IMG/VR virus record: IMGVR_UViG_3300011723_000019
Span: 2,000 to 65,999 of that record
Origin: a virus
Lineage: Duplodnaviria; Caudoviricetes
Reading direction: 5' to 3' (one strand)
Length of the DNA: 64,000 nt
Shown here: piece after piece, positions 1 through 64,000 of the stretch
Numbering within the stretch: the stretch's first letter is position 1
Layout of the letters: each line of letters begins with the position of its first letter
Made by a program: the position numbers and the translations under genes
The notes under the pieces: generated by a model
Databases searched by the model: none
Told to the model about the DNA's origin: nothing
Seen by the model: the letters and a program-made list of their open reading frames with translations, nothing else

Positions 1-1
1 A

Positions 2-259
2 GATAAATATGAAAATAAAAGTGAAGTCATTGCCTATGATAGAGATAGCTATCAAAAAGCTCTTAATGATTATGCCGAGTACGAGTCAAATGCTTCCTCA
101 ATTTATGATGTAGTATTAGTATCAGCTGGCCCATTAGAGGCTTTAAAGAAAGCATATCCGAATTTATTTCTTGACCTCTCTGTTTTTATAGGGTTATTAA
201 CAAAAATGGTAGATGAAGGAGGATTATACTTAGATTTTGCTGAATTTGCAACTACTTAA
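2..259 (+). CDS. Partial (C-terminal 85 aa) RelA/SpoT-domain (small alarmone synthetase-like) protein
   Basis: Open frame from nt 2 to TAA 257-259, translated by hand; DVVLVSAGPLEALKKAYPNLFLD resembles the C-terminal motif of stand-alone RelA_SpoT proteins. The N-terminus is outside the window. Confidence 0.5.
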   Translation, partial: DKYENKSEVIAYDRDSYQKALNDYAEYESNASSIYDVVLVSAGPLEALKKAYPNLFLDLSVFIGLLTKMVDEGGLYLDFAEFATT

Positions 260-276
260 AAGCCTAGACTAACAAT

Positions 277-699
277 CTAGGCTTTTACTATTGGATCAAC
301 CCAATAAATCTTATGATCAGTCAAATTAAGCACATCCATTGGTGAAACGTGACATTCGATAATATCTTCTAATCCATCACCGAGAACATACTTCAGGGCT
401 TCTGCAGACTCGACAGATCCCTCCAATATAGTTCCTTCATCGAGCACATATAAATCAGATGTAATCATATTGACTTTGTTTTTAGTAATCCACTCCCTAA
501 GCTTATCTTTGGTCATTAGGACAACTCTTTCTCCAGCCTCCTTGGCTTCTCTTATCTCTTCATCTGCAACGTCTGGAAATTCTTTCCTTACAGTCGCTTC
601 GTATAAATCCCATTTTCCTGTGCGGATAGCTTCGTTTCTTAAATAAAGCTTTCGGCCGTACTCTCCGACTTCGTTAAAGTATTGTTGCAATGTTTTCAT
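277..699 (-). CDS. Hypothetical protein (140 aa)
   Basis: Clean ATG ORF, adjacent to the next minus-strand gene. Confidence 0.75.
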   Translation of the reverse strand: MKTLQQYFNEVGEYGRKLYLRNEAIRTGKWDLYEATVRKEFPDVADEEIREAKEAGERVVLMTKDKLREWITKNKVNMITSDLYVLDEGTILEGSVESAEALKYVLGDGLEDIIECHVSPMDVLNLTDHKIYWVDPIVKA

Positions 700-702
700 A
701 AT

Positions 703-972
703 CTAAAATTCTATAAATACGCTTCCAAATAGGTCCTCATCACGTATATTGTTCAATGCATCTTCAATAACTAAAATATTCGGTTCTTGGAATGGCACGG
801 CCGTGACACCTTCACAATCCAAAGCAACCAGCCAATCCATAACATTAGGTACCGCGATAGCCTTCCATGTGACATTACTGTTGTCTTCACAATCGGCTGG
901 GGCAATAAGGACATTGTACCCTTTGCTCTGAAGTTCTTTCAATACCGAATGACTAACCTTTGCAAATCGCAT
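703..972 (-). CDS. Hypothetical protein (MRFAKV..., 89 aa)
   Basis: ORF track starts at 1041, overlapping SRAP; the in-frame ATG at 972 avoids the overlap. Confidence 0.65.
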   Translation of the reverse strand: MRFAKVSHSVLKELQSKGYNVLIAPADCEDNSNVTWKAIAVPNVMDWLVALDCEGVTAVPFQEPNILVIEDALNNIRDEDLFGSVFIEF

Positions 973-1005
973 TTTATTTGTACTTTTAAGTAAATATAAG
1001 AAATT

Positions 1006-1692
1006 ATGTGTTACCATACTTCGACCCCGAGCACCAAGCAATTAGTAGACGCTTTACAAGGAAAAAACGTTCATTACCAAAATGAAGAGATATTCCATGT
1101 CAGCGGATTTACTCGGCCATACCTCCCTGTGACACTAAACGAGAGCCAAGACAGCATTGTTGCTGCACGATGGAAGCTTATCCCTTTTTGGGTAAAAACT
1201 GAAGATGATGCAGCCAAATACGCTAACACATTGAACGCCGAATCAGAATCTATTTTTGAAAAGGCTTCATATAAAAACTACATCGGCAAAACCCGTGGTC
1301 TACTCTACGTCAATGGCTTTTACGAACCTCATAAAGTTGCTGGTCAAAAAGAAACTGAAAACTATTACATATACACACCAACAAAGGAAATTTTCACTAT
1401 CGGTGTTGTATATTCAAATTTCAAAGATTACGAGACTAACAATGTCTATCCGACCTTTTCAGTTATCACGACAGCTGCCAATCCCTTACTCGAGGAGATC
1501 CATAATGAGAAAAAGAGAATGCCATTAATCATACCTCCCGATCGTCGCGATGCCTGGCTAAACGCTAGCACCAAGGAAGACGTTCAGCAACTAATGATTC
1601 CTTATGAAGGTGAGCTTGGAGCGCATAAAGTTTTCCGTGTAACCGGAGCCAAAGGTGACACCAACCGTCCAGACATTCAGGACGCTATTTAA
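1006..1692 (+). CDS. SOS response-associated peptidase (SRAP/HMCES/YedK family, abasic-site protection)
   Basis: N-terminal M-C (catalytic Cys2), NAESE, GFYEP and IHNEKKRMPLII motifs. Confidence 0.92.
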   Translation: MCYHTSTPSTKQLVDALQGKNVHYQNEEIFHVSGFTRPYLPVTLNESQDSIVAARWKLIPFWVKTEDDAAKYANTLNAESESIFEKASYKNYIGKTRGLLYVNGFYEPHKVAGQKETENYYIYTPTKEIFTIGVVYSNFKDYETNNVYPTFSVITTAANPLLEEIHNEKKRMPLIIPPDRRDAWLNASTKEDVQQLMIPYEGELGAHKVFRVTGAKGDTNRPDIQDAI

Positions 1693-1873
1693 GCTTTTTT
1701 ATTCTCTCCTTCACAACCCATTTTATAGCGGCTTCAAGTTCGTCAGGCCACTGCTTTAATCCTTCTTCAAGTATCTTTGCACCAGTCTCAATTCCAACAT
1801 TTTGAGCCGCCAGTAACGCCGACTCCCTTACGTGATTTACATATCCTTCAGGTGGTTGTTTGCTTATTTCCAT
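1685..1873 (-). CDS. Small hypothetical protein (62 aa)
   Basis: ATG ORF divergent from 1931 and convergent with SRAP. Confidence 0.6.
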   Translation of the reverse strand: MEISKQPPEGYVNHVRESALLAAQNVGIETGAKILEEGLKQWPDELEAAIKWVVKERIKKLK

Positions 1874-1903
1874 AATTCAAATTTAAAATTATTCTTGACA
1901 AAA

Positions 1904-1920
1904 TACTAAAAATGTTAGTA
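1904..1920. promoter_or_regulatory. Palindromic operator TACTAA-N5-TTAGTA (candidate SOS/LexA-type box)
   Basis: Perfect 6-bp arms in the 57-bp gap between divergent genes 1873(-) and 1931(+). Confidence 0.55.
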
Positions 1921-1930
1921 ATTTTACATC

Positions 1931-2398
1931 ATGAAACCTCTTGAAGTCTATTGCCGAAATCGCGTAATTTACGTCCAAATGACTGTGCATGATAAAAGCA
2001 TGGGCATGAAAGATTATCATCTTTACAACAAAAATGGTCTTGCTTTTTATGTTTTCAGGAAGTCTCAAGGGTTTTGGGAACTAGCATACGGTGAACTTGC
2101 CGACGATATAAAGGAAGCTTGTATCGACGCTCTTATACTTCGCTTTGATACTGATGTGCCTGAGCTATTCTATCACCAAGGCAAGCGCCAGATTGTGGAA
2201 GTTAGAGCGAAGAAATATAGCCTTTGGCATATCTACCTAAACAACTCCTATGTTGGCAGCATCGATTATGATAAGTATTCAAAGGCTTTTGATTATCATA
2301 TTGAAGATAACAGCTTATTAACCGACGACCACGTTCAAAAGTACATTGGTATGATCCAACGTGGCGAATTAAAGTGGATAAAGGATGATATTCGATAA
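1931..2398 (+). CDS. Hypothetical protein (155 aa)
   Basis: ATG ORF; C-terminal domain resembles the next gene. Confidence 0.8.
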   Translation: MKPLEVYCRNRVIYVQMTVHDKSMGMKDYHLYNKNGLAFYVFRKSQGFWELAYGELADDIKEACIDALILRFDTDVPELFYHQGKRQIVEVRAKKYSLWHIYLNNSYVGSIDYDKYSKAFDYHIEDNSLLTDDHVQKYIGMIQRGELKWIKDDIR

Positions 2399-2609
2399 CT
2401 TTGAAGTCGATGGTGAGCCACAGGTTTTGGAGATTACCTCACTCATGGGCGGCTATTTTCATGTGTACATCAATAGATACTTTATAACAAGTATTTCTTA
2501 CACCACCGAAGGCTGGCGCGTTCATTTCAACAACAATTCATGGTTATCCCGGGATGAAGCGGATATAATGATTGAGATGATCGAATCAGGGGAAATTCCT
2601 ACGTTATAA
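2385..2609 (+). CDS. Hypothetical protein (74 aa), paralogous to the C-terminal half of 1931..2398
   Basis: HVYINRYFITSISY...NNSWLSRDEADIMIEMIESGE aligns with HIYLNNSYVGSIDY...DNSLLTDDHVQKYIGMIQRGE. Confidence 0.7.
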   Translation: MIFDNFEVDGEPQVLEITSLMGGYFHVYINRYFITSISYTTEGWRVHFNNNSWLSRDEADIMIEMIESGEIPTL

Positions 2610-3031
2610 AAAAAGGCTGATCTCACGACCAGCCATAACTAAATTATAATTAAATCCGTACTGGACCGGGATATACATTGAAAAATGGCCAGGCCTTAAA
2701 CCTGACCATACAAATAAATCAACCAACTGAACTGATAGACTTTGATGGATCGTCAATCAGTGGACAAAAGCAAAATACTCTTGGTTTGATAAAAATTAAA
2801 AAAGCCTTGAGTGGGGAACCCAAGGCTTTAGCCATTATTAACCTATATTTTTGAAAAGTATCTATAGTACAAATCTAATTCCACTTTTGTTTAAAAAAAA
2901 GGCCGAGACTGAGAATCTCGACCTAGACATGTTTTATAGTTACCTATTATTGAGAATTTGTATAACAAGTAATATTTAGAATTGTTTTGCTAAATAAAAA
3001 AACCTTGAGTCTGGGAGGGATCTCAAGGTTT
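2608..3031 (-). ncRNA. Tandem array of five hairpin+U-tract units (candidate small RNAs or stacked terminators)
   Basis: Stems at 2615-2634, 2685-2709, 2801-2829, 2900-2924 and 3000-3031, each preceded on + by an A-run; all mismatches are G-U pairs on the minus strand; TAGATTTG promoter element at 2877-2870. Confidence 0.5.
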
Positions 3032-3136
3032 GTTAAATACTACCTACTTAGAAAAGTACATATAATACAATATCGAATAACGTTTGGTTTTAATAAAATA
3101 AAAAAAGGCCGAGTTACAAAATCCTTCTTAACTTCC

Positions 3137-3436
3137 TCATTTTTTATAACTCTTTTGATCCCAAGCAATATATTGCACCAATGACTGTGATGCAGCCACT
3201 GCAGCTAAGTCTGTTACTAACAATAGACATTTAGCATTCGGTATATCCTGATGGAAATGAACGATTCCCTCACGCATCCATCTGTCAACGTTTGTTCTTC
3301 CGTATAGTTTATATGCTTTACTTTTGGCTATATAGCCAGGAACAATATTCGCTTGTACTAGCGCCTCTTGAGCACCTAATTTTGCAGCATCCTTAAGCAT
3401 CGCCGCTAGTTTATAATCTAATTGCATATCAAACAT
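3137..3436 (-). CDS. Excisionase-like DNA-binding protein
   Basis: KSKAYKLYGRTNVDRWMREG winged-HTH-like segment typical of Bacteroidota Xis-like genes. Confidence 0.6.
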   Translation of the reverse strand: MFDMQLDYKLAAMLKDAAKLGAQEALVQANIVPGYIAKSKAYKLYGRTNVDRWMREGIVHFHQDIPNAKCLLLVTDLAAVAASQSLVQYIAWDQKSYKK

Positions 3437-3928
3437 TATTTTTTCAAAGATAATGGGAATTCAACACTCATTTTAATAACGCTTTTGCTATGGAGCGTTA
3501 TGTGAGACAATAAATTCCTCCATACTTACCGCAGGGTATAGATGGGGGAATTTTGAGTCTATGCGGAACATATCTTTGTTATGTTGATTAAATAATAACA
3601 CAAAATACTTAACACACTCAAAGATGCCAAATAAAGCAATAAGACAAAAAAACAACGAATTATTTCATCTTCTTGGTGTTTTATATTTAGAAGTAATACA
3701 AGGCAAAGCAGACCAAGAAGAAGCTAAGAAAAGACTAAAATATATCGATAAAAAACTGGCTAAAATTAAAAGTAAGCTTAGTAATACCAAATATTTATAA
3801 CATTGATAATACTCTGCTGGAAAGTCCACGTTGTCCACAGAACGAATGACAACCACGACTATTTTCCTTCACCAACCCTTCAAGGTACTTTTGTCTTGTT
3901 GATTAAGTAATATTAAACGATAATAGAA

Positions 3929-4105
3929 ATGAAAGAAAAAACTAAAAATTTGATTGACGATTCAGAATTATGCAGAATCCTGGATATTCACCGGACCACA
4001 TTATACAAATGGCGCAAAAAGAATTGGATTCCATTTTATCAGATTGGAAGAAATATAAAATACGACTTAGACGAAGTATTAGCGTTTGCCAAAAGTTTAA
4101 ACTAA
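3929..4105 (+). CDS. Excisionase/MerR-type HTH protein (58 aa, below the ORF-track cutoff)
   Basis: Hand translation MKEKTKNLIDDSELCRILDIHRTTLYKWRKKNWIPFYQIGRNIKYDLDEVLAFAKSLN. Confidence 0.8.
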   Translation: MKEKTKNLIDDSELCRILDIHRTTLYKWRKKNWIPFYQIGRNIKYDLDEVLAFAKSLN

Positions 4106-4109
4106 ACCT

Positions 4110-4373
4110 ATGAATGACATTGTATCAAACCCATTCCAAACGCTCTATGATGCTATTTTGGAATTAAAGCAGGAAATAACAGATTTAAAGCAATTGAACT
4201 CCGCAATTGACGATCGTCTAATGTCTCGCCAGGAAGCTGCAGCATATTTAAAAGTACATGTTGACACTGTCACAAGACTTGCTAGCTCTGGTCAATTAAA
4301 AAAATCGAACATAGGTCGGAACCTGAAATTTAGAAAGTCGGACTTAGATCAATATTTAAATAACAACGCATAA
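4110..4373 (+). CDS. Excisionase-family HTH protein
   Basis: LMSRQEAAAYLKVHVDTVTRLASSGQLKKSNIGRNLKFRKSDLDQYL, HTH_17-like. Confidence 0.85.
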   Translation: MNDIVSNPFQTLYDAILELKQEITDLKQLNSAIDDRLMSRQEAAAYLKVHVDTVTRLASSGQLKKSNIGRNLKFRKSDLDQYLNNNA

Positions 4374-4376
4374 AAA

Positions 4377-4406
4377 AAAAGCTACTTAATGCAGGTAGTA
4401 GCTTTT
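4377..4406. terminator. Bidirectional intrinsic terminator
   Basis: AAAAGCTACT-N10-AGTAGCTTTT. Confidence 0.7.
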
Positions 4407-4505
4407 GGACAAATTCTTTATTTACAATCTATAACAGTGCTAAGATAAAGATTTATGTCCAATTATGCAAATTATTGAATAACAAATGGATATAACTCAT
4501 GTATT

Positions 4506-7109
4506 ATGCAGAACGGTAATGTAGAACATACACAAAAAAGCATTACATACACACAAAACAACCTTGACAATAACAATATTTCTCTATCAGATATTTGGCC
4601 CCAAATAAAACTTTTGTTGGCCGATGGTATATCTTTAATTCCCGTTCGAGATAAAGATCACGGGGATAAAAAAGCTAAATCGCCGTGTATGGTTTCTTGG
4701 AAGCCCCAACAGACCGAACGCATGACCGAAGCTGAGTTATGGGAAGCAATGAACCAATATGATACTACAGCTATCGGGGTTGTGTGTGGTGAAATATCAG
4801 GCCGTTTAGAGCTTATAGATATTGATAGCAAGTATAAGCCCGGTATAGAAGCCTTGCTATTAAAGGATTTTGAAAAATTGTATCCTGAGATATTTCCTAA
4901 ATTACGTATTCATGCTACACCTTCAGGAGGTAGGCATGTTATGTACAGAATCGAAGATCATGACGTTGAAGGAAATTTAAAGCTCGCTGGACGTTTTGCG
5001 ACCGATGATGAAGTAAAAGACCAAATAAAGGCCGGAAAGAAACGCCCAACCAAAACGGTGAACTTCTTGGAGACGCGTGGTGAAGGTGGTTATTTCTTAT
5101 ACCCTCCATCCCTTGGCTATTCTGTAGTTCAAGATGTGCCAATCCCAGTAATTACATGGGAAGAGCGTTGTGGTTTAATCAATTTATGTCGGACGTACAA
5201 CGAAGTGGTTAAAGTGGCTCCTACACCGCAGCCAACAAAATCCCAAAACGACTATTATACAACCAATCCATTTGAGGATTTCAATAACCAGTGTGATCCG
5301 GTGCAGCTCATGGAATCGCAAGGTTGGAAGTTCCTTCGTGAAAATGCACGCTTTATTTGGTTTACACGTCCGGGTAAAGAGGATGGTGTTTCTGCAAGCT
5401 GGAACCATGAGAGACGTGTTTTCTTTGTTTTTACTAGCTCTACTGACCTTGACAGCAATCGCGGATACAATCCGGCATCTCTGCTTGCTGAGTTTGGATT
5501 TTCAGGGGATAAGAAAAAAGCATATAAGTATCTTGTTGACAACGGATATGGTAAAATAAAACCTGCTGTCGAAAAAAAGATTATTGCCCAAGCTGTAAAT
5601 AAAAAGATCAATGGCCCAGCCAATCTTAGTGAAGGAGGTAAAAACGAAATCAATACAGGTATTCAGCAAAGTATTATTGCCCATCCTTTTGGTGAGTTTT
5701 GGAAAATAGATGACGGCATAAGCATCCATTTGAGCGATGTTATTTTTGTCCTCAAAGGGTTGGGATTTTGTGACCATTTAGGCAGACTATGCAAATTCAA
5801 TTTTGACACCCGTATTGTGTCTAATTGCGAAGATGAACTAAATAACCTGATTGATAGTCTACGTGATTATGTGAAAATTGAAGATGGTAACCTGCTGGAC
5901 GATATATTCAATGCTATCGAAGAAAAGCTAAGCACAAAAGTAAAGTATATTAGGAGCCGACTACCAAGGCTGGATATGAAATATATATTAGCTGACAAAG
6001 CAAGCGTAGCTTATAAATGCTACACTAATTGTATCCTGGCAATATCTGCCGATGGAGTCAAACAGTTGGATTATGAATGGCTAAAAGGTCAGGATCTATT
6101 TGTTTTTGATTCTCAGATACAGCAGCGAGAATATTATTTCGATCAACCCAGTTCCGACCTTTATAAAACTTATCTAACCAACGCCACTAGGTACACAGAC
6201 CATGTGAAAAATTGCTTGGGCTACCTTGCCCACAAGAAAAAAGTAAAGGATAGAGCCTACCTTATAATATTGACGGAGGAAGTACCCAATATTAAAGACG
6301 GCGGAGGATCCGGAAAGAATGTATTTACAGGGTCTCTTAGCTGGACTACAACCGTGCATGAGGTTGATGGGGCTATAGTAAAAACTGACGAAAAGATGCT
6401 GCAGTCTTGGAACGGCCAAAATATTTTCGTTATGTCAGATCTTCGAAAGAATTTTTACTGGCCAATGCTTAAGAACCCTGTTTCTGATAACATGACTATC
6501 AAAAAGCTATACAAGGACGAAAGCAGTATACCATTCGAATTATCACCAAAGTTTGTTGCGTCTACTAATTTTTCTTATGATATATCCGACGGAGGGCTTA
6601 AGCGTAGAGCAAGGCCTATAGAGTTTACACCTTTTTACACAAAAAACGGCGGTGTCAAAAAAGTACACGGGAAAATGTTTCCTGACGATTTTACCGCAGA
6701 GGATTGGATGAGCTATGATGAAGTGATAATTGAATGTATCCAATATCATTTACAACAAGATGGACAGATCGACGAAGTTGTGTTGTCAGAAGGTGGGCAG
6801 TACAAACAATTAGTGTTAAAATATGGTGAGGACTTATTTGAGAGAATCAGTGACTTTACTGATGAACTAATCGACGATCGTCCGATGGGTTTCGTTAAAA
6901 ATCTAAAAGATGAGATAGCATCATACCTTGATCAGTTCCAAAATCGGTTCCAAAAAATTTCATCTTTTTCAATTTACGAACTCATTTCCTATTTCGCAGA
7001 GAAAAAAGGATTTGAATTTTCCTACAATAAACGCAAAGGGATGAACAATCAAAAAAATGAAAAAAATTGGATATATGAGTTTATAGAGCAAGATTTTTTG
7101 GAACCTTAA
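4506..7109 (+). CDS. Bifunctional primase-polymerase (Prim-Pol) fused to a P-loop helicase-like domain
   Basis: GVVCGEISGRLELIDID, TPSGGRHVMYR and ETRGEGGYFLYPPS Prim-Pol motifs; GGSGKN Walker A. Confidence 0.88.
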   Translation: MQNGNVEHTQKSITYTQNNLDNNNISLSDIWPQIKLLLADGISLIPVRDKDHGDKKAKSPCMVSWKPQQTERMTEAELWEAMNQYDTTAIGVVCGEISGRLELIDIDSKYKPGIEALLLKDFEKLYPEIFPKLRIHATPSGGRHVMYRIEDHDVEGNLKLAGRFATDDEVKDQIKAGKKRPTKTVNFLETRGEGGYFLYPPSLGYSVVQDVPIPVITWEERCGLINLCRTYNEVVKVAPTPQPTKSQNDYYTTNPFEDFNNQCDPVQLMESQGWKFLRENARFIWFTRPGKEDGVSASWNHERRVFFVFTSSTDLDSNRGYNPASLLAEFGFSGDKKKAYKYLVDNGYGKIKPAVEKKIIAQAVNKKINGPANLSEGGKNEINTGIQQSIIAHPFGEFWKIDDGISIHLSDVIFVLKGLGFCDHLGRLCKFNFDTRIVSNCEDELNNLIDSLRDYVKIEDGNLLDDIFNAIEEKLSTKVKYIRSRLPRLDMKYILADKASVAYKCYTNCILAISADGVKQLDYEWLKGQDLFVFDSQIQQREYYFDQPSSDLYKTYLTNATRYTDHVKNCLGYLAHKKKVKDRAYLIILTEEVPNIKDGGGSGKNVFTGSLSWTTTVHEVDGAIVKTDEKMLQSWNGQNIFVMSDLRKNFYWPMLKNPVSDNMTIKKLYKDESSIPFELSPKFVASTNFSYDISDGGLKRRARPIEFTPFYTKNGGVKKVHGKMFPDDFTAEDWMSYDEVIIECIQYHLQQDGQIDEVVLSEGGQYKQLVLKYGEDLFERISDFTDELIDDRPMGFVKNLKDEIASYLDQFQNRFQKISSFSIYELISYFAEKKGFEFSYNKRKGMNNQKNEKNWIYEFIEQDFLEP

Positions 7110-7346
7110 GCTTCTTTTGGAACAATTTGGTTTTTTTTTGGAACCTAAAAACAGCCTTTAAATATGTTTAAAGCAATATTTTTAGGATGGTTCCAAAAAA
7201 CCAAAGTATTTTCTTTAAAACTCAACAGAAAATAAAAAAAGAATGATGATTAAAATATACGCTAAAAACAGTGGGGTTAAAAACAAAATGATTTTTATTT
7301 CCTGTATAAAAAAAGTTTTAGGCGTTTTTTATAGATTTTTTGGAAC
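7098..7346. repeat. TTGGAAC iteron cluster with AT-rich core (candidate origin of element B)
   Basis: TTGGAAC at 7098, 7117, 7138 and 7340; GTTCCAA at 7190; core TTTAAATATGTTTAAAGCAATATTTT at 7157-7182; directly after the primase gene. Confidence 0.7.
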
Positions 7347-7354
7347 CAAGAAAA

Positions 7355-7726
7355 ATGACAGATAAACAAATGATCGAAATACTAAAAAAAAGACACCCTG
7401 ACGTCTATGCGAAAATAAAAGCGACAGATGTAGGGAGCATAAATAATACCCTTGTTGACCTAGCTTGGTTCTTCTCTGGTATGTATGAGCAGCGGACTAA
7501 TATATTTATTTGTGCCTGTTTATTGAAGTATTCTCCGAATACCATAGTAGACAATTCGAGGGTGACTCATGGCTTGGTTGGGGAAATGGCCCGTGTAAAA
7601 GGTGTTACTAAGGGAGCTATCAGCCAGAAAATAACTACAGCGGTATTTCAGTACCAGCATTATGCAGATATAGAAGAAAAAGCAAACAGAATATTGGATA
7701 AATTAAATAATGTGATTTATGAGTAG
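7355..7726 (+). CDS. Hypothetical protein with possible C-terminal HTH
   Basis: ATG 7355 is in frame with the track ORF; GEMARVKGVTKGAISQKI is HTH-like. Confidence 0.65.
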   Translation: MTDKQMIEILKKRHPDVYAKIKATDVGSINNTLVDLAWFFSGMYEQRTNIFICACLLKYSPNTIVDNSRVTHGLVGEMARVKGVTKGAISQKITTAVFQYQHYADIEEKANRILDKLNNVIYE

Positions 7727-8093
7727 TAAGAAAGTAAAAGTGAATACTGAAGATCAATGGAGCATTGATTTTATGAATAAGAAAGTTTCAGATGAAAGAA
7801 AGAAGATGCAGTCTTGCGAGGAAGGGTTTAAAAGATATGTTATGCGTAGAGCATTTTTTGTCTTAAATAAAAATTACCGATCATTTAATATGCTAAACGC
7901 AATAGCGAATAAAGCAATAGAGAATCTTATCTACAATTATGATTATCAGCTTCCTTTCAATCAAGATCATGTTGATAGATCAATAGTTGAAGTGTTTCTA
8001 AAATATGGTTCAAAGTATTGGATAAAGAAAACCGGATGGTTCGGCAAAGACAGAAGAAAAGACACTTATATCGAAAATTTCAAAGGTGAATAG
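7719..8093 (+). CDS. Hypothetical protein (124 aa)
   Basis: Start overlaps the previous stop. Confidence 0.75.
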   Translation: MSSKKVKVNTEDQWSIDFMNKKVSDERKKMQSCEEGFKRYVMRRAFFVLNKNYRSFNMLNAIANKAIENLIYNYDYQLPFNQDHVDRSIVEVFLKYGSKYWIKKTGWFGKDRRKDTYIENFKGE

Positions 8094-8131
8094 AGGTAGT
8101 AATTTTTGAAAACAACAAAGAAATACAGAAT

Positions 8132-8446
8132 ATGGCAGTAAAAGGAAAAACTAACAATCCCAATGGAAGACCAAAGGGAGTTCCCAACAAAGTGACAACG
8201 GATTTGAGAGGTGGAATTGACGCATTTCTGAAAAACAAATGGAACGAAGTTTATGAAATTTGGGATAGATTGGATGACAAAGATAAAATCCTGTTTATGG
8301 ACAAAATGATGAAGTACGCTATTCCAACATTACAATCTACAACAATTGATGCCAAGGTTGAATCAAATTCAAAATTGGAAAAGTTGAATGCTACGCAATT
8401 AAACACATTGATAGATCAAATTTTGGAAGAAGATGAGAATACATGA
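8132..8446 (+). CDS. Terminase small-subunit-like protein
   Basis: N-terminal GKTNNPNGRPKGVPNK motif common in phage TerS-like proteins; helical C-terminus. Confidence 0.55.
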   Translation: MAVKGKTNNPNGRPKGVPNKVTTDLRGGIDAFLKNKWNEVYEIWDRLDDKDKILFMDKMMKYAIPTLQSTTIDAKVESNSKLEKLNATQLNTLIDQILEEDENT

Positions 8447-8867
8447 AGAAATTAGTAATGGCGCAGGGATTTCTCCTGAAGAAATAAAGCGCGGAACTAT
8501 AGAAAGTATCCGCAAAACAGAAGATGGTTCATTTGTCTATCACTTTTATAGATTGCCCGGCTTTTGCACTATTTTAGGATTCGATGATAAGCTGATTGGC
8601 TGGCATGCGGACAATGACTCCCCTGCTTACATTGATTTTAAAAAAGAGTTCTTAATCAATTTAGATATCGAAGCATTGAAAGTATTCGGCAAGAACAAAG
8701 AAAAAGATTTGGATATCGTGTTTGACGGAGCATCGTACATTGACTTAAATTTGATAAATCCACCGCATCGAGCCCCTATCGTATTAGTAATGTTATATAG
8801 CGAGGATGCTAAAATGATCGCTAGAAAGCTTGGCTATCCAGTTATTAATCATGCACAATTGACATAA
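8433..8867 (+). CDS. Hypothetical protein (144 aa)
   Basis: Overlaps neighbours in an operon. Confidence 0.75.
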   Translation: MRIHEEISNGAGISPEEIKRGTIESIRKTEDGSFVYHFYRLPGFCTILGFDDKLIGWHADNDSPAYIDFKKEFLINLDIEALKVFGKNKEKDLDIVFDGASYIDLNLINPPHRAPIVLVMLYSEDAKMIARKLGYPVINHAQLT

Positions 8868-9082
8868 TGAGAACAATTAACCCGAAAACGGAAGAATATA
8901 AGCAATGCTTAATTTCTTTGATTGAATTTGGCTTCACAGAGCCATTAAGAAAGATTAGATCATTTCCTGATCAACCAATTCAAATAATCAATGAAGGGGA
9001 AAGTCTGGAAATAAAAAATCATCCTTTGAATTTTGTAAAATACAATAGTGATAATGGTTTTGTATTGTTTCCCATGCCATGA
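8867..9082 (+). CDS. Hypothetical protein (71 aa)
   Basis: TAATG stop-start overlap. Confidence 0.7.
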   Translation: MRTINPKTEEYKQCLISLIEFGFTEPLRKIRSFPDQPIQIINEGESLEIKNHPLNFVKYNSDNGFVLFPMP

Positions 9083-9360
9083 ATAGCCGAGATATAGATT
9101 TTGACAAATGCAAATGGTATGCCGGTGGTTGTATCATTGAGCAAGGCACTGATAATTATCGTTTCTTCTTGGAATTACTTATCAAGAATAGGCATATAGA
9201 GACCTTACAGGAGATTCGCGATCGAGGGTACCCCGAAATCCATCTTATTCTAAATGCTGCTTCTTACTTGAGATATAGGGCGGACAACGAAGAAAAGAAA
9301 GTATTCGGGTTACCAACAAGCAATTATATTAGCGATAATATTAAGAAATTGACAGATTGA
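9079..9360 (+). CDS. Hypothetical protein (93 aa)
   Basis: ATGA overlap with the previous gene. Confidence 0.7.
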   Translation: MNSRDIDFDKCKWYAGGCIIEQGTDNYRFFLELLIKNRHIETLQEIRDRGYPEIHLILNAASYLRYRADNEEKKVFGLPTSNYISDNIKKLTD

Positions 9361-9391
9361 ATTTTCCAACATCATAACGCGTGTGACGCTT

Positions 9392-9425
9392 ATAGGGTGT
9401 CGTGAAATACGATCCCCTATTTTTT
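9392..9425 (+). terminator. Intrinsic terminator
   Basis: ATAGGG..GTCGT-GAAAT-ACGAT..CCCTAT followed by a T-run. Confidence 0.6.
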
Positions 9426-9438
9426 AAAATGTTAATAT

Positions 9439-9461
9439 CTAAACTTTATGTAAAGGTTTAG
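9439..9461. promoter_or_regulatory. Quasi-palindromic operator copy 1, CTAAACTTTA-N3-AAAGGTTTAG
   Basis: 20/23 identical to 13070-13092; lies between a terminator and an operon start. Confidence 0.65.
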
Positions 9462-9515
9462 ATATTGTATTATACTATATTATAATATAAGATATTATGT
9501 ATTTACCTTAGCTAT

Positions 9516-9782
9516 ATGGAACAGAAGTTTTATAGCACCAAAGAAGCCAGTCGCATGCTTAACATTGAGCGCACGACGCTTTACGCATGGAGGAACAAAG
9601 GTAAAATCAAAATGGAGAAGTTTGACAGTCAATATTACATAAGCGCAGACGAAATCAAGCCTATCTTAGAAGAAAGGATTAAAACCGGCAAAACTCAAAT
9701 CTCAACAGATTTTCCTGCGGTTAGTCATCAGCCTATTTTGATCGAAATGCCACGAAGAAAATATGATTCCGAAACCCGATAG
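9516..9782 (+). CDS. MerR/Xis-type HTH DNA-binding protein
   Basis: FYSTKEASRMLNIERTTLYAWRNKGKI. Confidence 0.8.
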   Translation: MEQKFYSTKEASRMLNIERTTLYAWRNKGKIKMEKFDSQYYISADEIKPILEERIKTGKTQISTDFPAVSHQPILIEMPRRKYDSETR

Positions 9783-9869
9783 GCGTACTAAAAACATCGT
9801 TTAATTTACTTTATTACATTTATCATTTATTTGTTATCGGTTATTGTTATCGGTTTAAGTGAAAAAGCA

Positions 9870-10247
9870 ATGAATAGTGAACTTTTAGAGCTGGTCAAGC
9901 AGCAAGAAAAACAGATCGGGCAATTGAAGAAATTCATTTGGGATATCTCCGTCAATCCCGACTTATTGAAGGATCAACGATTGATGAATATTTTAATAGA
10001 TATTGATTTCAATAACTCGTCCGATCCTACATTAACCGATTATACCATTTCCAAAATAATAGAACTTGAAAAACGCCTTTTTCAGATATGGGAATTATTA
10101 GACCAGTCAAGGCAACTCATTAACCGACCATGGAAAGTTTTGTTTCCCGGCAAAGGGTTTAGGGCCTGTTACAATGCTGCGGTTGATCAGCATGCTTGCG
10201 AATGGGTAGACGATAATGGGAAAGTATTAGAAAGTCAAGAGCAATAG
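9870..10247 (+). CDS. Hypothetical protein
   Basis: In-frame ATG 9870 preferred to TTG 9831. Confidence 0.65.
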   Translation: MNSELLELVKQQEKQIGQLKKFIWDISVNPDLLKDQRLMNILIDIDFNNSSDPTLTDYTISKIIELEKRLFQIWELLDQSRQLINRPWKVLFPGKGFRACYNAAVDQHACEWVDDNGKVLESQEQ

Positions 10248-10251
10248 TGAT

Positions 10252-10920
10252 ATGCAACGAGCAGCAATAGCAGCGACCTTTGTTGACGAGCCGGTGATCA
10301 TTGGCTCCGTACAGCTTACCGATACCGAGGGCAACGAGTATCGGCATGAGTTAGTATTGGAGTCAATATCACTGGGCTGTATGGAGCGTATATGCTTACT
10401 TTTGGATCCAGTATCACCTTTAATCAAGACGTTGGCATCCAGCACCACTGAATTAGACGTTCGGAATGCGTCTATTGAGATTTTGATAAATTCGTTGTAC
10501 CGTCTTTCTAAGGTTATCGCAGCAGCGTGTCAGAACTCCCCAAAGCCTATTGATCCTATAATCGTCGATGCGGTATATACTCAACTCAGCTTGCCGGATA
10601 TCTTAATTGCTCTGAGGGAAATACTGGCTAAGGTTAGTTTTCGGGAGCTATCGGAGCATTTCCAGTTCAAGCATTCAAAAGATGCCACGGCTTACCCGGG
10701 GTCAAACTCTTTTTGGGCTTTATTAGTTAATGCGATGGTATCCTTCAAAGGGTGTAATGAATATGATCTTAAATGGAACATGTCTTATACGAATTTGTTG
10801 ATGTATTGCTCGGTATTGTCCGCTTCGCGCCCCGAAGATTCCGGCGGTGGTAAACCTGAAGAAGGTAAAGAGGTTGATATGTGGGATTTGTTTAACGGAA
10901 TGAGTAAAGAAAGTGATTAA
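10252..10920 (+). CDS. Putative tail assembly chaperone (gpGT-like)
   Basis: Lies upstream of TMP; C-terminal NSFWA...WNMSYTNLLMY resembles gpT-like pieces of Bacteroidota prophages (from memory). Confidence 0.4.
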   Translation: MQRAAIAATFVDEPVIIGSVQLTDTEGNEYRHELVLESISLGCMERICLLLDPVSPLIKTLASSTTELDVRNASIEILINSLYRLSKVIAAACQNSPKPIDPIIVDAVYTQLSLPDILIALREILAKVSFRELSEHFQFKHSKDATAYPGSNSFWALLVNAMVSFKGCNEYDLKWNMSYTNLLMYCSVLSASRPEDSGGGKPEEGKEVDMWDLFNGMSKESD

Positions 10921-10922
10921 CA

Positions 10923-11324
10923 ATGGAATTAGGAAAGATAAATATAAAATCAAAATATAGTGTGATTGAGTGGTTTCGTGTTCGTTTAGGGTGGAGAAAG
11001 AGCATAACGCTTAATCTCCGCCCTTACTCTGGAAAAACTACTCTAGAGATTTGCCAATTGGTAAACGCTGGTATTGTATTGAAAAGCAAAGAGACGAATG
11101 AGTTAATGACAGTCATTGATGGTAATTTGGCAGGATACGTTGATATGGTTGTCACAGCTTGCGCGGTTCCCTCTTACTTAACAAAACAAGTCGCAAGCGG
11201 TATTGTTGAAACCTGGACAGTAGAGCAAATAAAAGATGCGGTAGGCCAAGTTTACCAAAACATTGATTTTCAAAGCGCGTTGGAAATAATGTCTATTATG
11301 GGACAAATACGGTTTGACGATTAA
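10923..11324 (+). CDS. Putative tail assembly chaperone (gpG-like)
   Basis: Helical 133-aa protein with a pattern similar to the N-terminal part of 10252. Confidence 0.35.
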   Translation: MELGKINIKSKYSVIEWFRVRLGWRKSITLNLRPYSGKTTLEICQLVNAGIVLKSKETNELMTVIDGNLAGYVDMVVTACAVPSYLTKQVASGIVETWTVEQIKDAVGQVYQNIDFQSALEIMSIMGQIRFDD

Positions 11325-11335
11325 ACCGCGCCCAT

Positions 11336-11365
11336 AGGGTAGCTATTGTTTGGCTACCCTTTTTT
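11336..11365 (+). terminator. Intrinsic terminator
   Basis: AGGGTAGC-N9-GCTACCCT followed by a T-run. Confidence 0.75.
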
Positions 11366-11408
11366 CTTTCTCCTAACTTTTCCTTAAGTTTGTTTTAAAC
11401 GATTTTTT

Positions 11409-11945
11409 ATGAAAAGATTAATCTATGTGCTGTTTGCTTTTGCATCCATTGGAGCAGTTAAAGCTCAAAAGTTAGATAAAAAGAATATAGAGCCATTTAC
11501 TAACGAATCCGTTACGTCAACTAAATATGAAACGCTTTTTTCTGACAGTAAGTTGTTCTTATCATCCTCTGTTGCATTCAAATTCTCGCGAATTAATAAT
11601 GATGTTTCATTATCAATAAAAGTCATCATCGATGATGGAAAAGATTTTGAAGTCCGTACAGATCAACCCTTTTTCTTGAAGTTTTCTAACGGTGAAGTCA
11701 TCGAGCTATACCCAAGGGAGAATATTTATTCAAGTATCGGAAAAGGTGCTGTAGGTTTGCGCCTGAGCGGCGTTCCTGGAGCAGAGATTGAGTATGATTT
11801 ATCAAAAGAAAATGTCAACACAATACTTAAAAATGACTTAATATCTGCAAGACTTAATAATTCCTACAAAACTTTAGAGAATTTGGATATCAAAAAGAAA
11901 AATTCTCTTTTGTTTAGAAAAGCTATAGAGCTAGTAACTAGGTAG
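11409..11945 (+). CDS. Secreted hypothetical protein (moron-like)
   Basis: Signal peptide MKRLIYVLFAFASIGAVKA-Q. Confidence 0.75.
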   Translation: MKRLIYVLFAFASIGAVKAQKLDKKNIEPFTNESVTSTKYETLFSDSKLFLSSSVAFKFSRINNDVSLSIKVIIDDGKDFEVRTDQPFFLKFSNGEVIELYPRENIYSSIGKGAVGLRLSGVPGAEIEYDLSKENVNTILKNDLISARLNNSYKTLENLDIKKKNSLLFRKAIELVTR

Positions 11946-12025
11946 ATGCGTTAAATACATGTACAGCTGTATAATTTGTTATATTTCAATACGGTTTTCC
12001 CTGTTTTTCGATAAAAAAAATATTA

Positions 12026-12033
12026 TATATTTG
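12026..12033 (+). promoter_or_regulatory. Bacteroidota -7 promoter element TATATTTG
   Basis: Matches TAnnTTTG, 45 nt upstream of the structured leader. Confidence 0.5.
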
Positions 12034-12078
12034 CATCAAATTTATTTGTTATGTGTTGCTGAATTTTGTATATTAGTA

Positions 12079-12249
12079 ATGCCAAACAAAATAAAGTCAG
12101 AAGAGCTTTAAAAATTTCTTCAAAACAGACATATATACCATTACTAGGTATTGGTAAAATATACAGACCTTGCTCTGTCCGTGTGGTTACAATTTCCAGC
12201 CTTGTGCTGACTTTGTTTTGTTTGGCGACCCATACGGCAGGGCTTTTTT
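12079..12249 (+). ncRNA. c4/CI-like antisense RNA leader with a 10-codon uORF (MPNKIKSEEL)
   Basis: 12081-12100 pairs with 12207-12226 (20 bp, one G-U); 12172-12186 pairs with 12230-12243, followed by T6; uORF 12079-12111. Confidence 0.65.
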
Positions 12250-12271
12250 GTTGCCGGATAATTTGTCTAAA

Positions 12272-12562
12272 ATGCCAAACAAAACAACACCAAATGAAGC
12301 GCCAAATTGCGTAAACCTCTCACTAACTCACGACGAAGTTACCCAGCTTCGTGATCTTATCTACAAAGCTCACTGGTATAACAATGAATGCAATTATGAT
12401 AATGACAATGACATTATCTACACGTTAATTGAAGAAAGAGACGCTAATAATCGTGATCAGATCGACGCTGCAATAACGATGCTTAATAAGATAGGTTATC
12501 TTTCCAGTTTCCTAACTGACCTATGGAATCGTCTATTAGAATTAGAAAAGAAATGTGTATAA
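12272..12562 (+). CDS. Hypothetical protein (MPNKTTP..., 96 aa)
   Basis: In-frame ATG 12272 just after the leader terminator. Confidence 0.7.
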   Translation: MPNKTTPNEAPNCVNLSLTHDEVTQLRDLIYKAHWYNNECNYDNDNDIIYTLIEERDANNRDQIDAAITMLNKIGYLSSFLTDLWNRLLELEKKCV

Positions 12563-12615
12563 ACCAAGCATAGACCGGATAGAAAAAATATTAATTAATC
12601 AAAATTGTTATAAAA

Positions 12616-13011
12616 ATGCCAAACAAAACAATTACCCCCAGCAACACTAATAATTTAGATATCGCCATTAAAAATGCAAATGGTAGAAGAACAGTTTACA
12701 TCTTTGATGTGTACGGCGAAAGTATGGATAACGGAAGCATTTATAATGCTATACCGAATGGCTCAACAATTCACTGTACAAAAATACCAAAAGATGATTG
12801 GAATGATCAGTTGCCAAACCTAATTCATTACTCTTGTGTCTTCGTGATGAAAGACGGCGAGATATTTGTTAAATCCCTCCTATCTATTTCTGACAATTCA
12901 GATCGACTCACTTTGCGCAGCTTAAATAAGAACAAATTCTTCTTCCCTGATTTCGATATTGAATTTGATAATATTGAACGGTTGTACGTCGTAGATAAGC
13001 GTGTAATTTAG
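12616..13011 (+). CDS. Stand-alone S24 (LexA/CI/UmuD-type) peptidase domain without a DNA-binding domain
   Basis: VYGESM (catalytic Ser) and FVKSL (catalytic Lys), then LTLRSLN. Confidence 0.75.
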   Translation: MPNKTITPSNTNNLDIAIKNANGRRTVYIFDVYGESMDNGSIYNAIPNGSTIHCTKIPKDDWNDQLPNLIHYSCVFVMKDGEIFVKSLLSISDNSDRLTLRSLNKNKFFFPDFDIEFDNIERLYVVDKRVI

Positions 13012-13032
13012 TATTAATCAGGCTTTTTTGCT

Positions 13033-13064
13033 AAAGGATGCCCTAATTGAGAGCATCCTTTTTT
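13033..13064 (+). terminator. Intrinsic terminator
   Basis: AAAGGATGC-N11-GCATCCTTT followed by a T-run. Confidence 0.75.
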
Positions 13065-13069
13065 ATTTT

Positions 13070-13092
13070 CTAAACTTTAATAAAAGGTTTAG
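13070..13092. promoter_or_regulatory. Quasi-palindromic operator copy 2, upstream of the TMP operon
   Basis: CTAAACTTTA-ATA-AAAGGTTTAG; matches 9439-9461. Confidence 0.65.
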
Positions 13093-13168
13093 GTAATATA
13101 AATCAATATAATGTAATATAGGCTTTTATAAAATTATTTTTACTGATAAATATTGAGCAACAAATATT

Positions 13169-16100
13169 ATGTCAGAAATTAATTACAAAGTCACAGTTGA
13201 TGATAGCGAGGCCAAAAAGAAGCTAAATGATCTTTGGGCATTCTTAAAAAGTGGGGAATCGAAGACGAAAAGTATCATTGATTTCGATAAGACGGAAAAG
13301 GGGTTAAAAAGGGTACTTGATAATCTCGAAAAGGTAAAAAGCAAAACCGCATCCATAGGCGGACTAAACGTTGACGGATCGGGTGATGCAAAAAGGTCAA
13401 CGGGTGCTATCCGTCAATTAAGTGATGAGCAAAAGAAGCTCAAACAAGCCCAATTAGATAATATTGAATCTATTCGCCGCCTACGTGAGGAACGCTCGAA
13501 GGAAATAGGCGAACTAAATCTTTTAAAGCAAATTGAACAAGAGCATAAGGCAACCTTAGCAGAAAAGAAGGCCGCCGCGCAAGATCTGACCCAAACAGAA
13601 AAGGAATTAAATATCCAATATAAACAAGGTCAGATTGAAATGCAGGAGTATAACCGACTGCTTAAAGAACAAGCCGAGGAACGTCGTAAAGCAACTGCAG
13701 CGGAACGAGAAGCAACAAAAGCGGTAAAGGAAGCTGAGAAAGCCCGTAAGGACGCTGAACGTGAAGCTGAAAAAGCCGCTAAAGCTGCAGAAAAGAGAAG
13801 AAAGCAGCTTGAAAAGGAAAGTAGCGAGTATTACCAGCTCAATAAAGCCCTAGGAAGTGTCCGTAAAGAAGCTAAAGATGTCTTGGCCGAAATGTTCAAG
13901 TTGGAGCGCCAGGGGCTTAAGAATAGTGCAGCGTATGAGCTGTTGGAAAACCAGTCAAAAGACCTTGTTGCCCAAACTCAGTACCTAGATAAGGGTATTA
14001 AAAAGATTGACGCAAGCCTTGGTCTTCATCAACGCAATGTCGGAAACTATGCTGCTGCTTTAGATAACATTATTCCAATTGTTGGCCGTGTAAATAGTCA
14101 GCTTGCGATGTTCGGGACATCGATCGATGATATTGCTGGTAAACCAGGGATATTTAAAGAAATTGGAGCCGGTATTACTAGTGCATTCAAAAACTTGGTG
14201 GCGTTTGTCTCTACTCCAATTGGAGCCGCAGTTGCTACCATTGGCGGACTGTTCGCACTATTCCAGGCTAACAAAGATACTGTTATCCAATTTGATGACG
14301 GCCTAAAGAGCGTTAGTAAAACAACAGGATTATCCGGCAAGGCGCTTCAACAGTATTCGGATGACATAATACAGCTTTCGCGAGCTTTGAAAACGGTAGA
14401 ATCAAAGCAACTCCTTGAATATTCACAGGTTGCGGGACAACTAGGAGTTAAAGGCAGGGACAATCTATTAGCATTTTCGGATGCTTTAGCAAAACTTGAA
14501 ACCGCATCAGATATACGCGGAGAGGAAGGCGCGACAAAAATAGCTAGGCTCCTTACCCTTACTGATGGCGGCGTCCAGAATGTTAAAGAATTTGGAGACG
14601 AGATTGTAAACCTTGGTAACAACTTCGCGGCCACCGAATCTGAGATTTTGACGAATGCCGAAGCTATAGGGCAAAACGTTGGTTTATATAAGATCGGCCG
14701 TAAAGACGTACTTGCATACGCTACAGCAACGAAAGCAGTAGGTCTAGAAGCGGAGGTTGTCGGTTCAACTTTCTCACGTACACTCGGACAGTTCGAGAAA
14801 ATGACTAGATCTGGAAAAGGTGTAAATGATTTATTAAAAATTATCGGAGGCACTCAATCTGATTTACAAAAGCGTTTTAAAACTGATGCCAGCGGTGTCT
14901 TCATGGATTACATTCGAGGTTTGAACAAAATTAACCAAGCAGGTGGCTCCGTTAATGAAGCACTGGAACGTACTGGTATTATAGCAGTTCGGGATCAAAG
15001 AGTTATTGCGTCTTTAGCATCAACTGGTTATGACACTTTAACGAATGCGATGAACACCGCCAAGAACGCTAGCGGCGCTATGCAGGCGGAGTTCGAAACA
15101 GGGGCAAGTAAATTGGTTAATCAGATCAAGCGAATCAATATTGCCTGGGATAACTTGGTATTGTCTATAGAAAATGGATCTGGAGCAATTGGAAAAACCT
15201 CAGTCGCAATAATCGGTTATGTAGCTGATATGCTGGAAGCATTCAATAAGATCGCAGACTCTGCAAACATCTTTGAAGGTGTTTTTCGATATATATCAAC
15301 TGGTTTCAAAATGACGGTTCCGGGTCGTGCCGTAGATTGGGCAACTGGCGGTGGATTTGATAAAGTTTCAAATTGGATTTTCCCTAACGACTCTAAAAAG
15401 GCATCAGAAGATAATTCTAAGTTTTTCGCTGAGTTCTCACAAAAGACTAGAGCCGAGCAATTAAAAATGATTGCTAATCAGGAAGCATTGATAAAAAAGC
15501 AAAATTCCCTCAATAAAGCATTTGCTAATCCAGTATTGGAGGAGAATTTAAAGAAAATGAGGAGCCTTTTGAAGACTGATGTTGATACTTCTAAAATTGA
15601 TTTTGGTGTTTCAGATAAAGATAAAAGAAAGTCGGAACGAGCAGCGGAACAGTTGCGCCAAGCCACCGAGCGTCAACGCTCGCTTCAACTAGAAATCGAC
15701 AAGATCAACGAAACGGCATCTAGGAACCAACTTTCCCGTGATGAATCCGAAGTTGCATCTGTAAAGGATAAATATGCGAAAATACGGGAAGAAGTTGACA
15801 AGTTTTATAGAAACCCCAAGAACAAAGGTTTAAAAGTAAATACGTCTGGGCTAGTCGCAAGTGAAAATTTCGAAGTAAGTGAAGCAGAGATTAGACAAAA
15901 TACGAAGGCAACGGAAACTCAGTTTGATGCTCAGAAAAAGTTCTTGGACGAATATAATGCTTATGCGGAACAAACTTCAAAGGCTGCAGCTGACAAGCGG
16001 TATGCAAAAGAGTTAGCTATTTTCAAAGATTATGAGCAAAATGTAAGAGCTACTTACGATAGCTTGGTCACAAAGAAAAAGACAGCAGACCTCGCACAGT

Positions 16101-17959
16101 ATGTCAGCACCATGAAGTTTACTCAGGCCGAGGAAGAAGCGTTGAAGAAATTGAGCATCCGTATCGCTGAAATAGATCAAAATAAGCGTCAACGAGAAAG
16201 CAAAGGATTGATCGAAGCGCTAAGAGCCGCACAAACTGTAAATGACAAATTGGTTGCAATCGAGCAAGATTATCAAGATAAAATCAAATCCCTGCGTGAT
16301 AATAACGAGTTAACTCCTGATCGCGAAAAACTGCTTAATAAACAAAAGGGACGCAGCACCTCTCAGGTAGCCGTTGAAGAACTGACTGGCTCTATTGAAT
16401 GGGAAACGTTGTTTTCCGGTATGGACGAGATGGGAGTCAAACAAATTGAAAATCTTATTTCAACAATTGAAACTAAGTTCGACGATCTGAAAGGCAAGTT
16501 CGATCCAATCGACCTTCAAAACTTGAAACGTCAATTGCGAGAAGCTCAAAACGTCCTAATTGAGAAAAATCCGTTTACACAACTGGCATCATCAATTAAG
16601 GTAATTATGAACAATGCCGGTAACGATTCGGCAGAAGCTGCTGAGAAGACAAAAACGGCATGGGTCAACCTTTCTAAATCGACAAAAAACAGTTTTGACT
16701 TCATATCTAATGCTGTTGAATCTGCATCAGTTTTAAAAGATGCTATAGGGGAAGTCGGGGCGACTGCGTTATCTTCATTGACAGCTCTATCAGTAGCAGC
16801 GGTTGCGGTTACCTCCGCTATAAAAACAGCGGAGAGAGCGTCTGTAATCCTTGCTGTTATTCAGGCCGCATTAGTTGTTGTCCAGTCTTTATTTTCTTTT
16901 TTGAGCAGCGCGTCTAAGAAACGCAATGAGGAATTGAAAAAAGAGCAAGATTATTACAATACACTATCGGAGACATTCGATATCCTAATTGATAAACAAA
17001 AGGAACTGTTTTCGCAGAAATCAGGCAAAGACTCTATGGATGCTTACAAAGAAGCTATTGATCTAGTAAATTCAAAGCTGATCGCTAATAGAAAAAGTCT
17101 TGAAGCTTGGTTTTCCCAAGGCGCCAGTTTATTTAAGCACTCTAATTGGTATAACTATGACAAAGAGCTGGGTAATGTATTGAGTCGGCAAAAACTTTTG
17201 AATATGACTAGTCAAGAATGGTCGGATCTGCTATTAAAACAGCCAACATTGTGGGCTAGACTGCCGGAAGAAGTGCGCAAGTATGGGCAAAGTATGATAG
17301 ATGCAAAAGGCCAAACAAAAGAATTGACCGACGCCTTACAAGAAGCTTTGTCCGGTATTTCTTTAGATGATATACGCGGAGAATTTGAAAGTTTATTTTC
17401 TCAGGCTGATTTAACTTTTGGAGATATATCCGACTCATTCTATAAGCATATGCAAAAAGCAGTGATGCGGTTGGTACAAGACGGTAAGATGACTCAAAGT
17501 ATTCAAGAATGGTATGATAAAGTTACTGACTCATTATCGGATGGTACCTTGACGGAAAGTGAGTCAGAAAACTTGAAAGCTCAATACCAAGCTATTGCTG
17601 AAGCTGGCAATAAGCGGTACCAGGAGATAATGGGTTTAATAGGATATGAAGGTGATACCAAATCGTCAGGTCTTAAAGGATCTATTCAAAAGGAAATGAC
17701 GGAAGCAACCGCAAGCGAGTTGACTGGTCTTTTTCGATCAACATTTGAACTTTCGAAGCGATCCTTACAAGAATCACAAAGCCAAACTATATCAATGGGT
17801 AAGATAGTTGAAATGACCAGCAACGGGTTAGTCGTACTTAACAATATCCAAAATAATACTGCAGCAACGGTTGTTGAACTACAGAACGCAGTAAGCGAGT
17901 TGAAGAATATCAATAAAAATACATCACCTCAATCAATGAGGGCATACGGAGGAGGATAA
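13169..17959 (+). CDS. Tail tape measure protein (TP901-type core), 1596 aa
   Basis: Long coiled coil; VSKTTGLSG...QVAGQLGV...NLGNNFAATESEI core; followed by tail-tip genes. Confidence 0.9.
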   Translation: MSEINYKVTVDDSEAKKKLNDLWAFLKSGESKTKSIIDFDKTEKGLKRVLDNLEKVKSKTASIGGLNVDGSGDAKRSTGAIRQLSDEQKKLKQAQLDNIESIRRLREERSKEIGELNLLKQIEQEHKATLAEKKAAAQDLTQTEKELNIQYKQGQIEMQEYNRLLKEQAEERRKATAAEREATKAVKEAEKARKDAEREAEKAAKAAEKRRKQLEKESSEYYQLNKALGSVRKEAKDVLAEMFKLERQGLKNSAAYELLENQSKDLVAQTQYLDKGIKKIDASLGLHQRNVGNYAAALDNIIPIVGRVNSQLAMFGTSIDDIAGKPGIFKEIGAGITSAFKNLVAFVSTPIGAAVATIGGLFALFQANKDTVIQFDDGLKSVSKTTGLSGKALQQYSDDIIQLSRALKTVESKQLLEYSQVAGQLGVKGRDNLLAFSDALAKLETASDIRGEEGATKIARLLTLTDGGVQNVKEFGDEIVNLGNNFAATESEILTNAEAIGQNVGLYKIGRKDVLAYATATKAVGLEAEVVGSTFSRTLGQFEKMTRSGKGVNDLLKIIGGTQSDLQKRFKTDASGVFMDYIRGLNKINQAGGSVNEALERTGIIAVRDQRVIASLASTGYDTLTNAMNTAKNASGAMQAEFETGASKLVNQIKRINIAWDNLVLSIENGSGAIGKTSVAIIGYVADMLEAFNKIADSANIFEGVFRYISTGFKMTVPGRAVDWATGGGFDKVSNWIFPNDSKKASEDNSKFFAEFSQKTRAEQLKMIANQEALIKKQNSLNKAFANPVLEENLKKMRSLLKTDVDTSKIDFGVSDKDKRKSERAAEQLRQATERQRSLQLEIDKINETASRNQLSRDESEVASVKDKYAKIREEVDKFYRNPKNKGLKVNTSGLVASENFEVSEAEIRQNTKATETQFDAQKKFLDEYNAYAEQTSKAAADKRYAKELAIFKDYEQNVRATYDSLVTKKKTADLAQYVSTMKFTQAEEEALKKLSIRIAEIDQNKRQRESKGLIEALRAAQTVNDKLVAIEQDYQDKIKSLRDNNELTPDREKLLNKQKGRSTSQVAVEELTGSIEWETLFSGMDEMGVKQIENLISTIETKFDDLKGKFDPIDLQNLKRQLREAQNVLIEKNPFTQLASSIKVIMNNAGNDSAEAAEKTKTAWVNLSKSTKNSFDFISNAVESASVLKDAIGEVGATALSSLTALSVAAVAVTSAIKTAERASVILAVIQAALVVVQSLFSFLSSASKKRNEELKKEQDYYNTLSETFDILIDKQKELFSQKSGKDSMDAYKEAIDLVNSKLIANRKSLEAWFSQGASLFKHSNWYNYDKELGNVLSRQKLLNMTSQEWSDLLLKQPTLWARLPEEVRKYGQSMIDAKGQTKELTDALQEALSGISLDDIRGEFESLFSQADLTFGDISDSFYKHMQKAVMRLVQDGKMTQSIQEWYDKVTDSLSDGTLTESESENLKAQYQAIAEAGNKRYQEIMGLIGYEGDTKSSGLKGSIQKEMTEATASELTGLFRSTFELSKRSLQESQSQTISMGKIVEMTSNGLVVLNNIQNNTAATVVELQNAVSELKNINKNTSPQSMRAYGGG

Positions 17960-17960
17960 T

Positions 17961-18473
17961 ATGGGCTTTGCAATTGATAACAAAAATACAGCTACAGAAT
18001 TTAAGTTGTTTTTTAAACGCGGTGTTTGGAGCGAGTTATTGAAGTTTCCTAAACCCAAACAAAGGGCCTTTTATGATTGGCCGGATGAACACGGAAAGGA
18101 CTATGACGATTTTTCGCCAACGGTGTATGAACCGCTACAGTATAATATCGGGTGCTACCTATCTTCAACTTCCCTTACTCGATTACAAGAGCAAAGGGAG
18201 GTTTTGCTGAATATTCTTAAAAAACCTGAGGGCTTCAACTTAAGAGTTGATGCGTTGGGGCGATCATTCGCGCTGCGGTATATCGGTTCGCCTGATCTAA
18301 GCATTTTTAATCCCCGTAGAACTACGGGTATAATTTACACTGAATTTAACCTGACATTGGAAAATAACTTCGCACCTGTCGGTGTAGATTTCTACCTGGC
18401 AGATATTAACGGTTTAATTCTGAGCTATCCTAGTAAACCTATACAATTCGAGCAACAAAAACAAGTATTTTAA
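17961..18473 (+). CDS. Distal-tail (Dit)-like protein
   Basis: Directly after TMP; LLKFPKPK..YDWPDEHG resembles Bacteroidota prophage tail proteins. Confidence 0.55.
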   Translation: MGFAIDNKNTATEFKLFFKRGVWSELLKFPKPKQRAFYDWPDEHGKDYDDFSPTVYEPLQYNIGCYLSSTSLTRLQEQREVLLNILKKPEGFNLRVDALGRSFALRYIGSPDLSIFNPRRTTGIIYTEFNLTLENNFAPVGVDFYLADINGLILSYPSKPIQFEQQKQVF

Positions 18474-21064
18474 TGAAGATCCAAATAAAAAGAAAAGGCA
18501 TCAATACAATAGAGATACCATTGAATGCCGGAATATATGCCAACAAAGTAATGGCCGAGCAATTGTTATCGTTTAGTTTCCAAACTTCAAAACTACTCGA
18601 CCTGGTGGTCGGTGATACTTTGCTGTACAAGGGCGAGGAATACATGTTGAACAATACCCCAAGCATTAGGAAGACAAGTCGTTTTTCATTCGAATATGAT
18701 TTTGCTTTTGAGGGGCCTCGACACTTATTATCGAAATTATTCATTACACATCTTGGCGCTCGTAAGTTCTCGTTTTCAGGGACGGCTCAGGAGTGGTTAA
18801 ATTTTATTGTCGATTGCGTCAATAGCAAATCTTCAGGTTGGACTGTGGGCCAGTTTGAAGATATGGGCCGAGTAACGATTGAATTTGATTCGACTTATAT
18901 TCTTGATGCTCTTACAATGGTAGCAGAAGCGATGAAAGGCGAATGGGGCGTGAAAGGGAAAGTAATATCTCTTAAGAAAACAGTCGGTACCGCAAGAGCT
19001 TTGACGTTCAAATATGGTAAAGGTGAAGGACTATATAGTTTAACCCGTAAAATCATAGATGATAAGAAAATAGTTACCCGGGCGTATGCTCGGGGCGGCT
19101 CCAATAATCTTCCGGCTGGAATGAGGGATTATTTTACTATTGATGGATATGTTGAAAAGAACGTATCAATTTACGGTCTTACAGAAGGAGAATTTATCGA
19201 CGAAGAAATATATCCTAAAAGAACCGGCACCGTTACTGCTGTGTCGCAAATTAACAAGCAGCAATTCACCATTTCCGATAATTCAATTGACTTTGATCTT
19301 AACGCTCAAAGAGTGAATGGGGTAACACCGCAAATCGTCTTTAAGTCTGGGTTATTGGAAGGAAATACTTTTGAAATAGAATCTTATAGTCCTGCAAATA
19401 AAACAATTCGTTTCAAGGCTAATGACGAGGGTAACGGAATTTTGTTCCCTACAGAGGTTGTACATGCGGAGATCGGCGATAAATACACATTGATTGGTAT
19501 TCGTATGCCACAATCATATATTGATGCTGCGGTCACAGAGTTAACGGCAAAACGTCAAGAGTACTTAGATAGCAACAGTGTTCCTCGAGTGGTGTATGAC
19601 CTTGAAATTGATATTATACAGTTAAAGAAATCGAATGAAATGCTAGAAGCTGGCGACATAATCAAAGTTATAGATATAGACTAGGGGATTGATTCAAATA
19701 TTAGGATCACTGAGGTAAACTATCCGGCACACTATCCTGATGTGCTTGAAAATGGAATGCAATTCAATGCAGTCATAGGGAATGAAGTCACCTATACATT
19801 ATCGCAAAAGATCCAAAATGACATCAAGAAAAATCAGGAGGTTATCACCCAGTACAATAAAGCAAGTTGGGAACGCGACCGACGGAATATCCAGGCATTG
19901 ACAGAATTCCGTTCGAAAGTACTTGATCCGGACGGGAACCTTGAGCAGGCAATGATGCAGGCGATCGCTGGTTGGTTTGGTACCGAATCCATGTATTATG
20001 ATTTGGATGATGTGCAGATGGTTGTTAATGCAGGTGGTGACCCGAACAGCTTTGCTATGACTGCAGGTAGATTGATCCACAAGGTATTCAAGATTGAGGG
20101 ATTAGGCAATATTTGGTTACTCGATCCTTTTAGTATTACAGGTTTGGATCCACTGGAAAGCTATTATCTATCCGCTAAGGTGAGCCGCACCGCGCTAACC
20201 GGTGAATGGGTGTTATCATCTGAGCAAATGGGAACAGAGTCGGAGCCTAGTTATTGGCATTTCAATTTTGGGGTACTTTCAAGTGTGATTGAAGGCGAAC
20301 GATCTTTCAAGCCTACGAAAGGTTTTACTTTGATTAGTGGTGGAAGTATCGAGACCGATGTTATCAGCGCTTACATGATTAATGTTAACCGTTTATTCGC
20401 CCAGGTTGTGACAGTGGGAAGCGACGGCTATAACAATGCAGGTATTTCGGGGCTTGCTGATGGCAAAATCTATGACGATAATTGGAATATTATTGGTGAT
20501 GATCCAAATAAGTCTGTCAGATTCTGGGCCGGATCGGATGAGAACGAGAAGCACAAAGCGCCATTCAATGTTTTGAACGACGGAAGCATGAGAGCTGAGA
20601 ATGGAAAAATTGGTAATTTCAATATGGACGCCAACAAGTTGTATATCGGGCAAAAAGATACATGGCAGCCGTTTGGCAAATCAGTATTCCTGTATGGCGA
20701 TTACTTTTTAATGCGTGACAACGGAGCCGTTGCGGGGCAAAGACGGGAGTTTTCATGGAACCTATATAAGAATCAAATTGCAGTTAATGAAGATAACGCG
20801 GTTTCCATTTTTAACACTATGAACAATTTTGATCCTTTGTTTCCAAACACCAATGTGGCGTTGGAACTTGAAGCTAGTGGATCGAATGAAAATTACGCAT
20901 TGAGCATAAATAGTGGAGATATCCGTGTAAAAGGGAAAAAAGGTTATACCGGAAAGATCACTTTAGCAAACACCGCATCGAGTACGGTTTATTATCATTT
21001 CAATTACATTAACGGCTTGCTGGTTGATTATGTTTCAAACGGCAGTGCAACAAATCCATTTTAA
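18473..21064 (+). pseudogene. Tail-tip/hub (Tal-like) protein interrupted by one in-frame TAG at 19682-19684
   Basis: The frame continues through TAG (DID*GIDSNIRITEVNYP) into ORF 19742..21064; KYGKGEGLYSL..IVTRAYARGG tail motif. Confidence 0.75.
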
Positions 21065-21065
21065 T

Positions 21066-21512
21066 ATGAAACTAACAACAACAAAGCTAGATTTTGATCT
21101 AATTGTTCAAAAGCAATTGCAGGATATAGACAATTTATTCTTTCAGCGGCTTGTTGAGCTTTGCGATGAACGGATAGCGATTCAAAGAGCCAAGGTGTCA
21201 CCTGAAGGCTATAACGACCAGACGGGACAATTGAGGTCTTCCGTTGGTTATATTATCTATCGTGATGGAAAAATACGACATGAGAATTTCGAGCTTGCGC
21301 CTTATGGGACGGATAAGGCCCCGGGCCTAAAGGCCGGACGTGAGCTTGCATTGAGTCAACTTAGAATAACTGAGGGTTGGGGTGTTGTTTTGGTTGCCGG
21401 CATGGAGTATGCAAGTTGGCTAGAAAGCAACCACAATAGAACCGTCCTAGCTTCCGCAACCTTCAAATTAGAGGACGATATGGAATATATCTTAAAAAAC
21501 ATATCGGTTTAG
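21066..21512 (+). CDS. HK97 gp10-like tail-completion protein
   Basis: YNDQTGQLRSSVGY and AGMEYASWLE motifs; ATG 21066 follows the previous stop. Confidence 0.55.
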   Translation: MKLTTTKLDFDLIVQKQLQDIDNLFFQRLVELCDERIAIQRAKVSPEGYNDQTGQLRSSVGYIIYRDGKIRHENFELAPYGTDKAPGLKAGRELALSQLRITEGWGVVLVAGMEYASWLESNHNRTVLASATFKLEDDMEYILKNISV

Positions 21513-21519
21513 TCTGATC

Positions 21520-21559
21520 CGATAACAGATCGAAAAAAGCGATAACAAAACCGATAACA
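21520..21559. repeat. Three direct repeats CGATAACA (candidate integrase arm-type sites)
   Basis: Copies at 21520, 21540 and 21552. Confidence 0.5.
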
Positions 21560-21568
21560 TTCCAATAA

Positions 21569-21601
21569 AAAAGCCCCTTTGTGTCATACAAAGGAGCTTT
21601 T
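21569..21601. terminator. Bidirectional terminator at the B/C junction
   Basis: AAAAGC-CCCTTTGT..ACAAAGG-A-GCTTTT. Confidence 0.65.
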
Positions 21602-21619
21602 AAGTACGCCAATCAGTTC

Positions 21620-21632
21620 TGTACCTAGGCCC
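21620..21632 (-). other. Candidate att core resembling a tRNA-Leu 3' end (GGGCCTAGGTACA on minus)
   Basis: Sequence resemblance and junction position only; the partner copy is not in the window. Confidence 0.35.
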
Positions 21633-21646
21633 ATGTAATCAAATAG

Positions 21647-21820
21647 TTATAGGTCGGTAGTGCCATTTGTGCACGGCAACACTTTGAATCCCCTTACTTC
21701 TGCCAATTCTCGGATATCACTGATGTAATCATCAAGCTCTTCTTGAATGGTAGAATAGGGAGCAGCCAGCTCAAACGTAATTCTTACCTTATTTCCGTCG
21801 TATTGTTTCTCTTCGTTCAT
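21647..21820 (-). CDS. Small hypothetical protein (57 aa)
   Basis: Hand translation MNEEKQYDGNKVRITFELAAPYSTIQEELDDYISDIRELAEVRGFKVLPCTNGTTDL. Confidence 0.45.
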   Translation of the reverse strand: MNEEKQYDGNKVRITFELAAPYSTIQEELDDYISDIRELAEVRGFKVLPCTNGTTDL

Positions 21821-21872
21821 ATAATTGAATTTTTGTCGTTTTTTAATTTTGTCATGCTATCTAATTTTAATT

Positions 21873-22229
21873 ATGGAAAAACAAGAAATTATCATGATTA
21901 TAGCTGCGTTAGTAGCTATAATCGGCTTACTTATTTATACCAGTTGTTACTGGAAGAATGAGTATGAAGAACTTCGTAGTGAAGTTAGATTACCCAGTCA
22001 AATACCTACTTCTCCTAATCCACCTCCGCCACCAAGGACTTTTATTGAAAGAAATCCTTATTCATGTAGTGAAAAAAGAGTTAAAGCTTTAAAAGCTTTA
22101 ATTTTTATGATGAGTCAGTTACAAAAAATTCCTACTTGTGAACATCGAGATCACATACAAAAAAAACTACTTTCGGAGATTGATCTAATAGAGAAAGCTC
22201 AATCTCTAATTGACGTAAATAAAGATTAG
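21873..22229 (+). CDS. Membrane-anchored hypothetical protein with a Pro-rich linker
   Basis: ATG 21873; N-terminal TM IIMIIAALVAIIGLLIY; PNPPPPP. Confidence 0.65.
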   Translation: MEKQEIIMIIAALVAIIGLLIYTSCYWKNEYEELRSEVRLPSQIPTSPNPPPPPRTFIERNPYSCSEKRVKALKALIFMMSQLQKIPTCEHRDHIQKKLLSEIDLIEKAQSLIDVNKD

Positions 22230-22251
22230 GCGAAAGCCTAATCTTTAAAAT

Positions 22252-23070
22252 CTATTTTATTGCAACCCTTTTTCCATTCATTGCAGAATCAGATATCGCT
22301 CCACCCGGAGCCTGAGAAATTGCATGCATAAACAATATGCCAGCAGATACAGCATCGTAGGCTGCTTTATGGTTCCAATACGGGATTCCGTTATCTTTAC
22401 AAAGGTTTTCCAGTTTATAGCTAGATTCATATTTCATAAATCTTTTTGCAAGTTTGTAAGTGCATACAACCCTTATGTTGGTAAGCTTTTGTTTTATAAA
22501 AGAAACGGTTTCCTTCAAAACATTTATATCAAATTCAGCATTATGAGCGACTAAAAGCCTATTGTCCAAATGAGGTTTAATATACTCCCATTGCTTTTCG
22601 AATGTTGAATACTCTCTAGATTGATTAATCGAAATTCCATGGATATGTTCGAATTCCCAAGGATGTTTGATAATTGGCTCTAATCGGAATTCTTTTACAT
22701 CTAAAAGCTTTTGTCCTTTAAAATGAGCAATTCCTAAACTGACTGCGCTTAGAGGATTTTTATTGGCTGTCTCGAAATCGATGACTGTAAATTCTAGTTC
22801 ATGAAAATCAATTGGGACTGGGAATCGCGTATGAAATTTAATATCAAACGAACCTGGATCTATTTCATTTTTAATGTATGCTTCAATATTCGCATTTAAT
22901 GTTAAGGCTGCTAAATCTTTTTCGTCCTTCAAATGCTGGCCTTTATCATAAACCTCTTTTGATAATGTAGAAAATGATCCTTTTTTTGGGATTTTATCAA
23001 AAGCTCCTGCGCTATATGCCCATAATAATCCAAGAAAAACGATGGCAATAATTATGTATAAAAATTCCAT
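22252..23070 (-). CDS. DEDDh 3'-5' exonuclease (DnaQ-like) with an N-terminal transmembrane anchor
   Basis: VIDFET, VAHNAEFD and HKAAYDA motifs; MEFLYIIIAIVFLGLLWAY TM. Confidence 0.88.
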   Translation of the reverse strand: MEFLYIIIAIVFLGLLWAYSAGAFDKIPKKGSFSTLSKEVYDKGQHLKDEKDLAALTLNANIEAYIKNEIDPGSFDIKFHTRFPVPIDFHELEFTVIDFETANKNPLSAVSLGIAHFKGQKLLDVKEFRLEPIIKHPWEFEHIHGISINQSREYSTFEKQWEYIKPHLDNRLLVAHNAEFDINVLKETVSFIKQKLTNIRVVCTYKLAKRFMKYESSYKLENLCKDNGIPYWNHKAAYDAVSAGILFMHAISQAPGGAISDSAMNGKRVAIK

Positions 23071-23074
23071 GCAA

Positions 23075-23488
23075 TTAATCGTAAAGTTTAGTAGCCATTT
23101 TAAAATCGAGATATTGAATTTTATCAGTTGTTAGGGTTTGCATGCCTGAAAAATCCCCGCCAACAACGGATACGGTTATATATTTCCTCGATTGGTGATA
23201 GGGTAAAATAATCCTTAAGTTCTCTGCAGCTTTGACCTTTAAAGTTTCATTGTAAATAAACCTTATCCCACCAATTTCTGAAACTTGTGATGTTGGTTTT
23301 AGATCAGTTTTTTTGATAACTTTTCGTTGTGTTTCGGTATTTACAACTTCAAACTCTGAAGAAGATATATTGGTTGTAAATGTTATACTCTTAGAATATA
23401 GTTTCTCTTCGTTATCTGGCTTAGGCTCATTTTTTCCACATCCACTTAGAATGAGTATTATAAGGATGAACTTATTTTTTATATTCAT
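23075..23488 (-). CDS. Lipoprotein in the repressor operon
   Basis: Lipobox ILSG-C after MNIKNKFILII. Confidence 0.75.
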   Translation of the reverse strand: MNIKNKFILIILILSGCGKNEPKPDNEEKLYSKSITFTTNISSSEFEVVNTETQRKVIKKTDLKPTSQVSEIGGIRFIYNETLKVKAAENLRIILPYHQSRKYITVSVVGGDFSGMQTLTTDKIQYLDFKMATKLYD

Positions 23489-23496
23489 TTATATGG

Positions 23497-23883
23497 TTAT
23501 TTGTTTGTTAGTTCGAAAAGCTTACTGCTGATTATCTGGTTATACTGTTCTAGAAGCTGAATATACTTATCTTTCCAATATTCTACCTCGTGCTCTAAGT
23601 CAGCATATGTTTTAGGAGATTTCTTTTGAGTTTCGGGTTCTTGAACAATTTGCAATAATTCTGGAAAATACTTAGAAAAATCAAAGTCTATTGCTCTACC
23701 ATATTTGATAATGTAATCTAATGATAGATCAGAATCGGAAAAGTGCCGATAAATTGTAGCACGATCTATATTCATTTTCTTTGCTGTCTTGGATACGTTA
23801 ATACCCTCAGATTCAAAGACCTTCTTTAATATTTCACCTCTACTTTTAATCATGTTGCAAATTTGCAACATGTTTTGTTGCAT
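23497..23883 (-). CDS. Prophage repressor-like HTH protein (likely start at ATG 23853)
   Basis: INVSKTAKKMNIDRATIYRHF HTH; divergent from the Cro-like gene. Confidence 0.75.
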   Translation of the reverse strand: MQQNMLQICNMIKSRGEILKKVFESEGINVSKTAKKMNIDRATIYRHFSDSDLSLDYIIKYGRAIDFDFSKYFPELLQIVQEPETQKKSPKTYADLEHEVEYWKDKYIQLLEQYNQIISSKLFELTNK

Positions 23884-23947
23884 TTATTTTACGAAAAGTG
23901 TTGCAAAATCAATATTTGTGTTGCATATTTGTTGCGTAATAGCAACA
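23851..23947. promoter_or_regulatory. Immunity operators TGTTGC-N6-GCAACA plus half-sites
   Basis: Full sites at 23853-23870 (inside a perfect 22-bp palindrome) and 23930-23947; TGTTGCA half-sites at 23876, 23899 and 23919. Confidence 0.75.
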
Positions 23948-23957
23948 CAAAAGTAAT

Positions 23958-24200
23958 ATGAATCTTCAAGTTGAAAAATCGCAATTAAGTACTAGTAGCT
24001 TATCGATACTAAAAAAATGTCTACCGAAAGGTGCGTATGAGCTTATTGCTAAGGAATTTAATATTAGTAAAAGCACTGTATCAAGAATTCTTGATGGAAA
24101 GATTGAAAATATTGAAGTAATCGAGTTTGCATTAAAACTCGCAATAGACAAACGCAACAGAATTGATGCGCTGGCGACAAAGATTGATCTGTTAGTGTAG
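23958..24200 (+). CDS. Cro-like HTH protein
   Basis: AYELIAKEFNISKSTVSRILDG; first gene of the rightward operon. Confidence 0.75.
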   Translation: MNLQVEKSQLSTSSLSILKKCLPKGAYELIAKEFNISKSTVSRILDGKIENIEVIEFALKLAIDKRNRIDALATKIDLLV

Positions 24201-24211
24201 TTAGCAGTAAT

Positions 24212-24793
24212 ATGATACGATTAAAGGTCATAAATCAAGAACTCCCTGCTGGTATCGAAGATAACGGTTATGAATTCTTTTGGTCGAATCGAGATCAGGT
24301 TCTGAAGTGTACGCATGCAGGGAGAGTTTGGATCTGGGGAGATTTCCCTCAGGAGGCTATCGATATCGTTTGTGAAGACATGGCTGCGCATCCGGAAGTT
24401 ATTCTTGATATCAGGGACTGGAATGTGATCGACAAAGAGGAAATGATCGCTCTCTATATCTTCTGCAGATTTGGAAAGTACGACACGGAACCCGATATCC
24501 ATGCAAATGGGACTATAGGTTATGCTGAATATTTTGATTGCGGAAAGCGTGGCACCTGTAAATATGAAGGTAGGATCTGCACGACTCTAAAAGTCGAAAA
24601 TGGAGAATTAACCAAGCGTGAACTGGAGACATTAAAGTTAGTGGCCAAGGGTAAGTTGAACAAAGAGATTGCCGATATCATGGAGATATCTGAGCATACG
24701 GTAAACTCTCATATAACCAATATACAGCAGAAGGGAAATTTCTTCAAAAAATATGAAATGATCCTGTTTGCCAAAGACAAGAACTTAATATAA
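24212..24793 (+). CDS. LuxR-type HTH regulator with a Cys cluster
   Basis: LTKRELETLKLVAKGKLNKEIADIMEISEHTVNSH; CGKRGTCKYEGRIC. Confidence 0.85.
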   Translation: MIRLKVINQELPAGIEDNGYEFFWSNRDQVLKCTHAGRVWIWGDFPQEAIDIVCEDMAAHPEVILDIRDWNVIDKEEMIALYIFCRFGKYDTEPDIHANGTIGYAEYFDCGKRGTCKYEGRICTTLKVENGELTKRELETLKLVAKGKLNKEIADIMEISEHTVNSHITNIQQKGNFFKKYEMILFAKDKNLI

Positions 24794-24798
24794 AAATT

Positions 24799-25059
24799 AT
24801 GGAAACTAAAACCTTGAATAAGGACCTTGTTAAGGTCGGACAGAATTTTGAATTAGATTTCAAATTCGGATCACCCAAATATCGATTTAGTATAGATCGT
24901 AGTAATAAATTACAGATTATTCGCCATGGAGGTCCTCACATGTGCTATGTGACTGACGTCCGCGAAGATGGAATTGAATTGGCACTATACATAATGGGAA
25001 AGCAATTTACAAGCTTCATGGCTTATTCTGAAATGATTTACGTCAAGCCTTCAAAGTAA
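24799..25059 (+). CDS. Hypothetical early protein
   Basis: ATG ORF in operon. Confidence 0.7.
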   Translation: METKTLNKDLVKVGQNFELDFKFGSPKYRFSIDRSNKLQIIRHGGPHMCYVTDVREDGIELALYIMGKQFTSFMAYSEMIYVKPSK

Positions 25060-25066
25060 TAAATGT

Positions 25067-25393
25067 ATGAAAGTAGAACTTCTAACTGACCGCTATGCTA
25101 TGAGAATAGATTATGGTCAATCGCACAAGGATTTTTCAAAATGTCTCAGTGAAATGCATGAGCTAGTGAAAAATATCACTCAGGTAGGTTTACAAGTAAC
25201 TCCAAAAGAAGAGACTTTATCCTACATCACTTGCTGGAAAAATGAAACTGTTGTTGCTCGTGTTGATATCACCGGTATTTCTAGAGGCAGAAAGCAGAGA
25301 GCTCTGGACAATCTCCAAAAGTTTCATCCGGGATGTGTCATCGGAAAATTTACGGCATTCGTTTCACCGGCTCCAGCTGTAACCTTTATCTAA
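25067..25393 (+). CDS. Hypothetical early protein, ARV-motif paralog 1
   Basis: VVARVDIT...LQKFHPGC. Confidence 0.7.
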   Translation: MKVELLTDRYAMRIDYGQSHKDFSKCLSEMHELVKNITQVGLQVTPKEETLSYITCWKNETVVARVDITGISRGRKQRALDNLQKFHPGCVIGKFTAFVSPAPAVTFI

Positions 25394-25411
25394 CCATTAA
25401 CCTGAATAGCC

Positions 25412-25828
25412 ATGATCAACACAACAATTGATAGATCGAAGGGAGAAATGATATTAAAATATCCGGTTCTCTGCCATAGAAAGGATGAGGTTGTCAAATT
25501 CTACTCGAATCAGCAGGCTTTTAATATTTGGTCCATTCGTCAACGTGTATTTATCAAAGATGTGTTGGCCAAGTTTATGAAACAGCGCCAATATGCGCTC
25601 GCAAATCACATGTCTTCACGTCAAGATATTGCTCTACGTCGGATCGACTTTGTGCTTCGCAATTACTACGAAAAGGATTCCCTCAAATTATTGGTCAAGA
25701 AAGTAATTATGTTGGAGTCGGATATATTGGAAATTGCTCCGAGTCCTAGATCGAGGTTCTACGAGCATTATGTGACTGTCATCGTCTGTCTGTTCAACTG
25801 GTGCAAATGGTATTCAAAACAATTTTAA
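25412..25828 (+). CDS. Hypothetical early protein
   Basis: ATG ORF in operon. Confidence 0.7.
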   Translation: MINTTIDRSKGEMILKYPVLCHRKDEVVKFYSNQQAFNIWSIRQRVFIKDVLAKFMKQRQYALANHMSSRQDIALRRIDFVLRNYYEKDSLKLLVKKVIMLESDILEIAPSPRSRFYEHYVTVIVCLFNWCKWYSKQF

Positions 25829-25935
25829 AATTAACACGGGCTTGGCGACCTGAATCGTTCTTTGATCTGCCCTTAGTTTTCGGTGTCCTGATCAGGTCAG
25901 GGGATATGTTAAAATATTAGTAATAGAAGAATAGA

Positions 25936-26268
25936 ATGGAAACAAAACTTATTAATTGGTCGCTAAATGGTGATCTGTCCGTCGGATATTTCGAAGGATT
26001 AAAAATGGCTTTTGATATGGGGTTGAACCATGCCAGGTCGAAGAGCGTAGAAAAGAAATACCCGGAAATGGTAGAGGTATCTTTTATAGAGGTATACGTT
26101 CGGCACAATGTATTGGCCCGTGTTGATGTACGTCATATGGACACAATTCAGATCGAGCAAGAAAAGAAACGGCTGTCTGAGAAGTTTCAGCACAATTGCT
26201 CGCTCGCTCATTATTGCCACTATCAGGAAGAGGGTTTTAAGTTGGATTATTTTGAGGAGGTGATATGA
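25936..26268 (+). CDS. Hypothetical early protein, ARV-motif paralog 2
   Basis: VLARVDVR...LSEKFQHNC. Confidence 0.7.
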   Translation: METKLINWSLNGDLSVGYFEGLKMAFDMGLNHARSKSVEKKYPEMVEVSFIEVYVRHNVLARVDVRHMDTIQIEQEKKRLSEKFQHNCSLAHYCHYQEEGFKLDYFEEVI

Positions 26269-26600
26269 AGAAGTGGATTGTAGCATCTAAGAATGGAAAG
26301 TTTGTTGATTATGCAGATATCACCGATCTACCAGATCTCTATTTAAGAAAAGTACATGACAAATTGCTGAAGAAACACGGACATCAAGGGTTTGGAGTTC
26401 AAGTGGTCGAAGAAGAGGAAGCTAAGCAAATTATTGAATGTCATAATTATCCTGAAATGGCTCTACTTGCTCGGGTAAAGGTTTCTCATAATACATTCGA
26501 TGAGGAAACCGCTGAATTTAGACGTTTGCGAGCAAAATATCCAAAATGCTCTGTTGGTTATAGCCAATGGCGTCCAGGTCTAACATATTTTGAAAGTTAA
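26265..26600 (+). CDS. Hypothetical early protein, ARV-motif paralog 3
   Basis: LLARVKVS...LRAKYPKC. Confidence 0.7.
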   Translation: MKKWIVASKNGKFVDYADITDLPDLYLRKVHDKLLKKHGHQGFGVQVVEEEEAKQIIECHNYPEMALLARVKVSHNTFDEETAEFRRLRAKYPKCSVGYSQWRPGLTYFES

Positions 26601-26602
26601 TC

Positions 26603-26950
26603 ATGGCAAAAAGAACCTACGAATTCGACTACCAGTGCGGTGATGCCAGCTGCATCATTGAGGTAGACACCAAGATTTTTACCGAAGAAATAGCTATTCA
26701 GGCATTGACATTCTTTGATTGGGATTGGGATAAAGAAGCTGATATCATTTCGGAAATTATAAAAAAGTATGCGCTGCGCATTTTTCAGATATCCGCCTCA
26801 GCAAACTATACATTAAAAGGAATTATCCGAAGTTTCAATGATCATGAGGGCTTTGTTCCATTTGGTAAAACTTATGGAATTCAGCTGAAGGAATTTGAAA
26901 AATATGAGTTCGCAGATTATTGTTTGGACGTTCAAATGACGGAGGAATAA
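26603..26950 (+). CDS. Hypothetical early protein
   Basis: ATG ORF in operon. Confidence 0.7.
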   Translation: MAKRTYEFDYQCGDASCIIEVDTKIFTEEIAIQALTFFDWDWDKEADIISEIIKKYALRIFQISASANYTLKGIIRSFNDHEGFVPFGKTYGIQLKEFEKYEFADYCLDVQMTEE

Positions 26951-27054
26951 CTATGCATTTTCTAATTTTTTTAACAACTGTTATTGCTTTGTGCTTTATG
27001 CTATGGTTCGACGGACAGCAAAATAATACTTACAAAAGGAAAAGAAGGAAGTAA

Positions 27055-27432
27055 ATGGAAGAATATCTATTAATGAAGTTCGAATTACAGTATCTCGAGC
27101 AATTACACTTTATGGGATTAGTGTGCCAATACTGTTATCGCCAAACCGGGAATAAATTTTCCATTCAAATAAATGGATCAAAGGGATATTTGAGCAGTAT
27201 AGAAATATTATGTGAGGGAGCTCAGAAGCCAGGGGCTAACGTGATCTCTTTGGAAAAATTGATAACGAGGTCGGGCAGGTTGGTAAAAGGGAAGTATGTG
27301 CACATACTGTATTCGGAAGAGAATGGTATCAGATGCTCGGTTGGCGGAAAAAACTTGGAGAAATATGCCACGGAACAAATGCTCCAGAAAATAAGGGAAC
27401 GGAAAAATACACTACCAGAAAAAAAAGGATAA
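27055..27432 (+). CDS. Hypothetical early protein
   Basis: ATG ORF in operon. Confidence 0.7.
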   Translation: MEEYLLMKFELQYLEQLHFMGLVCQYCYRQTGNKFSIQINGSKGYLSSIEILCEGAQKPGANVISLEKLITRSGRLVKGKYVHILYSEENGIRCSVGGKNLEKYATEQMLQKIRERKNTLPEKKG

Positions 27433-27443
27433 TTACAACTTAA

Positions 27444-27668
27444 ATGGAAATTATAAAAAACGAATACCAGCACATTTTTCAGAGTGAAGATGGTCAAGGA
27501 ACCTTTCAGGTACGGATAAGTAACGATATTAGTCAATTGCAGATGCATACTTCCATGGGAGATTGGGATCATGATGTTTTCGCGGATGTCAATATCCATG
27601 AAATTTTAATGCTTCGTGATATGCTTACAATGGCAATTGAAGCTGATCTTGTAAGGAGGGGTAACTGA
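27444..27668 (+). CDS. Hypothetical early protein
   Basis: ATG ORF; TGATG overlap with the next gene. Confidence 0.65.
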   Translation: MEIIKNEYQHIFQSEDGQGTFQVRISNDISQLQMHTSMGDWDHDVFADVNIHEILMLRDMLTMAIEADLVRRGN

Positions 27669-28096
27669 TGGATATCAAAGCTACACTTTCGAGGATTTGC
27701 AGAAAGATAAAGCATATCGGTGCCACTGAAATCACTAATGATTTTAATGAGGATTATGCGAAAGGATACGAACATGCAACCAAGCTGTTTTGTATTGCAA
27801 TGGTTAACGAGTTCGGGGATTATGTCCAGATCGAGGAGAACAAAGCCATGGTGATCCGTAGTTTGAAGAAGAAGATTGAAGATCTTGAAAAAAAATGTCT
27901 AGCGCAAAAGTTGAACATTGATAAAATGGAGTATCTACTCAATCGAACCTCAACTATTACTTTAAGTAATAATAAGAAAAAGAAGATTTTCCGGGCTGTT
28001 GCTGTGATCACTGGTCAGCCTTACGAATACATTAAAGAGCAGTTTGTTGAATTGCTTGATGGAAAGCTTATTAAAAGTAAAAATCTAAACAAATAA
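27668..28096 (+). CDS. Hypothetical coiled-coil protein
   Basis: ATG ORF in operon. Confidence 0.7.
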   Translation: MDIKATLSRICRKIKHIGATEITNDFNEDYAKGYEHATKLFCIAMVNEFGDYVQIEENKAMVIRSLKKKIEDLEKKCLAQKLNIDKMEYLLNRTSTITLSNNKKKKIFRAVAVITGQPYEYIKEQFVELLDGKLIKSKNLNK

Positions 28097-28111
28097 ATTA
28101 AATAAATCATT

Positions 28112-28990
28112 ATGAAAAATTTAGCAAAAACTTGTTTTACGCTCATGATCACAATAGGTGTTTTAGGCGGAACTTATGGGATTTACAAAATGGTGGTAGG
28201 AAACTATGCTATGAATGATCCCTTTTCATTCGGCTTTATATTGATGGCCTATATTATATTGGTCGCTGGCGCATACGTAGCAACAAAGCGTATCTGGACT
28301 CTGTTAATTATTGGAGCCGTGATCACTTTTCAATCCTGTAATTATGCGAAATCAAATCAGCAGGTCGTTGTCTCGGAGGATTGTGGTATGACCTGGAAAA
28401 AGATCAATGCCGGGGAAGCTGTGCCAAAAGGTGGTTTGAATATGTGTTATATGAAAGTTGTTGTTCCTAATTTTCCTATGCAGGGCGAAGCCACTTTCAT
28501 TTCCAATCTAAAAGATAAAGTTCGCGCTAATGTCCATATTGACTATGACTATTCAATTATTGATGCCCTTGCATTTATCAAACAAGCTAAGTTCCTGGGG
28601 AAAGCCAATGTCGATGCTGATAATGAGGAAGCAATTGGTAAATCATTTGAAATGGCTGAAAATATGGTGATCGACAAAAGGATAAAGGATGTGGCCAAAA
28701 GGATATTTGTCGACGAGGATATAGTGGAGCTCGACCAGTCTGAAATAGAAAATCATCTTTTGGCTGAGAGCAATAAAGTGTTAGAGCAGCTTGGGGTTCA
28801 CCTGAACTTCATTACACTTTCATTCGACCTCGATGAGCAAACACGTCAAGCTATTGACGTATCCACAGCAATGAAAATTTATGAATCGAAAGGACTAACT
28901 GATCTTGGAAAGCAGGTGATGTCGCAAAGAGCTGGAGCAACTAAGATCACTGTTGAGAATAAAACTGAAGCTTTAAAATTCGAGAATTAA
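28112..28990 (+). CDS. Membrane protein, possibly SPFH/band-7-like
   Basis: Three N-terminal hydrophobic segments, then a beta-rich domain and a helical tail (ITLSFDLDEQTRQAID). Confidence 0.5.
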   Translation: MKNLAKTCFTLMITIGVLGGTYGIYKMVVGNYAMNDPFSFGFILMAYIILVAGAYVATKRIWTLLIIGAVITFQSCNYAKSNQQVVVSEDCGMTWKKINAGEAVPKGGLNMCYMKVVVPNFPMQGEATFISNLKDKVRANVHIDYDYSIIDALAFIKQAKFLGKANVDADNEEAIGKSFEMAENMVIDKRIKDVAKRIFVDEDIVELDQSEIENHLLAESNKVLEQLGVHLNFITLSFDLDEQTRQAIDVSTAMKIYESKGLTDLGKQVMSQRAGATKITVENKTEALKFEN

Positions 28991-29019
28991 CTGAATTATT
29001 TAATCTTAAAAGAGTAATC

Positions 29020-29274
29020 ATGTATAATATTTTAGAGTCAAATATAAAGTTCGATAAAGCAGGACAGATTCTGTCTGTATTAGTCCTTGTCGAAATTTCC
29101 AAGGGAGATATTAGAGCGATTGAGGGAACCAATAAGCCCACAGGTGGATACATGCTCATCATGCCGAATACTGATTATAAAGTTGCTGATTTAATGCAGC
29201 AGGTCGCAGGATATGGACGGGAAGTAACAGAATTGAAATTGATTCCCACTCCGTGGAAAAAACATTTTAAGTAA
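29020..29274 (+). CDS. Hypothetical protein
   Basis: ATG ORF. Confidence 0.65.
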   Translation: MYNILESNIKFDKAGQILSVLVLVEISKGDIRAIEGTNKPTGGYMLIMPNTDYKVADLMQQVAGYGREVTELKLIPTPWKKHFK

Positions 29275-29282
29275 TCTTTTAT

Positions 29283-29600
29283 ATGGATTTGAGAATATTT
29301 GAATCAATCACCCGAACAGTGACGGTGATCCATCCGGAAAAGTCCTTTGCTATTTTTTCATTTACTCCTGAAGGAAGCTTATTCATAGACTCAGACTGGG
29401 GTTTTTATGGCCACAGGTGGAGAGGCTGGGGTGAGGAAACTTTTGTCAATTTTTTACTGCAGATCAGCGAAGATTATTTTGTGAAAAAGCTGGAGATTAA
29501 TTACTTCAACGAAACTGGAAATAAGCTCGTTGAATCTCGCAAGCAAGCTTTGGCCATACTTTTTTCCGAGTTTCAAAAATACCTTTACGACCATCGATAA
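29283..29600 (+). CDS. Hypothetical protein
   Basis: ATG ORF. Confidence 0.65.
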   Translation: MDLRIFESITRTVTVIHPEKSFAIFSFTPEGSLFIDSDWGFYGHRWRGWGEETFVNFLLQISEDYFVKKLEINYFNETGNKLVESRKQALAILFSEFQKYLYDHR

Positions 29601-29653
29601 CATGCTCATTTTCCTCATTAAAATACTTGCAATTATAATTCAATTAAAAATCC

Positions 29654-32600
29654 ATGATAACTCAAGAAAGTATAGATAAAATATTAGATGCCACAAAAAT
29701 AGAAGATGTAATTGGCGAAGTAGTGAAATTGAAGAAGAAGGGATCTAATCTGCAGGGATGTTGTCCTTTTCATGATGAAAAAACAGCATCATTTGTAGTA
29801 AGTCCATCTAAACAGATGTACAAGTGCTTTGGCTGTGGTGCTGGAGGTAATGTGGTTACTTTCTTGATGGAGAAGGAGCGGATGGAGTTTCCGGATGCGA
29901 TACATAAACTTGCTGCCAAGTACTCAATGACGGTTGAGGAGACGATTTCTAATGAAGAAGATAAGGAGGTTAAGGAAAAACGTGCTACGATGATCGACCT
30001 TAACAGGTTTGTGCAGAAGTCGTGGACTAACAATATTCTAGGTTTACCGATCAACCATTGGTCGGTAAATTACCTTTTGGAAAATAGAAGGCTTTCAATG
30101 GATACAATAGTGGAGTGGCAGATCGGGTATTCTCCAGATGCCATGAAATCGATCACTCCACATGTGCTCAACAATGGTCAATATGCAATTGCTGAAGAAC
30201 TTGGTTTGGTGAAAAAGAATGATAATGGCAATGTTTATGACACTTTTATCAACAAAGTAATATTTCCTATTCATAGTGATCGGGGCGATATCATTGCTTT
30301 CTCCGGAAGAAAAAATGATGAGGAAAAGAGGGAGGGGCCGAAGTATATAAATTCTAAGACTTCATTACTCTATCGAAAAGAAGAGGTCCTATTTGGGCTT
30401 TGGTTTGCTAAGCAGGAGATCCGGAAAAAGAAAAGTGCAATATTGGTGGAGGGAAACGTAGATGTGATCATGATGCACCAGATGGGCATCCGCAATACAG
30501 TCGCTTCATGTGGTACCGCTTTAACCGAAAGTCACGCTCAAAAGCTTGCCCGGCATTGTCAAAGTGTGACGATATTTTTTGACGGAGATGATGCTGGACA
30601 TAAAGCGACTTTAAAGTCAATCGATATCTTGATATCTGCCGGCCTTCGTGTCAATGTTGCGCGTCCGGACAAAGAGGACGATCCGGACACATTGTGTAAA
30701 GTACTCGGCAGTGAATTGCTTCCAAAAGATGGTGAAATGCCTGCTAAAGGACTAGAAGGCCGTAAAAATCCGATCGATGAGTGGTTGGAAAATCACACTC
30801 AAGACGGGGTAATGTGGAAAGCTATGTACCTTTTGGATCATGCGAAGGACGATATCCATTTAAAAGATCAGGCGTTGGCTGATATCGCGATTATGATTTC
30901 ACTGGAGCAATCTGATTTTTTACGCGAGAGCTACATCGATAAGATTTCGAAAGCTAAGAAGATGAAGCTCGGTACGTTGACAAAACGTGTTGAGGGGCTA
31001 TTAGAAGAGAGAGCAATACTGGAGGAAAAGCAACAGCACCAGGAATCAATAATGCCTTCTTGGATCAATAAAGAAAAGTTCTATACGCTAGGTTTTGACT
31101 CCAAAAAAGATGGTGATCAGCATACTGGTATATACTTCCATACTGGGGAAAAGGGTCCAAAACAACTGACTAATTTTATAATCAAACCTTTGATCCACGT
31201 CTATTCTAAAGATGAAAATTCCAATAGGCGTTTGACAGAGGTCGACAACGGGATATCAAAGACTGTTCTTGAATTACCCTCCAAAGCATTTACTTCAGTC
31301 GACCAATTAGAAACGATATTGCTAAATGAGGGTAATTTTTTTATGAAGGATGGTTTTGCCAAATCACATTTGAATAAGCTTAAATCAGTTTTATTGAGAG
31401 AATATCCAAAATGCTTTGAGCTGAAAACACTAGGCTGGCAACCAGAAGGCTTTTGGTCATATTATAACCAAGTTTACTATAATAATACTTTACATGCATT
31501 TAATGAATATGGTTTTACTGATGTTGAAGGAACAAATTATCTATCGATGGCTGCGAGTTCCTTGTCAAAGGACGTTCGGGCTGAGGATGACATTTATAGA
31601 AATGACCGGTATCTGTCCTGGTCACCAGGACCTTTCACATTTTCAGAGTGGGCAGTGATCTTTGTAGGGGCCTATGGCCGTAATGCCTGGACTGGATTGA
31701 TGTTTGTATTCGTTACCATTTTCCGGGATATCGTATACGCTCTGAATTCCTCATGCCCTCATTTCTATGTGTACGGATCAGTTGGTTCGGGTAAGTCTGT
31801 ATTCGCTGAATCCATATCAAATCTATTTTTTAAAGAAATGCCTTTCTTTAATCTGAACCAAGGTACCGACTTTGCTTTCTTCTCGAGAATGGAACGTTTC
31901 CGTAACTGCCCTGTTGGCTTTAACGAATTTGATGAAAATGCGATCAAAGAGGAATGGTTCCGTGCGATTAAATCATCTTTTGACGGTGAAGGCCGTGAAA
32001 AAGGCTCGATGACAAAACGGAAAAAGACAGAAGTACAGGAAATCTATTGTACACTAATTCTTATAGGTCAATACCTATCGACCAAAGATGATGCTTCAGT
32101 TTTGTCAAGATCTATTCCGGAACAGATATCCTCAACCTACCGAACACAAGAACAGATTGATAACTTTAACCGATTGAAAGCTTGGGAGAAAAAGGGCTTG
32201 GGTGGAATTTTGGTTGAGCTTCTTCAGTATCGCCCTTTGATGGAAAGCAAGTATGCAGAGTTATACGCTAAAGAGTTCAAAAAACTGTCTCAGGCATTTG
32301 AAGCACAGGGTATTCGAGTGAAGAGCCGTATTCAAAATAACTTTTGTACGATGCTGACAATTCGGAAGCTACTCGATGGAATGATTGAATTTCCTTTTTC
32401 GTACGATGATTTTTTTGAACATGTAAAACGTTCAATAATGACGTTATCTCAGCGGATTACCGAATCTGATTCTCTAGCCGCATTCTGGAAAACAATGGAA
32501 TTCTTGCTAGAGCAAGATATGATCATCGACGGTTGGGATTTCAAGATCGATGTGAGGGACTCTGTGCCATTAATTATATCGCGTTCGGAAGTGGGCGAAG

Positions 32601-33220
32601 ATGGAAAAAACACTCGTGTGAAGACTTTTGAAGAGCCAAAAAAACTTTTGTATGTACGAATGACCAATATTCACCCATTGTATATGAATGCCACTCGGCA
32701 ACAGACAGGGAAAACAGGGCTAAACAGTGAAACTATTGCTACCTACATGAAAGAACAGGAGTCTTTTATCGGAACGATAAAAGGTGTTGTTTTCAAGATG
32801 AAGAATGGAAATTCTTCGACTTCCAGCGCATTTGTATTTGATTATGATATGATGAACCTGAATCTGGAACGTGAAGTTGCTCCAGTGGGAACTCAGCGTA
32901 CCATTATCGGATCGGTTAGGTATAAAGATGCTGCCGTTGTGGAGGCTTTGGGCGAGACTAAAGTATCCTGGACAATGGAAATTGATGAGTCATATGAAAA
33001 GGATGATTACAAAGTTGAAAAGATTATTCAAGTTTCTTGTTTCTCCAGAAAACTTGATGAGGTTCGCCGCCTGACTGTTGGTACACCGATAAAGGTTGAG
33101 GGACTATATACTGAGTATACAGCTGGAGATAAACGTCGAGGCAGCATGTTAGTAGAAAATATTGAATTTACTGAAGGTCCTTCAGTCCCTGTTCAGGATC
33201 AGGCCGAATTGTTCAATTAA
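29654..33220 (+). CDS. DnaG-type primase (CHC2 zinc finger + TOPRIM) fused to a P-loop helicase-like domain and a C-terminal SSB-like OB fold
   Basis: CCPFHDEKTASF..YKCFGCG; LVEGNVD, FDGDDAG, DPD; GSVGSGKS Walker A; ends QAELFN. Confidence 0.9.
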   Translation: MITQESIDKILDATKIEDVIGEVVKLKKKGSNLQGCCPFHDEKTASFVVSPSKQMYKCFGCGAGGNVVTFLMEKERMEFPDAIHKLAAKYSMTVEETISNEEDKEVKEKRATMIDLNRFVQKSWTNNILGLPINHWSVNYLLENRRLSMDTIVEWQIGYSPDAMKSITPHVLNNGQYAIAEELGLVKKNDNGNVYDTFINKVIFPIHSDRGDIIAFSGRKNDEEKREGPKYINSKTSLLYRKEEVLFGLWFAKQEIRKKKSAILVEGNVDVIMMHQMGIRNTVASCGTALTESHAQKLARHCQSVTIFFDGDDAGHKATLKSIDILISAGLRVNVARPDKEDDPDTLCKVLGSELLPKDGEMPAKGLEGRKNPIDEWLENHTQDGVMWKAMYLLDHAKDDIHLKDQALADIAIMISLEQSDFLRESYIDKISKAKKMKLGTLTKRVEGLLEERAILEEKQQHQESIMPSWINKEKFYTLGFDSKKDGDQHTGIYFHTGEKGPKQLTNFIIKPLIHVYSKDENSNRRLTEVDNGISKTVLELPSKAFTSVDQLETILLNEGNFFMKDGFAKSHLNKLKSVLLREYPKCFELKTLGWQPEGFWSYYNQVYYNNTLHAFNEYGFTDVEGTNYLSMAASSLSKDVRAEDDIYRNDRYLSWSPGPFTFSEWAVIFVGAYGRNAWTGLMFVFVTIFRDIVYALNSSCPHFYVYGSVGSGKSVFAESISNLFFKEMPFFNLNQGTDFAFFSRMERFRNCPVGFNEFDENAIKEEWFRAIKSSFDGEGREKGSMTKRKKTEVQEIYCTLILIGQYLSTKDDASVLSRSIPEQISSTYRTQEQIDNFNRLKAWEKKGLGGILVELLQYRPLMESKYAELYAKEFKKLSQAFEAQGIRVKSRIQNNFCTMLTIRKLLDGMIEFPFSYDDFFEHVKRSIMTLSQRITESDSLAAFWKTMEFLLEQDMIIDGWDFKIDVRDSVPLIISRSEVGEDGKNTRVKTFEEPKKLLYVRMTNIHPLYMNATRQQTGKTGLNSETIATYMKEQESFIGTIKGVVFKMKNGNSSTSSAFVFDYDMMNLNLEREVAPVGTQRTIIGSVRYKDAAVVEALGETKVSWTMEIDESYEKDDYKVEKIIQVSCFSRKLDEVRRLTVGTPIKVEGLYTEYTAGDKRRGSMLVENIEFTEGPSVPVQDQAELFN

Positions 33221-33227
33221 GACAACT

Positions 33228-33443
33228 ATGAAAAAGGATGGATTAAAAAAAGGCGGTTTAAAACAATCGAGGTTAAACTACCTGTACCGAAAAGTGAGAG
33301 AGGCAGACTTTACGATCGATCCTGGACTCAGGGAGATTGACGTATTTCCTTACCAATCTTTTAACGAGATTCCTGTTGGTCCTCGATATTACGTAGGGCA
33401 ATTAATGAAAGCTGGATTTAATGTCCAGATGAAGATAAGGTAA
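33228..33443 (+). CDS. Small hypothetical phage protein
   Basis: In-frame ATG 33228 after the primase stop. Confidence 0.65.
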   Translation: MKKDGLKKGGLKQSRLNYLYRKVREADFTIDPGLREIDVFPYQSFNEIPVGPRYYVGQLMKAGFNVQMKIR

Positions 33444-33448
33444 ACTGG

Positions 33449-33634
33449 ATGACGATGGTATATAGAAAGCTATCAAAACGGCAAAAGAAGGACGTTATAG
33501 AGTTATTTTATACCGGAAGTTTTTTATTGAAAGAGTTAGCGCAAAAATACCAAGTCAGTGAAAGCAGCATTAGCTTGTTGATTACAGCTCATTTGAAAAG
33601 TAGAAAATTTACAACCAAAGAAAAAAATGATTGA
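33449..33634 (+). CDS. Small HTH protein
   Basis: LLKELAQKYQVSESSISLLI. Confidence 0.65.
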   Translation: MTMVYRKLSKRQKKDVIELFYTGSFLLKELAQKYQVSESSISLLITAHLKSRKFTTKEKND

Positions 33635-34094
33635 ACAATATTTAGCAAAGGCACCAAAACGCTTTCTTAGTTATGCTATGGGCCTTACCAAAGATATCGA
33701 TGATGCTAATGACATCATACAAGAAGCGATCATCTCAATATGGCGATCTCGCGATCGCACAAATGACCTATCCGACGGATATTTTAAATATGTCCTTAAG
33801 CAAAAGTTTGTGAGCCTGATCAGGAAACAAAAGAAAAATATGCAGCTGCTGTTGGATAGTGAGCCGATCAGCCATAATGATGCACTGACTAAGTTTTATC
33901 TCAAGGAGCTAGATCAGATAGTCGATACGGCAAACCCCTTGCACAGGGACGTGTTTCGGCTAAATATGGCCGGTTACAAATTCCGTGAGATTGCCGAGAT
34001 GTTGGATATCCCTGAAGGAACTGCTGTTGGATCGATGCGATATATTAGAATTAGAATTAAAACCAAATTACTTGAACATGGAAAAGTATCTTAA
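33627..34094 (+). CDS. ECF sigma-70-like factor
   Basis: Region 2 (LTKDIDDANDIIQEA) and region 4 (GYKFREIAEMLDIPEGTA). Confidence 0.8.
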   Translation: MIEQYLAKAPKRFLSYAMGLTKDIDDANDIIQEAIISIWRSRDRTNDLSDGYFKYVLKQKFVSLIRKQKKNMQLLLDSEPISHNDALTKFYLKELDQIVDTANPLHRDVFRLNMAGYKFREIAEMLDIPEGTAVGSMRYIRIRIKTKLLEHGKVS

Positions 34095-34404
34095 GCCAAT
34101 AGAATCCGGTGTCTGTATGATTTGTGGTTGTACTGATCAAGATTGTACCATATGTATTATCAATACTGGAGGCCCCTGTTATTGGGTTAATAATGACCAG
34201 ACTTTTTGTTCTGCCTGTGAGTCGAGAAATAGAGACATGAAGTTCTTAAGTTTCCTTCGTTTGGATATCAAAGGAGCAGGTTTTTTTTCAGCCATGTGGT
34301 TTGAACTTGAAATGGGAGTTGATTATTACTTGTCAAAAAATATTCACCAGCGTATAAATGGTAAAGTTGATCACGAATATTTAATAAAGCCGAATATATT
34401 ATGA
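34078..34404 (+). CDS. Cys-rich (zinc-finger-like) phage protein
   Basis: CMICGCTDQDC..CYWV..CSAC; ATG 34078. Confidence 0.65.
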   Translation: MEKYLKPIESGVCMICGCTDQDCTICIINTGGPCYWVNNDQTFCSACESRNRDMKFLSFLRLDIKGAGFFSAMWFELEMGVDYYLSKNIHQRINGKVDHEYLIKPNIL

Positions 34405-34976
34405 AATCAGGAATTGATTTAATCAAAGAAAAAAGAGATGGTCATTTTCATCATGATCATAGACCTGTAGACGACCTAAAGTATGGAGATGGAAGCTTAA
34501 CCAAAGTTGCAGTTACCTTGCTTACAGGTGATCCGAATCTTTGGCCATTAGGTTGGCCGGATGAAGTTTTGAACAAATTTGTGAACATGCCTGAAGTTGA
34601 AAGGTTAGCTGAGGCAGCTGCTTTCATAGCTGCTGAAATTGACAGGTTGAATTTTGACCAGAATGTCAACTATTATTGTGGGATTGGTATGGATGTATCT
34701 TATAGTGGTGTAGTAGATCTAATTCAGGGAGATGTAATGATCGCTAAAGAGAAAATGTTAGAGCTTATCACAGTCCATTTCCATGCTGTTAACGAGAAAG
34801 AATTGGTCGATAAAGAACTGCGTGGTGTGAAATTTGATTTTACGCATGTCAGGCAAGGACTTTATCATATATGTAATTATATGGATTTTAAGCTACCACT
34901 AGTAATTAATTCTGAAAATGAATGTTTCGAAATAGATTCGGATTACAACATTGAACAGAAACCCAATGTACTTTAA
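34401..34976 (+). CDS. Conserved phage protein of unknown function
   Basis: WPLGW...LAEAAAFIAAEIDRL, a widespread phage motif. Confidence 0.7.
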   Translation: MKSGIDLIKEKRDGHFHHDHRPVDDLKYGDGSLTKVAVTLLTGDPNLWPLGWPDEVLNKFVNMPEVERLAEAAAFIAAEIDRLNFDQNVNYYCGIGMDVSYSGVVDLIQGDVMIAKEKMLELITVHFHAVNEKELVDKELRGVKFDFTHVRQGLYHICNYMDFKLPLVINSENECFEIDSDYNIEQKPNVL

Positions 34977-34982
34977 AGTAAG

Positions 34983-35009
34983 AAGCCAATCGACATGATT
35001 GGCTTTTTT
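34983..35009 (+). terminator. Terminator ending the early operon
   Basis: AAGCCAATC-GACAT-GATTGGCTT followed by a T-run. Confidence 0.8.
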
Positions 35010-35061
35010 GTTTGTAGATAATGAGGAAATTGCTAAGCATATGAAGTAATTTAAAGATGGT

Positions 35062-35357
35062 GTTCCAATCGTTCCAATTAAAAAAGGTCACTAAGGGCCT
35101 ATTTTCCTAATAATTTCCAACTGTTCCAATTTTCTGATTATTTCCGGCCATTTTTTCCAAGGTGCGTTTCTCAGCTGTGGGGGCTGATTTTGTGAGTTAA
35201 TAAAGAAAAAAATAACAAACGTTTCAAATGCATGAAAAAGTGTTCCAATCGTTCCAATTGTTCCAAAAGTTTATTTAAATATATTTAAAGCTATATTTTA
35301 TTAAAAAAGTCCATTGGAACAGATTGGAACAGTAGGAACGCATTGGAACATTGGAAC
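35062..35357. repeat. GTTCCAA/TTGGAAC iteron cluster (candidate origin of prophage C)
   Basis: GTTCCAA at 35062, 35071, 35123, 35242, 35251 and 35260; TTGGAAC at 35314, 35324, 35343 and 35351; AT-rich core 35274-35299. Confidence 0.8.
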
Positions 35358-35409
35358 ACTTTCAACGGTTTTGATGTGATCTGAATGCAAAAGAGGATAT
35401 TTTTGCGCT

Positions 35410-35898
35410 ATGGTCGTAGACATACCAATTTTAGTAACCAAGGTTAACAAGCTATATCTTTCTTCCAAGTTTGATACTGATCCTTTCATTTTATCAAAGA
35501 AAAATATCTTCGGTATTTTCCTTTTGAATTCATTGTGTAAAAAAAAGAATCTACCGATCAACAATAATCGTATTGACCTGAGCAAATATGATCAGGAGCT
35601 AACGGTTCAGATAACGGAGCGTGCTTTTAAAAACAGTGGTTATTGTGTACCCAGTAAGACGCTTGTTGATTTCAATAATATGGTTAGGTTCATGTTCCTG
35701 GATGAGTTCCATTCGTACATGGATTTCCATATTACTTACAATCGGTCTCAGATCAGGCAGTGCATTATTGATTTTATGAAGAAGTGCAATTTGCATGAGG
35801 ATATCATCGGCATAAGGACATTGGAGAAAGATTACGAGCGATACCGGGATCGTCAAAATGAAATTTTAGGACAATTCTTCAAAAAATCAATTGCCTAA
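35410..35898 (+). CDS. Hypothetical protein (possible late regulator)
   Basis: ATG ORF between the iterons and the first late promoter. Confidence 0.65.
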   Translation: MVVDIPILVTKVNKLYLSSKFDTDPFILSKKNIFGIFLLNSLCKKKNLPINNNRIDLSKYDQELTVQITERAFKNSGYCVPSKTLVDFNNMVRFMFLDEFHSYMDFHITYNRSQIRQCIIDFMKKCNLHEDIIGIRTLEKDYERYRDRQNEILGQFFKKSIA

Positions 35899-35966
35899 TT
35901 CTTTGTGACTTTAAAATGACAAAAAACTAGGGGACGAAAGTGTCGCAAAATTTAACACTTTTTGAA

Positions 35967-36001
35967 TGTCGTTTCTTATCCTGGTCAATTAATCATGTTT
36001 G
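35967..36001 (+). promoter_or_regulatory. Late promoter motif TGTCGTTTC-N22-TTTG (copy 1)
   Basis: Same spacing recurs at 36481, 40452, 44512, 51484 and 58813. Confidence 0.7.
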
Positions 36002-36005
36002 TATT

Positions 36006-36482
36006 ATGATAAAGAATTTCCCAAAGCGCCCGATCTTAAATCCTGGAGGATTAGGATCATTCTACTTCATTCCAAAACATGAGATAGAGAAAATTCCGAG
36101 AGTTCATAAAGGACTGGCTCAACAGCAGGTGGTTTTTAAGAATTCGTCTTTTTGGTACACCGGATATGCAAGCTCTGACTCATTGGATTTTGGCGAGAAA
36201 TATCAGACCTCTGACAATGGAGGGTATTTCGATACAAATATAGATGGTGCTTTTCCTGGTGACTCTTCTGAAATTCAGGACTTGTTTAAGAGCATGGGAA
36301 ATTTTACGGTTCGCTATGTCATTGTATTTGTAGATCTGCTGGGTAAACAGCGTATTGCCGGGCTTGATGGCGATTTATTTTTTACGTACAGTTTTTCAGC
36401 AAAAGAAAAACGCTATTCATATTCTTTTGAAGGTAAATGCCTCGAAAGTGCCCCGATATACCCTTATACGATCAATTTATAG
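36006..36482 (+). CDS. Virion structural protein, tail-tube-like paralog of 39405
   Basis: ATG 36006 follows the late motif; NPGG motif. Confidence 0.5.
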   Translation: MIKNFPKRPILNPGGLGSFYFIPKHEIEKIPRVHKGLAQQQVVFKNSSFWYTGYASSDSLDFGEKYQTSDNGGYFDTNIDGAFPGDSSEIQDLFKSMGNFTVRYVIVFVDLLGKQRIAGLDGDLFFTYSFSAKEKRYSYSFEGKCLESAPIYPYTINL

Positions 36483-36515
36483 TCGTTTCCAAGCAAAAAA
36501 GCCGATCAATCTTTG
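36481..36515 (+). promoter_or_regulatory. Late promoter motif (copy 2)
   Basis: AGTCGTTTC-N22-TTTG upstream of the protease. Confidence 0.65.
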
Positions 36516-36542
36516 TGCTTAACAAATTGATCAGCTTTTTTA

Positions 36543-37826
36543 ATGAATGGTTTCAATGTAATTTCTTCGATTCTTAGATCATCGTGGCTTCTGGATGAAT
36601 CCTGGATCGACGCAAACTGGAGTTTGATTCAGATGCTCCTTAATGGAGAATCCGTCTCTTTCAATTCCTCGGCTCCTTCAAACCTTATTCTTGATCCAAG
36701 TTTGGCTAGATACAATTATCGGGATGGCTGGACTAAAGCAGGTAAGGATTCAATAGCACTTTACGATCTACGTGGGCCAATCATGCATTATGGCTTTTGT
36801 GGCGATGGAACGCATGAGCTCCATAGCGCATTTAATGAAGCTGAAAATGCGTCCAATATAACTTCCCATTTCTTACTTATCGATTCTCCTGGGGGACAAG
36901 CTGATGGTGTGCTTGAATTTATGCAGGCAATTATGGCTTCTGTAAAACCTAGCTTGAGTTATATCAATGGAGGTATGGCAGCGAGTGGTGGTGGCTTTAT
37001 TGCTGCTGCTGCAGATGCTGTATTTGCTTCTTCCAAATTATGTGAGATAGGAAGTTTTGGTGGTTATTCCACTTTACTTGACGCTACTGAACGTGAACAG
37101 AGAGAGGGGGTTAAGCGAATTGTTATTAAGGCCAAGCAGTCTAAGGACAAAAATACCGTCTATGAACTTGCGAAGGCTGGAGATAAGAATGCGCTCGCTG
37201 AACTGGAGGATCGTATTTCCCTGGTTACTGGCGAACTTCTAGACGCTGTAAGGTTGGGCCGTGGTGATCGATTAAAAAATGACAGCTGGGCAACCGGCAA
37301 AATGTATTTCGCTGATGAAGCTTTGACAATGGGCCTCATCGACGGTATTGGGACAATGGATGATGCTATAAGGCATCTCCGCACACTCACTTCAAGCAAG
37401 AAAACTAAAAATTTTAATATGAATAATTTTAACAATGTGGCTGCATTGGCTTCTGTTGAAGCTGAAGGAGCTGAGGCCGCTTTAGACCTGGCTAACGCTG
37501 ATCTGACAGCAGCTGGTATTACGGACTTTACAATCGTCGAGCAATCAGTTATCGATGAGGGGGCGCGCGTGACAGCTGAACTTGCGACTGCTAATGCTTC
37601 GTTAGCTACGGCGAACACGACGATCGCTAACCAGGAAGCAACAATTCAGGCGAATCAGACCCGCATTCAAACTTTGGAAGGTGTGATTGCTAAGCGTGCT
37701 GCTAGTGATCCTGGAACGAAATCTAAATCTGCAAAGAAATCAACAGAGGATCCTGAAATAGAAGAGGAGGAACCTACTACTGTTGCTGCTCACAATCAGA
37801 TCGCCGATCGCGGAATTTTTGGTTAG
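36543..37826 (+). CDS. S49-family head maturation protease with a probable nested scaffold (internal ATG 37419)
   Basis: IDSPGG, MAASGG, GSFGGY; acidic coiled-coil C-terminus. Confidence 0.88.
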   Translation: MNGFNVISSILRSSWLLDESWIDANWSLIQMLLNGESVSFNSSAPSNLILDPSLARYNYRDGWTKAGKDSIALYDLRGPIMHYGFCGDGTHELHSAFNEAENASNITSHFLLIDSPGGQADGVLEFMQAIMASVKPSLSYINGGMAASGGGFIAAAADAVFASSKLCEIGSFGGYSTLLDATEREQREGVKRIVIKAKQSKDKNTVYELAKAGDKNALAELEDRISLVTGELLDAVRLGRGDRLKNDSWATGKMYFADEALTMGLIDGIGTMDDAIRHLRTLTSSKKTKNFNMNNFNNVAALASVEAEGAEAALDLANADLTAAGITDFTIVEQSVIDEGARVTAELATANASLATANTTIANQEATIQANQTRIQTLEGVIAKRAASDPGTKSKSAKKSTEDPEIEEEEPTTVAAHNQIADRGIFG

Positions 37827-37859
37827 TAGAATTAAGTGTTTATAATTTAACCGTGTATA

Positions 37860-38831
37860 ATGAGAATTAATATTGATGAAGTAGTAGCCGAATTTGGCAG
37901 CTATTATGTAGATGGTGGGCAAGGGATGCAGAACCTTCAGACGGTTTTGATGCAGAGATCTGTTTTTACACAATCTTTTCCCTTATTGCCTACGGATAGT
38001 ACTGTTGTTTATAAAGCAACAGCATCGATCAAACGGGTGTTACAGGCATTTCAGCGCAAATTTACGCCGATTGCTGGTAATGAGGTCAAATTTGAGTTGG
38101 AGAAAATTGAGCTTGATCATGTTAAGATCGATGAATTGATCTCTCCAGACGAAATTATGCCGTCATGGCTAGGGTTTTTGGCTGAAAATAAACTGGAGCG
38201 TAAGGATTGGCCTATTGTCCGTTACATTTCAGAGCAACTTATTATTAAGCAGTACTATGCTGACTTAGAGCTCTTGGAAGCTTTTAAAGGTGTTAAGGGC
38301 GCTATTGTAGATGGAACAGCTACAGCAGCTGGTGCTTCTTTAAATGGCATCCGGAAAAAAATCCGAGATGGATTTGCTGCTGGTAAGACAAAGCAGATTG
38401 TCTTAGGGGCTTTGCCATCTGATCCAGTAGCATTAGTAACGTATATTGAAAACTTTGTTAAAAGTATTCCTGCATTGATTCGTGTCGAATTGGATGAGGT
38501 ATCTGTTAGCTTACAGGTTGAACAGACATACCGAGAAGGGGTTCGTAAGAAGTACAATACGAATTACGAGCAAAAGCCAAATCTTTCAACTTTGATCGAT
38601 CATCCGCAGATTACTGTAAAGGGATATCCTGCTATGGATGGTAGTGATTTGATTTATGCTACTCCTAAATTCAATAAGGCAAATCCAATGAAGGCTGGAG
38701 AAAATCAGGGAAGATTCGATGTTCAAAAGCAAGATCGAGATGTTAAGTTGCTTTCTGACTGGTGGATCGGCTTAGGATTCTGGTACTTGCCTTATGTGTA
38801 CCATAATGACCAGGATTTAGTAGCTGCATAG
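37860..38831 (+). CDS. Major capsid protein
   Basis: 323 aa directly after the protease; no motif-level proof. Confidence 0.75.
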   Translation: MRINIDEVVAEFGSYYVDGGQGMQNLQTVLMQRSVFTQSFPLLPTDSTVVYKATASIKRVLQAFQRKFTPIAGNEVKFELEKIELDHVKIDELISPDEIMPSWLGFLAENKLERKDWPIVRYISEQLIIKQYYADLELLEAFKGVKGAIVDGTATAAGASLNGIRKKIRDGFAAGKTKQIVLGALPSDPVALVTYIENFVKSIPALIRVELDEVSVSLQVEQTYREGVRKKYNTNYEQKPNLSTLIDHPQITVKGYPAMDGSDLIYATPKFNKANPMKAGENQGRFDVQKQDRDVKLLSDWWIGLGFWYLPYVYHNDQDLVAA

Positions 38832-38915
38832 GCTTTTTCATAGTTAAGTATATAGTTGTTTTGGTTGTGGGCTTGTCCCACAATCAAATTTTTAAAAATT
38901 AAAAGATTTAAAGCA

Positions 38916-39404
38916 ATGGCTGAAAATGAAAATAAATCGACTCAACAGGAGTTGGATACGGCGACAGCAAAGATTATCGCTGGAAAGGATAAAGAAATTG
39001 CTGCTCTAACAAAAGAGCGCGATTCGCTGAAGTCTAAAAATGAAGAACTCACTACCAAGAATTCAGGTCTTCAGTCTGATCTTGCTATAACAAATACCGA
39101 GAACAGTAATTTGAAAGCAGATAATAAGTCATTGAGCGACTCGGTGGATGCCCTAACAACAGAGCGCGACGAAGCAATGGAGCTGATGACTACCATGTCA
39201 AAATCACTTGAAAAGGTTCAAAAAGCCGCGAAAGATGGATTCCAAACGCTGGAGCATAATGGTAAAACATATTCTATCCATGGTAAAACGTTCTTTTTCG
39301 AAGGAAAGGAATTCACCACTGAGAATCTTTTGGAAGATTCTGATTTGGTTGGACGCTTGTTGAAACTTGGTGTAGGATTTTTAAAAGAAGTAAAGGAGGA
39401 CTAA
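38916..39404 (+). CDS. Coiled-coil hypothetical protein
   Basis: ATG 38916 (MAENENK). Confidence 0.7.
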   Translation: MAENENKSTQQELDTATAKIIAGKDKEIAALTKERDSLKSKNEELTTKNSGLQSDLAITNTENSNLKADNKSLSDSVDALTTERDEAMELMTTMSKSLEKVQKAAKDGFQTLEHNGKTYSIHGKTFFFEGKEFTTENLLEDSDLVGRLLKLGVGFLKEVKED

Positions 39405-40145
39405 TTGATGTACAGTGCAATTAAATTTTTTGCTGGGATGCTATGCTTGATCATGGTTTCCCTTTTTATTGGCAATACCATTGCTTCAGCTACTGGGAGT
39501 AATTCTGTTGGACTAGTGTTTGCTTCAGCAATCTTTATCGGGTCTTTTGTCCCGTTAAAAAGCGCTGGTGTTTTACTAATGGGGTTGAACGCGAAAGATA
39601 TTGTCTTTCAACAGGGTGTTTTCAATCCTGGTGGCGTAGCAGGAGAGGTCTATTACGCTTTTACTGAAGATATAGAAACGTGGCCCGTTGCGCTTTCAAA
39701 AATTGTGACTGAAACCGCTACTGACTTTGAAGATTTAGTTACGGTAAAGGCTGCCGATGATTTCAAATTTAAGACCGGTAAGTCCTTCAAGAAGCTGTAT
39801 GTTACTTTGGAAACTGGTGAACTGAAGTATTCGCTGATCGGCGCTCGTGATGGAAAGTCATTCCAGAACTCGATGGAAGTATCCTATCCTAAAAATGATG
39901 CTACAATTTCTGGATTTGTTGCATCAACTGCGAATCGCCGAATGGTATTCATTGCCATTGAGCAGAATGGTACTGCAAAGGTTTTGGGTACGAAACAATT
40001 TCCTGCTCAGCTGGAGACTGCTGAAGGTGGCACCGGTAAGTTGATCGAGGATCCAAATACTTTGGTGCAGACCTATATCTCAAAATCACCAATTCCACCG
40101 GCGATTTATGAACCGCCAATCCTATTGGAACCGGTTGGTCCATAA
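39405..40145 (+). CDS. Probable major tail (tube) protein with an N-terminal hydrophobic leader
   Basis: Two TM-like segments, then FNPGG and a beta-rich body. Confidence 0.5.
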   Translation: MMYSAIKFFAGMLCLIMVSLFIGNTIASATGSNSVGLVFASAIFIGSFVPLKSAGVLLMGLNAKDIVFQQGVFNPGGVAGEVYYAFTEDIETWPVALSKIVTETATDFEDLVTVKAADDFKFKTGKSFKKLYVTLETGELKYSLIGARDGKSFQNSMEVSYPKNDATISGFVASTANRRMVFIAIEQNGTAKVLGTKQFPAQLETAEGGTGKLIEDPNTLVQTYISKSPIPPAIYEPPILLEPVGP

Positions 40146-40170
40146 TAGTATATTTTTAATGCGTGAAATA

Positions 40171-40198
40171 AAAAGGCTCTTGTTGAAGAGCCTTTTTT
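40171..40198. terminator. Bidirectional terminator
   Basis: AAAAGGCTCTT-GTTG-AAGAGCCTTTT. Confidence 0.8.
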
Positions 40199-40213
40199 GT
40201 AAATACATATAAT

Positions 40214-40462
40214 ATGAACGATAAGATTGTAAAGATTATCAATATCCTGGAGGAGAAGTTTTTTGTGCCAGTAAGAACTGACGGTGAGAATATTTTGATG
40301 GAGCGTGATGAGATCGAAGCTCAGGTGAATATCTATTGGCAGAAGGAGAATAATTGGGAAAGTATAGATGTTATTGAGGCGCTTGATTATTTACAGATAC
40401 CTGCTTTTTTAAGTGACTCAAATGTAATGGTTTATATCTATAAGCCGAAAGTGTCGTTTTAG
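40214..40462 (+). CDS. Small acidic hypothetical protein (moron-like)
   Basis: Isolated between a terminator and a late promoter. Confidence 0.65.
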   Translation: MNDKIVKIINILEEKFFVPVRTDGENILMERDEIEAQVNIYWQKENNWESIDVIEALDYLQIPAFLSDSNVMVYIYKPKVSF

Positions 40463-40486
40463 CTAAAATTGGCTCAAATACCTTTG
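40452..40486 (+). promoter_or_regulatory. Late promoter motif (copy 3)
   Basis: TGTCGTTTT-N22-TTTG, ATG at 40491. Confidence 0.7.
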
Positions 40487-40490
40487 ATTT

Positions 40491-41198
40491 ATGGCAATTT
40501 CCGTTATTCAAAGGTATTTAGAAAACTCGCATCGTAGCTATGAGGAAGGTCGTGTGTTGTTCGAAAAATTTGCCTCGAGCAAAGTTCTGATCTCATTTTT
40601 TCGAAGTGGATCATCGCCGCTTCATTTTAACCGGTTACTTGAGGAGCTGAAGAAGCTATCCCAGGAGGATCGCCCATCCGAAGTCGAGGTTGTTGCTGAT
40701 GTAGTAGAGAAATCGATCATTGCTCCATTGGAGTCTTTTGATATCCCTGCCAAAGCGGCTTTGAATGACGATTACTTTTTATTTCCCGAAAAGATCAAAG
40801 AAGTAGTCCGGAGAAAAAATATGCATTATCGACGTTCACAGCAATTGTTTATTGAAATTGGTTTTACGGATGATCCTGATAATAGGCTTGCAATGGCTGA
40901 AACATTGCTGAATGATCATGATCAGGTTAATGCTTGCTGGGCTGTTATTGACGAATACAAGCTGTCAGGTAAAATTTTAGTAGAGAAAGCGAAGTCTATT
41001 CAGGAGGAAATCAATGAATTACCGCTTGATAAATTGCTTGCTCACCTCAAGAATATTCCTCCCAATATCTCGAAGGATAAAAAGAAGCTTGAAACCTTTC
41101 CAGATGGCCACCAAAAAGCAAAGGTGCTTTCTCGCTTTCAGCTTAACCAAATTAAACTGGATCTGGTCAAAAAAAGATTGGAGGTTTTGAATGGCTAA
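40491..41198 (+). CDS. Hypothetical phage protein
   Basis: First gene of the packaging operon. Confidence 0.75.
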   Translation: MAISVIQRYLENSHRSYEEGRVLFEKFASSKVLISFFRSGSSPLHFNRLLEELKKLSQEDRPSEVEVVADVVEKSIIAPLESFDIPAKAALNDDYFLFPEKIKEVVRRKNMHYRRSQQLFIEIGFTDDPDNRLAMAETLLNDHDQVNACWAVIDEYKLSGKILVEKAKSIQEEINELPLDKLLAHLKNIPPNISKDKKKLETFPDGHQKAKVLSRFQLNQIKLDLVKKRLEVLNG

Positions 41199-41775
41199 AC
41201 CAATATCAATAGATTCCAATAAGGATGATATCCTGAGCTATCTTAAAGATCCCGAATCAAAAGAGTCCGATCTCACTGCAAAGCAAACCAAATTGCTTGA
41301 GTGGTATGTGGATGCTTATACACTATTCAGGAATTACAGCTCGATGACCGAAACGATAACCGTTCTCAAAAAACTAGGAAGCCTTCGTGATAATCCGATA
41401 TCCAATTCAACTGCTCGGCGATATATTAATGATGCGCTTGAAATTTTTGGATCGGTTGGTCGTATGAAGGCAGATGTGATCAACCATATTGTTATTGAGA
41501 CTCTCCTAGATGCCCGGATCATGGCCAAAAAGCAAAACAATGCGATGGCCTTAAAGGAAATTGCCAAAGAGCTGAGAGCTGCTGGAGTCAACGATGAAGC
41601 AGGCGCTTTGATAGCTGATCAGATCGAGCAACACCAAGTTATCATTTCAATTGATCAGACAGCTCAGCGTGCATTGCAAAAAATACACGCCGGGGGAGTG
41701 ATCGATCTTGGCGATATCTTGAATAGCATGTCTGAAGAAGCTCAGGTGATTGGGGAGGGAAATAACAATGGTTGA
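41191..41775 (+). CDS. Terminase small subunit (putative)
   Basis: Directly upstream of TerL; helical. Confidence 0.65.
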   Translation: MAKPISIDSNKDDILSYLKDPESKESDLTAKQTKLLEWYVDAYTLFRNYSSMTETITVLKKLGSLRDNPISNSTARRYINDALEIFGSVGRMKADVINHIVIETLLDARIMAKKQNNAMALKEIAKELRAAGVNDEAGALIADQIEQHQVIISIDQTAQRALQKIHAGGVIDLGDILNSMSEEAQVIGEGNNNG

Positions 41776-43282
41776 GATTTCGAAACCTAAACTCCAGGTA
41801 CGTCGTAATCTGGCACAAATCCTGATCCGGACTGCACCGCAAAAAATTAAGGTATTAGAAGGGGCGAGAGCTGTAGGTAAGTCGACAGTTTTAGCGGATG
41901 AGATGTCCGAAACAGCATGCGATATGCCCCGGTCAACAAATTTCCTTCAGGGCAGAACCTATCAGCAAATTTTGACCAGGACATTGCCGTCTACCATTCT
42001 TTCTCTGGAGACTTTGGGTTATAAGAATGGTATACACTTTACTATTGGACAAAAGCCTATCTGGAAGAAGTACAATCTTCCTTATGAACCACCTTTAGAT
42101 TGGGGGAAAACTATTGCCTGGTGGACCGGAGCTGTCTGGGTGATGTTGTCTCAAGATGTTTCTTCCAGAGGTATCAACACGTGTTCCGGTTTGGCTGATG
42201 AATACTGCGAGCTTGATCCAGTGAAATTCCAGGCAGAGACCTATGCCACTTTACGTGGAGGTAAGTCTCATTTCGAGCATAAGAAGCGGTGGCTGTCTCA
42301 AGTGTATGTCAGCTCTATTCCCAGAACTCAAGAGGGTAAGCACATATACACCTATGAGCAGGCAGCTATAACAAATCCGGACGAGGTATTTTATTTACGA
42401 GCTCCTACTCGGATAAATGCTGAGAATCTTCCTGACAATTATTTTAAGATGCAGCGTCGTATCATGTCCAAATATGAATACGATATCGAGATAGAGAATA
42501 TTCGGCCCAGGGCTGTTGGTGGGGGATTCTATCCGGCATTCAATGAAAGGAATCTTTGTTATGATTCTTTTGACAATGATTATCTGAGGGGGTTGGTAGA
42601 TGAGGGTGTCGGTTATGATCGCACTAAATTTGAAAAACTGGATTGCCGTGAGGTAACCGATATCATACCCAGCACACCACTGGATATCGCCCTGGACTAT
42701 GGAAAGTTCTGTTGTATAGTCACGGCTCAGGAGACATTCCTGAACGAATGCAATTTCCTTTCTTCGATTACTCCTGAGGAAGCTGGAGAAATGCTGGAGG
42801 TACTTGTGCAGCGCTGGTGCGATTACTATCAGCCACATCCCACTAAGCGCGTCTCGTATTGGTATGATCAGACGGCGATAGGTAAAGACGGCCGATCGCC
42901 TAAGACTTATGCCGATATCGTAGTTGAGGTGCTCATCAAGAATGGGTGGGATGTGGATCAGCAATATTATGGTGCAGCACCTGAGCACTCGGATAAGTAT
43001 AAGTTCTGGTCGATTGCCATGCGTAACGATCATCCATTGTTACCGATATTCAAATGGAACAGGACAAAGTGTAAGTATCTCATCGAATCGATCAACAACT
43101 CGGCAGCTAAGGAGGGTAAGTTTGGCCCGGAGAAAGTAAAGACCGATGAACGTAAGACTCATGTCGATCAACGATACACCACACACCAGGGCGATGCCAT
43201 GGATATGATTGGATATTTCAAATATTCACATCTTATTGAAAGTAGCCAGGGATTGTGGGTGCCATCGAGGTCTTCAAGTTAA
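41750..43282 (+). CDS. terL: Terminase large subunit (alternative start ATG 41768)
   Basis: GARAVGKS Walker A, GLADE Walker B, ALDYG nuclease motif. Confidence 0.88.
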   Translation: MGREITMVEISKPKLQVRRNLAQILIRTAPQKIKVLEGARAVGKSTVLADEMSETACDMPRSTNFLQGRTYQQILTRTLPSTILSLETLGYKNGIHFTIGQKPIWKKYNLPYEPPLDWGKTIAWWTGAVWVMLSQDVSSRGINTCSGLADEYCELDPVKFQAETYATLRGGKSHFEHKKRWLSQVYVSSIPRTQEGKHIYTYEQAAITNPDEVFYLRAPTRINAENLPDNYFKMQRRIMSKYEYDIEIENIRPRAVGGGFYPAFNERNLCYDSFDNDYLRGLVDEGVGYDRTKFEKLDCREVTDIIPSTPLDIALDYGKFCCIVTAQETFLNECNFLSSITPEEAGEMLEVLVQRWCDYYQPHPTKRVSYWYDQTAIGKDGRSPKTYADIVVEVLIKNGWDVDQQYYGAAPEHSDKYKFWSIAMRNDHPLLPIFKWNRTKCKYLIESINNSAAKEGKFGPEKVKTDERKTHVDQRYTTHQGDAMDMIGYFKYSHLIESSQGLWVPSRSSS

Positions 43283-43286
43283 AGAA

Positions 43287-43410
43287 GCCCCTCGACTTGC
43301 CTTCGAAATTCTCACAATCAAAAACCATACAGTGCATAACACACCGACGTGTCGAGGGGTATAATCTGACGCGATGTTAGAGTTATGCAATAAAGTTTTT
43401 GATTGTGAGA
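43287..43410 (+). ncRNA. Structured leader of the methylase gene with crossing stems
   Basis: 43310-43325/43395-43410 (16 bp perfect); 43333-43340/43382-43389; 43287-43296/43351-43360. Confidence 0.55.
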
Positions 43411-43432
43411 GCACAAATTTAATAAAATATAT

Positions 43433-44266
43433 ATGAAAGCAAGTAAAAATTACAATTCGTCGCCGCTGCCGTTTATGGGACAAAAAAGAAGATTTCTTAC
43501 AAAATTTAAAATTGAGCTCCAGAGCTGTGATCCTAATGCCACTTATGTGGATCTGTTTGGGGGAAGTGGTTTGTTGAGCCATACAGTTAAACAACATTGT
43601 CCGGATGCGCAAGTCATATACAATGATTATGATGATTTCTCCAAAAGGATTGCGTGGATTCCTAAGACCAATAAGCTGATTCAGGATATACGAAATCTAA
43701 TCTGCGACCTTCCTAAAGATAAAGCTATACCCTTTGAAAGAAGGCATTCCATATTAGATAGAGTATATTCAGAAGAAAAGCGTTTAGGATACGTTGATTA
43801 TATCACCTTATCATCTAATTTACTCTTTGCCATGAATTATGCCCTGAGCTATGATGAATTAACAAGACAGGTATTTTACAATACGCTCAGAGAAACACCT
43901 TATAATGCGATTGGTTATTTAGATGGTGTCCAAAGGGTCTCCATGGATTACAAAGAGTTATTTGAATTTTATCGCGATCAGGCTAATGTTATATTTCTCG
44001 TTGATCCGCCTTACTTATCTACAGATGTTTCAAGCTACAAATCATCTCATTGGAAATTATCTGATTACTTAGATGTATTGGATGTGCTTGACGTTGAGCA
44101 ATACTTCTATTTTACCTCCAATAAATCTAATGTTGTAGAGCTATGTGAATGGATATCAAAGAAGGTTCCTGGGGCTAATCCTTTCGAACATGCGATAGCT
44201 ATTTCCCATGCCAATAATCCTAGTTATAATTCAAAGTTCACTGACATAATGCTTGTCAAACGATAA
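43433..44266 (+). CDS. Orphan DNA adenine methyltransferase (Dam/D12 class)
   Basis: PLPFMGQK, DLFGGSG (SAM binding), DPPY. Confidence 0.9.
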   Translation: MKASKNYNSSPLPFMGQKRRFLTKFKIELQSCDPNATYVDLFGGSGLLSHTVKQHCPDAQVIYNDYDDFSKRIAWIPKTNKLIQDIRNLICDLPKDKAIPFERRHSILDRVYSEEKRLGYVDYITLSSNLLFAMNYALSYDELTRQVFYNTLRETPYNAIGYLDGVQRVSMDYKELFEFYRDQANVIFLVDPPYLSTDVSSYKSSHWKLSDYLDVLDVLDVEQYFYFTSNKSNVVELCEWISKKVPGANPFEHAIAISHANNPSYNSKFTDIMLVKR

Positions 44267-44269
44267 AAG

Positions 44270-44292
44270 AGCCGCTTTTAAGCGGCTTTTTT
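44270..44292 (+). terminator. Intrinsic terminator
   Basis: AGCCGCTT-TT-AAGCGGCT followed by a T-run. Confidence 0.7.
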
Positions 44293-44511
44293 GTTGCGCT
44301 ATTCTCCCGGGTCGAAATCATATTCCGTGGGGGTGCAAACGGCAATTGCCCTTTTAGGACAGGGCACGGCGGGCTTCAAGTAGATACTTTTAATGGTTTT
44401 TGGAAAAAATAAATTGTTTAAATAATTGATTTATAGTGTTTTGATATGTTTTTAATGAAGTTTTTTGAAACATTAATACTAACAGGTTGAAAATCAGTTG
44501 AAATATGTTCT

Positions 44512-44546
44512 TGTCGTTTCTAATGGACTTATTAAATAGATTTTTG
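44512..44546 (+). promoter_or_regulatory. Late promoter motif (copy 4)
   Basis: TGTCGTTTC-N22-TTTG, ATG at 44550. Confidence 0.7.
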
Positions 44547-44549
44547 AGC

Positions 44550-44825
44550 ATGGATAAAATTTCTTACACGGAAATGCTCAAGATACTGGATCGCTGCCGA
44601 TATCAGTCTTCAGACGAAACGCTATCAATAACTTTTTTGAAATGCGATCGCAAGCGTGGAACTGGAGGGCAATGGCAAACGATTGAAAAGGCGCAGATTT
44701 GCGGCCTGCCATATTCAGTTAGAGAAAATGAAATGCGTGGTATTGTTAACCTGGAATCAGGTATCAAGTCAGCTTTTCATATCCAGTTAGTTTTCGAAAT
44801 AAATGGCAAACGCGTTTTCAAATGA
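44550..44825 (+). CDS. Hypothetical phage protein
   Basis: In-frame ATG 44550; overlaps the portal start. Confidence 0.7.
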   Translation: MDKISYTEMLKILDRCRYQSSDETLSITFLKCDRKRGTGGQWQTIEKAQICGLPYSVRENEMRGIVNLESGIKSAFHIQLVFEINGKRVFK

Positions 44826-46186
44826 GTACTAGGCATACACAATTTTCCAGTGATGGTTTTCCGCTATATTCTTTCAGAGAAGGAAGTTCTGTAGTTCTAA
44901 CAAATGCTTCAGCTGGTAAATCCGGGGAATCAGGCATAGCAAATTTTTCTACTGTCCTTCCAAATAAAAATGAGTTTTCCGGGGGACGTGATTGGGTACC
45001 ATGGGGGAAAAGTGATAAGTTTCCTGATGAAATGTGGGCTATGGTGCGCAAAAGTGGCGTAGCCATGAGCGCGCTAAGGCTTTTGAATCTAAAATTGTTC
45101 GGTCAAATGGTTGTTCCGGCTATTCCTAGAGAATTAGACGATAACAATCAGATGAAATATGACCTTGTAAAGGATCAGGATGTGCGCGATTTCTTTAAGC
45201 GCTCCAATTTCGATGTTACACGGCTGGCAATTATCCAGGATTATAATGCATTGGCAAACTCATTTCCATTGTTGATGCTGAATGAGGACCGCTCAAAGAT
45301 TGTCCGGATCGGGCATGATAAGGCTAGAAAATTCCGATATCGTCCCTACAATGAAAAAAGTGGACGAATAGAAAAAGCTATGCGATCGGCAAACTTTCCT
45401 TCACCTGCAGATGACTATGACGAGTTTGATGTGATTGATTCGCGAGACTGGTTTTCGGAAGTTGATCGCATCAAATATGTTGAGAAAGGTCATAATTATG
45501 TTTTCCCTACGTATTATCCTGATCCGGAGTTTGATTACTATTCCTTGGCTCATTGGGATGGCGTTCGCTCTAATGGCTGGCTGGAGATATCCAATTCTAT
45601 TCCATCTTATAAACGAGCAATCTTTAGAAATCAAGCAGCTATTAAGTATCACGTAAAGATTTCCATGTCTTACTGGCTAACCAAATATCCTAAATGGGCA
45701 TCAATGGGTGAGGCTGAAAGGACAAAGGCCGTAAATGATCAGTACGATGAAATGGACAAGTATTTAACCGGTACCGAAAATGCGATGAAAACATTTGTTT
45801 CATTCTTCGATATTAACAAACTGAATGGTACAAGCATTCCTGGTATCGAAATCGTTGCGATTGATGATAAGTTGAAGTCTGACGCTTATCTGCCTGATGG
45901 CGCAGCTGCCAATGCCGAGATTCTTTTTTCAATGTTGGTTAATCCGGCAATATTTGGTCTAGGTATGCCGGGCGGATCGTATGGTGGAGCCAACCAGGGA
46001 GGGTCCGATATCCGGGAGTCCTGGTTAGTGATGAATGCCATTAATGCTGCTGATCGTGCAATCATTTATCAAATGTTTGAATTTGTCCGGGATTACAACG
46101 GTTGGAATCCTGACATGACGCTTTTAACTTTGGATAAAGTGTTGACTACTACGGATACAGGTAAGGGAAGTAAAATTGTTAGTTAA
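44822..46186 (+). CDS. Portal protein
   Basis: 454 aa; WVPWGKSDKFP and YYPDPEFDYYSLAHW pattern; position after the terminase. Confidence 0.75.
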   Translation: MSTRHTQFSSDGFPLYSFREGSSVVLTNASAGKSGESGIANFSTVLPNKNEFSGGRDWVPWGKSDKFPDEMWAMVRKSGVAMSALRLLNLKLFGQMVVPAIPRELDDNNQMKYDLVKDQDVRDFFKRSNFDVTRLAIIQDYNALANSFPLLMLNEDRSKIVRIGHDKARKFRYRPYNEKSGRIEKAMRSANFPSPADDYDEFDVIDSRDWFSEVDRIKYVEKGHNYVFPTYYPDPEFDYYSLAHWDGVRSNGWLEISNSIPSYKRAIFRNQAAIKYHVKISMSYWLTKYPKWASMGEAERTKAVNDQYDEMDKYLTGTENAMKTFVSFFDINKLNGTSIPGIEIVAIDDKLKSDAYLPDGAAANAEILFSMLVNPAIFGLGMPGGSYGGANQGGSDIRESWLVMNAINAADRAIIYQMFEFVRDYNGWNPDMTLLTLDKVLTTTDTGKGSKIVS

Positions 46187-46197
46187 GGAGGTGATTT

Positions 46198-47241
46198 ATG
46201 AGACTATTTTCAGATATCAATGAGATCAAGCAAAAAGTAACCTTAAATGATACTATAAAGCTACAAGAAATTCGTCCTCAGATAAGCAGGACCGAACGCT
46301 CCCAGATACAGCCTTTACTCGGCAATGAGTTCTATAATGAATTGGCTGAAGCTTACGCAGCAGCTTTAGCGATTTTGGAGACAAAGCCTGAAGCTGAAAA
46401 AAAGAAAATTAAAGATTCCGGTACCCAGTACTTGTTGATGACCGAAAAGTATTGGCCTGTAATGGAAATCGTGCAAGATGCGATCGCTAACATAACTTTC
46501 ATGAATGCGATTGATCAGGTTCAGGTGAGTATCGGAGCCACCGGAGTCTCCATTTCTGTCAATGATACGAAAAAGACTGCTTTCCAGTGGCAGATTGATA
46601 ATCTGAAGTACCAATTTGCCAGTGACGGTTTTAATGCGCTCAATGAGCTGCTACTTTATCTGGAAGCAAACTTGACTGATTTTCCGGTATGGGCAGCTAG
46701 TGAGGCGTACTTTGAACAAAAGAAATTCTTTGTTGAAACTGCTGAGATTTTTTCTGAAAACTATCAGATCAATGCTAACCGGATGACCTATTTGACACTT
46801 CGATACATTATGAAGCGTGTTGAATGGAATGATGTCCGGACAAAAATCAGCGAACCGCTTTTTTTGAAACTGAAGGAGAAACAATTATCCGGATACACCA
46901 CCAAAGAAAAGATTCTGCTGGAGCGCTTTCTTATACCAGGAATTGTATTGCTGACCGTAGCGAAAGGTATTGTCGAGCGCGCAATAGAAGTCACTGATCT
47001 TGGCGTTCAGATCAATCTGTATACCTATTATGTGACCTTGAAGGATGCCCGTAAAAAAGGCGGAGACAGTGAGCGCGAAAAAATGATTGAGCAGCTCACG
47101 AATGATGGTAATAAATATTTAGATGAAGCAAGAAATTACATCGACGCGAATGAGGCGGATTTTCCGGATGCGAAGGATGTTGAAACGGAAATGAGTTATA
47201 GAGTAATTAATAAACCTGAAAGCGGAATTTTTGGAATGTAA
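46198..47241 (+). CDS. Head-tail connector/adaptor-like protein
   Basis: Follows the portal; internally duplicated pattern (QPLLG..Y / SEPLF..L). Confidence 0.5.
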   Translation: MRLFSDINEIKQKVTLNDTIKLQEIRPQISRTERSQIQPLLGNEFYNELAEAYAAALAILETKPEAEKKKIKDSGTQYLLMTEKYWPVMEIVQDAIANITFMNAIDQVQVSIGATGVSISVNDTKKTAFQWQIDNLKYQFASDGFNALNELLLYLEANLTDFPVWAASEAYFEQKKFFVETAEIFSENYQINANRMTYLTLRYIMKRVEWNDVRTKISEPLFLKLKEKQLSGYTTKEKILLERFLIPGIVLLTVAKGIVERAIEVTDLGVQINLYTYYVTLKDARKKGGDSEREKMIEQLTNDGNKYLDEARNYIDANEADFPDAKDVETEMSYRVINKPESGIFGM

Positions 47242-47242
47242 T

Positions 47243-47653
47243 ATGGAAAACGAGCAATTCTCACTTATGCAGCTTGTCATGGCTGTAATTAGCTCTGGAG
47301 TTTTATCAACAATCGTAACCTATTGGACGAGCAAAAAGCAGACAAATGCTGTGATTGAGCAGACGAATGCCACTGTTGATGAACAGGTGCGGACAACTTA
47401 TGGAGAAATGATCAAAGATCAACGCACGCAGATCGGGTTTCTTCAGGATCAGATAGAAACGGCTCTCAAAAGGGAGCAGGAGTATATCGCGCTTTTAAAT
47501 AAAGCTAATAGTCTAACAAATTCGCTCTCTGCAGAACTTGCGGCTTGTCAGTTGTCTATTAAAAATTTGGAAGCAACAAAATTGAAGTACGAACAAAAAT
47601 TAGCCTCTTATGAAGATATCGCAAAACGCGCTGAGACTCGTCAAGGGGTTTGA
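47243..47653 (+). CDS. Single-TM coiled-coil protein, holin candidate
   Basis: LVMAVISSGVLSTIVTYW TM; directly before the lysozyme. Confidence 0.5.
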   Translation: MENEQFSLMQLVMAVISSGVLSTIVTYWTSKKQTNAVIEQTNATVDEQVRTTYGEMIKDQRTQIGFLQDQIETALKREQEYIALLNKANSLTNSLSAELAACQLSIKNLEATKLKYEQKLASYEDIAKRAETRQGV

Positions 47654-48071
47654 GGAGCTTAGGCTTAACGCCTATTTAGATAACTTCGGTGTTTGGACTT
47701 TGGGCTATGGTACAGTAAGATGGCCAGACGGCCAAAAGGTACGCCAGGGGGATCGTATCAAGGATGAGGCTGAGGCGAGCGATCTCCTTAGATATTCGCT
47801 TATTTCTCCCTCCAGAATAGTAAACTCTCATGTGGATGTAAGGTTAACCCAAAATCAGTTTGATACTTTAGTATCAATTGTTTATAGTATACGTGGTTTA
47901 GCTTTCAACCGGTCGAAATTGCTAGGACTTTTAAACAATGAAGAGTATTTCAAAGCAGCTGATGCAATTCTCGAAATTCCAGCCGAAAAGTGTCGCATGA
48001 GATTTAATAGGGAATTAGGACATTTGAAACGTAGACGCTTGAGGGAGCGTGAGTTGTTTCTAACAATATAG
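47610..48071 (+). CDS. Phage lysozyme (GH24 muramidase) endolysin
   Basis: GFEELRLNAYLDNFGVWTLGYG with the E-D-T triad; LTQNQFDTL. Confidence 0.88.
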   Translation: MKISQNALRLVKGFEELRLNAYLDNFGVWTLGYGTVRWPDGQKVRQGDRIKDEAEASDLLRYSLISPSRIVNSHVDVRLTQNQFDTLVSIVYSIRGLAFNRSKLLGLLNNEEYFKAADAILEIPAEKCRMRFNRELGHLKRRRLRERELFLTI

Positions 48072-48219
48072 GTTTGTTATTGTTGGTGATTTATTGCAAA
48101 TCTGATCCGGGAGTGAAATTAAGGACAAATTTTGCTCCTGGTTCTCAATGTTAAATAATGGTTCCTGGTATATATGCGTGAGGGTGGTTTTTGGTTGGCC
48201 ACCCTCTTTTGATCAAGTT

Positions 48220-48741
48220 ATGGTAAGGCTATATTCTTTCATTCTTCTATTACTATCCCTGACTGGGTGCAATCTGTTTCGTAAGAAAACGGAGAGCACC
48301 CTTTTTTCTGCTGGCAGGGATAGCTCTTGGCGTATCACTAGTGTTTCAACACTGCAGGGAAATTACACTGTTAAAAATAGCTCCGGATCAGTAGCGCTTG
48401 AAGCTAGAGGCTTTGATGAGTTCAATATCAATAAAGATGGGAATATTAATGCTAAAGGCAAAAACGGTGTATTGATTTACACCGGAACCACAAAAGATTC
48501 CTCGGCCACTGGAGCAAGTTATATAAATAACACCTCCAGTAATTCAGGACATATCCAGGATTCTATTAATCTCAATGAGCAGGTACATTTGGATGCTGGA
48601 GCTAAAGTCGATAAATGGTTTTCGTGGTGGTTCGTGGTTGGGGGAATTATCGTGGCCATAGTTTTGATTTTAGTTTTTTCAAATGTAGGTTGGCCAGCCA
48701 TTTGGAACAAAATAAGGGGAATGTTTAAAGCAAAAGCATGA
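48220..48741 (+). CDS. Unimolecular spanin candidate
   Basis: Lipobox SLTG-C, beta-rich middle, C-terminal TM WFVVGGIIVAIVLILVF. Confidence 0.65.
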   Translation: MVRLYSFILLLLSLTGCNLFRKKTESTLFSAGRDSSWRITSVSTLQGNYTVKNSSGSVALEARGFDEFNINKDGNINAKGKNGVLIYTGTTKDSSATGASYINNTSSNSGHIQDSINLNEQVHLDAGAKVDKWFSWWFVVGGIIVAIVLILVFSNVGWPAIWNKIRGMFKAKA

Positions 48742-48867
48742 GATATTATTTCTTGTTTTTTAGTTTTTGTCCGGTCTACGAAAAATTCATTGAATTGGAG
48801 ATTTCCAAAATTAACGTTGTGCCGGCTCATTTATCAAAAGAGTATCATTTAGGTAAAGGATTTAACC

Positions 48868-49593
48868 TTGGTTATGAATAAGGAGGAAGCTTTGCAGTTT
48901 ATGAAAGATGGCTCTAAAATCAGCCATGAATACTTTCAGCCTCACGAATGGATGACGATTCAGGATGGGGAAATTCTCTTGGAAGATGGTGTAAAGTGTT
49001 CCCTCGAGGAATTTTTTTCCTGGAGGTCTACAGGTTGGGAAGAGGGCTATTGCTTCTTTTCAGAAAAAGATCAAAAAGCTTATGAGCGTGCGAAGCACCA
49101 TAATTCTTTGGTTAATTCCTTGAGTTTAGCAGAATTGGAAGCAACACCATTTTATCTCTGGGAACATATGGGGCTTCTTAAAGAAAAAATGGCTGAATCT
49201 TCCGAAAAAAGTGTCCGGGCAATTTCATTACTAGGAGGATCAGCTTCATTGGCTGGAGAATCTATGATGAAATTTTCTAAGGCAATGGCCATGTGTGGTC
49301 CAGTACTGGCCGATACCATAGCGTGTGGAAAAGTGTTGGATGCGTGGCTACAATCCGAAGAAATTGCAAGTAGATCTTTCACTGATTTTTTTATTGAGAA
49401 AATAGGATATGAAGGTAAAACGCAATATGATGTCGACAAGATGATTGCTGAATTAACCCTGGAACGAGGTGTTCGTAAAACTTATTCAGATTGGTTGAAG
49501 GAGAAGGGAGTAAAGTATTGTGAATTTATGACAACCTTTTGGGTTAAAGAGATGGCTATATTAGCCGTGAAAGGAGTTGATAATGGCGCATAG
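48868..49593 (+). CDS. Hypothetical protein (non-structural insert)
   Basis: ORF track; ATG 48874 likely. Confidence 0.7.
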   Translation: MVMNKEEALQFMKDGSKISHEYFQPHEWMTIQDGEILLEDGVKCSLEEFFSWRSTGWEEGYCFFSEKDQKAYERAKHHNSLVNSLSLAELEATPFYLWEHMGLLKEKMAESSEKSVRAISLLGGSASLAGESMMKFSKAMAMCGPVLADTIACGKVLDAWLQSEEIASRSFTDFFIEKIGYEGKTQYDVDKMIAELTLERGVRKTYSDWLKEKGVKYCEFMTTFWVKEMAILAVKGVDNGA

Positions 49594-50116
49594 GTTTGTC
49601 GAAGTATTTAGGGAAAATGTTCCTATAGCGGTACGTTTGCAGGACCTTTTGAAATATGTTGAAAAAGCCAGGGAGCTTCGTTGTTATGAAATGAGGATCA
49701 TAGTCTCATTTGATCCGGCGAATCCGGGAATAACCTTAATTTTTGGGAGGTTGATTATAAATGATCGGCTGAAAGCAGGAGTCTTTTTCCCTGACTTCGA
49801 TCATAGAGTTCCTGTTATCCCTGGAATCGACATGAGTGAGAAGCCATCTATGGGGGATTTTATTCAACCACATTTATCTGACGCTCTTAGTGCTGAATCT
49901 TTCAGAACACTCAGATGGTTGGAATTTGCTGAAGAAGTGCCAAAATTTAAGCGTCGGCTTTTTCTGAATGATCATCCAAACCTTGAATCAACGTTTGCTG
50001 AGACTTCACTTAAAAGTCAAAAAGAATTTGAGAGAGAGTATTTATCTAGTCCTCTGCCTGAAGAACCTGAAACATTAAACGATAAAAATGGAAAAACTAA
50101 CAATAACCGGCGCTGA
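49577..50116 (+). CDS. Hypothetical protein
   Basis: Overlaps neighbours. Confidence 0.65.
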   Translation: MIMAHRFVEVFRENVPIAVRLQDLLKYVEKARELRCYEMRIIVSFDPANPGITLIFGRLIINDRLKAGVFFPDFDHRVPVIPGIDMSEKPSMGDFIQPHLSDALSAESFRTLRWLEFAEEVPKFKRRLFLNDHPNLESTFAETSLKSQKEFEREYLSSPLPEEPETLNDKNGKTNNNRR

Positions 50117-50918
50117 TCAGGAATGGGTGGCCGATGTACCTCAGAGCTGGGATGAAGTCCCGTTGAATCTATATCCGAATCTTGCTCAATTATATCTCAA
50201 AGAACTGCCTCGAATGACGATCAGTGATAAGTTGGTAAGAGTATTGTATTTGTTAGCCTGGAGTGCAAAAGATGGAATTGACCGGTTTGATCTGCCACAC
50301 CTTCAGCAAGCTTTTAAATTGGTTGAATGGGTATTTAGTAAAGTAGAGATCAAAATCAACATACTTCCGGAATTTACACATAATGGCATCCGTTATTTGG
50401 GGCCTGATCCGCTATTGGGTAATATGCGTTTTGGCGAATTTGTTATGGCCGAAACATATTTTCTCCAGTACTGGGAACATAAAAATCCGGAAACATTGAA
50501 TAAGTTGATTTCGGTTTTGTATAGACCAGAGGGTAAGGGCGCAGCGCATGAGATTGGAAATGTAGAATATTGCGGTGATCTGCGTGAAAAGTTCAATTCT
50601 AATTTAACTGAATTCCGGGCTGAAGAACTTAAGGATCTTGATCTGTCTATTAAAGACGGTATTTATTTGTACTATTTAGCTTCCAGGTGGAAAGCTTTTG
50701 ACAGTTATCCTCATATTTTCCCAAAAAAGAAGAATCAGAAAATTGACACGCCAAAACAGAAAGCGCCTCGTTACGGTTGGTTAGGAACTTTTGATGACCT
50801 CGTAGGTGAAAAAGGGCGTACAGCAGAAACTTTGGAAAATGAGTTTGTACATACGACACTAATGAGTTTAGAACGGGGTCAGATTAAATTTAAAGAAATC
50901 AAGAAGAATAGAAAATGA
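50088..50918 (+). CDS. Probable tail assembly chaperone
   Basis: VPQSWDEV, LGNMRFGEF, VLYRP pattern; tail-region position. Confidence 0.45.
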   Translation: MEKLTITGADQEWVADVPQSWDEVPLNLYPNLAQLYLKELPRMTISDKLVRVLYLLAWSAKDGIDRFDLPHLQQAFKLVEWVFSKVEIKINILPEFTHNGIRYLGPDPLLGNMRFGEFVMAETYFLQYWEHKNPETLNKLISVLYRPEGKGAAHEIGNVEYCGDLREKFNSNLTEFRAEELKDLDLSIKDGIYLYYLASRWKAFDSYPHIFPKKKNQKIDTPKQKAPRYGWLGTFDDLVGEKGRTAETLENEFVHTTLMSLERGQIKFKEIKKNRK

Positions 50919-51385
50919 CTTTAACTCGGTACATGGAGCTCATTACAGCATTCGCAATAGCGGATCCTGATCTTCTGCACACTGAAGAAGCTCCAGCTAT
51001 TTTTGATTGTAGTGCAGATGAAGCTGCAGCAATTTTACAGGATATTAGTGACCGTATGGTTTTACTGGTTCCTCCTTATGCAAAAAGTCCGAAAAAGAAT
51101 AATGCCAATGGTAATATTTGGCTGAAGGAGGGCCTTGTTGTATGTGTACAATTTGTTCCAGTGGATAATCGTGAACGCAAAACAGAGATTACTGATAAAG
51201 CGGAGCGCGTTTTGGATCGGCTATATTTTTACCTTAATCGATTAAGATCTGCTCCTCCGGTACCAGGACAGGAACCATTTATGTTCGATCCGCAAATTTG
51301 GAATGGAGATTCGATCGGCCCGATCGGTGAAAATCATTTCGGTTATTATGCTGAGTTGGGAATTAGGGATAGTATCAAGTTGTAA
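50915..51385 (+). CDS. Probable tail terminator/completion protein
   Basis: Position and size only. Confidence 0.4.
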   Translation: MTLTRYMELITAFAIADPDLLHTEEAPAIFDCSADEAAAILQDISDRMVLLVPPYAKSPKKNNANGNIWLKEGLVVCVQFVPVDNRERKTEITDKAERVLDRLYFYLNRLRSAPPVPGQEPFMFDPQIWNGDSIGPIGENHFGYYAELGIRDSIKL

Positions 51386-51483
51386 TTTTTTTTAATTTGT
51401 TTAGTTAGGCCGCTGATGAGATATCACCGGCTTTTTTATTTACCGTATTTCTCATATTGTTGTATCCCAGTTTACCAATTAAT

Positions 51484-51518
51484 TGTCGTTTCAAAATTTA
51501 TTTTGAGAGCCATCTTTG
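51484..51518 (+). promoter_or_regulatory. Late promoter motif (copy 5)
   Basis: TGTCGTTTC-N22-TTTG, ATG at 51523. Confidence 0.7.
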
Positions 51519-51522
51519 TGAT

Positions 51523-53109
51523 ATGGCAATTTCAATCGTTAAGCAACCCAATAAAGTCTCCTGGTCGAGAAATCCAATAGTATTTGAATTCCATACTGAT
51601 CAAGTAATTTTAGAGGCTGGTCGTCCTTTGATATTTACTTTGGACTTTAGCCAGGTTGATAATGTCGTAGATAGTGAACTCCATACTCCTGAAAAAACTT
51701 ATTATTATTATCTTGATTGGTCGTTCACTTTAATTGTAAAACAAACGAAATTTCTGTTCTCATGTGAATATGCGAGTCCTATTAACAAGTTTAAAATTCC
51801 TCATCGAATTGGTCCAACTGAGACAAAGCAAGATTGGTTGGTAAAAGTTAAGAATGCAATACTGAATGCATTTAACCTGTCATCTTTATTTGTTGGAGAG
51901 GTCGACGGTCAGAAAATCAAGTTTAGCTCAATTGAGAATGATGTTTCTTTAGATGTGCAAATTCAAGATGTTACTAATGATCTTGCTGTGGCTATTGAGA
52001 CACCTCAAACGCCAGTGTCAAAAAATTATACACCTAATCTTAAAATTTTTGTAGAGCTTATTGCGATCGATCTTTCGTTGGCTGAACGCTCTGTTGTTTC
52101 TGCGGCTTTAGTTCCTGATATCAATGGCAATGCCTCTTGGGATTTCTCAAAACCTCTATCCTCGTTGTGTCTAAGTGACGGACCAGATATCTTATCGGTA
52201 GAGGATGTGGGTATTGTAAAAAGCAAATGTATCAAGCAATTCTATTTGAGAGCAACAGAATTATCCGGAGAGCCCCAAGGTCCCAGGACTTCAGTCGTTA
52301 CGGATCTGTTTTTCGCCGTTTATGGAGGGCTTCCAAAAAACTTGCAAAATTTAAGTTTTGGAGAATCAATTTCAGTAAATGAATCAGTTCGTTTTCTCTG
52401 TACAACTCAAGACAAAAAAGTAATTCCTGACCAACCGAATTGGTTGTCCTGGTTCAATCTAAATGAAACATATAAGGAAGTCAAAGTGGAGGTTGAAGTG
52501 GTTTACAGTGATGGGATGCCGTTCTCATTTACAGCTTATTCTATTGTTGAAATTAAACAATTTGAGAAGGTAATTATTCCGGTTGGACTCGTTCAAATAA
52601 ATGCAAATACCTATTATCCAGAATTGGATATCGTCTCATATAAGGTTTGGCTGCATGCGGAGGGTAAAAAGATTTCAAATATAATTCGATTTTTTGTTGA
52701 TGATACATTACATCAATATCAGCGTGTCTTTCTTTTTCAAAATTCTCTTGGATCCCCTGAGACGCTTTTCACTTCAGGGAAAAAAGCTATTTCCTACGAA
52801 ATTGAAAAGAGTAATGCTATTATATCTCAAGCCGGAACGTTTGATCTGAAGAAAGGCGAGAATATTGACCTGGATATTGTTCTTGAGAATAAGGAGAAAA
52901 TCAGTTCTGGATATAAATCATATTCTGAAATCGTTGGCTTTCGTGATTTTATTTTAAGTCGTTGGAAACTGGAGCTGTTCAAGATGGAATGGTGGCCAGT
53001 GAATATTTCATCATCATCCATCGATGAGTCTCAAGATGGAAACGGTCTATTTGCTGTGTCATTTGAAATTAGTAGCCAACATTCTCAAGAGCAATTTTTT
53101 GATAACTAA
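51523..53109 (+). CDS. Tail/baseplate structural protein
   Basis: In-frame ATG after the late motif; FLFQNSLGSPET motif. Confidence 0.55.
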   Translation: MAISIVKQPNKVSWSRNPIVFEFHTDQVILEAGRPLIFTLDFSQVDNVVDSELHTPEKTYYYYLDWSFTLIVKQTKFLFSCEYASPINKFKIPHRIGPTETKQDWLVKVKNAILNAFNLSSLFVGEVDGQKIKFSSIENDVSLDVQIQDVTNDLAVAIETPQTPVSKNYTPNLKIFVELIAIDLSLAERSVVSAALVPDINGNASWDFSKPLSSLCLSDGPDILSVEDVGIVKSKCIKQFYLRATELSGEPQGPRTSVVTDLFFAVYGGLPKNLQNLSFGESISVNESVRFLCTTQDKKVIPDQPNWLSWFNLNETYKEVKVEVEVVYSDGMPFSFTAYSIVEIKQFEKVIIPVGLVQINANTYYPELDIVSYKVWLHAEGKKISNIIRFFVDDTLHQYQRVFLFQNSLGSPETLFTSGKKAISYEIEKSNAIISQAGTFDLKKGENIDLDIVLENKEKISSGYKSYSEIVGFRDFILSRWKLELFKMEWWPVNISSSSIDESQDGNGLFAVSFEISSQHSQEQFFDN

Positions 53110-53117
53110 ATATTGAT

Positions 53118-53486
53118 ATGGATTATAATATAGATCTAAATGAGTTTGATATTACTCTCGTCCGGGGGACTACTGAAGAATATCAATTTTGGGGATGGGA
53201 AGTGATCGAGGAAGACACTGGTGAGATCGTGCCTTTTAGCTTGGCCGGAAAAGAAATTCGTGTACAGTTCAAAGACGATTTAAACGCTTCGGAAATAGCT
53301 CTTGAACTTACTAAAGCAAATGGAGGCCTAACGATCGAGCCGACAAAATTGACTATGAATTTTGGATTAAATACGGTCGAACTTAAAAAGGACGTGTATT
53401 TCTATGATATCCTTGTAATCGACGGTATTGAACGGACAACATTTGTAAAGGGAAAATTAATATTAACCGGAATTGTAACTAAGTAA
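53118..53486 (+). CDS. BppU-like baseplate adaptor domain protein
   Basis: VRG, YFYDI, TFVKGKLIL beta pattern. Confidence 0.5.
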   Translation: MDYNIDLNEFDITLVRGTTEEYQFWGWEVIEEDTGEIVPFSLAGKEIRVQFKDDLNASEIALELTKANGGLTIEPTKLTMNFGLNTVELKKDVYFYDILVIDGIERTTFVKGKLILTGIVTK

Positions 53487-53490
53487 AATA

Positions 53491-56082
53491 ATGGCAAAAT
53501 CATATAAAGTAAGCGTATTTGCAGGGACAAAAGTTGTCGCGGATATGGCTCAGCAGGTAAAGAATGCAACGATTGAAGCATCTATTCAATTGAAAACGAT
53601 CAAAGGTGGGGCAACCTCAGCTACTCCAACAATATTGGCTCCTGGTCCTTCAGGAGCAAACAGAAAAATGGAGGATGTCCAAGGGTGGTTTGTTAACGGA
53701 ACTGCAGCCAATCCTCCTGTAGCGACTGGCACGCCTTGGGAAGCACCCGCAGGCAATAAAAATACTAACTGGTGGAACGGCACTACCTGGAGCTTAGGAA
53801 GCAGTGTTCCTTTGCCAAAAGGCCAAGGATTACTTGCGCTTTTCGATGCCGCTAAAGCAGGGGGATATGCAAAGGATGCTCAAGTTAGGGATGCTAACGG
53901 TGTAATCTATGTGAGCTTGAAGGATGGCAACACGAGTGCTTTAAGTGTTAAGGAAGATTGGAAATCTTTGTCTTGGAGTTCCGCAATATCTGCAAGTAAT
54001 GGCTGGAAAATAGTTGCTGGAAATGCAATATCAAGAGTAACAATTGTAAAAACTACAGATTACGCAACTGGCTTTTTTCAAATTGAGGGGCGATTTTTAG
54101 TGTTTAACTATGCCGGAGGTTTTTATTACTTAAATAGCGTTAAAATAGACTTTACGAGCGGTAACGACATTTTTTATTTATCAGAAAGTGCAACCGAATT
54201 TATACCGTTAAATGCAACAGACCGAACAATTGAGGGGCGAGAGTGTTTTGTTAGAACAATGCCGTTGGGTAATGAAAGAAACTTTAATACGGTTGTGATA
54301 GGAGTTTCGTTTGCCGGTGCCGGGTGGGATTCTGAACATGTGGAATTTTCTTTGGAAAAAGGAGATATGCAATTTGTTTTAAAACCAAGCGAAAGCGGTA
54401 TTAAAGTTGAAAAAAACGCCGATTTGTCAATTAATGTAACGATAACAGAGAGAACGCCGATATTTTCCCAAAGGTTATGGTCGTCGTTTTTATGGATTAA
54501 CCCACAAACAATAAAAATACCAAACGGAAGTTATTTAGTTTTAAAAAGAGCCGGAACAATAGCGGGTACTTTTGCATATAATTTCAATACAAAAATACCT
54601 TCACAAACGTATGTTGATTTTGACGTTGTCGATTACAATTATTATGATTTTAATTTTCAAAATGCGGTTATAGCTTTTAATTGGAACGGTTCGTTAAATT
54701 CAAGGTCGGAATGTTTATTGACAAGAAAACAACAAGGTTCGGAAATAGATATTTTTAGACATATTGAAAAATTCCCGGTTAGAAATGAAATTGCGCCTTT
54801 TATAAAAAAAGTAAATGAGTTAACAGATAATGACCCACCTTTGGATATAATGTTGTTGGGCGATTCAATTAATAATTTCCAACACACAGGAGGGGCGGAA
54901 ACGTGGAAAACAGATAAAACGGTTGAGCCGCAATCATTATACGGCAATACATTAGCACGTTTTATTTGGCGTTATTTTAATTATACATTTTCAAACAGGT
55001 TAGACGATAGCGTTGCAATTCCTTTTTCAAATAAAAAACCTGAGGAATGGGGAAATTTACGTTTTTTAAGAGTTGACAATGCTAATGTTGTTAAAAACGG
55101 GGAGTTTATACCGCACGGAACTCGTAAAAGCGACGGAAAACGAATTTATTGGGGACAACGTGAATATATAGGTCAAGGCAGTACAGCGTTAGGAGGTTTT
55201 AGAGGGGTTTTGCCCGATAAAGATTTGATTACAACAACCATTGGAGAGATTGAAACGCATAACCGAGTTTATTTTTTCAATAAAGATTTAGACAGTAGTT
55301 TGCAATTTACAATTGATAAAGCGGCAAAAGGGTTTTCGGTTGTTTTTTGGGGAGATATTCCAACGTTTGGTTATCCGCAAATAAACGGGGAAACGTGGTT
55401 GTATTTATCTCGAAACGTACAGGTTGAAGTTAACGGGGTTATTATTGATAATTTAGATTTGACCACATATAGAGGTCAAAGTCGTAAAGATTATAATCTT
55501 ATGGAAACTGGAGGGAACTTCGTAATTAAGCTAACTAATAAAGATTCAGGACGTTTGATGAATTTTTGGGGGCTTGAATATTGGGTTGGAAAATGCGTTC
55601 GTTTAACGAATTACGCATTAGCGGGAAATAGTACGCATTCATATATGTACGGTAATAGTTCAGAATACTGGATTGACAATAAAAAAGCCGATTTAATTTT
55701 TTGGCAATTATCAAATTTGAATAATGCTGGTGGTTATGCAGAACAAAACAACTTTAAAGCAATGGGGCAAAAATTAAAAACATTAAACGTCCCTATTTTA
55801 GCAACAAATTGCCATAGTCCTATAGAATCTAATCCTACATCAACTAATTATAAAGAATTAGCTACAGCAGAAAAAGTATGGCAACATCCTGATGTGTGGG
55901 GTGCCGGAAAAGGTTTGCAAATGCTAGGAATACCTTATTTAGATAGTTGGGCTGTTTTTTCAGAGATAGGGTTTGCCAATAAGTTTATGGGCGAATATGC
56001 AGACTTACTTATAGATACGGCGCATTTAGCTGAGAAAGGGCGAGATTTATACATTGATATTTTTAAGAAGGTTTTGATATAA
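53491..56082 (+). CDS. Tail spike/receptor-binding protein with an SGNH hydrolase domain
   Basis: LLGDSI (block I Ser), NYALAG (block II), DTAH (block V DxxH). Confidence 0.75.
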   Translation: MAKSYKVSVFAGTKVVADMAQQVKNATIEASIQLKTIKGGATSATPTILAPGPSGANRKMEDVQGWFVNGTAANPPVATGTPWEAPAGNKNTNWWNGTTWSLGSSVPLPKGQGLLALFDAAKAGGYAKDAQVRDANGVIYVSLKDGNTSALSVKEDWKSLSWSSAISASNGWKIVAGNAISRVTIVKTTDYATGFFQIEGRFLVFNYAGGFYYLNSVKIDFTSGNDIFYLSESATEFIPLNATDRTIEGRECFVRTMPLGNERNFNTVVIGVSFAGAGWDSEHVEFSLEKGDMQFVLKPSESGIKVEKNADLSINVTITERTPIFSQRLWSSFLWINPQTIKIPNGSYLVLKRAGTIAGTFAYNFNTKIPSQTYVDFDVVDYNYYDFNFQNAVIAFNWNGSLNSRSECLLTRKQQGSEIDIFRHIEKFPVRNEIAPFIKKVNELTDNDPPLDIMLLGDSINNFQHTGGAETWKTDKTVEPQSLYGNTLARFIWRYFNYTFSNRLDDSVAIPFSNKKPEEWGNLRFLRVDNANVVKNGEFIPHGTRKSDGKRIYWGQREYIGQGSTALGGFRGVLPDKDLITTTIGEIETHNRVYFFNKDLDSSLQFTIDKAAKGFSVVFWGDIPTFGYPQINGETWLYLSRNVQVEVNGVIIDNLDLTTYRGQSRKDYNLMETGGNFVIKLTNKDSGRLMNFWGLEYWVGKCVRLTNYALAGNSTHSYMYGNSSEYWIDNKKADLIFWQLSNLNNAGGYAEQNNFKAMGQKLKTLNVPILATNCHSPIESNPTSTNYKELATAEKVWQHPDVWGAGKGLQMLGIPYLDSWAVFSEIGFANKFMGEYADLLIDTAHLAEKGRDLYIDIFKKVLI

Positions 56083-56087
56083 TCTAT

Positions 56088-56103
56088 TGCCCCTTCGGGG
56101 GCA
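56088..56103. terminator. Hairpin TGCCCC-TTCG-GGGGCA
   Basis: C(UUCG)G tetraloop stem right after the RBP stop. Confidence 0.6.
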
Positions 56104-56210
56104 TTAACTTAAAAAAAAGGGGATGAAGACCGGGAAAGAATCATTACAATATATCCAAAGAGTCGGGGAGAGATGCTCATTGGATACTTTGTAATTAAAA
56201 ATATAAATTT

Positions 56211-56699
56211 ATGCAAGTAAAAAGCAATCTACTATACAATAACGACGGAACTTCAGTTGGGTTCCGTCCGACTCTAAACAAAGGGAGCGTAATCACTCCA
56301 ATTTACATCGTGATGCATTACGATGCAGCACCTAATTCAACCAGTGCGATCAACTGGATGACAGATCCGAAGAGCCAGGTGTCGGCACACCTGCACATTA
56401 GCCGGGAGGGGGTAGTTACCCAACTGGTGCCGTTCAATTTAAAAGCCTGGCATGCTGGAGTGAGTAAGTGGAGAGGTTTAACCGGGTTAAATTCCTATAG
56501 TATCGGAATCGAGCTGCAGAACACCGGTTCTCAACAATACACGGATGTGCAGATCAATGCTGCCATCGAAGCATGCAAGGCGATTATTGCCAATTATCCA
56601 ATCAAGGAAATCATTGGCCACTCGGATATCGCTCCAGGAAGGAAGCCTGATCCGGGACCACAATTTCCTTGGGCAAAGTTCAAATCGCTAATTAATTAG
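56211..56699 (+). CDS. N-acetylmuramoyl-L-alanine amidase (Amidase_2), second endolysin
   Basis: IVMHY, SAHL, AWHAG, SIGIEL, GHSDIAPGRKPDPG. Confidence 0.92.
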   Translation: MQVKSNLLYNNDGTSVGFRPTLNKGSVITPIYIVMHYDAAPNSTSAINWMTDPKSQVSAHLHISREGVVTQLVPFNLKAWHAGVSKWRGLTGLNSYSIGIELQNTGSQQYTDVQINAAIEACKAIIANYPIKEIIGHSDIAPGRKPDPGPQFPWAKFKSLIN

Positions 56700-56700
56700 G

Positions 56701-58770
56701 ATGGCTTTACCATTTGCAATTATTACGGATGAGGGTGTCATGCTGGATGTTTCACCAGGCAGTAAATTGACTGTTGAATTTGTTGCGACGACCTTCAATG
56801 AGGAGACTGTTCTGAAGGGATCCTATACGTATCCGGTTACTTTTCCTCCGACAGAGAAAAATGATATGGCTTTGGGTTATGGCCGGTTCCTGGAGAACCG
56901 GCTAGGCCGAAAGTCCATCGATGTGAATATTTCGCTGCTGGGAATGTCCTGGAAACGTGCTAAATTGGAGTACGATATTTCTGCCCGAAGCAAATATGAA
57001 GGTTATTTGACGATTGACAATTCAATCGTCGCTGATCTGATGAGGGATAAGACAATTGCTGAAGTATTCACTACCACGATCAATTCAAAATTTGTTTCCC
57101 ACAAGTCGATCCGGATCGACGGACCAGGAGCAGGGATCAATGATAAAATTGTCGCTATAAACAGTTCTATTGGAGTCTATCCTTTCTGCATGCCGACCTA
57201 TTTTAATCCTATGGCCACTGGAGTTCTCAAAAGTAAAAGTGATGGGTCAAATGATGTTGATTTTGAAAAGTCTGTAATCAATGATTTTTCGAATGGATAC
57301 ACTATTAATGGTAATAGTTTATACGGTGCATTTTTCTACTTGACCTGGGTGATCAAAGAAGTGTGTGCTTTTCTCGGATTTCAGGCTGAGGGATCTTATT
57401 TGGATGACAGTTTTATAAAATCACTGATCATAGATAATACCGGAACCAGGACTGCTGATGATATTTTGGCAAATGGTATGATCTACCCTGCTCAGCATTT
57501 GCCAAAGTTATCCATTGCAGATTTTTTTAAAGCCCTCCGGAATGATCATCGTGTGATGATCTATTTTGACTCACAAACAAAAAAAGCCTACTTTGAGAAA
57601 GCGACCAAGATATTGTCCGAACCTAACCGGTTGGATATATCCGGTATGCAGATCAAAGACTCTGTGTCGATAAAAAGGCAGTCAATTAGCGCCTATAAAT
57701 TGCTCACTAAAGTAGATGATGCAGATGAAATGTACAAGGTGCTGCCCTATGAAGGATCGGTCATTGTGGGGTATACGGATTCATTTAAAGAAGTGGAGAT
57801 GGCTATCGGTCGTCCCTTTATGTGGGCGGAGAAACTTTGGAATATTGAGAATGTACGGTTGCCCCGGAAGACACAGATGGGCAATTGCTATGGAGTCGCG
57901 CTGACCGAATTGCCGGCATACAATGCGGATAATACTTATGGCAAAAATTCTTTTGCTTTCCGGCTGCTTTCCTATAAAGGCTCGGTCGGATTTGGCGGTC
58001 CAGTATGGATCGCTGAAGCTACAGCGGATGATATCGGTAATCTCAACAGAACATTTAATAATTCGCTAGCTCTGGGCGGTGAAAAGGGGGTAATCAATCG
58101 TTTTTCATTGGCATGGTATGCTTACTACTGCATTTCTGAGCAGGTAGAAATTTCCGCAAAATTTGATGTTATTCAGTTTATGGCAATTAATCCATTGCAA
58201 AAGTTGCTGATTGCAGATGTAAACAAGGCAAAAGTAGAGGCGCTGATCGATAAGGTTACATTTGAGCCTACGAATAATTCTGAGCGCATCGATGCGAAGG
58301 TGATCTGTTATCCACATTATGATCTCAATGCAATAGCATCTGGATTTAGGGTGGTTGTCAACTCTCCTGAGACGATTGATCCGGAAGGAAAGCTCTATGC
58401 TAAGGTTCTGTTGAAAATTAAACCTAATGGCAATAGTTATCGAAGTTATGCTGATCTTATTTTGGAGTTATATCAGGACAGTCAAACGTCTATTCCTGCT
58501 CTCTCTGTAAATAATCTAAATGTACATGTTGACAGGAGAATCGTCAATTTTGATGATCAGTCAATTCGGGAAGAGGGGTCTTATGGCGATTATGTGGTAT
58601 CTGAGAATGTTGTTGTGCTGGCATCGAATGTTGATCGCTATTGGTGGAGATACGACGGAAGGGATGCGCTGATGTATTATATGGTGAGCGATCCTTCTTT
58701 ATTGCATGATAAATTTGAAATCATGGGCCACTGGGTTGTTCAGCTCGATGGACAGAAAGTTTCTTATTAA
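56701..58770 (+). CDS. Tail-tip/hub structural protein
   Basis: GSYTYPVTFP and HLPKLSIADFFKAL motifs; adjacent to TMP. Confidence 0.6.
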   Translation: MALPFAIITDEGVMLDVSPGSKLTVEFVATTFNEETVLKGSYTYPVTFPPTEKNDMALGYGRFLENRLGRKSIDVNISLLGMSWKRAKLEYDISARSKYEGYLTIDNSIVADLMRDKTIAEVFTTTINSKFVSHKSIRIDGPGAGINDKIVAINSSIGVYPFCMPTYFNPMATGVLKSKSDGSNDVDFEKSVINDFSNGYTINGNSLYGAFFYLTWVIKEVCAFLGFQAEGSYLDDSFIKSLIIDNTGTRTADDILANGMIYPAQHLPKLSIADFFKALRNDHRVMIYFDSQTKKAYFEKATKILSEPNRLDISGMQIKDSVSIKRQSISAYKLLTKVDDADEMYKVLPYEGSVIVGYTDSFKEVEMAIGRPFMWAEKLWNIENVRLPRKTQMGNCYGVALTELPAYNADNTYGKNSFAFRLLSYKGSVGFGGPVWIAEATADDIGNLNRTFNNSLALGGEKGVINRFSLAWYAYYCISEQVEISAKFDVIQFMAINPLQKLLIADVNKAKVEALIDKVTFEPTNNSERIDAKVICYPHYDLNAIASGFRVVVNSPETIDPEGKLYAKVLLKIKPNGNSYRSYADLILELYQDSQTSIPALSVNNLNVHVDRRIVNFDDQSIREEGSYGDYVVSENVVVLASNVDRYWWRYDGRDALMYYMVSDPSLLHDKFEIMGHWVVQLDGQKVSY

Positions 58771-58812
58771 CGAAGATTAATATTTTAATTGACGGCTCCT
58801 TCCAGGGGCCGT

Positions 58813-58847
58813 TGTCGTTTCATGCAAAAATTCCGGAAGGAATTTCG
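58813..58847 (+). promoter_or_regulatory. Late promoter motif (copy 6, variant)
   Basis: TGTCGTTTC-N22-TTCG, ATG at 58852. Confidence 0.6.
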
Positions 58848-58851
58848 TTGC

Positions 58852-61800
58852 ATGGCTTCGAATAATGAAAATAGAGGGGTTAATATATACCTCAATGCAA
58901 ATGCAGCTGATGATACACTAAAACAGCTCAAAGCCTCGGCCACGAGGTTGCGGAACGAATTGGCATTATTGCCCAGGGGATCCGAGGAATTTGCCGAAAA
59001 AAGCAAAATTCTCGATCAGGTCAAGGATCGTCTAAAGAGCCTGCGCGATGAGGCAGAAGGTACTCGAGAAAGTTTCTTCAATCTCAAGGGTGAGTTAGCT
59101 GAGTTAGCCAAGTTGGCAATAGGAGCTACCATAGGCGGATCATTCATCGATGTTGCTAAGAATATCATCTCTCAAAATAGTAAACTTTCCGATTCGTTTG
59201 CCGGCGTTATGAAAACCACCGGGCTGACTGAAGTCCAGGTTGAAGCCGTAAATAGATCCCTTCAAAAAATTGATACCAGGACAGCTAAGGAAGAGCTACT
59301 AGGCTTAGCTCAAGTAGCTGGTAAATTGGGCTATTCCACAGTGGAGGATGTCGAGGGCTTTGTACGTGCTGCAGATAAAATTGGTGTTGCACTGGGAGAA
59401 GATCTCGGGGGGACTGAAGAAGCAGTAAATGAGCTCGGTAAACTGCTCGATATTTTTAAGGTTAAAGATGAATTCGGTATCGAATCAGGACTCCTGAAAG
59501 TCGGTTCTGCAATCAATGACCTTGGGGCAAGTGGGACAGCCAATGAAAAAAATCTTATTGAATTTTCTGCGAAGTTGGCCGGTATAGCTCCAGCTGCTAA
59601 AATATCGCTTCCTAATGTACTTGGGATGGCATCCGTGATGGACGAATTGGGTCAAAAGGTTCAAGTTTCCTCTACAGCCATTGGCCAATTCATTACCGGC
59701 CTTGGTAGTGATGTTCCTAGATATGCAAAGATTGCTGGAATGGAGGTCCAGGCGTTCGCTAATCTTCTGAGAGATGATGCAAATGAAGCTATGATGCGTG
59801 TCTTAGATGCATCAAAAAATACCGGTGGAGGTATTGCGGAACTTGCCAAAAATATGAAAGCTTTGGATATTACCGGAGCTGAAGGACGTGCAGCTATTGG
59901 ATCTTTAGCTAATAATATTGACTTGTTGAGACAGCGTCAAGATGAAGCTAACCAAAGCTTCCAGGACGGAACTTCAATTACAGCCGAATTTGATACCGTT
60001 AATAACAACCTTGCAGGGACTATTGATAAGCTTTCAAACCGCTGGGCTACCATTTGGGAGAATTCCAAAATGAGAGAATGGTTGACCGCTGCCACCGAAG
60101 GATTAATCAAACTTACGGATTGGCTATTGGTTTCCCGGGATGGGATAGAGGATATGAATAATGCGCTACATAAGCAAGAAGAGGGCGTTATAAGTCTCGA
60201 AAAATCAACATCTCCCCTAGTAACACGTTATGAGGAGCTAAAAGGAAAGACCACCCTAACGAAGACTGAACAGGAAGAACTTCGCAAAGTTATTGATCAA
60301 TTGGCAGTACTTATTCCTACAGCCGTGACCGAATGGGGCGAATACGGCCGCGCCATTGATATTAATACAGGGAAGGTTCGTGCATTTACAAAAGCTCAAA
60401 GAGAACTTTTCGAGTTACAGAATAGAGATAATATAAGTGATCAGAAAACTCAATTTGATACATATATCAAACTTGCGAAACAAGCTCAAGAAAAAGCTAA
60501 TCAAGGATTAAAAGACGCAAATAATCCTAATAATACCTGGTTTGATAATCGAATGGCCAAAGGAGCTATCAAGACTGGGAACGATGAAAATCTTAGGATG
60601 ATGGGGCAGGCATACAAAGCCGCTGTTTCTCTCCGGGATGTATATCACCAAGAACTTACTCCTCAGATGAAAAGTGTCATAGAATATTTTGATGGTATAA
60701 GTGACGCCGCAAAAAAAGCTAATGATAACGTTGATAAAAAACCGGAAATAAATAAAGGTGATGCACTGATTGTTTCTCCAGATAAAAAGCCCAAGAAAAG
60801 CCAGGAAGAAAAAGATCGAGAAGCTGCGCAAAAGCTCTATGAAAAACTTGTAGACGAGGAAAAACTCTTTAATGCTCAACGCTACCAGGAGCAGCTTGCA
60901 GAAAATGACAAGGAAATTGCCCTTGAGGAAGCTAAGTACGATAAGTTGATCGAAGCCTGGGAAGGTTTCCGTGATAAAAAAGGAGCGAGTGAACAGGAAC
61001 GTTTGGAAGCTGAGGGCCGGGTTCTTTTCCTTCAGGCTGATAAGGAATCAGCAATTGCTCAGTTGCGTGAAAAGCAGGAGAAAGAAATCTCTGAAGCTAT
61101 AACCAAAATCCGCTCCGACATGGGGCAAAAGATGCTTACTGAGCTGGATCGGGAACAGATACGGATTAATGAGCATTATCAGAAGCTGCTGAAAGATGCA
61201 GGTACCAATGAAGCCCAAAAAGCGCAAATTCAGGAGGCGTGGGAAAGAGAGATTGCACAGTCCAAAATTCGGGAGCGAGAACGGGTCGAGAAGGAAATTA
61301 AAGTCTTAGAAACAGGTACCACCGGATTTGTTAAAGATGAGCATAAACGGAGAATAGCAGAGATTGAAGCCCAACACGATCTTGAGCTAGAAAAGCTTAA
61401 AGAAAAGTACTCGCTGGAGATTCAGGAGACTGAACTTTTCAAGCAGGCAATGGCCGCTCTCGACGCTAAATATCAGCAGAAAAAGGATGAGGAGAATGGT
61501 AAGGCCGATAAGGATCGCGCAAAGAAAATAAAGGACGCTGCCATCCAAGCTGCAGAGGATTTGTCCGGAGCTTTGTTTCAAATTGGAGCCAACAATCGGC
61601 AGGCTGAACTCGATGCAGCCCTATCCAATATCGAGAAGCAGCGTGAAAAGGAATTGTCTAATAAAAATCTCTCGGAAGCTCAAAAAAAGGCAATCAATGA
61701 TAAGTATGACAAGCAGGCCCGTACTGAAAAACTGAAAGCCTGGAAGGCTGATAAAAATGCATCATTGCTTCAGGCCGGGATCAACACAGCTTTGGCAGTG

Positions 61801-62283
61801 ACGAAGGCATTGCCAAATGTATTCCTGGCAGCAGCTGCAGCAGCTGCAGGAGCTGCACAGATTGCGGTAATTGCAGCTACAAAACCACCACAATTTTTCC
61901 ACGGTGGTTTTACTCCAGGAAAGAAAGCTCAGGGTAAGGTTAACGAACCGACTTTGTTTACTAACTCATTGGGAAATCAATTTACTGCAGGTGAAAACTA
62001 TATGCCGGAATATGTGATTTCTTCAGAACAGTTGCGTGATCCTCGAATTGCAAATTTCGTCGATATGATGGAGGCCGGTAGAATTAATCAAATTGGAAGT
62101 CTGACAGCTCAGTCTCCAGTGATTGTTCAGAACAATTCTGATACTTCAGTCCTGGAGAGTAAGATGGATCTACTTTATCAGGCTATGATCGCCATGGGTG
62201 ATAAAAAGGTCATCATGTTGTTTTCTGAATTTGAAAATGCCCAGGATACGAAAGTTAAAATTGAAAACACTGTAAATTCTTAA
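58852..62283 (+). CDS. Tail tape measure protein (TP901-type core), 1143 aa
   Basis: VMKTTGLT...QVAGKLG core and long coiled coil; ATG 58852 in frame. Confidence 0.9.
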   Translation: MASNNENRGVNIYLNANAADDTLKQLKASATRLRNELALLPRGSEEFAEKSKILDQVKDRLKSLRDEAEGTRESFFNLKGELAELAKLAIGATIGGSFIDVAKNIISQNSKLSDSFAGVMKTTGLTEVQVEAVNRSLQKIDTRTAKEELLGLAQVAGKLGYSTVEDVEGFVRAADKIGVALGEDLGGTEEAVNELGKLLDIFKVKDEFGIESGLLKVGSAINDLGASGTANEKNLIEFSAKLAGIAPAAKISLPNVLGMASVMDELGQKVQVSSTAIGQFITGLGSDVPRYAKIAGMEVQAFANLLRDDANEAMMRVLDASKNTGGGIAELAKNMKALDITGAEGRAAIGSLANNIDLLRQRQDEANQSFQDGTSITAEFDTVNNNLAGTIDKLSNRWATIWENSKMREWLTAATEGLIKLTDWLLVSRDGIEDMNNALHKQEEGVISLEKSTSPLVTRYEELKGKTTLTKTEQEELRKVIDQLAVLIPTAVTEWGEYGRAIDINTGKVRAFTKAQRELFELQNRDNISDQKTQFDTYIKLAKQAQEKANQGLKDANNPNNTWFDNRMAKGAIKTGNDENLRMMGQAYKAAVSLRDVYHQELTPQMKSVIEYFDGISDAAKKANDNVDKKPEINKGDALIVSPDKKPKKSQEEKDREAAQKLYEKLVDEEKLFNAQRYQEQLAENDKEIALEEAKYDKLIEAWEGFRDKKGASEQERLEAEGRVLFLQADKESAIAQLREKQEKEISEAITKIRSDMGQKMLTELDREQIRINEHYQKLLKDAGTNEAQKAQIQEAWEREIAQSKIRERERVEKEIKVLETGTTGFVKDEHKRRIAEIEAQHDLELEKLKEKYSLEIQETELFKQAMAALDAKYQQKKDEENGKADKDRAKKIKDAAIQAAEDLSGALFQIGANNRQAELDAALSNIEKQREKELSNKNLSEAQKKAINDKYDKQARTEKLKAWKADKNASLLQAGINTALAVTKALPNVFLAAAAAAAGAAQIAVIAATKPPQFFHGGFTPGKKAQGKVNEPTLFTNSLGNQFTAGENYMPEYVISSEQLRDPRIANFVDMMEAGRINQIGSLTAQSPVIVQNNSDTSVLESKMDLLYQAMIAMGDKKVIMLFSEFENAQDTKVKIENTVNS

Positions 62284-62285
62284 AA

Positions 62286-62702
62286 ATGTGGAATAATCGA
62301 ATAAAAGCCTGGGGAGGAGAAACTATCACCTCCATTAAAGGCAGCTATGCAGCTATGGTAACCAGTACTCAGCAAACAGGAGAGGGTGAGAACTCGATCA
62401 AAATTAGATATAAGCAGGATTATGGTCAGATTGAAACGATAACATTTAAATTTCACCGTTATCTAGCTTTTTTGCATAAAGGGGCAGGAAAAGGTGTGGC
62501 CGGTTCAAAAGGTTCGACCTGGACAACAAAGTCCGGGCAAAAGAAAAGTACCAATCCAAAATCATTGGGCAAGCTGGGGACTGGGAAACGAAAAGCCAAA
62601 GAGTGGTTAAATCCTCAACTGGATCGCGCGGTTCCCAAACTAGCCGATCAGCTGCTCGAGGAGAAATGGGATGGGGCAATGAAAGCGCTGCAGCTTCAAT
62701 AA
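62286..62702 (+). CDS. Hypothetical phage protein (possible tail completion)
   Basis: Last late gene; FLHKGAGKG. Confidence 0.6.
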   Translation: MWNNRIKAWGGETITSIKGSYAAMVTSTQQTGEGENSIKIRYKQDYGQIETITFKFHRYLAFLHKGAGKGVAGSKGSTWTTKSGQKKSTNPKSLGKLGTGKRKAKEWLNPQLDRAVPKLADQLLEEKWDGAMKALQLQ

Positions 62703-62711
62703 TCTATGACC

Positions 62712-62790
62712 GTTCCAAGTGTTCCAAAAGGGCAATTGCCATAAAAAAGCCCTTTTCATTATCGAAAAGGGCGATTGGAACAATTGGAAC
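62712..62790. repeat. GTTCCAA x2 / TTGGAAC x2 flanking a terminator hairpin
   Basis: GTTCCAA 62712 and 62721; GCCCTTTTC/GAAAAGGGC 62749-62772; TTGGAAC 62775 and 62784. Confidence 0.7.
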
Positions 62791-62800
62791 ATTTTTGCTG

Positions 62801-64000
62801 TTATTTTACGAGGTCGTCGAAGAACTGCATTGTTTTACTTTTTGAGTCGCTGGCCATCTTAACATAAATCATGGTTGTTTTTAGATCGGAGTGTCCTAAA
62901 ATTTCCATGAGATCGACAGGATTACCACCTAATAAAATGAACGTGGTCGCAAATGTATCCCTGCTGGAGTGAAATTTCATGTATTTGTCTATACCAGCTT
63001 TAGTCAGTGCTCTACGTAATGCTTTACCCAGCGAATAGGATTCAATCGTTGGAAATATAATTCCTCTCTTTTTACCGATCAGTTCCACAGCAATTTTTGG
63101 CAGGGTGAATTCAATGACTTTACCGTATTTACGAGTTTTGAACATACTTAACCGAAGAATATTGTTGTTTCGGATATGGAGCCGTGGATCAAGCTGCTCG
63201 ATATCTGATTTTCTAAGTCCGGTAAAGCAGGCCACAAGATATCGACGAAGTGCGGTATGCTCCAATTCAGTTAGAAGTTCGGTGCCATCTTCGATATAAA
63301 AATTATACAATTTGTTGATTTCATCTTTTGTCAGAACTTCCCGGATCCCATCCTGATATTTTAAAGTTTTCAATTTATCTGCAGGACTTTCCGGGATAAG
63401 TCCTTTTGATACGGCCATAGTCAGAAACTTCTTGATCACGCGCATATGGCCGGCTGTTGTATTGTGTGTGAAATTGTCCAGAAGCCAGCGCTGGTGAATC
63501 CGGAGTTCGTGATCATCGATCGTATTAAATTTCCAGTAAGATCCGGTGTCTTTAAAGTATTTTTCTATCCGGGCGATCACAGTCACGTAATGTTTATAGG
63601 TTCCGTGCTCGATCAGATGCTCGCGGAGCAATTGCCTGCCTTCGCCTTTTATAAATGCGACGATATCATCTTTTGATATTTTAAGCGATACCTCGCGCCT
63701 GATCAGCTCATGTGTAATGGCTCGATCAAGGGCATAATATCTAAAGACAAGTGCATCGACGCGCGATCGCTCATTTTGTATCCGGAAATTATTTTGGGTG
63801 CAAAGGGTGTCATCATCAAATCCGTCACGTGGGAGGAGTACTCCATTGTCGAACTTGTCAACTGGCCATGAAATCTTGAGTGGGATCATGTCGGCAACGC
63901 CGTCGATAGATACGTGTATGTGGACAGAACCTCTTGCAGGATTTTTTCCTTGTGTCCGCTGTCTTATTGAAACTTTTACTTTTTGGTTGGTGGTTCTCAT
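62801..64000 (-). CDS. int: Tyrosine recombinase (phage integrase)
   Basis: FTGLRKSD (R), MFKT (K), FHSSRDTF (H-x-x-R), ILGH, TMIY (Y). Confidence 0.95.
   Translation of the reverse strand: MRTTNQKVKVSIRQRTQGKNPARGSVHIHVSIDGVADMIPLKISWPVDKFDNGVLLPRDGFDDDTLCTQNNFRIQNERSRVDALVFRYYALDRAITHELIRREVSLKISKDDIVAFIKGEGRQLLREHLIEHGTYKHYVTVIARIEKYFKDTGSYWKFNTIDDHELRIHQRWLLDNFTHNTTAGHMRVIKKFLTMAVSKGLIPESPADKLKTLKYQDGIREVLTKDEINKLYNFYIEDGTELLTELEHTALRRYLVACFTGLRKSDIEQLDPRLHIRNNNILRLSMFKTRKYGKVIEFTLPKIAVELIGKKRGIIFPTIESYSLGKALRRALTKAGIDKYMKFHSSRDTFATTFILLGGNPVDLMEILGHSDLKTTMIYVKMASDSKSKTMQFFDDLVK

What the first reader, a model, noticed from the sequence alone, without database searches (positions are those of the whole stretch)
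3929..21601. Candidate tail-module satellite: replicates itself and carries its own tape measure and tail tip, but no head or tail tube
Seen: Xis x2, Prim-Pol/helicase, iterons, a TerS-like gene, two chaperone-like genes, a 1596-aa TMP, and Dit-, Tal- and gp10-like genes. No capsid, portal, protease, TerL, tail tube, holin or lysin is recognisable, and the unknown ORFs are all 178 aa or shorter. It abuts a complete prophage that has all the missing parts. Known: P4 and PICIs hijack or resize heads, and cf-PICIs make heads and steal tails. Inferred: this is the mirror strategy. It would template the helper tail tube on its own TMP and tip, giving chimeric virions with a different tail length and host range. 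Its dedicated operators and antisense switch look like organised regulation rather than random decay. The alternative is a deleted prophage, which the amber stop in Tal would fit.
Basis: partly seen in the sequence, partly recalled or inferred. Interest (0 to 1): 0.85.

Follow-up and report, generated by a model that had tools for sequence, protein, structure and literature searches.

The report
Head-less phage satellite carrying tail parts
This is most of a roughly 27-kb mobile island of Sphingobacterium that has integration and replication genes and carries a phage tail ruler, its likely chaperones and tail-end pieces but no head genes, so it probably spreads by borrowing the rest of a virus particle from a helper phage, a strategy so far demonstrated only in cholera bacteria.

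Summary
The region is not a one-off deleted prophage. It belongs to a family of discrete islands integrated in tRNA-Arg(TCT), seen in at least 14 other assemblies, one a complete chromosome.

Family layout: integrase, defence cargo, a divergent regulator, two Xis-like genes, PrimPol-helicase, an iteron origin, conserved small ORFs, chaperone-like genes, a headless repressor domain, tape measure, Dit, optional Tal, and a gp10-like gene. There is no terminase, portal, capsid or tube.

- Tail genes are under strong purifying selection (dN/dS 0.05-0.09).
- A member with only 32% identity keeps the architecture.
- The att sites have co-varying arm repeats.

Corrections:
- The island starts left of the record; window 1-3900 is its cargo.
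- It ends at 21616.
- Its tail genes resemble a different group of Sphingobacterium siphophages, not the adjacent prophage. That prophage is a separate tandem integrant at the same tRNA.
- The Tal amber is a real CAG-to-TAG mutation of this strain.

Satellites that build chimeric tails with their own tape measure were shown for Vibrio PLEs (Nature 2026). Earlier runs of this scan noted tape-measure satellites in other phyla. This is therefore a new variant of a known kind. Helper dependence is inferred only.

The parts
1..2609 (.). Cargo region of the element: 3' end of a RelA_SpoT-domain gene (2-259), two small minus-strand genes (277-699, 703-1041), an SRAP peptidase (1006-1692), and 1931-2398 and 2385-2609.
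   Evidence: In L053/L054/L055 the same block lies between Int-270aa and the 96-aa regulator, inside the element. Pfam SRAP and RelA_SpoT. Nucleotide colinearity with L039 runs from window 621.
3137..3436 (-). 99-aa regulator candidate, transcribed divergently from the Xis-PrimPol operon.
   Evidence: 80-85% identical in other family members. 46-49% identical to the first early gene beside cI in related phages. dN/dS 0.07-0.08.
3929..4373 (+). Two HTH_17 excisionase/AlpA-like genes (3929-4105, 4110-4373).
   Evidence: PHROG 66 and Pfam HTH_17 in relatives.
4506..7109 (+). Prim-Pol primase fused to a helicase-like domain.
   Evidence: Pfam Prim-Pol 1e-11, phrog_19930 9e-57. 91-92% identical in family members. 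dN/dS 0.08-0.11.
6935..7346 (.). Origin-like site: seven TTGGAAC/GTTCCAA heptamers around the 26-nt AT-rich core at 7157-7182.
   Evidence: Conserved in L039, L044, L053 and L055. The same heptamer and a core identical at 24 of 26 positions occur in prophage A at 35062-35351. Absent from the G-type phages.
7340..9360 (+). Six conserved small genes: 7340, 7719, 8132 (DUF5681-like), 8433, 8867 and 9079.
   Evidence: 75-100% identical in family members, except the 7340 gene (47% to L039, 82% to L044). 7340 and 7719 homologs occur in the distant member L063. 7340 homologs precede TerS in G-type phages. DUF5681.
9439..9461 (+). Operator copy 1 (CTAAACTTTA-N3-AAAGGTTTAG) upstream of the HTH_17 gene.
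   Evidence: Two copies in the window against 0.02 expected. Both copies are conserved in all family loci that cover them and absent from G- and A-type loci.
9516..10247 (+). HTH_17 regulator candidate (9516-9782) and a conserved 138-aa gene (9831-10247).
   Evidence: Pfam HTH_17 5e-11. Homologs in L057/L063.
10252..11324 (+). Two tail-assembly-chaperone-like genes (222 aa and 133 aa).
   Evidence: - The model has a beta-hairpin followed by helices.
- BFVD matches are dominated by tape-measure chaperones (prob 0.96-0.99, E 6e-3 to 8e-3).
- Homologs sit directly upstream of the TMP in phage loci L071 and L081.
- 10923 matches the pre-TMP ORF of G002 (E 2e-4).
- Only 10 clusters were found among 1.84 billion representatives.
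11409..11945 (+). 178-aa secreted-protein gene with an N-terminal signal peptide. Optional cargo.
   Evidence: Sequence. Absent from the L044 variant.
12170..12562 (+). Conserved small gene. The true start is probably the ATG at 12272, which shares a 19-nt start region with the next gene.
   Evidence: Repeat D1. Called as 97-99 aa in relatives. Homologs in L057/L063 and in G-type phages.
12616..13011 (+). Headless S24 (cI/LexA C-terminal) domain.
   Evidence: Aligns with the C-terminal domain of the 250-279-aa cI-like repressors of G-type phages. The G-x-S-M serine and the lysine are kept. There is no HTH and no Ala-Gly region.
13070..13092 (+). Operator copy 2, upstream of the tape-measure gene.
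13169..17959 (+). Tape measure protein, 1596 aa.
   Evidence: PhageMin_Tail and 14 PHROG families, ten of them TMP. 94% identical in L039. 56-79% identical to G-type phage TMPs. dN/dS 0.07.
17961..18473 (+). Distal tail (Dit)-position protein, 170 aa.
   Evidence: phrog_6305 tail protein. 69-72% identical to the gene between TMP and Tal in G-type phages. dN/dS 0.05.
18473..21064 (+). Tal-like tail-tip gene, interrupted by TAG at 19682-19684.
   Evidence: Prophage_tail and phrog_19846. Intact at 844 aa in L059-L062. The codon is CAG in L059/L039. T in runs X1 and X2, C in X3 and X5. The gene is absent from the L044 variant.
21066..21512 (+). HK97 gp10-like (tail-completion/neck) candidate, 148 aa.
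   Evidence: phrog_5377. 4 of 15 family members hit Pfam HK97-gp10_like below threshold (best E 0.005). In most of the 80 genome loci it lies 2-3 kb upstream of the TMP, between capsid and tube positions. Retained in all family variants, including L063 (E 1e-40).
21520..21616 (+). Right end of the element: three CGATAAC arm-type repeats (21520, 21540, 21552), a hairpin, and the att core ending at 21616 (the 3' end of tRNA-Arg).
   Evidence: Contigs of the source run break here, and loose ends read the host flank and the integrase arm.

Best explanation
Window 1-21616 is the larger part of one copy of a family of 17-27-kb integrative elements of Sphingobacterium and relatives. These elements behave genomically like phage satellites.

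Shown:
- The elements sit in the 3' end of tRNA-Arg(TCT) between a 37-nt direct repeat, with arm-type repeats on both sides.
- They carry a tyrosine integrase, two Xis-like genes, a primase-helicase followed by an iteron origin, and a variable defence-cargo slot.
- They carry a family-specific block of small genes and two operons that share one operator.
- They carry a cassette of chaperone-like genes, tape measure, Dit, optional Tal and a gp10-like gene.
- They carry no terminase large subunit, portal, capsid, protease, connector, tube, receptor-binding or lysis genes.
- All genes evolve under purifying selection.

Inferred:
- When a helper siphophage of the related 'G-type' group develops, the element excises and replicates.
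- It then expresses the cassette. Its tape measure with chaperones, Dit/Tal and the neck-end protein nucleates tails.
- The helper's tube polymerises on these tails, which join helper capsids filled with element DNA. The particles have chimeric tails, as shown for Vibrio PLEs.
- Every structural gene it keeps would be a protein that touches the tape measure.
- The headless repressor C-domain, which resembles the helper group's cI, may sense or disturb the helper's repressor.

In this strain Tal carries a nonsense mutation. A separate prophage (A) has integrated between the element and the tRNA.
For: - Recurrence. The same gene order is found in at least 14 other assemblies, with host genes on both sides (GH3 on the left; tRNA-Arg, YceI and tRNA-Ser on the right). 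One of these is a complete 5.99-Mb chromosome.
- att sites. attL and attR share a 37-nt repeat that includes the tRNA 3' end. The arm repeats co-vary between element variants on both arms: CGATAAC against GAGAAC.
- Variants. A variant with a different TMP (1344 aa) and no Tal keeps everything else at 82-100% amino-acid identity in most backbone genes. A distant member (chaperone 32% identical, different replication genes) keeps Int, Xis x2, replication genes, small ORFs, chaperone, TMP (phrog_9959), a 276-aa ORF and the gp10-like gene beside tRNA-Arg, with no head genes.
- Selection. dN/dS between the window and L059 is 0.07 for TMP, 0.05 for Dit, 0.05-0.09 for Tal, 0.05 for gp10-like, 0.08 for the chaperone and 0.11 for PrimPol, at dS 0.3-1.5 over a colinear element.
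- No head or tube. Pfam and PHROGs find none. There is no match to the ORFs between capsid and TMP of related phages except gp10-like and the chaperone position. The 222-aa ORF folds as a hairpin plus helices, not as a capsid or tube.
- Related full phages carry TerS, TerL, portal and capsid between the 7340 homolog and the TMP. The element has a family-specific 5-kb block there instead.
- Own regulation. The twin operator is specific to the family.
- Exchange with G-type phages. The TMP is 85.7% identical at nucleotide level over 2.6 kb to G003, and the cargo 92.6%. The S24 domain matches their cI.
- Precedent. PLE chimeric tails (PMC12987554).
Against: - Nothing here shows excision, replication, packaging or transfer. 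All evidence is comparative.
- No helper was identified in the same genome.
- A packaging function is not established. The DUF5681-like gene has unknown function and shows no similarity to the TerS-like gene of L057.
- The gp10-like and chaperone assignments rest on sub-threshold profile hits, weak fold matches and synteny.
- The tape-measure length is within the range of the related phages, so the benefit of carrying it is unexplained.
- This copy has a broken Tal.
- Purifying selection would also fit a non-transfer role such as interference with phage tail assembly.
Confidence: 0.6

Rival explanations
1. It is a satellite, but the helper is the adjacent prophage A. A would supply head, tube and lysis, and the element would copy A's origin or regulatory site.
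For: - The element and A share TTGGAAC heptamers and a 26-nt core identical at 24 of 26 positions. In each case these lie downstream of the replication gene, and A has a third heptamer site beside its integrase.
- G-type phages lack these sites.
- Both integrate at the same tRNA-Arg.
- All four runs laid show the A-type left arm after the core. The runs were chosen with a query that spans the junction.
Against: - No protein of the element resembles any protein of A (phmmer E<0.01). The primases are unrelated.
- The tail cassette, chaperones, regulator and S24 domain are homologous to G-type phages.
- The element occurs without A in L044 and L059-L061.
Confidence: 0.2
2. It is a domesticated island kept for defence. 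The tape measure, Dit and gp10-like proteins act as decoys that poison tail assembly of related phages, alongside the cargo defence genes. The element moves rarely, or by other means.
For: - Purifying selection without any packaging gene.
- A rich, variable defence cargo: RelA_SpoT, Panacea/SocA, HEPN AbiU2, PemK.
- Tail-assembly interference by mobile elements is known (PMC11364771 and PMC10884400, listed).
Against: - A complete att/Int/Xis/replication set with co-varying arm sites indicates active mobility.
- A 4.8-kb tape measure with chaperones and tip proteins, swapped as a set between variants, is more than a decoy needs.
- In PLEs, interference and chimeric tails coexist.
Confidence: 0.13
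3. It is a deleted or decaying prophage. A G-type phage lost its head and tube module, and the rest is drifting.
For: - Many genes have G-type homologs, and G002 has a full head module between the 7340 homolog and the TMP.
- This copy has an amber codon in Tal.
- The SRAP cargo gene is split in some copies.
Against: - The head-less layout is conserved in at least 14 assemblies and in members as distant as 32% identity.
- dN/dS is 0.05-0.11 in the tail and replication genes.
- The place of the head genes holds about 5 kb of family-specific conserved genes rather than a scar.
- The att sites are intact.
- The amber is confined to two near-identical isolates.
Confidence: 0.05
4. The element and prophage A form one composite phage. 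A lacks a tail tip of its own and depends on the element's Dit/Tal.
For: - In A and its relatives, the TMP-like gene is followed only by a 138-aa gene and the integrase. I did not recognise a Dit or Tal there.
- The N-terminus of A's 863-aa fibre gene is 77-83% identical to fibres that follow Tal in G-type phages.
Against: - Both occur separately. The element stands alone at the tRNA in L044 and L059-L061, and A-type records of 40-43 kb exist in IMG/VR.
- An att core separates them.
- A has its own tape measure.
Confidence: 0.02

Closest known systems
PLEs of Vibrio cholerae (PLE1, PLE4, PLE11), satellites of myophage ICP1 (Nature 2026, PMC12987554)
   Same: A head-less integrative satellite that encodes its own tape measure, tail assembly chaperone and a baseplate-hub/tip protein. 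It is shown to build chimeric tails from satellite and helper parts. It also carries anti-phage functions.
   Different: - No sequence relationship was detected or expected, and the phylum differs.
- The helper type is a siphophage rather than a contractile phage.
- This family adds Dit, an optional Tal and a gp10-like neck-end protein, plus a headless repressor domain.
- The replication module is PrimPol and the integrase is a tyrosine recombinase at tRNA-Arg.
- Function is untested here.
EPIPs of Mycolicibacterium aichiense (bioRxiv 2025, PMC12822802)
   Same: Small satellites that carry a tape-measure gene. Their particles have altered tail length.
   Different: EPIPs carry capsid, scaffold, adaptor, stopper and TerS genes and a serine integrase. 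This family carries no head or connector genes.
SaPI/PICI-type islands
   Same: Integrase, a divergent regulator, Xis-like genes, a primase-helicase with an iteron origin immediately downstream, and accessory defence genes. Helper phage dependence is presumed.
   Different: No capsid-size redirection genes or Ppi/TerS were recognised. The size is 17-27 kb. It carries tail structural genes, which classical PICIs lack.
Capsid-forming PICIs (cf-PICIs)
   Same: A satellite that makes one half of the virion and takes the other from the helper. [quoted passage not shown]
   Different: The opposite half: cf-PICIs encode capsid, portal and terminase and steal tails. This family encodes none of those.
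Sphingobacterium 'G-type' siphoprophages (IMG/VR UViGs held here as G001-G004)
   Same: Homologous TMP (56-79%), Dit (about 70%), Tal (about 70%), gp10-like (35-47%), PrimPol (48% in G002), early regulator, 7340 gene, S24 domain and SRAP cargo block.
   Different: These are 50-54-kb provirus records (CheckV completeness 53-96%) in which G002 shows TerS, TerL, portal and capsid by PHROG, plus tube-position and fibre genes. There the gp10-like gene lies upstream of the TMP.

Membership tests
Phage satellite (general) | Discrete mobile element with its own integration and excision functions and att sites | tested here: met
   - A 37-nt direct repeat at tRNA-Arg, a tyrosine integrase and Xis-like genes in L044/L046 and L053/L059.
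- In the window's source run, the host flank, core and integrase arm are seen as loose ends.
- The integrase itself lies outside the record.
Phage satellite (general) | Lacks the genes for a complete virion (capsid, portal, terminase) | tested here: met
   No Pfam or PHROG hit. No phmmer match to the head-tail ORFs of related phages other than gp10-like and the chaperone position. Complete family members list no candidate.
Phage satellite (general) | Induction, packaging and transfer depend on a helper phage | not testable with these tools
   Only assembled contigs of public runs were available. There is no virome or induction data.
Phage satellite (general) | Own replication module with origin | tested here: met
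   A Prim-Pol/helicase gene followed by an iteron array around an AT-rich core, conserved across the family. Origin activity is inferred.
PLE-like chimeric-tail satellites | Satellite-encoded tape measure | tested here: met
   PhageMin_Tail and TMP PHROGs in three divergent family variants.
PLE-like chimeric-tail satellites | Satellite-encoded tail assembly chaperone | tested here: inconclusive
   BFVD fold matches to chaperones at prob 0.96-0.99 but E about 6e-3. No PDB match. Synteny supports the assignment.
PLE-like chimeric-tail satellites | Satellite-encoded hub or tip protein | tested here: met
   A Dit-position gene is present in all variants. Tal (Prophage_tail) is present in the window-type variant.
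PLE-like chimeric-tail satellites | Satellite proteins are incorporated into transducing particles | not testable with these tools
   Needs virion mass spectrometry.
PLE-like chimeric-tail satellites | Common descent with Vibrio PLEs | not tested
   No PLE sequence was compared. The different phylum, integrase and replication genes make common descent unlikely. The claim is 'works like', not 'member of'.
SaPI/PICI | int, divergent regulator, xis, pri-rep and ori in order | tested here: met
   Gene order in L046/L053 and in the window.
SaPI/PICI | TerS or packaging-redirection gene, and capsid-size genes | tested here: inconclusive
   Only a DUF5681-like gene in this copy. A TerS N-domain-like gene occurs in the distant member L057. 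No capsid-morphogenesis homolog was recognised.
cf-PICI | Encodes capsid, portal, protease and terminase | tested here: not met
   None found.
Defective (decaying) prophage | Idiosyncratic deletions, pseudogenes and relaxed selection | tested here: not met
   Conserved layout in at least 14 assemblies. dN/dS 0.05-0.11 in the tail and replication genes (0.04-0.40 over all genes scored). The only break in the tail and replication genes is the Tal amber of this strain.
F-type tailocin | Complete non-contractile tail gene set including the tube, plus lysis, with no mobility or replication genes | tested here: not met
   No tube or lysis genes. An integrase, Xis-like genes and PrimPol are present.
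HK97 gp10-like tail-completion proteins (for 21066-21512) | Match to PF04883 above threshold | tested here: inconclusive
   The window protein has no hit. 4 of 15 aligned relatives hit at a best E of 0.005. NCBIfam gave nothing. The fold model has pLDDT 68 and no clear match; a chain of the SaPI1 neck entry scored only Z 4.5. Synteny between capsid and tube positions supports the assignment.

The most novel reading that the evidence does not exclude
The family is a 'tape-measure interactome' satellite that parasitises two unrelated phages at once.
- It would replace the core of a G-type siphophage tail (ruler, chaperones, tip and neck-end protein). Its particles would then escape tape-measure-directed exclusion or carry a different tip.
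- It would use a headless copy of the helper's repressor C-domain to trigger or sense the helper.
- It would mimic the origin or control site of the A-type prophage that shares its tRNA-Arg site.
Probability: 0.12. Interest if true: 0.85.

Novelty: new variant of a known kind. Interest (0 to 1): 0.62.

Why it matters
Until 2025-26, satellites were thought to manipulate heads and simply take tails. PLEs showed that a satellite can rebuild the tail core.

This family would be an independent invention of that strategy. It is found in Bacteroidota, where I found no described satellite family of this kind, and it acts on non-contractile tails. It has a cleaner logic: it keeps only proteins expected to touch the tape measure, plus a repressor-domain fragment of the presumed helper.

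It offers a tractable system in culturable Sphingobacterium, with natural variants that have or lack Tal and carry three different tape measures. With it one can ask why a parasite replaces the tail ruler, how tube and ruler from different genomes are matched, and how defence cargo rides on such elements.

It also shows that provirus callers merge satellites with neighbouring prophages. Here a 66-kb record scored '100% complete' is two elements.

Tried and rejected
- Stop-codon recoding. Reading TAG as Q or TGA as W does not merge the small ORFs. Only Tal fuses. Rejected as an explanation for 'missing' large genes.
- Simple inversion or deletion of a G-type prophage to explain the SRAP block on the left. 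Dropped once L053-L055 showed the block lies inside the element.
- IMG/VR scans with the 222-aa and 178-aa ORFs found nothing. The GTDB scan with the chaperone alignment found nothing.
- L126 looked like a second 'gp10 after Tal' case but has no tape measure nearby. Not pursued.
- Foldseek and VIA searches of the gp10-like model against the PDB gave no clear match. A chain of the SaPI1 neck entry scored only Z 4.5, within noise. An hmmsearch of the family profile against PDB sequences gave nothing, and NCBIfam gave nothing.
- The PDB search with the 222-aa model gave no match.
- Atlas look-up of 10923-11324 returned only unnamed viral clusters.
- No similarity between 8132-8446 and the TerS-like gene of L057 or the TerS of G-type phages.
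- The genomes behind the encoding-contig loci could not be searched for helper prophages.
- Laid runs were contigs only. They cannot show excision or expression, and parts of A without cover in X2, X3 and X5 mean nothing.
- Complex prediction was not used. A chaperone-TMP or S24-cI pass would lean on textbook likeness.

Full report
**What the window is**

The window is bases 2000-65999 of a 65,999-bp IMG/VR provirus record. It contains no tRNA.

On the plus strand, 3929-21512 encodes:
- two HTH_17/excisionase-like proteins;
- an 867-aa Prim-Pol/helicase;
- a run of small ORFs;
- a 1596-aa tape measure (TMP);
- a 170-aa Dit-position protein;
- a Tal-like gene cut by one TAG;
- a 148-162-aa gene of phrog_5377.

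None of the small ORFs hits a capsid, portal, protease, terminase, tube or lysis family. Reading TAG or TGA as sense does not fuse them.
- One ORF without a profile hit is 222 aa.
- The 'TerS-like' call is weak here. 8132-8446 is DUF5681-like.

**Is it a one-off remnant? No.**

The 222-aa ORF has few relatives: 5 clusters in the 5.8-billion set and 10 in the 1.84-billion representative set. Their contigs show the same element again and again.

The L044/L046 copy lies on a 153-kb chromosomal contig labelled Sphingobacterium multivorum. From left to right it reads:
- host GH3 gene and attL;
- a 549-aa tyrosine integrase (Phage_integrase + SAM_5), a 270-aa gene and a 126-aa gene;
- a 96-aa minus-strand gene, then two HTH_17 genes;
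- PrimPol (91% identical) and the same small ORFs (82-100%);
- a different TMP (1344 aa; phrog_9959) and Dit (76%);
- no Tal;
- the phrog_5377 gene (86%);
- tRNA-Arg(TCT), YceI and tRNA-Ser.

attL and attR share a 37-nt repeat made of the tRNA 3' end and the sequence just before it.

Arm-type repeats flank the core on both sides. They differ between variants in a coordinated way. In L044/L046 they are GAGAAC on both arms. In L056 they are CGATAAC on both arms, and the window carries CGATAAC on its one visible, gp10-side arm. This is the signature of a working integrase/attP pair.

**Left boundary**

L053-L055 show the window-type variant from its left end. After the integrase and the 270-aa gene comes a cargo slot holding a Panacea/SocA pair, HEPN AbiU2, and the block homologous to window 277-2609, including the SRAP peptidase. 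The 96-aa regulator and the rest follow.

Window 1-3900, and the RelA_SpoT gene that straddles the window start, are therefore inside the element. The integrase lies left of the IMG/VR record.

Contigs of the probable source isolate (X1) break at the att core. Their loose ends read the GH3-side host flank and the integrase-side arm, so the source genome has the left end.

L059-L061, one of them a complete 5.99-Mb chromosome, give the right end: TMP 1596 aa, Dit, an intact 844-aa Tal, the 148-aa gene, then tRNA-Arg. The element is about 27.4 kb in this variant and 19.2 kb in L044.

**Depth of the family**

L063 has a chaperone-like protein only 32% identical and a different helicase/primase pair. 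It still reads:
- integrase, two HTH_17 genes and replication genes;
- homologs of the 7340 and 7719 genes and of the 9516 HTH gene;
- homologs of the 10252, 10923 and 12170 genes;
- a 1228-aa TMP (phrog_9959) and a 276-aa ORF;
- a clear homolog of the last gene (E 1e-40), then a PemK module and tRNA-Arg.

This is 17.3 kb without head genes. L057, of the same subgroup, has a 101-aa TerS N-domain-like gene (Terminase_2, phrog_51).

**Selection**

The window and L039, a copy of the same variant as L059, are colinear at 88-90% nucleotide identity over 20 kb. Window-versus-L059 gene comparisons give these dN/dS values:

| Gene | dN/dS |
|---|---|
| TMP | 0.07 |
| Dit | 0.05 |
| Tal | 0.05-0.09 |
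| last gene (gp10-like) | 0.05 |
| 222-aa gene | 0.08 |
| PrimPol | 0.11 |

This divergence accumulated inside the element, so the tail genes are being maintained there.

The only break in the tail and replication genes of this copy is the Tal amber. The codon is CAG in L059 and L039 and TAG here. Runs X1 and X2 carry T, and X3 and X5 carry C. It is a real, recent nonsense mutation of one lineage.

**Where the parts come from**

Seventeen IMG/VR loci hold TMP relatives. Four records (G001-G004, 50-54 kb; CheckV completeness 53-96%) were read in full. Their layout is:
- a cI-like repressor, then a homolog of the 96-aa gene and early genes;
- in G002, a PrimPol 48% identical, and a homolog of 7340;
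- TerS, TerL, portal and capsid (assigned by PHROG in G002 only);
- two small genes, the phrog_5377 gene, a 148-aa gene, and 174-179-aa genes;
- TMP, Dit, an intact Tal (905-924 aa), a fibre gene, and the SRAP block.

The element thus shares much with these 'G-type' phages. Where they have 14 kb of head-to-tube genes, it has about 5 kb of its own conserved genes, and the phrog_5377 gene has moved behind the tip genes.

In most of the 80 genome loci found with that gene's profile, it lies 2-3 kb upstream of the TMP, at the neck position. Four of 15 relatives hit Pfam HK97-gp10_like below threshold. Structure searches did not settle the assignment.

The 222-aa protein models as a hairpin plus helices. 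Its best viral matches are tape-measure chaperones. Its relatives in phages L071 and L081 sit immediately before the TMP. The 133-aa neighbour matches the pre-TMP ORF of G002.

No element ORF matches the tube-position or terminator-position ORFs of G-type phages.

The 131-aa S24 protein aligns with the C-terminal domain of the G-type cI repressors. It keeps the Ser and Lys but has no HTH or cleavage region.

Nucleotide identity to G003 reaches 85.7% over 2.6 kb of the TMP and 92.6% in the cargo. This shows recent exchange.

**Regulation and origin**

A 23-nt palindromic operator stands before the 9516 HTH gene and before the TMP. The window has 2 copies against 0.02 expected. Both copies are conserved in every family locus that covers them, including the variant with another TMP, and are absent from G- and A-type loci.

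Just after PrimPol lie TTGGAAC/GTTCCAA heptamers around a 26-nt core, conserved in the family. The layout is that of SaPI-type origins; that comparison is from my own knowledge.

**The neighbour**

Prophage A (21617-64000) has a DnaG-type primase, a protease, a TerL and a 1164-aa TMP-like gene, followed by a 138-aa gene and a complete 399-aa integrase on the minus strand.

Its relatives L048 and L050 continue into the same tRNA-Arg, YceI and tRNA-Ser, with a flank identical to that of L044. The window is therefore a tandem array: first the element, then the att core (ending at 21616), then A, with the tRNA lying beyond the end of the record.

A shares no protein with the element at phmmer E<0.01. 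It does share the heptamer, and its 26-nt core is identical at 24 of 26 positions (35062-35351). It has a further heptamer pair next to its integrase. I cannot explain this link. It keeps A in play as a second partner.

**Mechanism proposed (confidence 0.6)**

The element is a helper-dependent satellite. It supplies the tape measure and every protein expected to touch it: chaperones, Dit/Tal at one end, and the gp10-like neck-end protein at the other. It takes tube, connectors, fibres, capsid, packaging motor and lysis from a G-type siphophage.

- Shown: architecture, mobility signatures, conservation and selection.
- Inferred: excision, replication, packaging, chimeric tails and the role of the S24 domain.

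**Comparison with what is known**

PLEs of Vibrio cholerae encode TMP, chaperone and baseplate hub. They make chimeric tails, and tmp deletion cuts transduction by 96-99% (PMC12987554). EPIPs of Mycolicibacterium carry a TMP together with capsid genes (PMC12822802).

The idea is therefore no longer new. The family, the phylum, the siphophage context and the gene set are new variants of it.

Literature searches found no description of such elements in Bacteroidota. Earlier notes of this scan record tape-measure-carrying, head-less islands in other phyla. I did not test those notes.

**Verdict**

- Observation: confirmed.
- Interpretation: partly supported. It is a satellite-like family, but the boundaries, the helper and the novelty claims need correction.
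- Novelty: new variant of a known kind.
- Interest: 0.62.

Noticed in passing
window 7098-7190, 35062-35351 and 62712-62784: The element and the unrelated prophage A share TTGGAAC/GTTCCAA heptamer arrays. They also share a 26-nt AT-rich core identical at 24 of 26 positions. A has a further inverted heptamer pair around a hairpin between its last tail gene and its integrase, conserved in five A-type relatives. The binding protein is unknown, and the two elements share no protein.
   Followed up: partly
window 12616-13011: A headless S24 domain (Ser and Lys kept) is homologous to the C-terminal domain of G-type phage cI repressors. It is conserved but evolves faster than its neighbours (44-48% identity between variants, dN/dS 0.18-0.33). 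It could be an anti-repressor or a sensor aimed at the helper.
   Followed up: partly
window 1-2609; L053 5980-11775; L063 17409-18297: The slot between the integrase and the regulator, and in L063 the right end, is a variable defence-cargo site. It holds RelA_SpoT plus a 244-aa membrane protein here, and Panacea/SocA, HEPN AbiU2 and PemK in others. The SRAP block also occurs at the fibre end of G-type prophages. SRAP is intact here but split in L039 and L053.
   Followed up: partly
L056 2480-2840: One MAG contig joins Tal and the gp10-like gene through a single att core to the integrase. This is either a tandem pair of elements or the excised circular form.
   Followed up: no
window 51457-62702: In prophage A the order is 550-aa, 122-aa, an 863-aa fibre, 162-aa, 689-aa, then a TMP-like 1164-aa gene, a 138-aa gene and the integrase. 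No Dit or Tal was recognised after the tape measure. The first 80-126 residues of the fibre are 77-83% identical to fibres that follow Tal in G-type phages. The order is conserved in five relatives.
   Followed up: partly
window 12269-12287 and 12613-12631: An identical 19-nt stretch covers the start codons of two consecutive genes, both beginning MPNK. Weaker copies lie at 3621, 12076 and 17305. This may be a shared translational control site.
   Followed up: no
window 2608-3135: This stretch has no ORF of 66 aa or more here. Relatives L039, L053 and L059 have a 176-aa minus-strand gene at the same place, so the window copy has lost or replaced it.
   Followed up: no
L026 5449-5521; L032 13425-13499: G-type prophages G001 and G004 each carry a tRNA-Asp(GTC) gene inside the phage genome.
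   Followed up: no
whole record: The 66-kb IMG/VR 'provirus, 100% complete' record is a partial satellite plus a separate 42-kb prophage in tandem at one tRNA. The provirus call cut off the satellite's integrase.
   Followed up: yes

Follow-up and report, generated by a model that had tools for sequence, protein, structure and literature searches.

The window, that is, the whole stretch of 64,000 nucleotides that was analysed, carries two sites at which inverted arrays of the heptamer TTGGAAC surround a nearly identical AT-rich core, one in element B and the other in phage C. We propose that both are probably replication origins of the type used by SaPI/PICI satellites, phage P4 and pRN1. The term origin-like, given to them in an initial annotation, appears well chosen, since the arrays adjoin replication genes, are selectively conserved and enclose an easily melted centre, and the B protein contains a winged helix. 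Should they indeed act as origins, they would mark out the replicons of two Sphingobacterium elements not characterised so far, and extend the logic of SaPI, P4 and pRN1 to Bacteroidota phages and to a satellite-like island carrying tail genes. The unusual feature of the pair is that unrelated initiators within one cell go with the same heptamer and a near-identical centre, and that relatives of the B initiator use other repeats.

The shared core and the TTGGAAC iterons

The cores of B (7157-7182, TTTAAATATGTTTAAAGCAATATTTT) and C (35274-35299, TTTAAATATATTTAAAGCTATATTTT) are identical at 24 of 26 positions, and a recheck bore out both the positions and the identity given in the initial annotation. 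The B core contains two TTTAAA motifs 10 bp apart, and the C core lies within an AT-rich centre (35267-35313). Allowing up to three mismatches, the 26-mer occurs in the 64-kb window as the B and C cores only (0 expected from shuffles), and a degenerate version matched two out of 2.9 million viral contigs, both of them close relatives of phage C. By these counts, the core is not a common AT-rich sequence. When B (1-21700) is compared with C (21701-64000) at the DNA level, the 26-mer scores highest (blastn-short E value of 0.012), and its score beats composition-preserving shuffles in 2000 cases out of 2000. The likeness of B and C, in heptamer and in core, is beyond chance.

TTGGAAC is found 27 times in the window compared with 10.1 ± 3.6 expected, a count that 0 of 100 shuffles reached. 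Recounting gave the same clusters as before, five copies in B (7098-7346) and ten in C (35062-35357), and the opposite polarity claimed for the two arrays held as well. The B heptamers lie on the + strand at 7098, 7117, 7138 and 7340 and on the − strand at 7190, and those of C comprise six on the − strand and four on the + strand, with an extra variant, TAGGAAC, at 35334. Two copies inside the B gene (6935 and 6947), a third cluster and the differences in flanks and spacing had been overlooked. B-type copies read T-TTGGAAC-Y in 19 of 20 cases (B form TTTGGAACY), whereas within the window all 14 C copies are followed by R and 11 of the 14 are preceded by A (C form ATTGGAACR), the difference in the following base between B and C within the window giving a Fisher p of 1.3e-4. 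The contrasting extended iterons are TTTGGAACC versus ATTGGAACA, and the iterons are spaced by about 20 bp in B versus 8–10 bp in C. These consistent differences between B-type and C-type copies point to separate specificities.

The heptamer was also considered as a universal motif and rejected as such, since it was the search pattern that produced the set of more than 118 viral contigs in which GTTCCAA occurs three times; many of these contigs, giant-virus bins included, are not origin-like. A literature search for the heptamer matched primer sequences alone. Known RNAs at the sites were likewise rejected, the search yielding only microRNA-hairpin matches, all sub-threshold, which appear because of the inverted repeats.

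Candidate initiator genes and site anatomy in B and C

The candidate initiator of B is a protein of 867 residues (4506-7109, +) with a Prim-Pol domain (Pfam, E 1e-11), a P-loop, SF3-like helicase region and a C-terminal winged helix. It also matches phrog_19930 (DNA polymerase/primase) and phrog_28855, and its Walker A motif, GGGSGKN, is almost invariant among homologues. In the AF2 model, the 128 C-terminal residues (740-867, pLDDT 84) show an H-H-H plus beta-hairpin arrangement, with VIA Z scores of 8.4 for the Nse1 winged helix, 5.8 for the NrS-1 C-terminus and 5.2 for P4 1ka8. The matches of this fold are mostly winged-helix domains and of middling strength (Z 5–8), and on this model the C-terminus is a winged-helix fold resembling the origin binder of P4 alpha.

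The left array of B consists of three TTGGAAC copies (7098-7144, +) spaced by 19 and 21 bp, and starts 11 bp ahead of the Prim-Pol stop codon, in B as in its relatives L125 and L124. All three copies are kept in L125 (Prim-Pol identity 96%), and L124 (77%) has two exact copies and a degenerate TTTGGAC. To the right of the core stands an inverted iteron (7190-7196, −), conserved in both relatives, and the last iteron (7340-7346, +) occupies a position shared with both. The stretch between these two iterons (7197-7339) is AT-rich and, in the nearest-neighbour stability profile, includes the least stable 40-mer of B, starting at 7277 (99th percentile of the window). The core is unchanged in L125, and L124 retains GTTTAAAG alone; the B core is closer to that of the co-resident phage lineage than to that of this B-type relative. 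Two further heptamers (6935-6953, −), 12 bp apart, lie within the 3' end of the Prim-Pol gene, where they encode QFQNRFQ. They are kept in L124 and L125, but their conservation could have a protein-level cause, and a role at the DNA level is uncertain. More distant relatives of the B protein (36–47% identity) mostly carry different short repeats directly after the stop codon, namely, GTTTAAA with a 9-bp period, ATGTTC, or GTAACCG around an AT-rich centre, and such lineage-specific repeats, judged from their sequence and place, behave as iterons would.

The genes of B include those of tape measure, distal tail and tail tip proteins, and profile searches of B in the window gave no capsid, portal or terminase matches. 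In L124, the layout is int, HTH, xis, Prim-Pol, small ORFs and tape measure. We describe B as a head-less, satellite-like element of a Sphingobacterium, neighbouring prophage C, which may be its helper; C-type prophages are also found without B. B-type relatives above 44% identity were absent from 401 sampled genomes of the family, and the patterns searched retrieved none from genome contigs.

The candidate initiator of C is larger (1188 residues; 29654-33220, +) and comprises a DnaG primase, a P-loop helicase, a helix-helix-hairpin module and an SSB/PriB-like OB fold. Its primase part matches Zn_ribbon_DnaG, DNAG_N and Toprim in Pfam and primases in the PDB at E 1e-57. In the AF2 model (pLDDT 92.5), the OB fold reaches a Z score of 12 and fills the fold searches, and the helix-helix-hairpin module lies at model residues 104-164; judged from its secondary structure, it may be a winged helix. 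Relatives of the protein (52–55% identity) are labelled 'DUF927 domain-containing' in their sources. Homologues of the helicase are partnered with DnaG or with BT4734/PriCT-2, or have an N-terminal part in which Pfam detects no domain; in L127-L129, DnaG is encoded by its own gene upstream, and the helicase of the relative L103 gives only weak RNA_helicase/AAA hints. No Pfam helicase family was matched at E ≤ 0.1 in either the B or the C protein, and neither has PDB sequence matches beyond the primase part.

The early operon of C ends in a terminator-like hairpin (34980-35008, +) with a 13-bp stem and a T run, just before the site, and similar GC hairpins with T runs stand ahead of the arrays in L129, L130 and L131. 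The site begins with three outlying GTTCCAA copies (35062-35129, −), invariant in the relatives L002 and L132. The left array contains three GTTCCAA (35242-35266, −; 9-bp spacing) and the right array four TTGGAAC and one TAGGAAC (35314-35357, +; 8–10 bp spacing), both invariant in relatives, and the latter stops 52 nt short of the ATG at 35410. With 22% GC, the centre is the lowest within 4 kb, and it is also the least stable 40-mer region of the whole 64 kb, the 40-mer from 35268 ranking at the 99.97th percentile for instability. No clear GC-skew inflection was seen at the C site at 100-bp resolution, and no further iteron-like repeat families occur in the early and replication region of C.

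When C, L002 and L132 are aligned, all 77 heptamer columns and all 26 core columns are invariant compared with 180 of 271 elsewhere (p = 1e-15), a pattern which suggests that heptamers and core are under purifying selection and that the spacers drift. The layout of arrays around a core is kept at five loci, L103 and L128-L131, whose helicases match that of C at 45–55% identity (L128-L131) or at E 1e-69 over residues 504-1066 (L103), each lineage having its own heptamer variants among TTGGAAC, TTGGAGC and TAGGAAC. In L103, the array still follows the helicase and methylase genes, and the late-module proteins of C were not found.

Arrays of this kind accompany replication genes in other phages as well. 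Of ten ORFs adjoining inverted TTGGAAC arrays in nine otherwise unrelated viral contigs, all found via this same heptamer, nine code for replication proteins (Prim-Pol, D5_N/DUF5906/Pox_D5, VapE or Viral_Rep); the heptamer common to these contigs is a selection effect of that search and no universal motif. The arrays often begin about 10–200 bp from the end of the gene, and in L003 the array sits between the helicase and primase genes.

Proposed origin recognition and known systems

The initial annotation had stressed that the two sites are alike despite unrelated primases. The primases are indeed unrelated (Prim-Pol in B, DnaG in C), but the apparent paradox does not hold, because primase domains do not read origins and unrelated ones are thus to be expected. 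Initiators of this class recognise the origin not with the primase but with a winged helix located C-terminal to the helicase, the textbook pair being ORF904 of pRN1, with a prim/pol domain, and P4 alpha, with a DnaG-type primase (PMC2777425). BLASTP between the B and C initiators found no match, and hhalign with 40-sequence profiles aligned the Walker A/P-loop core alone, at a probability below 1%. A DNA-binding protein common to both elements was also considered and rejected, the all-against-all BLASTP of ORFs of at least 40 residues returning only a weak tape-measure match.

According to the mechanism that we propose, the TTGGAAC iterons and their flanking bases, placed in opposite orientations around an easily melted AT-rich centre, would be bound by the winged-helix domain on the C-terminal side of a self-loading primase-helicase. 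This protein would assemble on both sides, melt the centre and prime, and the origin would fire. The B origin would extend downstream from 11 bp before the stop codon of the Prim-Pol-helicase gene, and the C origin would close the early operon, at a distance of 2 kb downstream from the DnaG-helicase gene. The primase modules would represent interchangeable front ends with no part in origin recognition. Each element probably keeps its own initiator, since extended iterons and spacing differ.

SaPI Reps read iterons of 5–6 nt via a C-terminal winged-helix domain, and in SaPI/PICI elements the iterons are found directly downstream of the gene for the self-loading primase-helicase, as two opposed sets around an AT-rich centre (PMC9371898). 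The layout of B agrees point for point with this scheme (SaPI1, SaPIbov1 and PriRep of SaPI5), and the B-type island follows the same order of int, regulators/xis, pri-rep, ori and small genes. The iterons lie directly downstream of the initiator ORF in B, and the B initiator ends in a winged helix in the AF2 model; the C array stands 2 kb downstream of its gene with four small ORFs between, and is not directly downstream in the strict sense. As for at least two opposed iterons on each side, C has three (−) and five (+) around 35267-35313. The B core is flanked by three (+) and one (−), with a further pair (one −, one +) around 7197-7339, and B reaches two per side only when the in-gene copies or the 7340 copy are counted. 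The differences from SaPIs are that the iterons of B and C measure 7–9 nt instead of 5–6 nt, and that in B no relation to SaPI Rep can be detected in the sequence of the helicase region, the primase is a Prim-Pol fused to the helicase, and tail genes are present, not capsid-size or terminase genes. To our knowledge, no SaPI shares both iteron and centre with its helper.

P4 has octamer iterons, TGTTCACC, which point either way at ori and again at a separate locus, crr, the two loci being required together in cis. P4 alpha unites a DnaG-type primase, an SF3 helicase and a winged-helix origin binder in one polypeptide (PMC2777425). C resembles P4 in having a main site and a distant second cluster, and 1ka8 is among the matches of the B C-terminus. 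However, the helicase part of the C protein belongs to another family (DUF927-like according to the sources) and the protein ends in an SSB/PriB-type OB fold, and the second cluster of C, separated from the main site by 27 kb on the prophage map, lacks an AT-rich centre. In ORF904 of pRN1, prim/pol, SF3 helicase and winged helix follow each other and the origin region lies downstream of the gene (PMC2777425). The B protein shares this three-part organisation, but pRN1 is an archaeal plasmid with undefined iterons, and its detected sequence similarity to the B protein is limited to the Prim-Pol domain family. Lastly, the RepA-ori system of PLE, the Vibrio cholerae satellite of phage ICP1, provides an iteron-bearing satellite origin and an interplay of satellite and helper in replication (PMC7145576). 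In contrast to the present sites, its initiator is of the RepA_N type, lacks a helicase and borrows the helper replisome, and its origin is unlike that of the helper.

Some observations count against the sites being origins. The initiators of B and C have no detectable homology beyond the P-loop core and yet go with the same heptamer, and the array of C-type phages is 2–4 kb from the helicase gene and always directly upstream of the first late ORFs, a placement that fits late-promoter control equally well. Such control, which we consider unlikely, would make the heptamers sites for a phage activator or −35-like elements for the ECF sigma factor of phage C, and would place the core within a late promoter, so that the signals in B would co-activate its tail-gene operon with the late genes of the helper, on the model of P4 late promoters answering P2 Ogr. 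The C site does lie between the early-operon terminator and the first late ORF at 35410, as in every C-type relative examined, and 1 kb upstream of it is the gene of an ECF-type sigma factor (33627-34094, +; phrog_1740; Pfam Sigma70_r2 4e-7, Sigma70_r4_2 and Sigma70_ECF). GGAAC is a common component of the −35 elements of ECF promoters. Relative to the + strand genes that follow it, the core is oriented alike in B and C, one B heptamer (7340-7346) is 8 nt ahead of the ATG at 7355, which starts the first downstream gene of B, and a possible −33/−7 pair of the Bacteroidota type, TTTG at 35370 and TATTTTTG at 35398, precedes 35410.

However, inverted arrays on both sides with helical-turn spacing are not promoter geometry. 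An ECF promoter would combine a GGAAC −35 with a conserved −10 at about 16–17 nt, whereas in C, L002 and L128-L131 no conserved −10-like element follows the last heptamer at a fixed distance. The heptamers stand on both strands, and those of the third cluster are placed where two genes converge, a position in which a promoter would not be expected. In unrelated phages, such arrays adjoin helicase or primase genes, and a search for sigma region 2 in five of these records, of which two are at least 90% complete, gave nothing above the family cut-off. The lineage-specific repeats found at the same place in relatives of the B protein, and the absence of a recognisable sigma factor from B, also speak against such control.

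Still less probable is a packaging-initiation site (pac or cos), another suggestion of the initial annotation, in which the repeats, placed around a cleavage region, would be bound by the terminase small subunit and B would copy the helper signal for entry into C capsids. Satellites without terminase genes, such as P4 and cos-type SaPIs, usually bear the packaging signal of their helper, repeats flank the cleavage region in P1 pac and SPP1 pac, and no DNA match between B and C outranks the 26-mer. Nevertheless, about 6 kb, including an S49 protease gene and several other ORFs, separate the C site from the candidate terS/terL genes downstream of it (41191-43282), and in unrelated phages the arrays go with replication genes. 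In G003, a record of 41.9 kb classed as linear and 100% complete, the array stands at 26.5 kb, well away from either end. The extended iterons and spacing of B and C are unlike, and most of the core is gone from the B-type element L124.

A host DNA-binding protein that reads heptamers or core in both elements, which would then share nothing but this dependence, was put forward as well and is the least credible of these readings: the B and C initiators are unrelated in sequence, and TTTAAA-type motifs are found repeatedly at C-type centres and as a repeat unit in Prim-Pol phage relatives, which might point to a host architectural protein or to no more than ease of melting, but heptamer variants shift by phage lineage within one bacterial family, flanks differ consistently between B-type and C-type copies, and closely paired heptamers are nearly absent from host chromosomes outside C-type prophages (five Sphingobacteriaceae genomes, with 0–1 in three and prophage-linked clusters in two). 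As paired heptamers are almost confined to these prophages, their reader is probably encoded by the elements.

Relation between the two sites and the third cluster

Taking both sites as origins, the most likely reason for their likeness is that elements sharing a cell have exchanged origin DNA or converged on it, and the specific match of the B core to the co-resident C lineage points in this direction. As suggested earlier, B may mimic or cross-use the origin of its presumed helper, but the differing flanks and spacing point to separate specificities. More tentatively, and with rather more doubt than confidence, we consider that the origin of B-type satellites may have evolved to track that of the neighbouring C-type prophage, in such a way that the helper initiator would fire the satellite origin on induction, or the satellite initiator would compete at the helper origin. 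The diverged core of L124 gave marginal alignments with the C-type phages L103 and L130 (p about 0.002–0.006 before correction, in 24 tests), and its exact search matched solely unrelated phages without heptamers; because it has no clear C-type partner, the idea that the core tracks the helper rests on one pair. We know of no description of origin mimicry as a way to sense or interfere with a helper for P4, SaPIs or PLE. If cross-recognition does occur, it would be a novel way for a satellite to link its replication to that of the helper or to interfere with it, and if the B origin does track that of C, origin mimicry would be a means of sensing or interfering with the helper. If origin DNA has merely been exchanged, the two sites are an ordinary pair of origins.

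Other features of the contig were examined in the same analysis. Phage C codes for a tyrosine integrase (62801-64000, −; Pfam Phage_integrase and Phage_int_SAM_5), at the start codon of which the contig ends. Integrase arm sites or attP were rejected as an identity for the main sites, which are kilobases away from any integrase gene. Also rejected were tRNA-linked att sites, the window being without tRNA genes, and a circular contig, there being no terminal overlap.

The third heptamer cluster of phage C (62712-62790) lies past the last tail gene, just 3' of int, and consists of a pair of GTTCCAA (−) and a pair of TTGGAAC (+), with 9-bp spacing within each pair, around GC hairpins that overlap. 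It may be a second initiator-binding site that possibly functions like crr of P4. The same arrangement at the same relative place is found in four relatives (G001, G002, G004 and G005), and the cluster is not split by integration, since it is intact in independent proviruses.

Shared sites in elements B and C

The window (bases 2000–65999 of a 66-kb virus record in which no terminal overlap was found; GC 38.8%) belongs to Sphingobacterium, judging from its protein relatives. Element C, a temperate phage spanning about 22–64 kb, carries a repressor and early genes, the DnaG-helicase gene (29654..33220, + strand), an ECF-type sigma gene, a terminator and the heptamer/core site, beyond which come ORFs that include those for an S49 protease and for a candidate large terminase, more large ORFs and, last, the integrase. 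Proviruses of 40–43 kb share this layout and lack B. In the satellite-like B, excisionase-like genes precede the Prim-Pol-helicase gene (4506..7109, + strand), its site, small ORFs, and genes for a tape measure and distal-tail/tail-tip proteins; no head or terminase genes were recognisable.

The initial annotation had noted a 26-mer core, flanked by TTGGAAC heptamers of opposite polarity, in B (7157–7182) and C (35274–35299). The cores are indeed identical at 24 of 26 positions, heptamer arrays border them on either side in both elements, and the polarity is as described. B heptamers lie at 6935 and 6947 (−), 7098, 7117 and 7138 (+), 7190 (−) and 7340 (+), and those of C at 35062, 35071, 35123, 35242, 35251 and 35260 (−) and at 35314, 35324, 35343 and 35351 (+), with a variant, TAGGAAC, at 35334 beside the + strand copies. 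The window holds 27 copies of TTGGAAC against 10.1 ± 3.6 expected, and no DNA match between B (1–21700) and C (21701–64000) is better than the 26-mer (E = 0.012 for that comparison). No further match with up to three mismatches occurs in the window, nor did any occur in shuffles. Since the 26-mer matched only two of 2.9 million viral contigs, both close relatives of C, it is not common AT-rich DNA, and the shared core and heptamers are confirmed as exceeding chance.

A third cluster, absent from the initial annotation, comprises heptamers at 62712 and 62721 (−) and at 62775 and 62784 (+), namely two inverted pairs, 9 bp apart within each pair, around overlapping GC hairpins (AAAAGGGC / GCCCTTTT / AAAAGGGC). 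It follows the last tail gene, just 3' of the integrase gene, between convergent genes, and four C-type proviruses keep it in the matching position. This cluster could serve as a second site for initiator binding, in the manner of crr, or else as a bidirectional terminator flanked by sites.

Between C and its relatives L002 and L132, the heptamer columns (77/77) and the core (26/26) are invariant, whereas variation affects 91 of the remaining 271 columns (p = 1e-15). The arrays-core-arrays layout is also kept in five loci with a C-like helicase part, which shares 45–55% identity with that of C in L128–L131 and matches it over residues 504–1066 in L103 (E 1e-69). In these five loci the heptamer varies by lineage (TTGGAAC, TTGGAGC or TAGGAAC), and a conserved TATTTAAA-like element occupies the centre. 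In L103, where late-module proteins of C were not found, the array comes after helicase and methylase genes. The centre of the C site is the most easily melted stretch in the window (99.97th percentile), and a stretch at the 99th percentile lies between the last two iterons of B; no other iteron-like family was found in the early region of C. Of note, L132, a prophage in a Sphingobacterium MAG (88% identity in the helicase), carries an additional origin-like module (12180–12800) immediately upstream of the main module. The additional module has a centre of its own, surrounded by GCTCCAA/TTGGAGC variant repeats, and two iteron dialects thus stand in tandem.

Replication proteins beside the arrays

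When viral contigs were searched for three closely spaced GTTCCAA copies, the two C relatives were retrieved along with a further 22 loci that had inverted arrays around a centre and differed widely in GC background. In nine of these unrelated contigs, 9 of 10 array-adjoining ORFs encode replication proteins: Prim-Pols (some bearing a DnaG zinc ribbon or PriCT-2), helicases of the D5_N/DUF5906/Pox_D5 and VapE-like kinds, and a single Viral_Rep. Several arrays start about 10–200 bp from the end of the adjoining gene. The heptamer common to these contigs is a product of the search pattern; their link to replication genes does not stem from it. In a 2-kb contig (L043), GTTCCAA arrays (1391–1587) lie directly 3' of a Viral_Rep (HUH-type) gene, and here a small replicon encoding a Rep seems to use the heptamer as its iteron.

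Relatives of the B protein (36–47% identity) mostly carry other short repeats directly after the stop codon, namely GTTTAAA (9-bp period), ATGTTC, or GTAACCG flanking an AT-rich centre; iterons in a diverging initiator family behave in this way. A 36% relative (L141, G008:C1:891002–895171) has GTAACCG/GGTTAC repeats flanking an AT-rich stretch of about 100 bp directly after the stop codon, a clean additional case of this origin layout in which the repeat differs.

The B protein consists of a Prim-Pol, a P-loop region whose Walker A motif, GGGSGKN, is conserved, and a C-terminal domain modelled by AlphaFold2 as a winged helix (pLDDT 84). Its structural neighbours are winged-helix domains, among them, at middling Z values, the prim-pol/helicase C-terminus of phage NrS-1 (5.8) and the origin-binding domain of P4 alpha (1ka8, 5.2). 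The in-gene heptamers at 6935–6953 encode QFQNRFQ within this predicted domain, which could reflect dual coding or coincidence. The C protein has DnaG followed by a P-loop helicase and a helix-helix-hairpin module, and ends in a clear SSB/PriB-type OB fold (model of residues 900–1188, window 32351–33217; pLDDT 92.5, VIA Z as high as 12); this modelled C-terminal fold supports a separate earlier description of a four-part replication protein. In relatives (P0121–P0240), the C helicase core is joined to DnaG, to a BT4734-like/PriCT-2 module, or to no N-terminal domain that Pfam detects; L127–L129 carry DnaG as a separate upstream gene. This amounts to shuffling of primase modules on a constant helicase. 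The B and C proteins can be aligned over the P-loop core only and, a weak tape-measure match aside, the elements have no proteins in common.

SaPI Reps read 5–6-nt iterons via a C-terminal winged-helix domain, and these iterons lie immediately 3' of rep and point in opposite directions on the two sides of an AT-rich centre (PMC9371898). A helicase plus winged-helix organisation is common to pRN1 ORF904 (prim/pol) and P4 alpha (DnaG-type), although their primases differ (PMC2777425). These published systems follow the very logic proposed for the B and C sites. The primases of B and C are unrelated, as initially annotated, and by the logic of ORF904, P4 alpha and the SaPI winged-helix readers this would have no bearing on origin recognition.

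Probable origins and competing explanations

Several independent lines (the association with replication genes, repeats in relatives, layout, conservation, melting, a sole iteron family and confinement to prophages) make it likely that both sites are replication origins of the known SaPI/P4/pRN1 type. The main rival, a late-promoter control region, is rather improbable. The C site always separates an early terminator from the first late ORFs, it is near the ECF-type sigma gene ending the early region (33627–34094; Sigma70_r2, r4_2), and core orientation does not differ between B and C. However, the arrays are inverted, no conserved -10 element was seen, the third cluster sits between convergent genes, and unrelated arrays adjoin helicase genes in records without sigma factors. 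Origin and late-promoter functions could also coexist. A packaging signal is less likely still and would be surprising at a site 6 kb from the C terminase genes and internal in a complete linear relative. Recruitment of the same host factor, as initially proposed, is unlikely, given that in host genomes heptamer pairs occur almost exclusively within C-type prophages, which argues for an element-encoded reader.

Likeness and difference between B and C

What is unusual, and directly testable, is the close match of co-resident elements with unrelated initiators. The B core scores far above shuffles against the C core (0/2000), but not clearly so against other C-type phage cores. L124, a B-type relative, has heptamers at nearly all the same positions as B and keeps only GTTTAAAG of the core; the window's B core is therefore closer to the co-resident phage lineage than to its own relative. 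That the B core tracks its co-resident C core is suggested by a single B-type/C-type pair, no second independent one having turned up.

On the other hand, 19 of the 20 B-type iteron copies from three elements have the form T-TTGGAAC-Y, whereas all 14 C copies in the window read TTGGAAC-R, preceded by A in 11 (following base, B vs C within the window, p = 1.3e-4), and spacing is about two helical turns in B and one in C. These consistent differences disfavour simple copying. Two replicons, each read by a protein of its own, that exchanged origin DNA or converged on it fit this picture, which also leaves room for partial cross-recognition; that B mimics or cross-uses the C origin, as first suggested, is a doubtful though reasonable conjecture.

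The gene layouts of L124 (int-HTH-xis-Prim-Pol-small ORFs-tape measure; 77% Prim-Pol identity) and L125 (a 96% relative with an upstream integrase, then defence-like cargo) show that B is a member of a conserved island family and not a random remnant. In L125 (161–9900), the integrase is followed by SocA_Panacea, HEPN_AbiU2 and SRAP genes ahead of the xis genes. In view of this order, the left part of the window (1–3900), with its SRAP gene at 1006–1692, is probably accessory or defence cargo of B, which probably extends past the contig start.

Follow-up and report, generated by a model that had tools for sequence, protein, structure and literature searches.

A candidate c4/CI-like antisense RNA switch on a distinct scaffold in a Sphingobacterium prophage-like element

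The window, meaning the whole 64,000-nt stretch of DNA that was analysed, covers nearly all of a 66-kb IMG/VR provirus record; close homologues of one of its small genes (gene 1) are named Sphingobacterium, and the host element is a Sphingobacterium prophage-like element. From about 10923 to 13168 it carries a cassette made up of a 133-aa gene, a lipoprotein-like gene, an RNA region, gene 1 and gene 2, which is bordered on one side by a 222-aa gene and on the other by a 1596-aa tape-measure gene. The cassette is missing within 4 kb in relatives recognised by their tape-measure gene (L003-L015), where the counterpart of the 222-aa gene lies directly against the tape-measure gene; this indicates that the cassette is an insertion relative to those phages; in G002, one of the tape-measure relatives, the module lies 4.6 kb upstream of the tape-measure gene. 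The switch described here belongs to an 18-kb element that has genes for Prim-Pol, tape measure and tail tip but none recognisable for a head, and that is found alone in other Sphingobacterium genomes. Viral, genome and metagenome collections, from which near relatives may be missing, gave no match in protein-pattern scans for gene 2, for the 222-aa gene upstream and for gene 1. A 272-aa minus-strand ORF, considered as a possible CI-like repressor, is a DEDDh exonuclease and was rejected in that role. The features of the RNA region and of the genes that follow it are these:

12026 to 12033, plus strand: TATATTTG, a match to the -7 promoter box, about 45 nt 5' of T1
12081 to 12100, plus strand: T1, the upstream target and putative self-target (analogous to seqA or a1b1), 20 bp with the antisense segment; it overlaps a non-conserved 10-codon ORF, 12079 to 12111
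12100 to 12121, plus strand: leader hairpin Ha (GAAGAG...TTCTTC)
12138 to 12154, plus strand: leader hairpin H0 (CCATTAC-TAG-GTATTGG), directly before the sRNA
12172 to 12249, plus strand: sRNA core, with a 14-bp closing stem (12172-12186 with 12230-12243), hairpin P2 (12197-12209), an antisense loop that is mostly single-stranded, and U6 (T6 in the DNA) at 12244-12249
12207 to 12226, plus strand: antisense (specificity) segment, mean unpaired probability of about 0.6 in the free sRNA
12272 to 12562, plus strand: gene 1, 96 aa, three predicted helices, carrying T2 at 12274-12287
12616 to 13011, plus strand: gene 2, 131 aa, resembling the S24 or lambda-CI C-terminal domain and lacking a DNA-binding domain, carrying T3 at 12618-12631
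13033 to 13069, plus strand: hairpin and U-run that end the cassette ahead of the tape-measure gene, -15.5 kcal/mol

The antisense segment reads CTGACTTTGTTTTGTTTGGC and pairs with T1 over 20 bp, the one departure being a C-to-T change that leaves a G-U pair; T2 and T3 both read GCCAAACAAAACAA, 14 nt that are a perfect complement of the antisense segment. Each target opens at the G of an ATG, at 12079 for the 10-codon ORF, at 12272 for gene 1 and at 12616 for gene 2. This pairing and its register with the three start codons had been described in the initial annotation of the region, and re-reading the coordinates gave the same positions. Allowing up to two mismatches, the 14-mer occurs nine times in the window against 1.22 ± 0.96 times in shuffled sequence, and none of 100 shuffles reaches nine; at the level of DNA, T1 and the antisense segment are the two arms, 106 bp apart, of a 20-bp inverted repeat, and T2 and T3 are direct repeats. 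A distant site on the plus strand at 3626-3639, GCCAAATAAAGCAA, was considered as a fourth target, as its first letter is the G in the ATG of another ORF starting with MPNK (58 aa, 3624-3800) and it would form 14 bp with two G-U pairs; relatives do not support it, since L038 and L039, which carry the same sRNA type, read ATGACAAAT and mismatch, and L033 and L037 lack the ORF. In five related proviruses, the target-like sites are matches at chance level only.

Folding of 12160-12252 gives a minimum free energy (MFE) of -29.9 kcal/mol (z = -3.3), and none of 200 shuffles is as stable; the fold recovers the closed structure around the antisense segment, with its terminal U6, that had been proposed from inspection. 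The closing stem and U-run of the sRNA core look like an intrinsic terminator. The Bacteroidota -7 promoter box has the consensus TAnnTTTG, and TATATTTG, which is kept as a block in close relatives though its flanks diverge, is presumably the leader promoter, a probable assignment made from that consensus. Between promoter and sRNA the leader contains Ha, in which 92.6% of cells are paired and one pair is changed on both sides, and H0, in which four of the seven pairs are changed on both sides (CTGATAC/GTGTCAG in L031, for example); H0 is possibly a processing or structural element. A reading of 12170-12271 as a coding N-terminal extension of gene 1 was ruled out by indels, covariation of the RNA type and the U-run.

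Contigs that encode homologues of gene 1 supplied seven further distinct loci, and these together with the window fall into four classes:

Class A (window, L016, L026, L027): target core GCCAAACAAAACAA
Class B (L017-L024, L028): target core GCTAAAACTAACAA
Class C (L025): target core GCGAAACTCAACA(T)
Class D (L029, L031): target core GCCAAATCAAACAA, with GG in the antisense segment in place of the TG of class A

Relative to class A, changes occur at positions 3, 7, 8 and 9 in class B, at 3, 8 and 9 in class C and at 8 in class D, each time in the antisense segment and in all three targets, so that pairing is kept. Cognate T1 duplexes extend over 21-22 bp at -31 to -32 kcal/mol in classes A-D, and cognate T2 and T3 duplexes over 14-16 bp at -20 to -23 kcal/mol; non-cognate combinations form only 4-12 bp. 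The N-terminal peptides encoded over the targets follow the class (MPNK, MLKL, MRNS), which argues that selection acts on the nucleotides and not on the peptide. In the leader alignment all 13 pairs of the T1:antisense core are paired in every cell and four of the 13 are changed on both sides. Over the leader and sRNA together, two-sided changes affect 12 pairs, where shuffles give 4.5 ± 1.6 and not one of 500 attains 12; the share of paired cells is 94%, compared with 37-46% in slid controls. Selection on the pairing of the antisense segment with its targets is thus close to certain; covariation of this kind proves pairing and is compatible with action in cis as well as in trans.

The same repeats could in principle be sites in DNA, the 14-20 bp elements being operators for a protein or recombination sites of an invertible segment. 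Invertible segments are common in Bacteroidota, the inverted repeat of T1 and the antisense segment and the direct repeats of T2 and T3 would suit such a role, and sites of one protein would covary too. The departures from perfect complementarity argue otherwise: T1 departs at 1, 0, 5 and 2 positions in classes A-D, and all eight departures are transitions that give G-U on the plus strand and A-C on the other strand, which points to RNA pairing on the plus strand and against DNA sites. Furthermore, the antisense copy is embedded in a covarying stem-loop with a terminal U-run, T2 and T3 keep a fixed place at +3 of the start codons, the cassette has no recombinase gene beside it, and the orientation is identical in 17 of 17 distinct loci of the wider family described below. 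Repeats acting as DNA are therefore considered highly improbable.

A covariance model of the scaffold (R1) has a single match in the window, at 12160-12251 with 115 bits, and also matches one copy in a related 50-kb provirus. Scanning for the motif formed by the conserved 3' arm and the U-run brought up ten viral contigs, and R1 gives nine of them 55-111 bits. The total is 17 distinct loci with at least 11 specificity classes, and throughout them a change in the antisense segment is matched in its targets, so that pairing is never lost. In each locus the antisense segment pairs with an upstream site over 17-21 bp, departures being mostly G-U, and with a stretch of 10-15 nt in the first downstream gene that opens at the G of its ATG (10-12 nt only in some classes). 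All 11 antisense segments have their best target in the cognate T2 (mean -16.4 against -7.1 kcal/mol). The scaffold itself, aligned over 15 loci, is paired in 95.6% of cells against 33-45% in slid controls, with five pairs changed on both sides. The wider family carries T1 and T2 only; a third target on the S24-domain gene, as the initial annotation had noted, is present here and is peculiar to the lineage of this element, in which it lies at the second cistron.

No match to this RNA was found in catalogued families. The whole window gave no Rfam match in cmscan at the gathering score, and the interval 11900-12700 gave none at E <= 10, including C4 (RF01695), c4-a1b1, IsrK and sRNA-Xcc1; the divergent members L047, L045, L031 and L016 have no match at the sRNA positions at E <= 1. 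The exact 20-mer has no match in viral contigs, and blastn against a phage collection returned none. The covariance comparison with the C4-family models, which the initial annotation had put forward as a check, thus identifies no detectable C4 member. The proposal of a c4/CI-like antisense switch keeps its basis in the geometry, the covariation and the antirepressors of the relatives, and loses family membership: judged from sequence and covariation, the RNA appears c4/CI-like in its working and is placed outside the C4 family, as an uncatalogued RNA family.

T1 was first described as the start of a 10-codon ORF and hence as one of three translation starts controlled by one RNA. Two of these starts, those of genes 1 and 2, stand; T1 is better described as a site in the leader. 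The short ORF has 10, 26 or 5 codons in close relatives, and although an ATG, GTG or TTG is found in most loci, ATA or TAG precedes the site in L043 and L044. The MFE structure of the leader contains the T1:antisense helix (17-21 bp) in 17 of 17 distinct loci, and in the window all 14 closing-stem pairs are missing from it, as is the stem from the printed folds of the relatives. When T1 is masked, the closing stem and U-run become the MFE structure, the window energies being -51.6 kcal/mol with T1 unmasked and -44.9 kcal/mol with T1 masked, a comparison of equilibrium structures that leaves co-transcriptional folding kinetics out of account. The T1 helix and the closing stem cross, with a spacing of just 3 nt between the antisense segment and the 3' arm; for this reason the full T1 duplex and the terminator stem presumably cannot coexist. 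Since the T1:antisense helix is the MFE structure everywhere, the terminator appears on masking and the short ORF is not conserved, T1 looks like a self-target of the seqA or a1b1 type that would act in cis as an antiterminator and be switched off once free sRNA occupies it; there is no conserved uORF.

Alternative folds of this kind could also belong to a leader attenuator that acts purely in cis, in which T1, the antisense segment and the terminator are flipped by a ribosome on the short ORF, by a protein or by temperature, with no functional diffusible sRNA. The conservation of the T1:antisense and terminator folds would be expected of such a device, an ATG, GTG or TTG is kept at T1 in most loci, and action of the sRNA in trans is an inferred step. 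T2 and T3 are difficult to accommodate: one antisense segment cannot hold T1, T2 and T3 of one molecule simultaneously, yet T2, and T3 some 390 nt downstream in this lineage, covary with the antisense segment as strictly as T1 does. Their pairing would have no role in an attenuator, as both sites are free if T1 holds the antisense segment and are not transcribed if the terminator forms. The lack of a start codon at T1 in L043 and L044 further indicates that ribosome sensing is not general. A purely cis-acting leader is considered unlikely.

The first of the controlled genes, gene 1, yields no functional assignment, as searches of Pfam, PHROGs and the ESM Atlas and a Foldseek search with its three-helix model were all uninformative. 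Its family is found 3' of the sRNA in five of nine wider loci, as the T2-bearing first gene in four and as the second gene in L052. Gene 2 aligns with Pfam S24 (PF00717) at 19.6 bits, below the gathering cut-off of 23.3 (E = 7e-4), and with the PHROG 4 repressor at 5e-6; its HMMER relatives are the C-terminal halves of XRE-family regulators of about 250 aa, with alignment from about their residue 150, and an N-terminal DNA-binding domain is absent. Ser36, in a G-x-S-M motif, is nearly invariant, as is Lys86, and these correspond to the S24 Ser-Lys dyad. A structural model of gene 2 (pLDDT 84) has the C-terminal domain (CTD) of lambda CI as its best match (1kca_A, TM 0.72), followed by LexA CTDs, and its first 14 residues or so are disordered; a sequence-profile search of the PDB gave no match. 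It is plausible that gene 2 is a dominant-negative or sensor antirepressor directed against an S24-type repressor. No partner S24-type repressor was found in the record or in five related proviruses by a search insensitive enough to miss gene 2 itself.

No recognised antirepressor lies 3' of the sRNA in the window. The downstream cargo of the relatives includes classic antirepressors: L048 has AntA+ANT at a distance of 4 nt from the gene before it, L049 has AntA+ANT too, L050 has Rha+ANT, and L031 and L052 have KilA-N; in L049 and L031 a gap separates the small genes from the antirepressor-like gene, which may have its own promoter there. The most constant target is the start of a small protein, with the gene 1 family present in five of nine wider loci and carrying T2 as the first gene in four, and this would suit a module resembling type I toxin-antitoxin systems or kil control, in which gene 1, or the first gene of the relatives, is harmful and the antisense RNA is its antidote, serving stabilisation or abortive infection. 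P1 icd and P4 kil, which occupy the same position, kill the host or block its division. Gene 1 is a soluble three-helix protein of 96 aa and not a short hydrophobic peptide, and a same-strand upstream sRNA with a self-target and downstream antirepressors fits operons of the immI type and not classical type I loci. Control of a toxin as the main function is considered quite unlikely; it overlaps in part with the anti-immunity switch preferred here and does not exclude it.

The RNA is probably an anti-immunity switch of the P1 c4, P4 CI or N15 CA type built on a different scaffold; a biological role in anti-immunity or in the control of induction is put forward more tentatively. We infer transcription of the leader, its termination, action of the sRNA in trans and the effector role of the downstream genes, which would be linked as follows. 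A leader transcript would start near 12040 and comprise T1, two hairpins and a stem-loop RNA of about 80 nt with the antisense segment in its loop, the closing stem and U6 of which would form an intrinsic terminator. In a cell without free sRNA, T1 would pair with the antisense segment in cis (20 bp) and exclude the closing stem, so that transcription would read through, T2 and T3 would be free, and gene 1 and the S24-domain gene would be expressed. Where an established element supplies free sRNA, this would pair in trans with T1 of nascent leaders, allowing the terminator to form and yielding more sRNA. In the simple model one sRNA is consumed and one yielded per terminated leader, and a net build-up needs processing or spontaneous termination; mature RNAs of the c4/CI type are about 77-80 nt long, arise from the leader through cleavage by RNase P or by other processing, and act in trans. 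On any read-through mRNA the sRNA would also pair with the first 14 nt of each coding region, counted from +3, and block initiation. Translation starts in Bacteroidota rely on an unstructured region and not on a Shine-Dalgarno sequence, and for this reason a block by pairing from +3 is plausible. The variable antisense and target sequence would be the specificity determinant and amount to a form of heteroimmunity, and the controlled genes would be anti-immunity effectors; in the window the headless domain resembling the CI C-terminus may poison or sense an S24-type repressor.

The 18-kb element could be read further as a phage satellite with an RNA immunity factor, as in P4, in which a headless CI-C-terminal domain, gated by the RNA, inactivates or senses the S24-type repressor of a helper prophage. 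This extension is considered unlikely; if true, the antisense classes would be a code for heteroimmunity between satellites and phages that compete with one another in Bacteroidota.

Phage immunity and anti-immunity by means of RNA (P1 c4, P4 CI, N15 CA) are, to our knowledge, known almost only from Proteobacteria and from one Rfam scaffold; here c4/CI logic would be at work on an unrelated scaffold in Bacteroidota phages. The matched guide and target classes, at least 11 in number, provide a natural set of compensatory-mutation experiments. An sRNA fused to its own intrinsic terminator, with its upstream target as antiterminator, would be a compact and testable bistable switch, and pairing from +3 of the ORF would offer a route to translational block in a phylum without Shine-Dalgarno-dependent initiation. 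A headless CI-like S24 domain in the usual antirepressor slot suggests a new kind of antirepressor, and the family may have potential use as orthogonal, programmable RNA regulators for Bacteroidota genetics.

Among characterised systems, P4 offers one parallel. Its CI RNA arises by processing of the leader and causes premature termination by pairing with seqA on the upstream side and with seqC on the downstream side (PMC4825925); the pairing of the CI RNA, through seqB, with seqA and seqC is credited in that source to Sabbattini et al. 1995 and Briani et al. 2000. As in P4, one antisense segment here faces one target upstream and one or more downstream in the same transcript, the outcome is tied to transcription termination, and the RNA would be made from the leader under its control. 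P4 is a satellite, and the element described here, which lacks recognisable head genes but has genes for Prim-Pol, tape measure and tail tip, may be satellite-like too. In contrast to P4, the candidate intrinsic terminator here is part of the sRNA and the upstream site is, in the proposed model, a cis antiterminator; the controlled genes are not replication genes, and there is no match in sequence or structure.

The RNAs of P1, P7 and N15 are structurally similar to the P4 CI RNA (PMC4825925; PMC3632133). At immI of P1 and P7, c4 RNA has the sites a1b1 (upstream) and a2b2 (at the icd start) and controls icd-ant (Citron & Schuster 1990, as given in PMC3632133). The likeness to immI includes a same-strand sRNA within the leader of its own operon, sites both upstream and where the first downstream gene starts, an operon that closes with antirepressor genes (here in the relatives only), and natural variants, P1 against P7, whose matched compensatory changes set specificity, as they do in the classes described here. 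The c4 RNA, however, has two loops (a' and b') where the RNA described here has one contiguous antisense segment; the 3' end of the present RNA is apparently produced by an intrinsic terminator formed from the sRNA's own closing stem, and c4 pairs over the Shine-Dalgarno site, whereas pairing here begins at +3 of the coding region. In the window both cistrons carry their own target, the host belongs to Bacteroidota, and there is no Rfam match to C4 or c4-a1b1, which are further differences from immI.

The anti-immunity locus of N15, in which CA RNA controls icd-antA-antB (Ravin et al. 1999, as reported in PMC3632133), is likewise an operon of small proteins and an antirepressor under a small leader RNA, the antirepressor again being found here in the relatives; CA has the proteobacterial C4-type scaffold, whereas no homology to it was detected here. 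The layouts of P1 immI (c4-icd-ant) and of the N15 locus are those of the relatives with AntA/ANT, Rha/ANT and KilA-N. Terminator-ended c4-like leader RNAs, among them sRNA-Xcc1 (RF02221), differ in that no Rfam match is found here at E <= 10, and they share with the present RNA a self-pairing leader, flanking boxes, a terminator and a guide segment, specific to the phage, with a match at the beginning of the following gene.

Among the loci with the antisense specificity termed class D are those from a 434-kb contig:

444-955 in L031, class D
12739-13250 in L052, class D

Here T2 (the target at the start of gene 1 in the window) is carried by a different gene, of 81 aa, and the gene 1 homologue comes next, with its start codon overlapping the preceding stop (ATGCTGA). 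Because of this overlap, the sequence suggests that the gene 1 homologue is expressed through translational coupling and not through a target of its own. L052 also shares with the AntA+ANT relatives L048 and L049 and the Rha+ANT relative L050 another type of leader start 5' of the leader target T1 (…GTTTTGCATTTTTGAAATG…); T1 lies just ~10 nt 3' of a TAGTTTTG-like box in these loci. At T1, the leader of these phages may be close to leaderless.

The window holds a further ORF beginning MPNK, in which 14 nt counted from the G of the ATG are complementary to the sRNA, with two G-U pairs:

3624-3800 (within 3560-3930), 58-aa ORF

This ORF appears to be an insertion between two copies of one promoter-like block (TTTTGTCTTGTTGATT...), and Xis-like HTH genes lie downstream of the ORF and its flanking blocks. 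It is absent from the related loci L033 and L037; in L038 and L039 its start reads ATGACA.

Further features of the window are:

~3900-21600 (1170-19157 in L033/L034), element carrying the switch
18473-21064, tail-tip gene of the window
22252-64000, rest of the window, an apparently complete prophage
62801-64000, integrase of this prophage

This prophage is separate from the switch-bearing element and apparently complete, with an HTH repressor region, a DEDDh exonuclease, a DnaG-type primase, a head protease, a terminase and a tape-measure-like gene of its own; this terminase is missing from the 50-kb proviruses that carry the first tape-measure gene. The switch-bearing element comprises two HTH_17 genes, Prim-Pol, small genes, the cassette, the 1596-aa tape-measure gene and tail-tip-like genes of 170, 844 and 160 aa; in L037 an integrase lies immediately 5' of the HTH genes. 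The tail-tip gene is a single 844-aa ORF in relatives (L033, 16175-18709), whereas in the window it is broken into pieces of 403 and 440 aa. Genes for head or packaging functions were not seen within the element, and other Sphingobacterium genomes carry it without the adjoining complete prophage, a YceI gene following directly; its appearance is that of a satellite or of a defective element that has been conserved.
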